46,371 nucleotides of DNA, from assembly GCF_001194135.2 (NCBI RefSeq), contig NC_069009.1:2239759-2286129 (forward strand), written 5' to 3'. Positions 1 to 46,371 of the stretch are shown piece after piece. The stretch's first letter is position 1, and every line of letters begins with the position of its first letter. The stretch comes from Octopus bimaculoides. Its lineage: Eukaryota. The notes beneath the pieces are model-generated. The model made no database searches, was not told the origin of the DNA, and was given only the letters and a program-made list of their open reading frames with translations. A program made the position numbers and the translations under genes.

Positions 1-139
1 GATGATGTGGCAGAGGAGAAGAAACTTTTGTGGAAGTGTTGATGATGATGAAATAATGCTGATGTTGTTATTTCCGATCATTGTGAAAATGATGATGATT
101 CGTAGTTTTTGATGTGATGATGAATATGATATTGATTAT

Positions 140-375
140 GATGTTGGTGGTGATGTTTCAATAGTCTTATTTTCATCACATGCTTTCACTACACTCTCGA
201 GTGCAGCTCTGTGTGCTTTGAGTGTGTGCTCATATTCTTACTTTATTGAGTAGGGTGTTTGTGATTACTAGTAGTATTGTTTTCTGTATTTTATATATAT
301 TTGTAAGTCCTGGTGATTTTGTCATGTATTTTTCATCACGCGCCTAGGAAATATTCTGTTCTTAGATACCATTGA
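140..375 (-). mobile_element. 3' tail of the RLE-type LINE, duplicated from about 14835-15050
   Basis: 1-365 is nearly identical to 14673-15045. Confidence 0.65.
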
Positions 376-719
376 GCTCTGTTTTCAATATTCATCCAAC
401 TCGTCTATACTTTTCCTTTGCTATTTTCTCTTTCATTTGTGTGTGTGTGTGTGTGTTGTATCGTATCAAGTTCATTAATTCTTAAATATTTGTATGTGTG
501 GCTTTGGTCTAATTCTCTTATTTCATTTGCTGTATCAAGTGTGATTTTGCTACTCTTAACTAGTTTTCCTCATTTTGTAAAATGTGCTTTGGATCATATT
601 TCTAAGCTAACTTTCATGTTCATTTTTTTGGTAAATCTATGCATTGTTTGTAGTACTTTTTCCAGCCGTTTATCATTCGTAGCGTAAAGTTTTAGATCAT
701 TGATATATAAGACGTGGCT

Positions 720-1015
720 AATTGTTTTGTCGTAAAATTTGGATCTTTCGTAAGACATGACAGCAAACAAGATGACGCATTCGCTGTCTGTGCACTATTA
801 GGATCGGAAAGTTTGCGAGGAACCTATTGACCCAATTTGCTGACTTTTCTGCTGGCACGCAGATGTCTATAGATGGTTGAATGATCAAATGCAAGATTCT
901 CTGGTAGTTCCTCAACAGATACGATGGAAGTTTGTTCTATCATACTCGTTGATCTCTACAGATCTTCCATGGCGAGGCTCGTCGTCCAGGCTGTAGTCTC
1001 AGATTCGGAATTGCA
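720..1015 (-). mobile_element. Mariner transposase N-terminal fragment (decayed)
   Basis: Minus-strand translation gives DYSLDDEPRHGRSVEI and STIYRHL...KVSKLGQ*VP; shares sequence with 30540-30890. Confidence 0.7.
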
Positions 1016-2033
1016 GCAGGAGAAGAAGATGATAAAACGCCAAACGGAGGATAAAAAGAATATGAATGAATTGACGGAAGAAGAAAAAGAAGTAGAAAAT
1101 AAAAATAACGATAGTAATAATAATAATAATAATAAGAAGAAGAAGAANNNNNNNNNNNNNNNNNNNNNNNNNNNNNNNNNNNNNNNNNNNNNNNNNNNNN
1201 NNNNNNNNNNNNNNNNNNNNNNNNNNNNNNNNNNNNNNNNNNNNNNNNNNNNNNNNNNNNNNNNNNNNNNNNNNNNNNNNNNNNNNNNNNNNNNNNNNNN
1301 NNNNNNNNNNNNNNNNNNNNNNNNNNNNNNNNNNNNNNNNNNNNNNNNNNNNNNNNNNNNNNNNNNNNNNNNNNNNNNNNNNNNNNNNNNNNNNNNNNNN
1401 NNNNNNNNNNNNNNNNNNNNNNNNNNNNNNNNNNNNNNNNNNNNNNNNNNNNNNNNNNNNNNNNNNNNNNNNNNNNNNNNNNNNNNNNNNNNNNNNNNNN
1501 NNNNNNNNNNNNNNNNNNNNNNNNNNNNNNNNNNNNNNNNNNNNNNNNNNNNNNNNNNNNNNNNNNNNNNNNNNNNNNNNNNNNNNNNNNNNNNNNNNNN
1601 NNNNNNNNNNNNNNNNNNNNNNNNNNNNNNNNNNNNNNNNNNNNNNNNNNNNNNNNNNNNNNNNNNNNNNNNNNNNNNNNNNNNNNNNNNNNNNNNNNNN
1701 NNNNNNNNNNNNNNNNNNNNNNNNNNNNNNNNNNNNNNNNNNNNNNNNNNNNNNNNNNNNNNNNNNNNNNNNNNNNNNNNNNNNNNNNNNNNNNNNNNNN
1801 NNNNNNNNNNGGTGGGTTGGAGGTACCGGAAAGGAAGAACAAGTGAAGAAATAAGAACAAGGTGGAGAAATAACAGAAGGGGAAGAACTAGAACTACAGA
1901 CATGAAAAGAAGAAAAACCAGATGCAGAAAGAGATGAGGGTGACAAACTATATAATGCGTCTATAGAAAAACATTACAGATTTAGACAGATATCGTCAAA
2001 TAAACACAATAAACGTAGATTGATTCAACTTAC

Positions 2034-2105
2034 AGAACTGATAAACTGGAAAGATTTCGGAAGGTTTCAGCTTTGATTTTCGTAATTTTATTATCGTTCA
2101 AAGTT
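2034..2105 (-). CDS. LRR exon, class B: [24 protein letters not shown]
   Basis: 72 nt, ttccag| ... |gtaagt, open. Confidence 0.88.
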
Positions 2106-2544
2106 CTGGAACATAACATTGAGTTAAGAAGATTTATTGAACAAATTTGTGTCTAAAGAATTGGATGATGGAAAAGATGAAAAGTAGATTACCACCTTGA
2201 TTACCTTCATGAGGATGTTGTAGATGATATCTGGTGGAATGGGTGTTGCGATGGGTATGATAATGTGGCAGGGTGGAAGAAATTATTGTGGAGTGTTGAT
2301 GATGATGATATGATGTTCATGTTATTAATTTTGATCATTGTGAAAATGATGAAGAATCATAGTTTTTAATGTAGGCGTAGGAGTGGCTGTGTGGTAAGTA
2401 GCTTGCTTACCAACCACATGGTCCCGGGTTCAGTCCCACTGCGTGGCAACTTGGGCAAGTGTCTTCTACTATAGCCTCGCGCCGACCAAAGCCTTGTGAG
2501 TGGATTTGGTAGACGGAAACTGAAAGAAGCCCGTCGTATATATG

Positions 2545-2620
<76 letters not shown>

Positions 2621-3652
2621 TGTGTTTGTCCCCCCAACGTCGCTTGACAACCGATGCTGGTGTGTTTATGTCCCCGTAACTTAGCGGTTCGGCAAAAGAG
2701 ACCAATAGAATAAGTACTGGGCTTCCAAAGAATAAGTCCTGGGGGTCGATTTGCTCGACTAAAAGGCGGTGCTCCAGCATGGCCACAGGCAAATGACTGA
2801 AACAAGTAAAAGAGTAAAAGATTAAAATAATGTAATGATCAACAAGATATTGATGAGGATGCTGGTGGAGATGTTTTCTGCGACACTACGACAGATAGAT
2901 GTGGTAAAAAAAAAAAGAATGAAAAGAATATCAGCATAGCACTTGCAGTGTTAGCAAACGGTCGGTGATATCAGAACGAACATTAGCAGTGGTGGAGAAT
3001 GAAATTAAATGCCACTGAGGTAGCGGTGATTGTGGCAGATAAACTCCCTACCACGGAAGTGCGCTCATACCGACCTCCCTTAGATGCACGCAGAGCGACA
3101 AGACCATAGTGCAAGCAGTCGTCCAGTGTCGTGCATTACTCACATGTAGACTTATGTCGAACAGTTGTTGCTGAGTTTAGTATTGGTCTGATTATGGCCG
3201 ACTCCATAGTGAAGATTGAACCACCTCCTTCCTTGGCCGGGATGAGCAGGGAATTTTCAGTTTTCACTGGGAAAGAAAGGTGAGTTTGGAGAAAGAAGTG
3301 ATGCTATACCCCGTGCATTTGCTGAAATGTATGTCGATGTAGCGAAATGGCTCGTTTGTGTGCGGACCTACTCTTATAATACGTCTGTATGTTGGTGAAT
3401 TTGAGTTTAGTGAATGGGAATTGTTCGCGAGTACCATCGAATCATCGGGTGGGTCAGCATTTGGGGTTACCTGAACCAACCCTGGGTGGTCATCACCTCT
3501 ATTGAGAAAATGTCAGTGTACTTGTCTCGTGTTTTTTGTTATTGTTTTTGTAACTCCTTGTTTTGTATGAAATCCCCACTGTCCCAGTCTAATGTATTGT
3601 CACCTATACATCGGCACTAGTGGCCAATAAATGAAATTATTATTATTATTAT

Positions 3653-3718
<66 letters not shown>

Positions 3719-4191
3719 CAGCAGCAGCAGCAGCAACAGTAGTTCTATATCTTGTTGCTATTGTCGAAGTCGTTGTTATTGATGTGGTAGAAGAAGGAGG
3801 AGGATGTGATTGGTGGAAGAGGAGGGGGAGAAGGAAAAGTAAAAGAAATGTTCAACATAAAAGATGAAATTTAGCCAGATGCATGCTTTGTGTTTAGGAG
3901 TAAATTATGAAGAAATAGAAAAGTTGAAAACAAATTACTCTGAGCTGGAAGGTGTTACAATATTTAAACATGTATAATGTAATTCAGAATAATTAATTAG
4001 AACGGACAGCCATGAATATTAATCAACGTTGATCGAGAAGTAAACATAAACAATGTACAAAAGGAGGTACAAACCAAATCAATCACTCGTGTACTTTCAC
4101 TCATAATGTAAGACACAGACTTACACATAGACATACGCAAAATTATTATATATTAGTTATCAAAAACTGATACATAAAACCAGACACTGAT

Positions 4192-4243
<52 letters not shown>

Positions 4244-7200
4244 TCTTAGACATTCACAACGAATTGCATATTCCTGTGGAAAGCGACTGAGTGCATATAG
4301 TGCGTCAAGGAGAGTGAGAGAAAAAAGAGAGCATGGAAAGACATTAAATGTTTAGAACTATTGGGTTGTCCGGAAAGTTCGTGCCGATTTTTAAATGAAA
4401 GAAAAAGGTTAATAAATACTTGCCATTACATTTTTAATCAACCAAATATTAACCATTTGACGCACAATGCATCTCCATCTTTCCTTTAACTTCAAAATAC
4501 TCTCTTCCCAGAGTTGAGGTGGTTTCATGGTAAAGAATTCATCAAGGTATCTTTCTACGTCATCTAAGGAATTGAAATTTTTACCTTTAAGACTATTCTG
4601 CAGAGACATGAATAAGTGGAAATCCCAAGGAGCAATATCTGGTGAATATTGAGGGTGGGGTAAGACATCCCAACCGAGCTGCAGCAACTTTTGTCTGGTT
4701 CCCAAAGTAACGTGCGGTCTTGCATTATCATGCTGGAAAACAACACCCTTCCTGTTGGCCAATTCTGGACTTTTCTCTTGAATTGCTGCTTTTAACTCGT
4801 CCAGTTGTGTGCAGTATTTCTCAGAATTAATTGTCTAGTTGCTTGGGAGAAGCTCATAGTACAGAATTCCTTTCTAATCCCACCAGACACAAAGCCAAAC
4901 ATTTTTAGGGTAAAAACCCGCTTTTGGGGTAGCTAAGAGTGGCTTATGTCGCTTACTCCAGGATCACTTTCTCTGAACATTTCGGTAGATAATCCATTTC
5001 TCATCACCTGTCACAATTTGCTTTAAAAAAGGCGCATTTTCATTCCGTTTATAAAACGAATTACAGTGGAAATGCGATCCAAAAGGTTCTTTTCCCTTAA
5101 CGCATGTGGTACCCAAACATCGTATGATTTGTGTGCCGAAGTTTTACCAGGTGCTCATGAACGACGGATTTTGATAGGTTTANNNNNNNNNNNNNNNNNN
5201 NNNNNNNNNNNNNNNNNNNNNNNNNNNNNNNNNNNNNNNNNNNNNNNNNNNNNNNNNNNNNNNNNNNNNNNNNNNNNNNNNNNNNNNNNNNNNNNNNNNN
5301 NNNNNNNNNNNNNNNNNNNNNNNNNNNNNNNNNNNNNNNNNNNNNNNNNNNNNNNNNNNNNNNNNNNNNNNNNNNNNNNNNNNNNNNNNNNNNNNNNNNN
5401 NNNNNNNNNNNNNNNNNNNNNNNNNNNNNNNNNNNNNNNNNNNNNNNNNNNNNNNNNNNNNNNNNNNNNNNNNNNNNNNNNNNNNNNNNNNNNNNNNNNN
5501 NNNNNNNNNNNNNNNNNNNNNNNNNNNNNNNNNNNNNNNNNNNNNNNNNNNNNNNNNNNNNNNNNNNNNNNNNNNNNNNNNNNNNNNNNNNNNNNNNNNN
5601 NNNNNNNNNNNNNTACAATGTCCAGCCCGGAACCTTGCGAACCACTTCCGTACAGTCCTTTCGGATAAAGAAACATCACCCTAAACTGCCCATATTTCTT
5701 TGGTTGCTTGAGAGGCATTTTTCCCTTTACGGGAAAGGAAAAACATCTAGTGCCGAAAATGAACTTTCTTATCTTCCATTTTAAAGGGTTACAGAATTAA
5801 CACAGGTTATAGGAACATAAACCTTCTTCCACGAAAAAATAGCTTAAACTGTGCTCTAAATGGAAGTGTCGACAAATCCTATTTTATGGACTCAACCATG
5901 TTCAAACATAAGTCGAAAGGTAAGCTACTATAAATCGGCATGAACTTTCCGGACAACCCAATGAATAAAAGAGAATAAAAAAAAAAAATCCAACTTACAG
6001 AGACGTTAGACTCGGAAGATTCTGAATACATCCAACTTCCAATTCATTGATGTCATTATTAAGCAATTTTCTGTAACAAACAAGTGAACCGTGAAGAAAA
6101 AGAAGAGGAATAGGGGAAGAAGAAGAAGAGGAAAAATAAGAAAAAAGAAGAAGGAGGAGGAGAAGAAGAAGAAAAGAGAAAAACGGTGGAGAATTAGAAA
6201 AAAAACCCGGAAAAGTACAACAGCAACAAGAAAACAGAAGAAGCAGAAAAAGGAGCATAAGAAGAAGAAGAAGAAGAAGAAGAAGATAATAAAGAAGCAG
6301 ATGGATAAGGAAGAAGGAGAAGAAAAAGAAGATGAATAAGAGGTGGAGAATGGGAAGAAATAGGACGAGATGGTGGTGGAAGAAAGTGAAGAAGAAAAAG
6401 GAAAAGAAAAAGAAGAAAAAGAAGAAAGGAGAAAAAGAAGAACAATAACACATGTAAAGTATTTGTTTAAATGTTAGCGTATGGAACATCTGGGTTTGCN
6501 NNNNNNNNNCAGATATTGCAAGATATTACAGATTTAGAAAGACATCGTCAATGAAATAATAGATTGATTCAACTTACAGAGTTCTTAAACTGTAAAGGTT
6601 TTGGAAGCTTCCGGCTTTGATTTCTTCGATATTGTTTTTACTTAAATCCCTGGAGCGAAAAAATTGAGTTGAGAAGAACATTTATGGAACAAATGTGTGA
6701 GAGAATATTAAACAGTATGACTAAAGAATTGGAAGATAGAAGAGACGAAAAGTAGATTACGATATTGTTGATAATGTTGGGTTGGTATGGGTTGATGATT
6801 ATGATGGTAAGGCAGAGGGGAAGAAAATATGGTGGAAGAGTTTATGACGGAGGTGTTATGATGCTGATGATGGGGGTGATGTTGTTAAGGTTGATGATTC
6901 TGATAATGATGGGGATTAGAAGTTTTATTGTGGTGATGAACATGATGTTGATGTTGGTGGTGATGTTGTTTGTTGGTGATGAAGATGACCGTGTTGAAGA
7001 TTGTGTATCTGCAAATGAAGAAGATGAAAAAGAGAAAGAAGAAATGGAAGTGAAGAAGCGGAAGAAGAAAGAGAAGCAGAAGATGAAGATGAAGGAAATG
7101 AATGATGAGGAGAAGACGAATACGTAAAAGAAAGAAGAGTAGAAGAATGGGAGAGGTGGAAGAAGCATAAGGAGAAAAGGATAAGATAATGAAGAAGAAA

Positions 7201-10200
7201 TGGATGTAGAATAAAAGGAGGAAAAAGAAGAACAAAACATCAGCAGCAGTAGAAGAATAGAAGGGAAATGGACGATGAAGAAGAAGAAGAAGAAGAAGAA
7301 GAAGAAGAAGAAGAAGAAGAAGAAGAATCGGAGGGGGAAGAAGCATAGGGGGAATAAGAAGATTGAACGAAGAAGAATCATAAGGAGTTGAATAAGAAAA
7401 AAGTAAAAGAACAACGGAAATGAGAAGCAGAAGAAGAAGGAGGAGGAGNNNNNNNNNNNNNNNNNNNNNNNNNNNNNNNNNNNNNNNNNNNNNNNNNNNN
7501 NNNNNNNNNNNNNNNNNNNNNNNNNNNNNNNNNNNNNNNNNNNNNNNNNNNNNNNNNNNNNNNNNNNNNNNNNNNNNNNNNNNNNNNNNNNNNNNNNNNN
7601 NNNNNNNNNNNNNNNNNNNNNNNNNNNNNNNNNNNNNNNNNNNNNNNNNNNNNNNNNNNNNNNNNNNNNNNNNNNNNNNNNNNNNNNNNNNNNNNNNNNN
7701 NNNNNNNNNNNNNNNNNNNNNNNNNNNNNNNNNNNNNNNNNNNNNNNNNNNNNNNNNNNNNNNNNNNNNNNNNNNNNNNNNNNNNNNNNNNNNNNNNNNN
7801 NNNNNNNNNNNNNNNNNNNNNNNNNNNNNNNNNNNNNNNNNNNNNNNNNNNNNNNNNNNNNNNNNNNNNNNNNNNNNNNNNNNNNNNAGGAGGAGGAAGA
7901 AGAGGAAATGAAGAAAAGAAGTAAAAAAAAAATCAACAACAAGCAGAAGATGGAGGAGAAGCAGAAAGGAAGATAGATTGGTAGAAGAAGACGTTGAAGA
8001 TGAAGATGTTGATAATAAAGAAGAAGAAGAGGAAAGTGAATAAATAAAATAAAAACGGTTGGTGTAGGATGGGAAGGAGGAAAAGAAAATTTTGAATTAG
8101 AAGACGAATAGCTACAAGAGGAAGAAGAAGAAAAAGAGGAAAGAGAAAGAAAAAAGAAGGGGATGAAGGAGAATACGATAAAGAAGAGGAAAGTGAAAAA
8201 GAGGATGAAGAGAAGAAGAGTAAGAAGAAAGAAGAGAAGTACAAGAATGAGGACAATGGTGAGGGTAATGATGACGAGGATGAAGTCCTAAGATATTATG
8301 ATGGTGTCGATGGGGAGTGGAATTTCAGAGGACGGGAAGAAGAAGTAGACGAGGAAGAAGAAGGATAGAATAAGAAAGGCAACAACAACAAAAAAGAATG
8401 TTTTAATATTAGCGTATGAAACATCTAGGGCTAAATATACAACTACAAGAGTTATTCAAGAATGTTATTTAGTGTCTATATAAAGGTGAACACCATGCGT
8501 AATGTACACACGTGTTAATACACTCGTATATACTCATCTGTACACATTGACATGAACAAGCTTACACTAAACGCTTCCTCTTATGTATCAGGTTCCCATT
8601 TATCCAATATCTTAGAAATGGGGCCACACTCACATTCACAGACGTTCACGAACAATAAAACGCATGTATAGAAAGACGGTTGTAGAAGCTTAAATTGATG
8701 TACGGGAAGACATTACAGAATTATAAAGATATCGTCAACGAAATAATATAAAATAGAATTGATACAACTTACAGAGTTGTTAAACTGGAAAGATTTTGGA
8801 AAGTTCCAGCAATAATTTCTTTGATTTCGTTATCTCCCAAATTCCTGGAACATAGAATTGAGTTAAGAAGAACATTTATGGAAAACATTTGTGAGAGAAT
8901 ATTTAATATCATGTCTACAGAACTGGATGATAGAAGCGATGGACTGTAGAATTACTATCAAGATGAACCTCAAGATGTTGTTGATAATGTTGGATAGGTA
9001 TGGAAGCAGAAATGAATATGATGATGAGGCAGCGGAGAAGAAAATATTGTGGGCGTGTATATGACGAAGGTATTATGATGCTGATGATGGGGGTGATGTT
9101 GTTAATATTGATTACTATGATAATGATGGTGATTAGAAGTTTTATTGTGATGATGAACATGATATTTCTATTAATGCTGGTGTTGATGTCCTCTGTTGGT
9201 GACGAAGATTACGGTGTTGAAGATTGTGTATCTGGAAAGGAAGAAGAAGAAGAAGAAGAAGAAGAAGAAGAAGAAGAAGAAGAAGAAGAAGAAGAAGAAG
9301 AAGAAGAAGAAGAAGAAGAAGAAGAAGAGCAAGAACAATAACACCAGAAAATAAGAAGGGGCACAGGAGGAAATGATGCATTAGAAGGAAAAGAAGAAAC
9401 ATATTGTAGAGAAAGAGGAGAAAAGTGAGACTAAGGAAATATACAATTGGGTTAGGAGAAAAAGAAGACGTAGGTGAATTAGAAGAAGAAGAAAAAGAAG
9501 AAGAAGAAGTGCAACAAAAACAAGAATGAGAAAAGTAGAAAAAGTAGAAAATGAAGAAGCAGAACAGTAGATGAAGAATACGAAGAGGTTAAGTAGAGCA
9601 TCAAGAAGCAGAAGCAGGAAGAAAAGAAGGTTGTACATACCGATACATGTTTATATTTACACACACTCGTACTCACACATATGTATAGAAACTCTACAAA
9701 CACACATTTCTATCAAAGGGGTTTGAGAATGTAATGATAGAGAAGGATGGGACGCGAATGAAAATGGGAAGGTCCTAAATATTCAGTAATTTCAATGAAA
9801 TATTATCAACAATATTAATGCAACTTACAGATATTCTAAGCTGGTCAGACCTTCGAAGGATCCTACTTGAATTTTCTGGATTTTACTTTCATCCAAATTT
9901 TTATAACATAGAATTTTGTAAACGGGATTTATTGTAAAATATCATGAGTGAAATAACTTCGTGTAGGAAAAGAAAGCTAGATGAGTATGAATGTGATGAT
10001 AATATTAAAGAGGAGGAGGGGAGGAGGATTGAATTTCGAGGTGGTGGTGGTGGTGGTATGGATGACCATGAAGCAGAAACTAATGACAGGAGGACGGTGG
10101 TAGTGTTGATGAAGAAAATGGTGTTGCTGATGATGGCGATAAATTTTGTGATAACGGTGATGAGGAAGACATGTATCATGATGATGTTGATTATGATGAT

Positions 10201-13200
10201 GATGAATTTGGTGACAACTATGAAACTGGTGCTCTTTCTGTTGACGATGATAAAGAATATGTTGATGACGATAAGACTCAGGGTGTTGAAGATGGCGCAG
10301 ATAATTGTGATAATTGTAATGATGATGATGATATCGATGGTGGATACGAGGAGAATGTTTAAGGATAAAAGAATCAGAAGAAGTAGGAAAACCATGATGG
10401 GAAAGAAATTTGAGAGAAATGACTGGAAGAAGATTAAGTTTTGGAAGAAGCGTGTAAAGGAGGGGGAGGAGAATGCATAGAACAGGGAAAGAAGGTGATG
10501 GGGAGGGGGTTCAGGCACAAGTAAAAGGGCGGAGTAAGAGGAGAAGGAATAGAAGAACAACAAAAACAATAGCTACGAGTTTAACATGTTTTGGAGGACC
10601 AGGTATGTGAAAAATACAACCAGGTGAAGTGGGGGTGAGATCTAGATTAAGGACAAAATGGAGAAGGATGAGTAGAATATGAAGAATGGAATGACGGTAA
10701 TGAAGCATCAGAAATGATTTAGTAGAATTAAGAGAGGCGAAAGAAAAGAGAGATGAGGAAAAGGAGGAAATTAATGGAAGGAAAATAAAAAAGCGGGAAT
10801 AAAGACGGAAAAGTTGAAGAAGGAAAATGTAGAAGATGATGAAAACAAGAAGACGAGAAGGAAAGAAGAGGCAGAAGAAAAATACGAAGGAAAAGGAGAA
10901 GACGACGACAACGAAGAAGAAGAAGAAGAAGAAGAAGTGCAACAAAAACACCAAGAGTGTGAAAAGTAGAGAAACTAGAGAATGAAGTAGAACAGAAGAT
11001 GAAAAAGGAAAGCGAAGAAGGAGATTTAAAAGAAAAAGATGGAGATTAAATGACGACGAAAAAGAAGAGGGAGAAAAAGAAGAAGAATCAGAAGAAGAAA
11101 AAGAAGAAATAAAAGTAAATGTAGAAGATGGAGAAGAAAACCATAAAAGAGAAGAAGCAGAAGATGAGGAAAAGAAAGAAGCTGAAAACGTAGGGAAAGA
11201 AGGAGATGACGAAAAGAAGAAGCATATAACAAAGAGAATTAAAATGTCCCGAAAGCAACAATTACATCAAGAGGAAATGAAGAGAGAAAACATGAAGGAC
11301 AGAAATAGGAAGGGAAATTGATGGAGAAGGAGAAGGATAAATAGGAGGAGAAGAAGACCAATGAGAAGAAGAGGAACAATGAAAGAAAAATAAAGGGAGA
11401 AAAACAAGAACCGCTAAAGTTTATTTTAAGAAATAACGATACGGTTCATCTGGTGCAAAATATACATCTACAAGGGTCATTCAACGATGTTATTTAGCTT
11501 CGATCTACATTTAAACACCTTATGTAATATACATACATACACTCACAACCGTTCATCCATACAGATAGACATACACATGCATGCACTAAATGTTTCCCCT
11601 CAAGTATCACGCTCCCATATATCTCACATCTCAGAAAGGCCTCCAAATTCACATTCATTCACTAAATATAAATTGCATCTATACAAAGATATTACAGGTN
11701 NNNNNNNNNGTAGGTTGATTCAACTTACAGATTTGTTAAACTGGAAAGATTCCGGTAGGTTTCCGCCTTGATTTCTTTGATTTCATTACCGCGCAAATCC
11801 CTGGAACATAACATTGAGTTAATAAGATTTATGGAAGAAATTTGTGACTAAACAAATGGATGATGGAAGATGTGAAAGTAGATTATCATCAGGATGAATT
11901 TCATGAAGATGTTGTAAATAATGTTGGGTGGGATGGGGGCAGTGATGAGTATGGTAATGTGGCTGCGGGAGAGAAATAATTGTGGGAGTTTTGATGATGC
12001 TGATGATGGGGTGACACTGTAAACTTTGATCATTGTGAAAATGATGGAAATTTGGAGTCTTGGTTGTGATGATGAATATGATGTTGATGATGATGTTGTT
12101 GGTGATGTTTTCTGTTTGCGATGATGATAATGATGATTGCATTGCACTACATTGAAGAAGAAGAAGACGAAGACGAAGAAGAAGACGAAGACGAAGAAGA
12201 AGAAGAAGCAATAGAAAAAGAATTGTTACAAGAACAATCAATTACGCGTGATAATTTCTATTTTAAGATGAAAATATTCCGCAAAATATTTACAAAAATA
12301 TACGAAGTTAAACCCAGATGGAGACATTTAAAGGTGTTCCCCCTAACACCTCCACCAATTATAGTAATCGAAGCAATTGACCATCCCAAGACACCGAGAG
12401 TTAAGTCAACCATTTCTCTCTCGTTTTAGCCTATGAATATGGCCATATTAAGAGGAGGAAGTTTAAACTTTTGAGGCCTGGAATCAGGGTCGTCTGCCCA
12501 ATGACTTTGGGTCTTTAGAATTTGACGTTATTGCCGTCAGTGTGAACATAATTTCCAATATGTGTGCACTGGCTCCAATTCTCGACGACAATCAGATCTT
12601 TGCGTCTGTTACTCAGCCGGGAGTGGCGGGTGACATTTATATGCAGGAAGGACTTGTGTCCCGAGATAAATTTGGAGGAAATCTTTCGAACTTTGGGTGC
12701 ATTTTAGGGAGACCATAAAATACAGGTGTTCTTCTTTCTGACCTTGAAATCTTAGATTCAGCCTTATTAACGAAATTGCTTTCCTCCATGTTCAGAATTA
12801 TTTTGTCAAGTTCCTCTTAATAACAATAAAATCGCTATTAGCTAGACATCGGAGTGCGTAACGTTGGGAATTTGTGAGGTTATTCCAGGACTTCTTTCCA
12901 CTTGTTTTAAAGATTTTTCTAATGCCTGTCTGACAAGAGTCAAGAAATTCCAGTATTACTTGTGAACGTCCATCCCGAACTTTATCTGGATAGCAATTGA
13001 GATTCTTTTCAATCCAGTTATGCCAGATTCGACCATCATTATTTTTATTTTTAGTAAACAGAGTTTTCTGACTCCTCGTTACCAGTTTTTTTTCAAAAGA
13101 ATATTCTTTCAGCTTGTGGCGGCAGATAAACTGAAATAGCCCTTGAGCTAGTTTATTCTTGACGAAATTCTTTGTAAGTAAAGGAAAGCATGGAAAGACA

Positions 13201-16200
13201 TTGATTCTTTAGAGTTATACTGTCAATACAAGAGAATCAAAAAACTAATCCAACTTACAGAGTCTTTAAACTGTGAAGATCTTCAAAACATCCAACTTCT
13301 AATTCATTGATATCATTATCATACAAATCTCTGTAACAAAAGATATTATACATAAGATATAATACCTAAAGATTTAGGAAAGCAAGGATGATGATGATGG
13401 GTAGATGATAATGAGGATGCTGATGATGATGATGAAGTGATGATGAAGTGATGATGATGATGAATGTGATGATGATGAGGATCGTGATACTATTGATGAT
13501 GATGATGGAAGTAGTGGTGGTATTCATGTAAATTATGTTGATGAGGAACGCTATAGCAATGATGATTTTGATGATAGTGATGGTGGAGAAGTTATGTAGC
13601 TGGAAATATTTTCATTGAAATAAACAAAGTAAATGATTAACAGTTTAAAGGTGAGAGATATTTACATATGAGTAAATATGCTTTAAAAATAGAATTAGAA
13701 GATTGATGTGTGGCATTCAACGTTGATCCAGAGCTAAATGCAGTAAATGCCATACACACATGGAAACAAGTTAAGCTACTATAGAACCACCCATACACAA
13801 AACACAAACATATGTATACACATACATAAAATATGCTGCTTGAACAGTCACACAGTCGTATGTACTTACACACACACATAAGGACTCACAAACAGTCACA
13901 TACACTCACATTGACGGGCATTCAGAAACAATCACATACAGCTCCGTTGGGGGAGTGCGAATGCAGAGAATGACAAGGAGAAAGACTGCTATTTAATGGA
14001 ATGGTAATTAGATATTATAAATGTGACTACAATGAAATACTATGACGAATGATCTAAATTAGAATTCTGTCAAACCAGAAAATTTCTGGACAATTCCTGC
14101 TTCAATTTTCTTGTTAGCATTGTTATACAAAGTCCTGAAAGACAAGAATGTAAGCTGAGAAAAATATGTATTGAGTCACCCCGCAGATAATGCTTTTTTT
14201 ATACTTCTTTCATTTTCAANNNNNNNNNNNNNNNNNNNNNNNNNNNNNNNNNNNNNNNNNNNNNNNNNNNNNNNNNNNNNNNNNNNNNNNNNNNNNNNNN
14301 NNNNNNNNNNNNNNNNNNNNNNNNNNNNNNNNNNNNNNNNNNNNNNNNNNNNNNNNNNNNNNNNNNNNNNNNNNNNNNNNNNNNNNNNNNNNNNNNNNNN
14401 NNNNNNNNNNNNNNNNNNNNNNNNNNNNNNNNNNNNNNNNNNNNNNNNNNNNNNNNNNNNNNNNNNNNNNNNNNNNNNNNNNNNNNNNNNNNNNNNNNNN
14501 NNNNNNNNNNNNNNNNNNNNNNNNNNNNNNNNNNNNNNNNNNNNNNNNNNNNNNNNNNNNNNNNNNNNNNNNNNNNNNNNNNNNNNNNNNNNNNNNNNNN
14601 NNNNNNNNNNNNNNNNNNNNNNNNNNNNNNNNNNNNNNNNNNNNTGGGTGGAATGTAGGCAGTGATTAGTATGATGATGTGGCAGAGGAGAAGAAACTTT
14701 TGTGGAAGTGTTGATGATGATGAAATAATGCTGATGTTATTATTTCCGATCATTGTGAAAATGATGATGATTCGTAGTTTTTGATGTGATGATGAATATG
14801 ATATTGATTATGATGTTGGTGGTGATGTTTCAATAGTCTTATTTTCATCACATGCTTTCACTGCACTCTCGAGTGCAGCTCTGTGTGCTTTGAGTGTGTG
14901 CTCATATTCTTACTTTATTGAGTAGGGTGTTTGTGATTACTAGTAGTATTGTTTTCTGTATTTTATATATATTTGTAAGTCCTGGTGATTTTGTCATGTA
15001 TTTTTCATCACGCGCCTACTATAATAGGAAATATTCTGTTTTTAGATACCACCTCTGGGTTACTTCTATTTGCCTTTGTATTTTGAGAAATTCTCCATTT
15101 TTTATAGAGAAACTTTCTTATTTTCTGGTATTCATACATGGATCAGAAAATATTTTCTTCCTTTATCTCTGACAAATACATCCGACCTATTGGCATTCAT
15201 TTCTCTATCTGTGTGCATTGGAATATCCCATAGTATGGTTGCATTCTCATTTTCTGTGTACTTTTCTAGCGTGTATATATACTATCTTTTTCCTGTTTCT
15301 ATTCCATTGTGTTGGCATAGCTTCTAGTGTGTATAGATGCCCAAATTTTTCGTGTCTGTGAATATATCCCTTCTTAGAGAGGAGGGTCAGCCAGAGATTA
15401 TATACTTTATTGATACATGTGCATCTTCACACAGTTTCTTGTGATTCTTTTCCTCGTATGTTTTTGGTATTTTCTGGTGGAGAAGCTTTGGTCTTGTGCT
15501 GTAATTTGAAAATCCTTGAGCCTCTGATTTTATTCCTGTGTTTCTCAGCCATTGTTGGGATTTTGCTTTTACTATTTCTTTTGCGTTTAGTTTAATCTAG
15601 TATTTGCCATGAGAGGGCTTTCTTGCCATCGTATTATCATGGCTGTTGCTGCTACAGATTTAGTTTCGATCGCTTGCGGATAGGGAAATCGGTCAGTGGA
15701 GTGTAAACACTTCAATTCCATAGGGGGTTATTGGTGGAAAAAGTACGATGGTGCACTCAGAGAGGCTCTGGACGTGAGCGAATTCGAACTGAACAGTCTG
15801 TTCCAGAGCAAGTTTCAGCCGGGGACGATGGATAACTTCCAGAAATTCTTATCGCAGTCATTGTTTTTGTTGTAGTATAGGAAGAAGGATGAGGATGTGG
15901 TGGTGGAAGGGGAGGGGAGAAAAGATGTTCAACGGAAAAGAATACATTAGACAAAGGGATCTTTCTTGTTTAGGAGTAATTGAAGAAGAAATAGAAAAGT
16001 GTAAAAGAAATTTATGAGTGGGAAGGTGTAGGAAAATTTAAATGTGCATAATGTAAGTAAAGGAAAGTATGGAAAGACATTGATTCTTTAGAGTTATACT
16101 GTCAATACAAGAGAATCAAAAAACTAATCCAACTTACAGAGTCTTTAAACTGTGAAGATCTTCAAAACATCTAACTTCTAATTCATTGATATCATTATCA

Positions 16201-18575
16201 TACAAATCTCTGTAACAAAAGATATTATACATAAGATATAATACCTAAAGATTTAGGAAAGCAAGGATGATGATGATGGGTAGATGATGGGTAGATGCAA
16301 AAATATACATCTACAAGTGTTTTTCAAGGATGTTATTTAGCTTCGATCTTCAGTTAAACACCGTATGTAATATACATACACTCACAACCATTCATCCATA
16401 CAGAGAGACCTTCACATGCATGCACTAAATTTTTCCCCTCAAGTATCACGCTCCCATATATCTCACATCTCAGAAATGGGCCCACACTCACATGCATATA
16501 CATTCACTAAATATAAATTGCATCTATACAAAGATATTACAGGTTTACAAAGATATCGTCAAAGAAATGTTATAAATGTTGGTAGATTCAACTTACAGAG
16601 TTGTTAAACTGGAAAGATTTCCGAAGGTGTTTGCTTTGATTTTCATAATATTATTACCGTTCAATTTCCTGAAATATAACATTGAGTTAAGAACATTTAT
16701 GGATTACATTTGTGACTAGAAAATTTGAGAATGGAAGACATTGAATGCAGATAACCATCACGTTGAAATTCAGAAGCTCACAAACCATAGAATTTATTGA
16801 AACGGATGTATAGAAAGACGGTTGTGGGATCTTAAATTGACGTACGGGGTGACAGTAGAGAATTAGAAGGATATCCTCAATGAAATACTATCAAATAAGA
16901 TTGATTCAACTTACAGAGTTGTTAAACTGGATAGATTTTTGAAGATTTCTGCATTGATTTCCTTGATTTCGTTATTACCCAATTTCCTGGAACATAAAAT
17001 TGAGTTAAGAACATCTATGGAACAAATGTGTGAGAGAATATTTAATATTATGTCTACAGAACTAGATAACTGGAGAGATAGAGTGTAGATTACCATCATA
17101 ATGAACTTCCCTAGAATAAGACGTAATTGCTGTCAGTGAGACCAGGTTTTCCTACATGTGCGCAGTCACCCCAATTCTCGACGACAATCAGATATTTGCG
17201 TCTGTCAGTCGACTGCGTATGTGGGATGTGGACTTTACTTTTTGTGGAGCAATACAACGGCGTCTTCGACGCTGGCTGGAATTACGTTGGAATAGCGAAT
17301 AGTTGCAGGGTGGGGTTGCAAAATCTCTCACAGATGGCGGCAAGATTTCTCTAATGAACCAGTGTGGACATGGACCACTCGAATAGGCTCATCTATATCG
17401 TATATTAACAATTTTTTACTAAGAAAATAGACAGTAATAGTGTAGCATGTCCACATTTCAGAACGGCCACCTATCCCGTTCTCAAATTTGTACGATCATC
17501 TTAGATAAGATACGTAGGTTATGACCTACTGGAAATGGAATATGTCATTTGCGGCACTTAAAGTGTATAGAGACCGGGCCAACAATATTGTTAAGCAAAA
17601 TATGACAGAGGGGATCGTCAACAACATGTCATTTGGGGCGTTCAAAAGTGAGATTAGAACAATATTGATAGGTTTTAGTGAAGAAGTAGCATTATATATA
17701 AATAGGAAGCAAGAGCTAGTAGCTATATTAGAGGAGGCTATCTGTGGTGGCATTGCAACCGATGAGCTAGCGGCGAGACTGGATTTAGACAAATTCTTCA
17801 ATGCAAAACATGAAGGTTGCATTGTCAAAGCTAAGGCGTGTGCTCTGAGAAACCAGGACAATATCTGTTTCTGAGTCCACGTGGTAGATGTGGAGATATA
17901 TCGAACAGTTGTCACGTGTAGGTTGGATCTGGCTATCGGCCGATTCCATAGTGAAGATCAACACGCCGCCTGCTTTGGCAAGGAAGCGCAGGCAATTTTC
18001 CCCTGTCTGGTAAGAGTAGCGAAAGAGTTTGTGCGTTGGACCAGGTTGCAAGGGATGAACAGAGACTTTTCTTTTCCACCAACCCTCATCAACTTCTACA
18101 GATTTCTATTGGAAAGAAGACGAAGCTGGAGAAAGAAGTGATGATCCCTGTACACTTTCAGAAATTAGTGTGAATGTTTCAAAAATGACCCGTGTGAGTG
18201 GACCTACTCTCATAATGCGTCTATAGGATGGTGAATTTGAGAAGAGGAGTACCCTTCCAGAGTACCAACGATGCATCTGTGGTTCAGGGTTAGGGGGTAC
18301 CTGAACCAACACTGGGTGGTCATCACCCCTATTTGGGGAAATTTCATTGTAATATTTTGTGCCATGTTTTTGCTTCTAGTAATTGTTTACATGTTGTCTT
18401 GTGAAAAATCACAACTGTCCCCATCTACCATATTGCCCCTATACGTTGGTACAAGTGGCCAGTAAATGAAATTCATCTTCTTCTTTTTATTATTATCATC
18501 ATCATCATTATTATTATTATTGTTATTATTATTTTTATCATCATCATCATCATTATTATTATTAATTTTATTTGC

Positions 18576-18618
<43 letters not shown>

Positions 18619-21600
18619 TCTTTTGCTGCTGTTGCAGTTGTTGCTGTCGATGTTTTTCTTGTGGTAGAGGAACAGACGGGAGGATATGTTGGTGGAAAAG
18701 GAGGGATTTGGAAAGAGAGGCAAAAGAAATGTTCAGAAGGAGAGAAGAAGTTCATGCAGACGCATCTTTTGTGTTTAGGAGTAAATAATAAAGAAATAGA
18801 AAAGTGTAAAATAAATTACTTTGAGTCGGAAAGTGTAGAACACTTTTAAACGATATATGATTAGAACGGAGATCCATTAATGGTAATCAGCATTGATCGA
18901 GAAGTAAACATAATAAATAATATACAAAAGGAGGTACAAATCAAAGCGATACACTCATGTACATTCACGCAGACTGAAAGACACAGACTGACATATGCAC
19001 ATACATACGCAAAATAATATACGTCATCAGAAACTCATATATAAACAGACACTGATATTCACACACAATGACACAGACACGCGTATACACACAAACACAC
19101 ACACTCACACATACTCCTTCTCAGACATTCACAAAGAATTGCATATTCCTGTGGAAAGCGACTGGGGGTATATGGTGCGTCAAGTAGAAGGAGATAAAAC
19201 GGAGAGCATGGAAAGACATTATATGTTTAGAATTATATTATCAATAAAAGAGAATCAAAAACTAATGCCACTTACAGAGTCGTTAAACTTGGAAGAATTT
19301 GAAAAGATCCAACTTCTAATTCATTGATATTATTTTCATACAACTCTCTGTAACAAAAAATAGGGAACAGTGAAAAAAATGTATATAAGTTCGTAATGAA
19401 ATATAAAATATAATACATAAAGTTTTAGGAAACTTGACGCTGATGATGACGGGGTGGTCGTGGTGGGGATGCTAATGATGATAATGACGATAAAGATGAC
19501 GATGAATGTGAGGATGTTCATGATGATGATGGTGATGGTGATGTTCGTGGTGTTCATGAGAATAATGTTGATGAGGAAAGTTATGGCAATGATGATTTTG
19601 AAGATGATGATTTTGAAATTAGACACTGATGATGACGGTATAGATAATGATGATGATGATGATGATGAATGAGGAGGTGGTGGTTGTGGTGGTGGTGATG
19701 GATACGATGATAATTCAGAGGACATGAATAATGCTGTTAGTGTTGAGAATGATGTTGATACTGGTGGTGGATGTGGTGGTGATGTTAATGATCATTACGA
19801 TGATGAGGAAAATGATGATGAATATGATGATGTTCATGGTGATGGTGATGATGTCAGTGGTGGTGTTGGTGTTGTCTACGAGAATGATGTTGATGAGGAA
19901 AGTTAAGACAATGATGATTTTGATGATGGTGATGGTAAAGAAATATTTTCAGAGAAATAAAGAAAGTAAATAGTTAAGAGCTGGAAGATTAGAAATATTT
20001 ATATATGAATAAAGTTGCATTAAAAATACAATTACAAGATTGATGCGCGGCATTCAACTTTGATCCAGAGCTAAACGCAGTAAATGTTATACAGGCATGA
20101 ATACATGTTGATACACTAGTATTGAACCACACATACACAAAGCATAAATATATTTATACACATGCATAAAATGTGCTGCTTCAAAAATCATTTTAGTTGT
20201 ATATAACCGAGAATGGGAGAAGAAAAGGAACAATAGGAATGAGGAAAAAAGTAAAGACAATAAAGCGAATGAACAATATGTGAAGTATACGATGTATAAT
20301 ATGATGAAGAAGAATGTGAAAAAAGAAAGACGAAGAAGACAAGAAATAGAAGGAAAAGGTACAAAAGAAAAGTAAAAAGAAATGTAAAAGGGAAAAGAAG
20401 AAATGGAGATTAAATGTAGAAGTAAAAGGATGTGAAAAAAGGAAGACGAGGAAAAAGATGAAGAAGGAGAAGAAGAAGAAGAAGAAGAAGAAAAAGAAGT
20501 AGAAGAAAAAGAAAAAGAAAAGAAGAAGAAGAAGAAAGTAGATAAGAAATAGCTGGAGAAGCGGAAGATCTCGAATTACAGTAAGGAAAATAAGCAGAAA
20601 AATTATGTAGAAGGGGATGAATGTGACAAAATATAAATTGCGTCTTTACAAAGACATTACAGATTTTGAAAGATATCGTCAAAGAAATACTATAAACGTA
20701 GGATCACTCAACTTACAGAGTTGTTAAACTGGAAAGATTTCGGAAGGTTTCTGCTTTGATTTTCATAATTGCATTACTGTACAACTTCCTGGAAAATAAC
20801 ATTGAGTTAAGAACATTTGTTGAACAAATTTGTGTCTGAAGAATTGGATGATGGAAGAGATAAAAAGTAGATTAACATGATGATGAACTTCAGGATGATA
20901 TTGTAGATAACGTTGGATTGGATGTGGTCAGTGATGTGTATCATGATGTGACAGAGGAGAAGAAATAATTGTGGAATATATATGATGATGTTGATGATGG
21001 GGTGCTGCTAATTTTGATCATTGTAAAAATGATGAGGATTCGCAGCTTTTGTGGTGAGGAAGAACATGATATTGTTGATGATGTTCGTAGTGATGGTTTC
21101 TGTTGGCGATGGTTATCGAATATTCATGTAAGAACACTGAGAACCTGTTGATAGGTTTCTAGTGACTATTTCTGCTCCAGAAAGGTCTTTATTTGTTTAT
21201 TCGATTATCTGTTGCATTCAGTAAACATCTCATCAATAATACCAGCAGAAGTTGCTGTGATAGTAAATAGTCGGCGTTGACACAACCAACAATAGGAGAG
21301 ATAGAGAAGATATTGAAGGCATGAGTGGTAGCGTTGATGGTAGTATCAAACCAACTGTCTACAACACCACCACCAAAGTATAAAAGCAACAGCAGCGATA
21401 GAACCAACGGTAACGACATCGGTAAAGCCAACACAAACGAGAACTACAACTACGGACAGCAACAAGTACATATTAGCAGCAGAAGCAGCGAAGACGAGGC
21501 GACGCTACATAATAGACTCCACAGAGTGGAAAAGGTTGCTCAAACCTCGAATCTCATTCATCATGAGCACGCTTGGGCTACCTTACCCATAACAAAACAG

Positions 21601-22407
21601 GCAACGGAAGCATTGAAGATGAAAAACGATCGTTTCAGATGCATCTCAACAGACACAAAGAAACCAGTGATAATTGCAAAAACAGATATCGAAGCTGCAC
21701 TGAGGGATTATACCGAATACATAGCTGTGATTTGAAGGCAGAAGTCCTCGCAAAAGAAGCATGGTCATTATCCCATATAAGAAAAAGGATAGCACGGGTT
21801 CAATTCCCAGGATTCCACCAAGACCTGATATGTGGTGGCTTCTCGGATGCATAATCGAGTAAAGATCAGATACCGTTCCGATAGAGGTGACAAAAGAGTC
21901 AGGGAGTTGTGATCCGGAGTGGATCTGGAGATATTTCTCCAGATCAGGCCCCAAAACCTGAAAAGAAACACGGACCGCCTTCTCTCTAACATAGGATTGT
22001 ATTGCATATAATTACTGAGGGAAACAGGCCGCATTGTTCCGTTTGTGGAAAAACTAGACAGACATAAAAACAGACATTGATATTCACGCACACACTCCTC
22101 AGACATTCACAAATAAATGCATATTCCTGTGGAAAGCGACTGAGTGCATATATTGTGTCAAGGAAAGTGACGGGAAAAAGAAAGCATGGAAAGATATTAA
22201 ATGTTTAGAATTATATTATCAATAAAAGAGAATCAAAAAAGTAATGCAACTTACAGATTCCTTAAACTGGGAAGATCTTGAAAAGATCCAACTTCTAATT
22301 CACTGATATCGTTATTGTACAACTCTCTGTAGCAAAAAAAAATTCAGCGGTGAAAAATGTACAGATGTTCGTAGTGTAATGAAACATAGAAGTAACAGTA
22401 AAAGAGA

Positions 22408-22460
<53 letters not shown>

Positions 22461-25400
22461 CATAGAGGGGAAAAGAAAAAGAGGCAGAACAAGAATATGA
22501 ATAAATAGATGGAGGAGAGGTAGAAGGGGAACGAAAAGAAGAGGAAATAAAAAGAAGCAGGAGATGGAAGTGAAGAAGACAAAGACGAAGACGAAGAAGA
22601 AGAAGAGAAAGAATAGCATCCTCAAAACCAATAACATCAACGACGACTAGAAATACATCTAGAACCGTATGAATCACCTGGTGCAAAAATACACATTTAC
22701 AAAGGTTATTCAAGGATGTTATTTAGCTTCGATCTTCAGTTAAACACCGTATGTAATATACATACACTCACAACCATTCATACATACAAATAGACATACA
22801 CATGCATGCAGTAAACGTTTCCCCTCAAGTAACACGCTCCCATATATCTCACATCTCAGAAATGGGCCCACACTCACATGCATATACATTCACTAAATAT
22901 AAATTGCATCTATACCAAGACATTACAGATATACAAAGATATCGCCAAAGAAATATTATAAACGTAGGTTGATTCAACTTACAGAGTTGTTAAACTGGAA
23001 AGATTTCCGAAGGTGTTTGCTTTGATTTTCATAATATTATTAGAGGACAATTCCCTGAAATATAACATTGAGATAAGAACATTTATGGATTACATTTGTG
23101 ACTAAAGAATTGGAGAATGGAAGACATTGAATGCAGATAACCATCACGTTGAAATTCAGAAGCTCACAAACGATAAAATTTATTGAAACGGATGTATAGA
23201 AAGACGGTTGTGGGATCTTAATTAATGTAAGGGATGACAGTAGAGAATTAGAAGGATATCCTCAATGAAATACTATCAAATAAGATTGATTCAACTTACA
23301 GAGTTGTTAAACTGGAAAGATTTTTGAAGGTTCCTGCTTGGATTTCCTTGATTTCGTTATTACCCAATTTCCTGGAACATAAAATTGAGTTAAGAACATC
23401 TATGGAACAAATGTGTGAGAGAATATTTGATATTATGTCTACAGAACTAGATGACTGGAGAGATGTAATGTAGATTATCATCATTATGAACTTCATGATG
23501 AGGTTCTAGATCATGTTGGGTACTGGGTGCAGTGATGAGTCTGATGAGGTGGGAGACAAGAAATAATTGTGGGAGTATTGATGATGATGTAGTGGTGCTG
23601 AGGATGGGGTGATGTTGTTAAGTTTGATGTTTATGAAAATGATGGGGATTCGCTGCCTTTGTTGTGATGATGAACACGTTATTGATGATGGCGTTGAAGA
23701 TTGTGTAAGTGTAAAAGAAGACGAAGAAGAAGAAAAAGAAAAGAAGAATGGTGATGGGAGAAGTAGAAGATGAAGAGCAAGTACAAGAAGAAGAACAGGG
23801 TGGAGAAGAAATAGCTGGAGAAACAGACAAACTAGAATTACAGAAAGGAAAATAATCAGAAAAATGATGTAGAAGGAAATAAAGGTGACAAAATATAAAT
23901 TACGTCTTTACAAAGACGTTATAGATTTTTAAAGATACCGTCAAAGATATAATATAAACGTAGGATCACTCAACTTACAGAGTTGTTAAACTGGAAAGAT
24001 TTCGGAAGGTTTCTGCTTTGATATTCTTAATTGCATTTTCGTTGAAATCCCTGGAACATAAGATTGAGTTAAGAACATTTGTTGAACAAATTTGTGTCTG
24101 AAGAATCAGATGATGGAAGAGATGAAGAGTAGAATAATATCATAATGAACTTCACGATGATTTTGCAAATAACGTTGGTTGGAACGGGGGCACTGTGGGA
24201 GAGGAGAAGAAATAATTGTGGGAGTGTTGGTGAAGATGTCATGCTGTTGATGATGGGGTGATGTTAATTTTGATCATTGTGAAAATGATGAGGATTCGCA
24301 GTTTTTGTGTTGATGAAGAAGATGATATTGTTGATGATGTTCCTTTCAGAAGAAGAAGAAGAAGAAGAAGAAGAAGAAGAAGGTGGTGACAAAAGAGTCT
24401 AGGAGGAATGGTCCGGAGTGGATCTGAAGATATTTATTCAGATCAAAGCCCGGAAACGGCAAAAGTTGTAAGGCTGGTGAATTTGAGGAGACTTCCACTC
24501 CTCCCGAGTACCATCGGAACATCGGGTGGTTCAAGATTAAGGGTCAGCTGAAATTTGGGGTGGTTCAGGATTAGGGGTTACAATGAGATTTCACCCCTAT
24601 TGATGAAATACCATTGTAATATTTTTCTTGTCTCATATTTATTATTATTCTTTTCGTAACAGTTCATTCGCTGTTTTATGTAAAATCCCCACTGTCCCCG
24701 TCTACTATATTGTCTCCAATACGTCGGCACTAGTGGCCAATATATGAAATTATTATTATTATTATTAATAATAATAATTTTATTATTGTTATTATTATTA
24801 TTACCATTGCCTTTGCACACCTTCTAAGGCTGGAGATTTAATTTGGTATCAGCTATTCACTACCAGTGAACTAAGGTAACACTTCTTATTTTTCGAGCAA
24901 CTTCCGGAGTATTCCGGCGGTTCCAAGCAGTGCTGTTTTCTGTAAGTGCTCCAACATTATTGCAGCCCCTATTTATTCCACGTACTTCTCGAGATTCTTG
25001 CTCACTGTTCCCAAGGCTAACTACCTCCCCCGACGGTATCGTTAGCCTGTCCTTACACTTGATTTTGCCTCTCTTCAAGACCAACACACCACACTTTCTC
25101 AGTCAGAACATCATTCTGATATCAGCACTGAAAGTATACAGCGTATCAACGAGAGAAATGATTTGGGCTTCATCTATGTCATAAAGTTTGAGGTCATCCA
25201 TGAATAACAAATGGATGACTTTTTGTTGCCGGCTTTTGAATACATACCCAGCTTTTGCGTTCCTCAGAATCAGTGTTAGTGGTATCAAGCACAATAAAAA
25301 GATCAGTGGGGACAGGCAGTCCCCTTGGAAGACGCACCTCCTAATTTCTACTGTCCCTAAACCTCTTCCGTATACTGCGAGGTCCGTTCTCCAATTCGCC

Positions 25401-28277
25401 ATCCTTTTCCCAAGCAATCGCTCAACATTCGATGCAATACCGAATAGGTTCTTAATCCAAGAATGTGGAATCATATCGTACGCCTTACGGTAGTCGATCC
25501 ATAACATAGCTAAGTTACTTTTCTTCCTATTGCAGTCTCAAAGTACCGTTTTGTCTATCAAGAGTTGATCCTTGGTACGTCTGCACTTACGCTTGCAACA
25601 CTTCTGCTCGTGTGGCAGGACTCCAATTTTTTCCAGATGTTCGTACATTGAGTGGTCCAGACAATAACTTCCACATAAGTGGCAAACAGGCTATCGGCCT
25701 TTAATTGTCTACCGTATTGCCTTTTTCGATGTTTTTCAGGTACAGCACTGTCCTACCCAATGTCAAACCCTCTGGTGTTGCTTGGTCAGCATTTAACAAG
25801 GTGTTGAGCTGCACAGCTATTCGTGCATGACATTCACCAAATCTTTTGATCCAGTAGCCCTGAACTCCATCTGGTCCCGGTGACTTCCAAATGCNNNNNN
25901 NNNNAATCTTTTGATCCAGTAGCCCTGAACTCCATCTGGTCCCGGTGACTTCCAAATGCTCATTTGTTTTTGTTTTTTTTTTTTGCTGATATCCTTCACT
26001 TCTCTAACTGAAATAACTAGCTCTGCCTGTTTTGGACAGACTACTGTTTGTTTTGGTTCTTGCAACCATTCAACATCCTTCTTGTGCTCCTTGTCTTTGC
26101 TCCAGATGTCACTCCAAAACCTTTGACTTTCATTGTTATCTGGTATCAACTTTTCATCTGTACACTCTCCATTTATTTCTTTATAGAAATAAATGTTTCG
26201 CACATGTTTCAGTAAGACAACATGTATAGGAGAAACTGTGCTTTCTATGGCAGTAACATTTCGTTTTCGGGATTATTTTCGTTAGACCGCTTGCTTCAAT
26301 CTACCACAGGTTCCATTTCCCATTCCATTATTATTATTATCATTATTATTATTATTATTATTATTAGAAGGGGTAGTAGCAGTTGTAGTAGCAATATTTC
26401 TTGCTGCCATTGCAGTTACCGCAGTCATTGTTTTTGTTGTAGGAGGAGGGTATAGTGGTGGAAGGGGAGGGAAGAAAGAGGAGGAGGAGAAGAAGAAATG
26501 TTCAACGGAAAAGAAATTTTGGCAGACAGAAAGCAACTGAGTGTATATGGTGCGTCAAGGAGGTAGAGAGAAAAAAGAAAGCATGGAAAAGCATGAAATG
26601 TTTAGAATTATATTGTCAATAAAAGAGAATCAAAAAGCTAATCTAACTTACAGAGTCTTTAAACTGGGAAGATTTTGAAAAGATCCAACTTCTATTTCAT
26701 TGATATTGTTATCATAGAACTCTCTGTAACAAAAAAAAAAAGTGAGCCGTGTAAAACTGTACAGAGGTTCGTAATGAAATATAAAATATAATGCCTAAAA
26801 ATTGAGGAATGTGACGTTGATAATGATGGCGTAGATGCTGATGAAGATGATGATCAAGATGGTCATTGTTGTGGCTGTGATGCTTGTGTTTATGAGGGTG
26901 TTGATGGATATGATGACGAGGATGATGGTGTTCGTGTTGAAGATGAGGCTGATGCTGGTGGTAGTGGTAGTGGTGGTGGTGGTGATGGTGGTGGNNNNNN
27001 NNNNGTGATGATGATGATGACGGTGTTCGTGTTGAAGATGAGGCTGATGCTGGTGGTAGTGGTGGTGGTGGTGGTGGTGGTGATGGTGGTGATGATGATG
27101 ATGATGACGGTGTTCGTGTTGAAGATGAGGCTGATGCTGGTGGTAGTGGTGGTAGTGGTGGTGGTGGTGGTGGTGATGATGATGACGAGGATGATGGTGT
27201 TCGTGTTGAAGATGAGGCTGATGCTGGTGGTAGTGGTAGTGGTGGTGGTGGTGATGGTGGTGGTGATGATGATGATGATGATGATGATGACGGTGTTCGT
27301 GTTGAAGATGAGGCTGATGCTGGTGGTAGTGGTAGTGGTGGTGGTGGTGGTGATGATGGTGGTGATGGTGACGGTATAGATGATGATGAAGAAGAAGAAG
27401 AAGAAGAAAAGTTGGCCCTCGTAAAGAAAAGAGGAATAGAAGATAAATTTTGAAAATGTTGAAAATTTGAAGTAGATTTTAAAAGTAATCGTATGAGTCA
27501 CCTGGTGTAAACATATACATCTTCGAGGGTTATTGAAAGATATTATTTAGATTCAATCTTCACTTAAATACCGTATGTAATATACATAATACACTCACAG
27601 CCATTCATCCATACACAGAGACATATACATGCATGCACTAAATGCTTCCCTTCATGTAACACACTCTCACATATCTCACATCTCAGAAAAGGGCCCACAC
27701 TCACATTCACATACAGTCACAAAGTATAAAGTGCATCTATACGAAGGCATTACAGATATAGAAAGATATCGTCAAAGAAAGGATATCAACGTAGGTTGAT
27801 TAAAACTTACAGAGTTGTTAAATTGGAAAGATTTCGGAAGGTTCCTGATTGGATTTTCATAATAAAATTACCGGCAAATTTCCTGAAAAATAACATCGAA
27901 TTAAGAATATGATTGATCAAATGTGTGACTAAAGAATTGAATGCTAGAAGAGATGGAATGTAGAGTACCATCATGATGAATTTCATGATGAGGCTGTAGA
28001 TAATTTTGGGCGGTGGGGTTTTGATGATCAGGATGATGTGACAGAGGAGAAGAATTAACTGTGGGTGTACTGCTGATGAGGTAGTGATGCTGATTACAGG
28101 GTGATGTTAATTTTGAACATTCTGGAAACGTTGGGGATTCGCTGTCTTTGTGGTGATGATGAATATCATATTAATGATGATGATGATGGCGTTGAAGATG
28201 GTGTGTTTAAAAGAAGACGAAGAAGAAAAGCAATAGAATTAGAGGCAGAAGAAGACAACGAAGTAGAAGGAAAGAAG

Positions 28278-28335
<58 letters not shown>

Positions 28336-31300
28336 AAGATGAAGAAGAACGAGAAGAAGAAGAGGAAGGAGAGGGGGAGGATATAGAAGAACAAGCAGGA
28401 CATTTTTATGCAAACTGTGACAAAAACAACGCATTAGTACACGCGCACTCTCACACTCTGTGAAACACTGACACACAGTCACACACACATGCATTCACTC
28501 ATACATTTCCCATACTATCATTTTCCAAACTAACTGAATCGTTCACAACTTTGTAATTGGCTGTCATATTCTTGCTCCATCTAGCCAGCAAAGGCTGCAT
28601 TATTATTATTATTATTGTTGTTATTATTATTATTATTGTTGTTATTATTATTATTATTATTATTCTTTAGTCGTCTTATTTCTATCAGATGCTTTCACTG
28701 CTTAACCGAGTGCAGCTCTGTTTGCCTTGGGCTTGTGCTGTGGTTTGTTCTGATGTTCTTATTTTTACGTAGGATGCGTGAAATGCCTAATAGGACTATT
28801 TTCAGTATGTTATATATTTTTGTTCGTCCTGGTGTATTTGCCATGTATTTGTCTGAATTTTTTTATGACACATAACACGCCTACGATGATAGGAATTGCT
28901 TCTGTTTTTAGACACCACGTTCGGGTTAACTATATATCCGATGTCTTTGTATCTTTGAGAATTTCTCCATTTCTTTTAAAGAAATTTTCTCATCCGTTGG
29001 TAGTGATACATCGATTAGAAAGCATTTACTGCTTGATGATCTCTCACAGCTATATCCGCCCTATTGTCCTTAATTTCTCTATCTGTGAAAGGCTCGGCAT
29101 GCCGCGGGTAAATATGCACTGAGAATGTGGTATCTTAAGATATTCTGCCTAAACGGTAAACTAGTGTAGTCACCGTTTGTCAAACCGGCACTTTTGCAGC
29201 TCCTCTCCTTAACTGAACAACAATCCTAGGTCAAGGACGACTGGCATCTATAAAGGGTTAAAGGTGGGAAAAGTACAATGATGCACTCGGAGAGCCTTGG
29301 AGGGAGTCAACGAAGTCGAACTGTCCAGTTGTTTCATAGGACCTTTGATCCGGGACGATGGATGACTAGAATTCCTTGGCTTGACAGTGCTACCAAGGAA
29401 CACTACCGGTTCGAGAACTCTACAAGCCCCGAACTGTTCTCAAAAGAACTTGCCCAAGATGCACACAGAACGAGATAAACGTTCAATGTCATGCATTACA
29501 GACCTGTGGAGTTATGTCGAACAGTTGTTGTCGCGTGTTGGATGGATCTGACTATCAGCGGAGTCAATAGTGAAGATCGACACGCCGCCTGCCTTGGCCA
29601 GAAAGCGCAGCCAATGTTCCTCTGACTGGTAGCAGTAGCGAAGGAGTTTATGAGTTGGACCAGGTTGCAAGGCCGATTTTTCTCTTCCGCCAATCCCTCA
29701 TCAACTTTTATAGAATTCTCTTGGAAAGAGGAGGAAGCTGGAGAAAGAAGTGATTCCTGAGGAAATCGACTGATTGTATATTGTGTATATAGTGCGTCAA
29801 AGACAGTAAGAAAAAAAGAAAGCATGGAAAGAGATTAAATGTTTAGAATTATATTGTCAATAAGAGAGAAAGAAAAAACTAATGCAACTTACACAGCCAT
29901 TAAACTGGGAAGATTTTGAAGAGATCCAACTTCTAATTCAGTGATATCATTATTGTACAAATTTCTGTAACAAAAAATAGGGAGCAGTGAAAAAATGCAT
30001 ACAGGTTCGTAATGAAATATAAATTACAATGCCTAAAGATTTGGGAAACATGATGCCGATGATGACGGGGCAGATTTTGTTGATGATGATGATGATGTTG
30101 ATGGAGGTGGTGGTTGTCGTGGAATTGATTGTGATGTTTCTGATTGTGGTGATGTGATAACTCGGAGGATATGCATGATGCTGTTAGTGTTCACGGGGAG
30201 GTTGATGTTGATACTAGTGTTGGTTGAGATGGTGCTGTTAATGATGATGATGATGAGGAGGAGGAGGAGGATGACGATGATGATGATTATGAATGTAATG
30301 ATGTTCATGATGATGGTGATGATGATTATCGTGGTGGTGTTGGTGTTTATGAGAACGATGTTGATGAGGAAAGTTAAGACAATGATGACTTTGACGATGG
30401 TGATGGTGAAGAAATATTTTCAGAGAAATAAAGGAAGTAAATGTTTAAGAGTTGGAAGGTTAGATATATTTATATATGAATAAAGTTGCATTAAAAATGA
30501 AATTAATAAGCTTGATGGCGGCATTCAAACTTGATCCGTTTTCCTGACTTTTCCGATGGCAGGCATATGTCGATGAATGGCTGAATGACCAAATGGATGC
30601 TTCTCTGCTAGTTCCTCAACAGATAAATAGGGATTTTTTCAGCAAGTTTTCGAGGACGTCCTCGTTGAGCTGTACACATCTTCTAGGACAAGGCTCGTCT
30701 TCTAGGCTGTAGTCTCCGACTCGGAATTGCAGTAACTCCCATTGAAACTGATTTACGCTTATTGATCGACACACATATAGTGCATTATTATTCATCGTAT
30801 TTTCATATGCCTTGTTGCCTTTATTGAACTCATAAAGTAAAATCAGTCTAATATGCTCCTTTGTCACTTCCATTATATATTTCGTTTTTGCCCACGGTGG
30901 GCTAAACACAGATGGGCCAAACAATGACAGACAATGGGATTAGGTCTATTACATCGACCCCAGTGCATAACTGGTACTTATTTAATCGACCAAGAAAGGA
31001 TGAAAGGCAGAATTTGAAATCAGAACGTAACGGCAGACGAAAAAGCGCTAAGCATTTTGCCCGGTGTCCTAAGGATTCTGCTAGATCGCCGCCTAGCGTT
31101 GAAAATAAATAAATTTTAATATCGAAATGCACTCTTCGAAAGTTGCACTAAGAATAAGTGTAATATGAATTTACTACCTAGTTTTATAGTACGGTGATGC
31201 CGATGTTGGGTATGGCGGTAATGATAAATGTGGTGTTACCAGTAACATAGGTATAAGTTACGATATTTATGGCGATGATGATAATCTTCTTCAGGAGCAT

Positions 31301-34300
31301 AACGATCCCGATGAAGATTTTGATGAGGAAAATGAAGAAGAGTTATATTACGTAGATGTTGACGGTGATGAATGAAGAAGAGGAAGTGGAAGATGTTTTA
31401 CGTAAGACAAATATTTAAGAAACAAACAAATGAAAGAGCGGGAGGGGGAAGAGAAAGAGGGGAGGAAGAATGTGATGGGGCGGACGATGACAAGGAGGAG
31501 GAGAGAAGAAAAAAGATATGTTCAAGTAGCAGAAGTTGCGAAAGAATACAACAGAATTTGATGATGAAGAAGAGAAATAGGACAAAGAACGTGAAGAAAA
31601 AGTCAGTGTAGAAGGAAAAAGAGGTGAAGAAGAAGAAGAAAAAGAAAAAAAGAAGAAGAAGAAGAAGGGAGGAAGATGAGAGGAATAAAAAGTACAAGAA
31701 GTGGAATATGGCAAAGAAATAGGTGGAGAATCGGAGAATTCAGAATTAAAGACAAGAAAATAAGCAGAAAAATTATGTAGAAGGGGATGATGATGACAAA
31801 ATATAAATTGCGTCTTTACAAAGACATTACAGATTTTGAAAGATATCGTCAAAGAAATGCTATAAACGTAGATTGATTCAACTTACAGAGTTGTTAAACT
31901 GGAAAGATTTCGGAAGGTTCCTGCTTTGATTTTCATAATTGCATTACTGTACAACTTCCTGGAAAATAACATTGAGTTAAGAACATTTGTTGAACAAATT
32001 TGTGTCTGAAGAATTGGATGATGGAAGAGATAAAAAGTAGATTAACATGATGATGAACATCATGATGATGTTGTAGATAACGTTGGATTGGATGGGGTCA
32101 GTGATGTGTATGAGAAGAAATAATTGTGGGAATGTATATGATGATGTTATGATGTTGATAATGGGGTACTGCTAATTTTGATCATTGTGAAAATGATGAG
32201 GATTCGCAGCTTTTGTGGTGATGAAGAATATGATATTGTTGATGTTCGTGGTGATGGTTTCTGTTGGCGATGATTTTGGTGGGGTTTATGATTGTGTATG
32301 TGGAAAGAACAAGAAGACGAAGAAGAAAATGAAGAACAACAACAAGGAGGCGGAGAAGAAGAAGAAGAAGAAGAAGAAGAAAAGGAATGGTTACATAAAC
32401 ACAGAATAGTATTGCACATAATGACTGATGGAAAAATTCAGCATTCTTCCGATTGTGGAGAAATTAGTCATACATAAAAACAGACACTGATATTTACACA
32501 CACACACACACACACACGTACACACACATGTTTACACACACACGCTTCTCAGACATTCAGAGAAATGCACATTCCTGTGGAAAGCGACTGAGTGTATATA
32601 GTGTGTCAAGGAAAATGACGGGAAAAAGAAAGCATGGAAAGACATTAAATGTTTAGAATTATATTATCAATAAAAGAGAATCAAAAAAGTAATGCAACTT
32701 ACAGAGTCTTTAAACTGGGAAGATCTTGAAAAGATCCAACTTCTAATTCACTGATATCATTATANNNNNNNNNNNNNNNNNNNNNNNNNNNNNNNNNNNN
32801 NNNNNNNNNNNNNNNNNNNNNNNNNNNNNNNNNNNNNNNNNNNNNNNNNNNNNNNNNNNNNNNNNNNNNNNNNNNNNNNNNNNNNNNNNNNNNNNNNNNN
32901 NNNNNNNNNNNNNNNNNNNNNNNNNNNNNNNNNNNNNNNNNNNNNNNNNNNNNNNNNNNNNNNNNNNNNNNNNNNNNNNNNNNNNNNNNNNNTCAGAGAA
33001 ATGCACATTCCTGTGGAAAGCGACTGAGTGTATATAGTGTGTCAAGGAAAATGACGGGAAAAAGAAAGCATGGAAAGACATTAAATGTTTAGAATTATAT
33101 TATCAATAAAAGAGAATCAAAAAAGTAATGCAACTTACAGAGTCTTTAAACTGGGAAGATCTTGAAAAGATCCAACTTCTAATTCACTGATATCATTATA
33201 GTATAAATCTCTGTAGCAAAAAAAAAACAAAAAAAAACATGAGCGTTGAAAAAATGTACAGATGTTCGTAACGTATTATAAAATATAATGCTTAAAAATT
33301 GAGGAAAGTAACGTTAATAATGATGCAGTAGTTGAGGATGTTGATGATCATGATGATGGTGGTGGTGGTGGTGGTTATGATACTGAGGTTGATGAGAAAA
33401 GTTACGGTAATGATGATTTTTATGATGGTGATAGTAAAGAAGAAGAAGAAGAAGAAGAAGAAGAAGAAGAAGAAGAAGAAGAAGAAGAAGAAGAAGAAGA
33501 AGAAGAAGCAGAAGAAAAAGAAGTAAAAGAAGAAAAGGAAGAAGAGAAAAATAGCATCCTCAAAAATAATAACATCAACAAAAACAACTGGAACCGTTAA
33601 AGCATATTTTTTAAAATAAGCGAATGAATCACCTAGAGCGAAAATATACATCTACAAGGGTTATTCAAGGATGTTATTTCGCTTCGATCTTCAGTTAAAC
33701 ACCGTATGTAATATACGTACATTCACAACCATTCATCCATACGGATAGATATAAACATGCAAGCAGTAAATGTTTTCCCTCAAGTAACACGCTCCCATAT
33801 ATCTCAGATCTCAGAAAGGCCTCCAAATTCACATTCACATACATTCACTAAATATAAATTGCATCTATACAAAGATATTACAGGTTTACAAAGATATCGC
33901 CAAAGAAATATTATAAACGTAGGTTGATTCAACTTACAGAGTTGTTAAACTGGAAAGATTTCTGAAGGTGTTTGCTTTGATTTTCATAATATAATTAACG
34001 GACAATTCCCTGAAATATAACATTGAGATAAGAACATTAATGGATTACATTTGTTACTAAAGAATTGGAGAATGGACGACATTGAATGCAGATAACCATC
34101 ACGTTGAAATTCAGAAGCTCACAAACGAGAAAATTTATTGAAACGTATGTATAGAAAGACGGTTGTGGGATCTTAATTAATGTAAGGGAAGACAGTAGAG
34201 AATTAGAAGGATATCCTCAATGAAATACTATCAAATAAGATTGATTCAACTTACAGAGTTGTTAAACTGGAAAGATTTTTGAAGGTTCCTGCTTGGATTT

Positions 34301-36803
34301 CCTTGATTTCGTTATTACCCAATTTCCTGGAACATAAAATTGAGTTAAGAACATCTATGGAACAAATGTGTGAGAGAATATTTGATATTATGTCTACAGA
34401 ACTAGATANNNNNNNNNNNNNNNNNNNNNNNNNNNNNNNNNNNNNNNNNNNNNNNNNNNNNNNNNNNNNNNNNNNNNNNNNNNNNNNNNNNNNNNNNNNN
34501 NNNNNNNNNNNNNNNNNNNNNNNNNNNNNNNNNNNNNNNNNNNNNNNNNNNNNNNNNNNNNNNNNNNNNNNNNNNNNNNNNNNNNNNNNNNNNNNNNNNN
34601 NNNNNNNNNNNNNNNNNNNNNNNNNNNNNNNNNNNNNNNNNNNNNNNNNNNNNNNNNNNNNNNNNNNNNNNNNNNNNNNNNNNNNNNNNNNNNNNNNNNN
34701 NNNNNNNNNNNNNNNNNNNNNNNNNNNNNNNNNNNNNNNNNNNNNNNNNNNNNNNNNNNNNNNNNNNNNNNNNNNNNNNNNNNNNNNNNNNNNNNNNNNN
34801 NNNNNNNNNNNNNNNNNNNNNNNNNNNNNNNNNNNNNNNNNNNNNNNNNNNNNNNNNNNNNNNNNNNNNNNNNNNNNNNNNNNNNNNNNNNNNNNNNNNN
34901 NNNNNNNNNNNNNNNNNNNNNNNNNNNNNNNNNNNNNNNNNNNNNNNNNNNNNNNNNNNNNNNNNNNNNNNNNNNNNNNNNNNNNNNNNNNNNNNNNNNN
35001 NNNNNNNNNNNNNNNNNNNNNNNNNNNNNNNNNNNNNNNNNNNNNNNNNNNNNNNNNNNNNNNNNNNNNNNNNNNNNNNNNNNNNNNAGACAGTAGAGAA
35101 TTAGAAGGATATCCTCAATGAAATACTATCAAATAAGATTGATTCAACTTACAGAGTTGTTAAACTGGAAAGATTTTTGAAGGTTCCTGCTTGGATTTCC
35201 TTGATTTCGTTATTACCCAATTTCCTGGAACATAAAATTGAGTTAAGAACATCTATGGAACAAATGTGTGAGAGAATATTTGATATTATGTCTACAGAAC
35301 TAGATAATGGAAGAGATGGAATGTAGCTTACTATCATGACGAGGTTCTAGATGGTGTTGTGCAATGAGGGCAGTGACGAATATGAGGATGAGGCAGAGAA
35401 GAAATTAATGTGGGAGTAATGATGATGATGGTGATGATGAGGAGGATGAGGATGATATGATCCTGAAGATGGAGGATGATATGATCCTGAAGATGTCGAA
35501 CAGTTGTTGTCGCGTGTTGGATGGATCTGACTATCGGCGGAGTCAATAGTGAAGATCGACACGCCACCTGCCTTGGCCAGAAAGCGCAGCCAATGTTCCT
35601 CTGACTGGTAGCAGTAGCGAAGGAGTTTATGAGTTGGACCAGGTCGCAAGGCCTGAACACCGATTTTTCTCTTCCGCCAATCCCTCATCAACTTTTATAG
35701 AATTCTCTTTGAAAGAAGATGAAGCTGGAGAAAGAAGTGATGCCCCTAGTGCATTTTCAGAAATTACTGTCAGTTTATAAGGAAATGCATATTATTCCTG
35801 AGGCAATCGACAGATTGTATATTTTGTATATAGTGCGTCAACGAGAGTGAGGAAAAAAAGAAAGCATGGAAAGAGATTAAATGTTTAGGATTATATTGTC
35901 AATAAGAGAGAAAGAAAAAACTAATGAAACTTACAGAGTCGTTAAACTGGGAAGAGTTTGAAGAGATCCAACTTCTAATTCATTGATTTCATTATTATAC
36001 AACTCTCTGTAACAAAAAATAGGGAATAGTGAAAAAATGTATATAAGTTCGTAATGAAATATAAAATAGAACTACATGCAGTGAAAAGCATGTAAAAAAA
36101 TATGTAGAAGAGGAGGATAAAGTAGAAGTAGAAGTAGGAGGGAAATGATGTGGAGGAAGAGTAGTAGGAGGAGGGGGAGGAGGAGGAGGAGGAGGGGCGG
36201 AAGAAGTAAAAGAACAAAGTGGAGAAGAAATGGCAGAAAAGGAAGGACTACAACTACAGACGGGAAAAGAAGCAGAAAAAGACACATCTATAGAAAGACA
36301 TTACAGATTTAGAACGATATCCCCAAAGAAATACTATAAACGTAGGTTGATTCAACTTACAGATTTGTCAAACTGGAAAGATTTTCGAAGGTCCCTGCTT
36401 TGATTTTCTTAATTTCATTAACGTACAATTTCCTGGAATATAACATTAAGAACATTTATTGAACAAATTTGTGACTAAAGAATTGGATGATGGAAGAGAT
36501 GAAAAGTAGATTAACATCTTGAACTTTATAATGATGATGAGGATACTGTTGTGTGTGGTGGGGACTGTGATGAGAATGATGATGTGGCAGAGGAGAAGAA
36601 ATGATTGTGGGAGTGTATATGATGATGTTATGAGGATGATGATGGGGGTGATGTTAATTTTGATCCTTGTGAAAGTGATGAGGATTTTCTAGTTTTTGTT
36701 GTGATGAAGAATATGATATTGATGATGATGTTGGTGGAGAGGTTTTCTGTTGGTGATGATGTTGATGACGTTGGTGATTTTTCATGTGTAAAAGAAGAAG
36801 AAG

Positions 36804-36834
<31 letters not shown>

Positions 36835-37906
36835 CCTATGGTGTTTATTTTGTAATAGTTTTGTAGCTGTACTAGGCCTGTACCACCTTCTGTACGTTGC
36901 GCTGTATATATAACCTTTGTATGGCTGATGTTCAGTGGTGCATCCTAATTCCTGACATTATTTTCTTTGTTTTCTGTGTGTTTTGATTGGTTCATTCAGA
37001 ATCCAGTTAATGATACTGCAACTGAATCTTTTAGAGGAAGGAGGAGGAAGATGTAGTGGGAGAAGGAGGAGGAAAAGAAATGCTCAACAGAAAAGATCTT
37101 TCGCGTTTGGGAGTAAATGAAGAAGAAATAGAAAAGTGTAAAATAAATTACTCTGAGTATAAACATAAATAATGTCATTCACAATTTATAATTAGAACGG
37201 AAATCCATGAATGGTAATCAGCGTTCATCGAGATGTAAATATAATAAATAATATACAAAAGGATATACAAATGAAGTCGATACACTCGTATACATTCACT
37301 CAGACTGAAAAACACAGATTGACATATGCACATACATACACAAAATCATCTATATTAATTATAACAATACCACACAGTGATACTCACACAAACACACACT
37401 CACACACGTACTCCTTCTCAGACATTCACAAAGAATTGCATATTCCTGTGGAAAGCAACTGAATGTATATAGTGAGTCAAGGAGAGTGAGAGAAAAAAGA
37501 AAGCATGGGAAGACATTAAATGTTTATAATTATATTATGAATAAAAGAGAGTCAAAAACTAATGCGACTTACAGAGTTATTAGACTGGGAAGATTTTGAA
37601 AAGATCCAACTTCTAATTCATTGATAGCATTATTATTCAAAGTTCTGTAATAAAAAGTGAGACGTGAAAAAATGTATACAGGGTCGTAATGCAATATAAT
37701 GCCTAAAAATTTAGGCAAGTAATCGCTGATGATGACGGGGTTGATGATGATGTTGATTATGATGGTGGTGGTTGCTGTCGTGGTGATGGTGGTGGTTGCT
37801 GTCGTGGTGATGGTTGTGATAATTCGGAGGATGAGGATGATGGTGATATTGTTCATGTTGATACTCATGCTTATCATGGTGGTGATGATGATGATGATGA
37901 TGATGA

Positions 37907-37937
<31 letters not shown>

Positions 37938-39084
37938 GATAAAAATGTTGATGATTGTGGTAGTGGTGGTGCGTATGGTATTCTGAGAATGATGTTGATG
38001 AGGAACGTTATGGCAATGATGATTTTGATAATGGTGAGTGTGAAGAAATTACGTAGCTGGAAATATATAAATTAAACGGTTAAGTGTTGGAAGGTTTAGA
38101 GATATTTATATATGATTAAAGTTGCTTAAAAAATACAATTACAAGATTGATGTGTGTCATTCCACGTTGATCCAGTGCTAAACGCAGTAAGTGTTATATA
38201 ATCATGAATACAAGTTGATGCACTAGTATTGAACCACCCCCTTACACGAAACATAAACATATGCATACACATACATAAAATATGTTGCTTGAACAATCAT
38301 ATGTACAAACACACACACTCATGTGGTGGTGGTGGTGGTTTTGGTGGTGGTAGTGGTGGTGTTGCTGCTGCTGATGATGATGATGATTGTGGTGTTGGGG
38401 ACGATGACGGTGGTGGTGATAGTGGATATAATGAGAAGGCCGTGGAGGACGGGTAGGATATATTTAATGCTAATAATGATGATAAAAACTAATGCTGATT
38501 ATGGTGGTGATGATGAAAACGGTGTTGCCAGTAATAAATGTATTGACGACGATAATTATGGTGAAGATAATTCTTGTGATGAGCAAAACGATCCTGATTA
38601 AGATTCTGATGACCAAGATGAAGAACAGCTTGATCAAGAAGATGCTGGCAGTGATGAACGAAAAAGATGAAGTTGAAGACGTTTTACATACGACAAATAT
38701 CTAAGAAACAAACAAATGAAAGAGCGGGAACGCAAATGCAAAAGAAATCTGGAAGAAGTACGAGAATAGAAGGGAATGAAGAAAACGAAGTAAAAGAAGG
38801 TGGAGGAGGAAGAAAATGAGGGGGGGAAGAGATGGGAATGAGGCAGACGACGAAGTGAGAAGAAATTGGAGAAACAGAGAAGAGAAAGAAAAGCACAAGT
38901 AACAAATTTTGAACATTTTGGAAATGTTGGGGATTCGCTGTCTTTGTGGTGATGATGAATATGATATTAATGATGATGATGATGATGATGACGGCGTTGA
39001 AGATGGTGCGTTTAAAAGAAGATGAAGAAGAAAAAAGTAATAGAATCAGAGGCAGAAGACGACGACGAAGTAGAAGGAAAGAAG

Positions 39085-39149
<65 letters not shown>

Positions 39150-39153
39150 TGTG

Positions 39154-39188
<35 letters not shown>

Positions 39189-39413
39189 NNNNNNNNNNNN
39201 NNNNNNNNNNNNNNNNNNNNNNNNNNNNNNNNNNNNNNNNNNNNNNNNNNNNNNNNNNNNNNNNNNNNNNNNNNNNNNNNNNNNNNNNNNNNNNNNNNNN
39301 NNNNNNNNNNNNNNNNNNNNNNNNNNNNNNNNNNNNNNNNNNNNNNNNNNNNNNNNNNNNNNNNNNNNNNNNNNNNNNNNNNNNNNGTGGTGGTGGTGGT
39401 GGTGGTGGTGGTG

Positions 39414-39445
<32 letters not shown>

Positions 39446-42400
39446 GGTGGTGGTGGTGGTGGTGTTAGTAGTAGTAGTGGCAGCAGCAGCATTACCTGTA
39501 GTAGTAAAAAAAGAGAGAGGAAAGAAGAAGAGGCAGAACAAGAATATGACCAAGGAGAATAAGCGTATGAATCATCTGGCGCGAAACATAAGGGGTTTCG
39601 ATTCTCAATTAAACTCCGTGTGTAATACACATACATACACGCACATCCATAAATCCATACACAGAGACATACACAGAGACATACACAGAGACATACACAT
39701 GCATGCACTGAATGCCTCTCCTCAGGTATCACGCTCCTATATGCCTCACATCTCAGAAATGAGCCCACAATCATATTCACACACATTCACAAAATATGAA
39801 TTGCATCTATACAAAAGACATTACAGACTTAGAAAGATATCATCGACGAAATACTATAAACGTAGGTTGATTCAACTTACAGTATTATTAAACTGGAAAG
39901 ATTTCGGAAGGTTTCTGCTTTGATTTTCTTAATTTTATTACCGCTCAAACCCCTGGAACATAAAATTGAGTTAAGAACATTTATGGAAGAAATATGTGCC
40001 TAAACAATTGGATTATGGAAGAGATGAACAAATACGTTAATATCATGAGAGCTTCATGATGATGTTGTAAATAATATTGGGTAGTGATGAGTATGATGAT
40101 ATGGCAGAGTAAAAGAAATTACTGCGGGGCTGTTGATGATGATATTATGATGCTGATGATGGGGGTGATTTTGGTAATTTTGTTAATTGTGAAAATGATG
40201 CTGATTCGCAGTCCTTGTTGTGATGATGAATATGATAATGACGTTGAAGATTGTGTATATTTGAAATGATAATAATAATAAGAAGAAAACACGAAAAAGA
40301 ACAGGAGGATCAGATGAAGGAGAAGGTAAAGAAAAGGAAGACGAAGAAGAAGGAAGGGAAGAAGAATGAGGATAATGGTGAGGGTAATGATGACGAGGAT
40401 GAAGTCCTAAGATATTATGATGGTGTCGATGGGGAGTGGAATTTCAGAGGACGGGAAGAAGAAGTAGACGAGGAAGAAGAAGGATAGAATAAGAAAGGCA
40501 ACAACAACAAAAAAGAATGTTTTAATATTAGCGTATGAAACATCTAGGGCTAAATATACAACTACAAGAGTTATTCAAGAATGTTATTTAGTGTCTATAT
40601 AAAGGTGAACACCATGCGTAATGTACACACGTGTTAATACACTCGTATATACTCATCTGTACACATTGACATGCACAAGCTTACACTAAACGNNNNNNNN
40701 NNNNNNNNNNNNNNNNNNNNNNNNNNNNNNNNNNNNNNNNNNNNNNNNNNNNNNNNNNNNNNNNNNNNNNNNNNNNNNNNNNNNNNNNNNNNNNNNNNNN
40801 NNNNNNNNNNNNNNNNNNNNNNNNNNNNNNNNNNNNNNNNNNNNNNNNNNNNNNNNNNNNNNNNNNNNNNNNNNNNNNNNNNNNNNNNNNNNNNNNNNNN
40901 NNNNNNNNNNNNNNNNNNNNNNNNNNNNNNNNNNNNNNNNNNNNNNNNNNNNNNNNNNNNNNNNNNNNNNNNNNNNNNNNNNNNNNNNNNNNNNNNNNNN
41001 NNNNNNNNNNNNNNNNNNNNNNNNNNNNNNNNNNNNNNNNNNNNNNNNNNNNNNNNNNNNNNNNNNNNNNNNNNNNNNNNNNNNNNNNNNNNNNNNNNNN
41101 NNNNNNNNNNNNNNNNNNNNNNNNNNNNNNNNNNNNNNNNNNNNNNNNNNNNNNNNNNNNNNNNNNNNNNNNNNNNNNNNNNNNNNNNNNNNNNNNNNNN
41201 NNNNNNNNNNNNNNNNNNNNNNNNNNNNNNNNNNNNNNNNNNNNNNNNNNNNNNNNNNNNNNNNNNNNNNNNNNNNNNNNNNNNNNNNNNNNNNNNNNNN
41301 NNNNNNNNNNNNNNNNNNNNNNNNNNNNNNNNNNNNNNNNAGAAGAAGAAGAAGAAGAAGAAGAAGAAGAAGAAGAAGAAGAAGAAGAAGAAGAAGAAGA
41401 AGAAGAAGAAGAAGAAGAAGAAGAAGAAGAAGGATCGATGGCGGAAGAATCATAAGGAGAGAAATAGGATAGGATGAAGAAGAACCAGGAGGAGATGCAG
41501 AAAACAAAGAACAACAGCAACAACAAGCAAATGATGTAGAAGTAGAACAGAAGAAGAAGAAGAAGAAAAAGAAAAAAAGAAGTAGAACAGAAGAAGAAGA
41601 AGAAAAAGGAGAAATAGAAGAAAAGCCAGCAAAACAACTTGTAAAGAATTTGCTAAGCGTATGAGTCATCTGGGGGTTGAGGTAAACACCGTACGTAATA
41701 TATACACATGTTAATACACTTATCCATACACATAGACATAAAGCATAAATTAGAGGCTTCCCCTGAAGTATCACGCTCCTATATATATACTATATCTCAG
41801 AAAAACAATAAAAAGAATCTCTAGACACACGGGTGTGGGAGCTTAAATTAAAGTATGGGTAGACATGGCAGATTTAGAAAGACATTGTCAATGAAATAGT
41901 ATAAAAGAAGATTTATTCAACTTACAGAGTTGTTAAATTTGAAAGAATTTGGAAGGTTCCGGTTTCGATTTCTTTGATATTGTTTTTACTTAAATCCCTG
42001 GAGCGAAAAAATTGAGTTGAGAAGAACATTTATGGAACAAATGTGTGAGAGAATATTAAACATTATGACTAAAGAATTGGAAGATAGAAGAGACGAAAAG
42101 TATATTACGATATTTTCGATAATGTTGGTTAGGTGTAGGTTGAAGTAGCAGAAGTAGACGAAGAAAGAATTTGTTTCGATGTTAGCGTATGAATCATCTG
42201 GGGCTAAAAATAGGATGCTATTTAGCGTCTATCGAGGTAAACCATGTGTAATGTGACACACATGTTAATACACGCGTTTATACTCATTCGTACACATAGA
42301 CATACACAGGCATACACTAAATGCTTCCCCTCAAGTATGACACTCCCATATATCCCATATCTTACAAATGGACCCACACTCAAATTCACAGAATTTCACG

Positions 42401-44149
42401 AAAAATATGACGCAAATATAGAAAGACGATTGTGGGAGCTTAAATAGATGTACGGGAAGACATTATAGAAGTAGAAAAATATCGTCAGCGAAATAATATA
42501 AAATAAGATTGATTCAACTTACAGAATTGTTAAACTCGAAAGATTTTGAAAGGTTTCTGCATTGATTTCCAGAATATCGTTGTCACGTAAATCCCTGCAA
42601 TGTAAAATTGAATTAAGTAGAACATTTCAGGAACAAATGTGTCGGAGAATATGTAATATTTTGCCAAAAGAATTGGATGGTGGACGAGAGGAAATGTAGA
42701 TTACCATTATGATGAACTTCAGGAACAACAACTATAACAACAGTAACAGCAACAACAAGCAACAGTAGAAGAATAGAAAAGAAATGTTTGGTGAAGAAGA
42801 GGAGGAAAGAGAAGAAAAAGTATCGGAGTTGGAAGATGCATAAGGAGAAAAAGAAGATAGGATGAAGAAGAATCAGACGGAGATGAAGAAGGAAGATAAG
42901 AAAAGGAAAAACGACTGGAAACACAAGCAGAAGATGTTGAAGTAGAAAATAATAAGTCGTAGAAGAACAGGACGAAGGAAATGAAGGGGAATATATGAAA
43001 ATGTCTGGTGAAGAATGGGGAGGAGGAGAAAATGTTGAATAAGATGAGGAAAGAGTATAAGAGAAGAAGGAGTATAAGAGAAGAAGTAGAAGTAGAAAAT
43101 GAAGAAGAAGGGAAAGAAAAGTCGAATCAGATGAAGGAATATAAAGGAGAAAAAGATAAAGAAGAGGAAAGAGAAAAGAAGAATAAAAATAAGAATAGGA
43201 TGCAACAGAAGAAGTATAATACTCGCATCTTTACATCGATCGTTTTATTACCAAATTCACACTGACTATTCACATCCCTCGTCACCCGATTTCACATCGC
43301 CAACCTTTCTCCGACTGATTTCCTTATCAACTTCACACTGAATGCAGTCCCTCGTCACCTGACTTCACACCAACTGTTCACATCGCATCTCATCGCCAAA
43401 TCGTCTCATCACCCAGCTCTGATCGCCAACTTTCACAAAGCCTATCTCTCTTCACCCAAATCTCATTGTCAACTGACCGATGCCATGCGTTCCATTGCCA
43501 GTTTAAATTGCCTCACAATAAAAACACAAAAGGAACGTGTAACATACTTTAAACTAGTCACATGATCATGAACATTATTTCTCATTACAATGAATTACGA
43601 TCCATTCTTGGTTTATTTTGTAGAACTATAGAACATTATTTCGATTAGTACCATTTAAAATTATATTATTCAAACTAATTCCGCCATTCTATACTCTCCT
43701 TCATAACAACAATATATGCAATACTTTTTGCTAACAACAGCAGTTTTCACACATTCCGTTCCCTGAAAAGTTCAGATACTGGTGTACAATACTGTAAGTT
43801 ATAGATTCCACATAAAAACAGTGAACGCTGGGTAATATATTGGCCACTTTTTACTCTAACATGTTTTAAAGCTGAGATCAACAACACAAGTTATTAGTCC
43901 AGAACATAAACAACAAGAATTTAAAACTTGGAATGTGGAAAATACGTAGAAAAGGTCGAATACTTACAGACGCGTAACATTCGGCGGAATAGATTGTGGG
44001 ACCGAAGTCAGTCCCCGAGATGAACAATCTATTTTTTCTTGAGAATATGTACAGCTACATATGCTGCAAACGTCTGACGCAGCATGTGACTCCAAACATA
44101 ATCTCATAAAGAGAACCAACACAAAAGTCAATTTGAATTGTTGGAACAT
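2034..44149 (-). CDS. Multi-exon extracellular leucine-rich-repeat protein: signal peptide + LRRNT + at least 28 24-aa LRRs; 3' end lies outside the window (below position 1)
   Basis: A 182-nt first coding exon ends in phase 2. It is followed by 28 intact 72-nt exons, each with AG/GT sites and no stop, which join in frame (CT|A or CT|G = Leu) to give xLxxNxIxxI/LxxxxFxxLxxLxxL repeats (at least 732 aa). No stop codon, LRRCT or TM domain is seen in the window. Confidence 0.88.
2373..2820 (+). mobile_element. tRNA-derived SINE (octopus-type) with internal (AT)n(GT)n
   Basis: A-box-like tggctgtgtgg, B-box-like ggttcagtccc, cttgggcaagtgtcttctactatagcc core and a short repeated tail (agtaaaag)2. 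Recognised as an abundant octopus SINE from memory, not by search. Confidence 0.8.
2940..3660 (+). mobile_element. L1/Tx1-like LINE ORF2 3' end with AATAAA and (ATT)n tail
   Basis: Decayed zinc-finger region (DKL..HGS...[16 protein letters not shown]), then gtggccaataaatgaaattattatt. Confidence 0.55.
4197..4241. repeat. (CA)n microsatellite
   Basis: Direct reading. Confidence 0.95.
4361..5961 (-). mobile_element. Mariner DNA transposon with both TIRs and a disrupted transposase; internal gap
   Basis: 30-bp TIRs ttgggttgtccggaaagttc(g/a)tgccgattt at 4361-4390 and 5932-5961 (1 mismatch); TA at the left end. ORF 4409-4762 contains FQHDNARPH and [16 protein letters not shown]. Confidence 0.92.
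5999..6070 (-). CDS. LRR exon, class A: [24 protein letters not shown]
   Basis: 72 nt, ttacag| ... |gtaagt, open. Confidence 0.88.
6578..6649 (-). CDS. LRR exon, class B: [24 protein letters not shown]
   Basis: 72 nt, ctccag| ... |gtaagt, open. Confidence 0.88.
8773..8844 (-). CDS. LRR exon, class B: [24 protein letters not shown]
   Basis: 72 nt, ttccag| ... |gtaagt, open. Confidence 0.88.
9241..9328. repeat. (GAA)n microsatellite; others at about 7279-7326, 33438-33508 and 41341-41431
   Basis: Direct reading. Confidence 0.95.
9829..9900 (-). pseudogene. Divergent LRR exon with non-canonical acceptor: [24 protein letters not shown]
   Basis: 72 nt, open, perfect |gtaagttg donor. The acceptor reads ttctatgttataa| where paralogues have ttctatgttccag|. 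Confidence 0.7.
11729..11800 (-). CDS. LRR exon, class B: [24 protein letters not shown]
   Basis: 72 nt, ttccag| ... |gtaagt, open. Confidence 0.88.
12300..13165 (-). mobile_element. Penelope-like element fragments (RT N-terminus and GIY-YIG-like tail)
   Basis: Minus translation [24 protein letters not shown] and [12 protein letters not shown] (Penelope FYGLPKxH motif); internally deleted. Confidence 0.65.
13259..13330 (-). CDS. LRR exon, class A: [24 protein letters not shown]
   Basis: 72 nt, ttacag| ... |gtaagt, open. Confidence 0.88.
14063..14134 (-). pseudogene. Degenerate LRR exon with dead donor: [24 protein letters not shown]
   Basis: Good acceptor (ttcttgtctttcag|) and exactly 72 nt of open LRR-like frame, but the donor reads |ctaatt instead of |gtaagt. 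Several consensus residues are altered. Confidence 0.7.
14835..15850 (-). mobile_element. 3' fragment of an RLE-type (R4/Dong-like) LINE
   Basis: Minus translation [28 protein letters not shown] (restriction-like endonuclease region) and [11 protein letters not shown]; decayed. Confidence 0.75.
16138..16209 (-). CDS. LRR exon, class A: [24 protein letters not shown]
   Basis: 72 nt with intact sites; one nt different from 13259-13330. Confidence 0.85.
16597..16668 (-). CDS. LRR exon, class B: [24 protein letters not shown]
   Basis: 72 nt, tttcag| ... |gtaagt, open. Confidence 0.88.
16915..16986 (-). CDS. LRR exon, class B: [24 protein letters not shown]
   Basis: 72 nt, ttccag| ... |gtaagt, open. 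Confidence 0.88.
17110..17500 (-). mobile_element. Related Penelope-like fragment
   Basis: Shares ccaattctcgacgacaatcagat..ttgcgtctgt with about 12575-12610. Confidence 0.45.
17520..18490 (+). mobile_element. L1/Tx1-like LINE fragments (ORF2 pieces and 3' end)
   Basis: ORFs 17521-17874 and 17881-18141 ([13 protein letters not shown]); 3' end homologous to 3340-3650 and 24470-24780. Confidence 0.55.
19276..19347 (-). CDS. LRR exon, class A: [24 protein letters not shown]
   Basis: 72 nt, ttacag| ... |gtaagt, open. Confidence 0.88.
20717..20788 (-). CDS. LRR exon, class B: [24 protein letters not shown]
   Basis: 72 nt, ttccag| ... |gtaagt, open. Confidence 0.88.
21130..21990 (+). mobile_element. 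Decayed LINE ORF1-like fragment
   Basis: Complex, non-microsatellite ORFs 21325-21735 and 21573-21854; ccggagtggatctg.agatattt is shared with 24413-24440; absent from the paralogous intron 31958-32703. Confidence 0.4.
22255..22326 (-). CDS. LRR exon, class A: [24 protein letters not shown]
   Basis: 72 nt, ctacag| ... |gtaagt, open. Confidence 0.88.
22983..23054 (-). CDS. LRR exon, class B: [24 protein letters not shown]
   Basis: 72 nt, tttcag| ... |gtaagt, open. Confidence 0.88.
23300..23371 (-). CDS. LRR exon, class B: [24 protein letters not shown]
   Basis: 72 nt, ttccag| ... |gtaagt, open. Confidence 0.88.
23979..24050 (-). CDS. LRR exon, class B: [24 protein letters not shown]
   Basis: 72 nt, ttccag| ... 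|gtaagt, open. Confidence 0.88.
24805..26326 (-). mobile_element. Internally deleted R4/Dong-clade non-LTR retrotransposon flanked by (TAA)n
   Basis: [49 protein letters not shown] and [11 protein letters not shown] (RT), fused to the C-terminal [19 protein letters not shown] and 3' UTR; frameshifted. Confidence 0.85.
26652..26723 (-). CDS. LRR exon, class A: [24 protein letters not shown]
   Basis: 72 nt, ttacag| ... |gtaagt, open. Confidence 0.88.
26900..27375. repeat. Minisatellite, 5 copies of an 87-96-nt unit
   Basis: ggtgttcgtgttgaagatgaggctgatgctggtggtagtgg at about 26927, 27022, 27109, 27196 and 27292, separated by variable (GGT)n(GAT)n. Confidence 0.9.
27811..27882 (-). CDS. LRR exon, class B: [24 protein letters not shown]
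   Basis: 72 nt, tttcag| ... |gtaagt, open. Confidence 0.88.
28670..29480 (-). mobile_element. 3' fragment of the same RLE-type LINE family, ending in (TAA)n
   Basis: [15 protein letters not shown] and [23 protein letters not shown]; 3' end runs into (TAA)n at about 28600-28668. Confidence 0.75.
29505..29760 (+). mobile_element. L1/Tx1-like fragment, also present at 35495-35760
   Basis: gtcgaacagttgttgtcgcgtgttggatggatctgactatc... is near-identical in both copies and homologous to 17890-18130. Confidence 0.55.
29893..29964 (-). CDS. LRR exon, class A: [24 protein letters not shown]
   Basis: 72 nt, ttacag| ... GT|gtaagt (junction codon Val instead of Leu), open. Confidence 0.85.
30540..30890 (-). 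mobile_element. Mariner transposase N-terminal HTH fragment
   Basis: ORF 30616-30924: [19 protein letters not shown]...[16 protein letters not shown], a Mos1-like HTH. Confidence 0.8.
30890..31095 (-). mobile_element. Second SINE family, partial, reverse orientation
   Basis: Reverse complement aggcggcgatctagcagaatcc...ctttcatcctttcttggtcgattaaataagtaccagttatgcactggggtcgatgtaat matches a common cephalopod SINE body as I recall it. Confidence 0.7.
31887..31958 (-). CDS. LRR exon, class B: [24 protein letters not shown]
   Basis: 72 nt with intact sites; one nt different from 20717-20788. Confidence 0.88.
32703..32764 (-). other. Gap-truncated copy of the class A exon at 33139-33210
   Basis: 32557-32764 repeats 32993-33200 across gap 32765-32992; probably an assembly overlap. 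Confidence 0.6.
33139..33210 (-). CDS. LRR exon, class A: [24 protein letters not shown]
   Basis: 72 nt, ctacag| ... |gtaagt, open. Confidence 0.88.
33938..34009 (-). CDS. LRR exon, class B: [24 protein letters not shown]
   Basis: 72 nt, tttcag| ... |gtaagt, open. Confidence 0.88.
34255..34326 (-). CDS. LRR exon, class B: [24 protein letters not shown]
   Basis: 72 nt, ttccag| ... |gtaagt, open; same peptide as 23300-23371. Confidence 0.85.
35153..35224 (-). CDS. LRR exon, class B: [24 protein letters not shown] (one of an identical pair flanking gap 34409-35087)
   Basis: 72 nt with intact sites. 35088-35306 repeats 34190-34408 across the gap, so one copy may be an assembly overlap. Confidence 0.6.
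35935..36006 (-). CDS. LRR exon, class A: [24 protein letters not shown]
   Basis: 72 nt, ttacag| ... |gtaagt, open. Confidence 0.88.
36361..36432 (-). CDS. LRR exon, class B: [24 protein letters not shown]
   Basis: 72 nt, ttccag| ... |gtaagt, open. Confidence 0.88.
37573..37644 (-). CDS. LRR exon, class A: [24 protein letters not shown]
   Basis: 72 nt, ttacag| ... |gtaagt, open. Confidence 0.88.
39085..39188. repeat. (TAG)n microsatellite; others at about 3655-3718, 18575-18618, 22409-22459 and 28281-28333
   Basis: Direct reading. Confidence 0.95.
39881..39952 (-). CDS. LRR exon, class B: [24 protein letters not shown]
   Basis: 72 nt, ttccag| ... |gtaagt, open. Confidence 0.88.
41926..41997 (-). 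CDS. LRR exon, class B: [24 protein letters not shown]
   Basis: 72 nt, ctccag| ... |gtaagt, open; paralogue of 6578-6649. Confidence 0.88.
42523..42594 (-). CDS. LRR exon, class B: [24 protein letters not shown]
   Basis: 72 nt, ttgcag| ... |gtaagt, open frame. Confidence 0.88.
43968..44149 (-). CDS. First coding exon: signal peptide + LRRNT cap ([61 protein letters not shown])
   Basis: Hydrophobic N-terminus; CxxCxC...[16 protein letters not shown] is a classic LRRNT. Donor CT|gtaagt at 43968/43967. Upstream acceptor ttcttttacag| at 44169 implies a 5' UTR exon further upstream that I could not locate. Confidence 0.92.
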
Positions 44150-45347
44150 ATTTTCAGACGTGGATTAATCTGTAAAAGAAGAAATTACAAAATACCAGAA
44201 ACTTCAATGTCATTTATTTCCCATTGGACATTCTTCGAAGGACAAAGATTGTCCCCTGTTCCATGAGANNNNNNNNNNNNNNNNNNNNNNNNNNNNNNNN
44301 NNNNNNNNNNNNNNNNNNNNNNNNNNNNNNNNNNNNNNNNNNNNNNNNNNNNNNNNNNNNNNNNNNNNNNNNNNNNNNNNNNNNNNNNNNNNNNNNNNNN
44401 NNNNNNNNNNNNNNNNNNNNNNNNNNNNNNNNNNNNNNNNNNNNNNNNNNNNNNNNNNNNNNNNNNNNNNNNNNNNNNNNNNNNNNNNNNNNNNNNNNNN
44501 NNNNNNNNNNNNNNNNNNNNNNNNNNNNNNNNNNNNNNNNNNNNNNNNNNNNNNNNNNNNNNNNNNNNNNNNNNNNNNNNNNNNNNNNNNNNNNNNNNNN
44601 NNNNNNNNNNNNNNNNNNNNNNNNNNNNNNNNNNNNNNNNNNNNNNNNNNNNNNNNNNNNNNNNNNNNNNNNNNNNNNNNNNNNNNNNNNNNNNNNNNNN
44701 NNNNNNNNNNNNNNNNNNNNNNNNNNNNNNNNNNNNNNNNNNNNNNNNNNNNNNNNNNNNNNNNNNNNNNNNNNNNNNNNNNNNNNNNNNNNNNNNNNNN
44801 NNNNNNNNNNNNNNNNNNNNNNNNNNNNNNNNNNNNNNNNNNNNNNNNNNNNNNNNNNNNNNNNNNNNNNNNNNNNNNNNNNNNNNNNNNNNNNNNNNNN
44901 NNNNNNNNNNNNNNNNNNNNNNNNNNNNNNNNNNNNNNNNNNNNNNNNNNNNNNNNNNNNNNNNNNNNNNNNNNNNNNNNNNNNNNNNNNNNNNNNNNNN
45001 NNNNNNNNNNNNNNNNNNNNNNNNNNNNNNNNNNNNNNNNNNNNNNNNNNNNNNNNNNNNNNNNNNNNNNNNNNNNNNNNNNNNNNNNNNNNNNNNNNNN
45101 NNTAGTAGAAATTATCGAAATAAGACAATTTTTTACATGAAATAAATTCGAATACAAAAATATTTTTCTGTTCTATAACACAAAATAGATAAGTATACGA
45201 AGTTTGAAAGTCTTTCGGTACCAAAAAACACTACATAAAACATAAATGAAAACTGGCGCCCCCGTTTTAAAATAGATCCCTACTCTCAGTTAAAGAAACC
45301 GAAGCGACCTCTGTTGACAACGCCACAATCACATCTACAATAAACCC

Positions 45348-46371
45348 ATGAACGCTGAGAACCACTACACAATAACATCGGCAGCGGAAATGTTTGCCAC
45401 GGAAACGGAAGCTCTTCGTCGTGGTTCTACGCTTAGAGATATCCACTTTCCTTCCCTGCTGTTCCTATCCAAGATCCCCTACCTATCGATCAGATCTAAG
45501 AAAACTTGTTCCAGGCCTTTGTATGAGTCTCCCAAGATCCTTCAGTGTAATCTATTTTTTCAATCCTTCCACACCATGTTGGAAACCTTTCCTCAAAACA
45601 CTGTACATTGTTGCTAGCGTCCCTACCAGAGCCTTTCCTTGTATAGGTTTGGAAATGTTGAAAGCATCAACAACCTCATTTCTTAAACTTTTCCCTTGGC
45701 TTGAGTTTGTAAACGTCATGTGTTCAACGTTTTACTTTCGGAGAACTATTTAGTTGGGAGACTCCTCCGTGAGATGTTGTTCTAAATGTTACGTCCATTG
45801 TAATTGATGTGATCATTGTTTTGGTTGCTTTTGGATGTGGTCCTTTTCTTACCCACCCCGATGTGACTCTCGCTGTTGTTTAGAATGTCGTTTCTGTTTC
45901 AGCTGTTGATGTTGTTGCTGCATGTTCGTCTCTTGTTGAAGTTGCTATTGTTGTGGGTGTTGTAATTGTTGCTTTATCGCTTTGACTAGGGACACTGTTT
46001 TTCGGCTTCTTGTACTTGGTGTACACAAATTGTGAGTATTTGGGGGTCAAGACACTATTTTCACCAAACCTCCCTACCCACTAGGATGCTACGGTGTCTT
46101 CTGAGACCATTTCTATATCTGAGAAATAGACTGGACTTTCATTTGATTTCTTCCGTATCGTTTGCTGTTGCTGTTGGTAAGGGTGGGCGTGGTCAGAAGA
46201 CTTTTTTACGCTTTTCCAAGTGGAAGTATGCTTTATGGCTCTAGTTGTCATGGTGGGTGCCGCTACCGCCCTCTTTGCGTTGGGAGCAGCGATGAAGAGC
46301 GAGTCATTGCTTTCAATTACACCATTGTAAAGCAGCCTTTAAGGTGTTCTATTTTGCCACAAATATAACAC
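45348..46371 (-). mobile_element. Possible decayed LINE ORF1-like remnant
   Basis: Minus strand begins CYICGKIEHLKGC (zinc-knuckle-like), followed by Thr/Gln-rich low-complexity coding-like sequence with stops. Confidence 0.3.

Follow-up and report, generated by a model that had tools for sequence, protein, structure and literature searches.

Tandem leucine-rich repeat (LRR) exons in an octopus genome raise the question of why each exon is bordered by long stretches of intron shared with other exons of the array. The stretch of DNA analysed here, referred to as the window, consists of 46,371 nucleotides of Octopus bimaculoides (NC_069009.1, positions 2,239,759 to 2,286,129). A sequence-only reading had described its exons as lying in duplicated cassettes with conserved intronic homology arms, and had offered three meanings for the arms: substrates for unequal crossover or gene conversion, conserved splice-control elements, or traces of recent duplication only. 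By comparing the arms with synonymous sites, with deep intron and with related loci, we suggest that the shared intron flanks are for the most part neutral remnants left by repeated joint duplication of exon and intron, with some exchange between copies, and not special control elements. The explanation that we favour as a whole, and consider likely, is a long LRR gene shaped by duplication of modules and blocks, with roughly neutral arms and occasional exchange among them.

The array lies on the minus strand and comprises at least 52 LRR exons spread over about 80 kb, 29 of which fall within the window (Table 1). Its limits had been given as 1940-42720; it actually opens with the first exon at 44149-43968 and runs on for about 36 kb beyond the low end of the window, where 23 further LRR exons past 2034..2105 reach window coordinate -35729. 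Each LRR exon is exactly 72 nt long, in phase 1-1, bordered by AG and GTAAGT, and encodes one leucine-rich repeat; the minus strand has 35 instances of the motif GTAAGT, the plus strand 9. Because every exon has this length and phase, entire modules of exon plus intron can be added, removed or exchanged with the frame kept. Joined behind the signal-peptide/LRRNT exon, the 52 exons give a single open frame of 1308 amino acids. Only two exon classes, A and B, had been distinguished; further exon and arm types occur downstream of the window and one lies inside it (9829-9900). The latter is probably a dead exon, the skipping of which the frame would survive. The window likely represents the 5' two-thirds of one very long putative minus-strand gene, or of a recently functional one.

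Table 1. Features of the LRR exon array and of its assembly, in window coordinates
Feature	Position	Strand	Basis or remark
Exon 1: ATG, signal peptide, LRRNT-like Cys cluster, donor GTAAGT, translation ...PPNVTR	43968..44149	-	translation
LRR exon 1, class B-like	42523..42594	-	
LRR exon 2, class B variant	41926..41997	-	
LRR exon 3, class B	39881..39952	-	
LRR exon 4, class A	37573..37644	-	
LRR exon 5, class B	36361..36432	-	
Super-unit X, five exons A-Bg-Bs-A-B	31887..36006	-	88-94% block matches to Y, Z; members 35935-36006 (A), 35153-35224 (Bg), 33938-34009 (Bs), 33139-33210 (A), 31887-31958 (B)
Super-unit Y plus three extra exons	20717..29964	-	block matches; members 29893-29964 (A), 27811-27882 (B), 26652-26723 (A), 23979-24050 (B), 23300-23371 (Bg), 22983-23054 (Bs), 22255-22326 (A), 20717-20788 (B)
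Perfect-identity run, 217 nt (exon and both proximal arms), vs Bg cassette of X	23236..23452	-	
Perfect-identity run, 138 nt (acceptor arm and first exon half), vs cassette 31887-31958	20751..20888	-	
Super-unit Z	13259..19347	-	block matches; members 19276-19347 (A), 16915-16986 (Bg), 16597-16668 (Bs), 16138-16209 (A), 13259-13330 (A)
LRR exon, class B	11729..11800	-	identical to exon at window -1383..-1454
Donor-arm conversion-like tract	11350..11699	-	99-100% to donor arms at -1383, -20853
LRR exon, third type	9829..9900	-	acceptor AA vs AG in paralogues
LRR exon, class B	8773..8844	-	
LRR exon, class B variant, partner of 41926-41997	6578..6649	-	
LRR exon, class A	5999..6070	-	
Insertion of about 1.6 kb in class A donor arm of 5999-6070, 39 nt past splice site	4362..5959	-	mariner-type transposase fragment (4409-4834) and gap 5183-5613
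Displaced rest of donor arm of exon 5999-6070	3636..4361	-	alignment, at 75% to donor-arm positions 40-766 of exon 19276-19347
Final LRR exon in window, class B	2034..2105	-	
End overlap, 208 bp	32557-32764 = 32993-33200		across gap 32765-32992
End overlap, 219 bp	34190-34408 = 35088-35306		across gap 34409-35087
End overlap, 55 bp, intronic	25840-25894 = 25905-25959		

The predicted protein matches Pfam LRR_8 (E = 7e-169, 16 stretches), and LRR_4 and LRR_5 match too. Exon logos show invariant residues at L2, N5, I7, I/L10, F15, L18 and L21; at these scaffold residues pN is about 0 and pS above 0, positions 1, 3, 4, 6, 22 and 23 have pN of 0.35-0.62, and overall dN/dS is high (0.66-0.82). Exon 1 carries a CxxCxC...C pattern, and its match to LRRNT (PF01462; 19.2 bits, E 9e-4) lies under the cut-off of 25.8.

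An octopus-specific expansion of adhesion GPCRs, termed group 3, includes members with LRRs (reported in 5 of 22), and family members are under positive selection and expressed in suckers and nerve cord (Ritschard et al. 2019, PMC6408891); the paper contains no description of the exon-cassette structure. Both exon 1 and the LRR type of the locus are homologous to those of O. sinensis and O. bimaculoides family proteins: exon 1 is 62% identical to the homologous signal-peptide/LRRNT exon of O. sinensis P0010, and 38 exon-1-like copies occur genome-wide, many of them beside C-terminal or 7TM exons of the family. These homologous proteins have an SP-LRRNT-LRR-LRRCT-Cys-rich-SEA-GAIN/GPS-7TM architecture, their genes are clustered on the same chromosome-scale contig as the locus, and P0140 combines a complete SP-LRR-GPS-7TM architecture with an LRR super-unit of its own. 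Unlike these genes, the locus yielded no LRRCT, GPS or 7TM exons. A 3' end (LRRCT, Cys-rich, SEA, GPS, 7TM) was not found within 50 kb downstream, nor did inspection of the open reading frames downstream and between the two arrays reveal one. The 116 kb around the window contain no 7tm_2 match (about 4 kb of the downstream 13 kb are gaps), 7tm_2 matches on contig C29 being confined to 0.75-0.91, 4.12 and 10.94-10.96 Mb. Likewise, neither a search of the genome with the C-terminus of P0053 nor local tblastn with the C-termini of four family members gave LRRCT-like 'DLRNN..MMCGCHLPALVNYT', Cys-rich or SEA-like modules near the locus. We nevertheless regard membership of the locus gene in an octopus-specific LRR/adhesion-GPCR-related family as likely.

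The assembly is short-read based, and 13 gaps fall within the window. At three of them the contig ends overlap with 100% identity, such that the incomplete class A exon at 32703-32774 is a spurious duplicate of 33139-33210, and the class B exons 34255-34326 and 35153-35224 are one exon. The earlier statement that each exon sits in its own duplicated cassette is accordingly right for real cassettes and wrong for these two. None of the remaining gaps breaks an exon; gaps 6500-6509 and 11700-11709 fall within donor arms, and exon order over gaps depends on scaffolding alone. A largely artefactual cassette pattern, produced by repeats that were collapsed or wrongly scaffolded, by haplotigs or by copying during gap closure, would be in keeping with two exon copies and one intronic segment that are proven end-overlap duplicates, with the many gaps, some of which adjoin tracts of at least 99% identity, and with redundant unplaced scaffolds such as C71545, which holds a 100% copy of exon 1. 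It is very unlikely, however, as most cassette pairs are only 72-94% identical, the cassettes lie within contiguous contigs with their own microsatellites and insertions, and a like exon/arm design is present in the gap-free O. sinensis scaffold L015 (no N). No public protein model using exon 1 of the locus was found. Since the locus is partly mis-assembled and absent from public protein sets, counts of cephalopod LRR adhesion GPCRs (e.g. the 5/22 above) are probably underestimates.

Every motif by which shared class A and B donor and acceptor arms had been recognised was recovered, always on the minus strand: the class B donor motif at 11 sites and the class B acceptor motif at 14 (up to 3 mismatches), and the class A donor motif at 11, the class A mid-arm motif at 10 and 'gtcgctttccacaggaat' at 7 (up to 2-3 mismatches). 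By chance alone, a 25-nt pattern that allows up to 3 mismatches would be expected about 5e-6 times in 93 kb. The lengths first ascribed to the arms, 100-450 nt in class B and up to about 900 nt in class A, do occur, but typical homology is shorter. In exon-anchored pairwise HSPs, in-register homology between same-class pairs extends to a median of 90-230 nt on each side; roughly 50% of these pairs can still be aligned at 100-150 nt but fewer than 20% beyond 300-400 nt, and arms of 700-1100 nt are found solely between recently duplicated multi-exon blocks. The fading of the arms into trinucleotide tracts was correctly seen: intron interiors are rich in microsatellites, on the plus strand (GAA)n, (GAT)n, (TAG)n, (TGG)n and (ATT)n, and the arms fade because these interiors consist of microsatellites and transposon insertions. 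TE fragments within introns, and matches of bases 157-334 (of window 1-400) to many chromosomes, might suggest that the repeated unit is itself a transposable element, or a SINE with an LRR-like ORF. Yet class A and B cassettes occur only at the locus, related family loci and unplaced scaffolds, and the copies run strictly head-to-tail on one strand and in one reading frame, which makes this idea scarcely credible. Specifically, the only places with cassette DNA are C29:2.22-2.31 Mb, an array in inverted orientation at 2.35-2.37 Mb, unplaced scaffolds and a handful of family loci, and a transposon origin of the arms was rejected on account of this distribution.

Arm divergence was set against two neutral yardsticks. 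Identity at codon positions 1/2/3 is 0.81/0.85/0.84 in class A and 0.76/0.78/0.73 in class B, and arm identity over 30-150 nt is 0.70-0.86 (A) and 0.73-0.80 (B); exon pS is 0.20 (A) and 0.33 (B) vs an arm divergence of 0.14-0.30. A second yardstick is provided by C59088, a colinear paralogous copy of the locus with which alignments span whole introns. Identity to this copy is 0.928 in exons, 0.913-0.919 in acceptor arms, 0.95 in the donor arm at 1-100 nt, 0.87-0.89 at 101-300 nt, and 0.903 in deep intron (6256 columns). Arm divergence is thus close to both synonymous and deep-intron divergence, that is, to neutral divergence, and homology is organised in blocks, so the third of the earlier proposals, recent duplication only, was mostly right. 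Only the first 100 nt or so past the donor are slightly raised (0.95 vs 0.90 in deep intron, and also above synonymous sites), which leaves room for some constraint or conversion bias near the donor.

These same profiles bear on whether the arms are intronic splicing controls, either enhancers and silencers or Dscam-like docking/selector pairs, that govern inclusion or mutually exclusive choice of exons. Conserved flanks of about 100 nt are typical for alternative exons, and those seen here resemble them, with the donor-proximal 100 nt slightly above deep intron; phase 1-1 throughout would keep any subset of exons in frame; and proximal motifs of about 25 nt on both sides of the exons are common to O. 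sinensis genes and to paralogues about 60% identical. In the comparison with O. sinensis, which used the shorter loci L015 and L016 (the P0010 locus spans 229 kb and the P0140 locus 209 kb), and with distant paralogues whose exons are about 60% identical, only these 25 nt or so beside each splice site are held in common. They comprise a branch-point-like CTTAAC/CTCAAT, a pyrimidine tract, AG, and an extended donor GTAAGTTGAATCAA, and are old and probably serve as ordinary splice signals. Past about 100 nt, however, the arms are conserved no better than deep intron, their divergence approximates pS, and an insertion of 1.6 kb interrupts one donor arm at +39. For every combination of arms, including those between arm types, RNAduplex energies equalled those of dinucleotide-shuffled controls, and the docking/selector hypothesis was rejected because the duplexes were no better than the shuffles. 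We consider splicing control by the arms unlikely; the proposal of conserved splice-control elements finds no support beyond ordinary splice signals, given sharing limited to about 25 nt, lack of complementarity and the split donor arm. Conserved flanks of tandemly duplicated exons alone are no sign of control elements.

Block duplication is reflected in the higher-order structure of the array. An A-Bg-Bs-A-B unit occurs three times at 88-94% identity, with homology across whole short introns; some neighbouring cassettes are only 245 nt apart. Copy number varies as well: over the span from exon 42594 to exon 8844 the window contains 26 LRR exons, and the colinear part of C59088 about 10. Superimposed on the blocks are mosaics. 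Unit Z exons 16138-16209 and 13259-13330 have a common 237-nt core (99.2%) and unrelated flanks; positions 41976-42062 (acceptor arm and exon start of 41926-41997) are identical to the 6578-6649 cassette, the remainder being about 66% identical; and the blocks around the perfect run at 23236..23452 are elsewhere about 85-90% alike to unit X. A donor-arm tract of about 257-370 nt is 99-100% identical in three cassettes (11729-11800, -1383 and -20853), while the exon and acceptor arm of -20853 are merely 85-90% alike to those of its tract partners, and 80-90% homology returns farther downstream. One boundary of the 11350..11699 tract coincides with the edge of the abutting 10-N gap 11700-11709, and given the gaps and the proven end-overlap artefacts, tracts of 99-100% could partly be gap-closure artefacts. 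The screen for identical runs also gave microsatellite runs (e.g. x41997/x9900 at +566..+655), which were disregarded, and its p-values are inflated because low-identity far flanks depress the background identity.

Separate trees for the donor arm and for the acceptor arm plus exon conflict significantly: for clades picked after distances were seen, the donor-arm clade is incompatible with the acceptor-plus-exon data (AU p = 6.5e-5), as is the acceptor-plus-exon clade with the donor-arm data (AU p = 0.025). Tree conflict and mosaics are thus present, in place of the congruent trees and absence of conversion tracts that would have spoken against exchange. As an evolutionary process, the use of the arms in crossover or conversion is supported by the threefold super-unit, C59088, the mosaics and the trees; their upkeep for that purpose is unsupported. 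Exchange is a by-product of any tandem repeat, and nothing indicates that the arms are maintained for it.

Tandem duplication of exon-plus-intron modules and of multi-exon blocks has probably enlarged the array repeatedly, and unequal crossing-over between misaligned cassettes would drive the duplication. The homology arms would then be the still-alignable portion of co-duplicated introns, decaying about neutrally, and would seem to fade where microsatellite and transposon interiors undergo rapid turnover. From time to time, non-allelic cassettes would exchange sequence by gene conversion or crossover, which would re-homogenise patches and so give rise to mosaic cassettes. Selection would act on the exons, with the structural L, N, I and F residues fixed and concave-face positions free or diversifying. 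An octopus-specific receptor family may in this way lengthen and remodel its ligand-binding solenoid fast, via in-frame duplication and exchange of modules.

More specialised forms of diversification can also be envisaged. The arms might be kept as recombination substrates for a programmed, possibly somatic, diversification of the LRR ectodomain by copy choice, as in lamprey VLRs; mosaic exchange among cassettes, hypervariable concave-face residues, and the positive selection and sucker and nerve-cord expression published for family members (PMC6408891) would fit. But VLRs pair an incomplete germline gene with donor cassettes that have no splice sites, whereas the octopus cassettes are colinear, in frame and bordered by canonical AG/GTAAGT sites; the arms evolve neutrally, and germline unequal exchange suffices for everything seen. 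Such a program is highly improbable. Quite unlikely, too, is that the 52-exon array acts as an active diversity generator of a surface receptor specific to octopus, through combinatorial skipping of exons (helped by the slight conservation of the intron next to donors), rapid germline reshuffling via unequal exchange, or both; if it did, it would supply many ectodomain variants with hypervariable concave faces for chemotactile or neuronal recognition, as a counterpart of Dscam and protocadherins.

The mechanism appears ordinary and the locus notable, and its closest resemblance is to the 90-bp LRR exon arrays of Tetrahymena. Thousands of Tetrahymena genes contain tandem arrays of 1-51 such exons, ascribed to unequal crossing-over and exon shuffling (2019, PMC6564038). 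Features common to both systems are long arrays (at least 52 exons here), one exact exon length, one LRR per exon, uniform phase, and co-duplicated exon/intron units of variable copy number. Unlike the Tetrahymena exons (90 nt, phase 2), those of octopus are 72 nt in phase 1, and they belong to an animal gene with kb-sized, microsatellite-rich introns at a single locus. The LINE-like element adjoining the Tetrahymena arrays has no consistent counterpart in the octopus array, where 28 introns hold just one RVT_1 fragment (25103-25537) and one transposase fragment. As in concerted evolution (of plant NLR LRR regions, for example), there are higher-order blocks, mosaics, conflict between partition trees, and hypervariable solvent-exposed LRR positions; plant NLR-type arrays are built from whole genes or intron-less repeats, whereas the octopus unit is an exon plus intron inside one gene. 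With Dscam1 and other mutually exclusive clusters the array shares many similar tandem exons, exchangeable in frame, and conserved flanking intron, but it differs in having no docking/selector complementarity and in exons that are additive repeats of one solenoid, not alternatives for one position.

Among animal genes, LGR/glycoprotein-hormone receptors and Slit have 72-nt exons of symmetric phase that each encode one 24-residue LRR, and so in these genes, as in the octopus, array length is changeable through exon gain and loss. The LGR and Slit arrays are ancient and have remained stable among orthologues, with only about 7-18 repeats and with introns unrelated to one another; the octopus array, by contrast, is several-fold longer and young enough for its introns to align. 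To our knowledge, an array of at least 52 is among the longest arrays of single-LRR exons in an animal.

The gene lies on the minus strand, where GTAAGT occurs 35 times in the window as against 9 on the plus strand, and the motifs quoted in the sequence-only reading were all found in the window, every one on the minus strand. The gene begins at 44149 with a first exon that codes for a signal peptide followed by a Cys cluster resembling LRRNT; the later exons are exactly 72 nt long (AG...GTAAGT), all in phase 1-1, each encoding one 24-residue LRR. Once artefacts are excluded, the window holds 29 LRR exons and the same-contig flank below its low end adds 23, which makes 52 exons in all; they span at least 79.9 kb, and the introns between them measure 213-3893 nt, with a median of 1369 nt. 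The array had been placed at 1940-42720 and in fact reaches beyond both limits. The joined reading frame stays open over 1308 residues, and Pfam finds in its translation LRR families only (LRR_8, E = 7e-169), plus a weak LRRNT. An LRR exon of a third type, at 9829-9900 (minus strand), has AA at its acceptor where its three downstream paralogues have AG; it was probably inactivated recently, and the frame survives its skipping.

Residues L2, N5, I7, I/L10, F15, L18 and L21 are invariant despite synonymous changes, and positions 1, 3, 4, 6, 22 and 23, which are the concave-face x positions of LxxLxLxxN, each show 5-9 different residues; their pN, 0.35-0.62, equals or exceeds the mean pS. The exons are thus real, structurally constrained LRRs, with a binding face that may be either free or diversifying, relaxed constraint and positive selection being inseparable here.

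The window (G000:C29:2239759-2286129) comes from an assembly of 2.34 Gb in 145,327 contigs and contains 13 N-runs. Joins at three gaps are spurious, the left contig end being repeated at 100% identity at the right contig start. Because the 208-bp and 219-bp overlaps each duplicate an LRR exon, two of the cassettes (exons with their flanking intron arms) noted from the sequence are single exons written twice; none of the remaining gaps cuts an exon.

Gap-associated features of the window, and sequence identity of exons, arms and deep intron (donor arm, alignable intron after the donor site; acceptor arm, alignable intron before the exon)
Feature	Coordinates or interval	Length	Identity	Basis
End overlap	32557-32764 = 32993-33200	208 bp	100%	across gap
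End overlap	34190-34408 = 35088-35306	219 bp	100%	across gap
End overlap	25840-25894 = 25905-25959	55 bp	100%	across gap
Gap within donor arm	6500-6509
Gap within donor arm	11700-11709
Class A exon	codon positions 1/2/3: 0.81/0.85/0.84		0.83	exon-anchored same-class pairs
Class A acceptor arm	beyond 10 nt		0.66-0.74
Class A donor arm	30-150 nt		0.79-0.86
Class B exon	codon positions 1/2/3: 0.76/0.78/0.73		0.756	exon-anchored same-class pairs
Class B, both arms	30-150 nt		0.71-0.80
Exons			0.928	C59088 vs window
Acceptor arm	1-30 nt		0.913	C59088 vs window
Acceptor arm	31-100 nt		0.919	C59088 vs window
Acceptor arm	101-300 nt		0.893	C59088 vs window
Donor arm	1-30 nt		0.952	C59088 vs window
Donor arm	31-100 nt		0.949	C59088 vs window
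Donor arm	101-300 nt		0.868	C59088 vs window
Deep intron	>300 nt	6256 columns	0.903	C59088 vs window

When each same-class pair is anchored on the exon and its in-register BLAST alignment taken, the median homology per side is 110-230 nt in class A and 91-123 nt in class B; alignment persists to 100-150 nt in about half of the pairs and past 300-400 nt in <20%. Typical arms measure 100-250 nt, which corrects the lengths first described. Pooled Nei-Gojobori estimates put pS at 0.20 in class A and 0.33 in class B, and pN at 0.17 and 0.24 respectively; taken with the tabulated arm identities, they indicate that arm divergence in both classes is close to the synonymous rate. The clearest comparison is with the unplaced scaffold C59088, on which a paralogous copy of the locus is found in colinear order (86-93% identical) and whose alignments to the window span entire introns: compared like for like, arm conservation essentially matches that of deep intron, and a modest excess is confined to the first ~100 nt past the donor. 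Exon 1 of C59088 contains a TAA, one of its acceptors is broken ('ccat') and its LRR exons are far fewer, so that C59088 is likely a pseudogenised paralogue. In older comparisons the arms fade because intron interiors consist of trinucleotide microsatellites and insertions. An insertion of ~1.6 kb at 4362-5959 (minus strand), 39 nt after the donor of exon 5999-6070, splits a class A donor arm that picks up again at 4361-3636; it contains part of a transposase of mariner type (Transposase_1 in Pfam, E 4e-5, 23.8 bits for a cut-off of 24) and the gap 5183-5613.

Two O. sinensis loci, L015 (gap-free) and L016, likewise have 72-nt phase 1-1 LRR exons, and share with the window the acceptor motif cttcttaac.caattttat.ttccag and the donor motif gtaagttgaatcaatcttcttttata. 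In these paralogue-level comparisons homology continues past the proximal motifs, reaching about 40-100 nt before the acceptor and 100-200 nt after the donor, with flank identity close to exon identity (0.75-0.80). The ~25 nt adjoining each splice site appear to be a normal branch point, pyrimidine tract and extended donor, in a form typical of the family. RNA duplex energies for all arm-type combinations equal those of dinucleotide shuffles, which leaves no signal of docking or selector pairing between arms. The cassettes are no dispersed repeat: they are confined to C29:2.22-2.31 Mb (minus strand), an inverted array at 2.35-2.37 Mb, a few copies of 76-81% near full-length family genes, and small unplaced scaffolds.

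Self-comparison, proposed in the sequence-only reading, brings out a five-exon super-unit A-Bg-Bs-A-B (Bg and Bs are class B variants) in three copies at 88-94%, the homology taking in entire short introns. For the counterparts of exons 42594 to 8844, C59088 has about 10 LRR exons and the window 26, and the LRR array of P0140, an O. sinensis family protein, is a multi-LRR unit likewise repeated. Read from sequence, the super-unit copies, the exon deficit and the P0140 repeat are the signature that unequal crossing-over would leave. Cassettes 11800, -1383 and -20853 (named by exon coordinate, negative values lying beyond the window's low end) have in common a tract of the donor arm, at 99-100% identity and with identical runs of 257-370 nt; in its exon and acceptor arm, -20853 matches the other two at 85-90%, and homology of 80-90% returns farther downstream. 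Switch points in the -1383/-20853 pair are free of gaps, and one mosaic tract boundary falls on a 10-N gap. The assembly underlying the window and the mosaic tracts is short-read based, and gap closure in such assemblies could copy paralogous reads. Other pairs show identical runs of 217, 138 and 87 nt across exon and proximal arms. Separate trees by cassette part, also proposed beforehand, agree on most groups and conflict significantly on one: among clades picked after inspection, acceptor-arm and exon data support {34009, 23054, 16668} (98/95) and reject {34009, -1383, -20853} (AU p = 6.5e-5), and the donor arms give the opposite result, with support for the second clade (99/95) and rejection of the first (p = 0.025). 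Mantel correlations among partitions are just 0.19-0.56. Separately, class A cassettes 13173-13409 and 16052-16288 share a 237-nt core (exon and ~80 nt each side) at 99.2%, with unrelated outer flanks and the gap 14220-14644 between them; this reflects the duplication or conversion of a piece the size of a cassette, or else an effect of assembly.

We propose that exon-plus-intron modules would have been duplicated in tandem, that their intron parts would decay neutrally, and that occasional non-allelic exchange between cassettes would be superimposed; the arms are best explained as a by-product of module duplication and exchange, and no device. The original observation holds once corrected for strand (the gene is minus), two false cassettes, arm length and array extent; of the readings attached to it, recent duplication with neutral arms is mostly right, exchange between cassettes is supported as an evolutionary process, and splice control beyond ordinary splice signals is not supported. 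Animal receptors with one LRR per 72-nt exon, such as LGRs and Slit, are a precedent, and the locus is notable for array length, youth and absence from annotation; the mechanism is not new.

The nearest named proteins are octopus P0010, P0053, P0057 and P0140, built of a signal peptide, LRRNT, LRRs, an LRRCT-like motif, a Cys-rich module and SEA-like module(s), full-length members additionally carrying GAIN/GPS and 7TM. This architecture agrees with a group of co-localised adhesion GPCRs that Ritschard et al. 2019 (PMC6408891) described as expanded specifically in octopus; they reported LRRs in 5/22 members, signs of positive selection, and expression in skin, suckers and axial nerve cord. For the 3' part of the window gene, a search of 116 kb found no GPS, 7TM or family C-terminal exon, and its exon 1 is absent from every public protein model; the gene is therefore a putative member of the GPCR family, on the homology of its exon 1 and LRRs only. 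The last LRR exon is 13 kb from the next gene, ~4 kb of that being gaps. This neighbour (L008), with a weak His_Phos_2 match (E 0.0095), limits the room for the missing 3' end; its first exon, at about -49470 to -49997 (minus strand), encodes a histidine-phosphatase motif of the RHGxRxP type together with a signal peptide. In O. sinensis the genes of this family extend over hundreds of kb: the P0010 model covers 229 kb for a protein of 461 aa and the P0140 model 209 kb for one of 1566 aa, which implies either huge introns or many intervening LRR exons skipped or unannotated.

Upstream of exon 1 in the window there is another array, also on the minus strand and made up of class A and B exons (L009-L010, 54578-65086, C29:2294336-2304844, on to C29:2.312 Mb), for which no first or terminal exon was found in the stretch between the two arrays; the inverted array is at C29:2.346-2.366 Mb, and exon 1 is copied at 100% on the unplaced scaffold C71545 (2-169). 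RVT_1 ORF fragments (E 2e-8) of a LINE-like element occupy 25103-26272 (minus strand), within the intron that separates exon 26652-26723 from exon 23979-24050; a 10-N gap in this stretch, flanked by the 55-bp perfect overlap, is an assembly artefact. A minisatellite at 26910-27371 (87-nt unit, 5.1 copies, 86% matches, (TGG/TGA)n-like triplets) is the source of long but spurious ORFs rich in His, Pro and Ser on each strand. An intronic segment is repeated at 97-99% at 1-371, 14673-15051 and -17399..-17571, starting right after gaps in two places; its bases 157-334 match many chromosomes at 72-80% and so represent a dispersed repeat, possibly a SINE.
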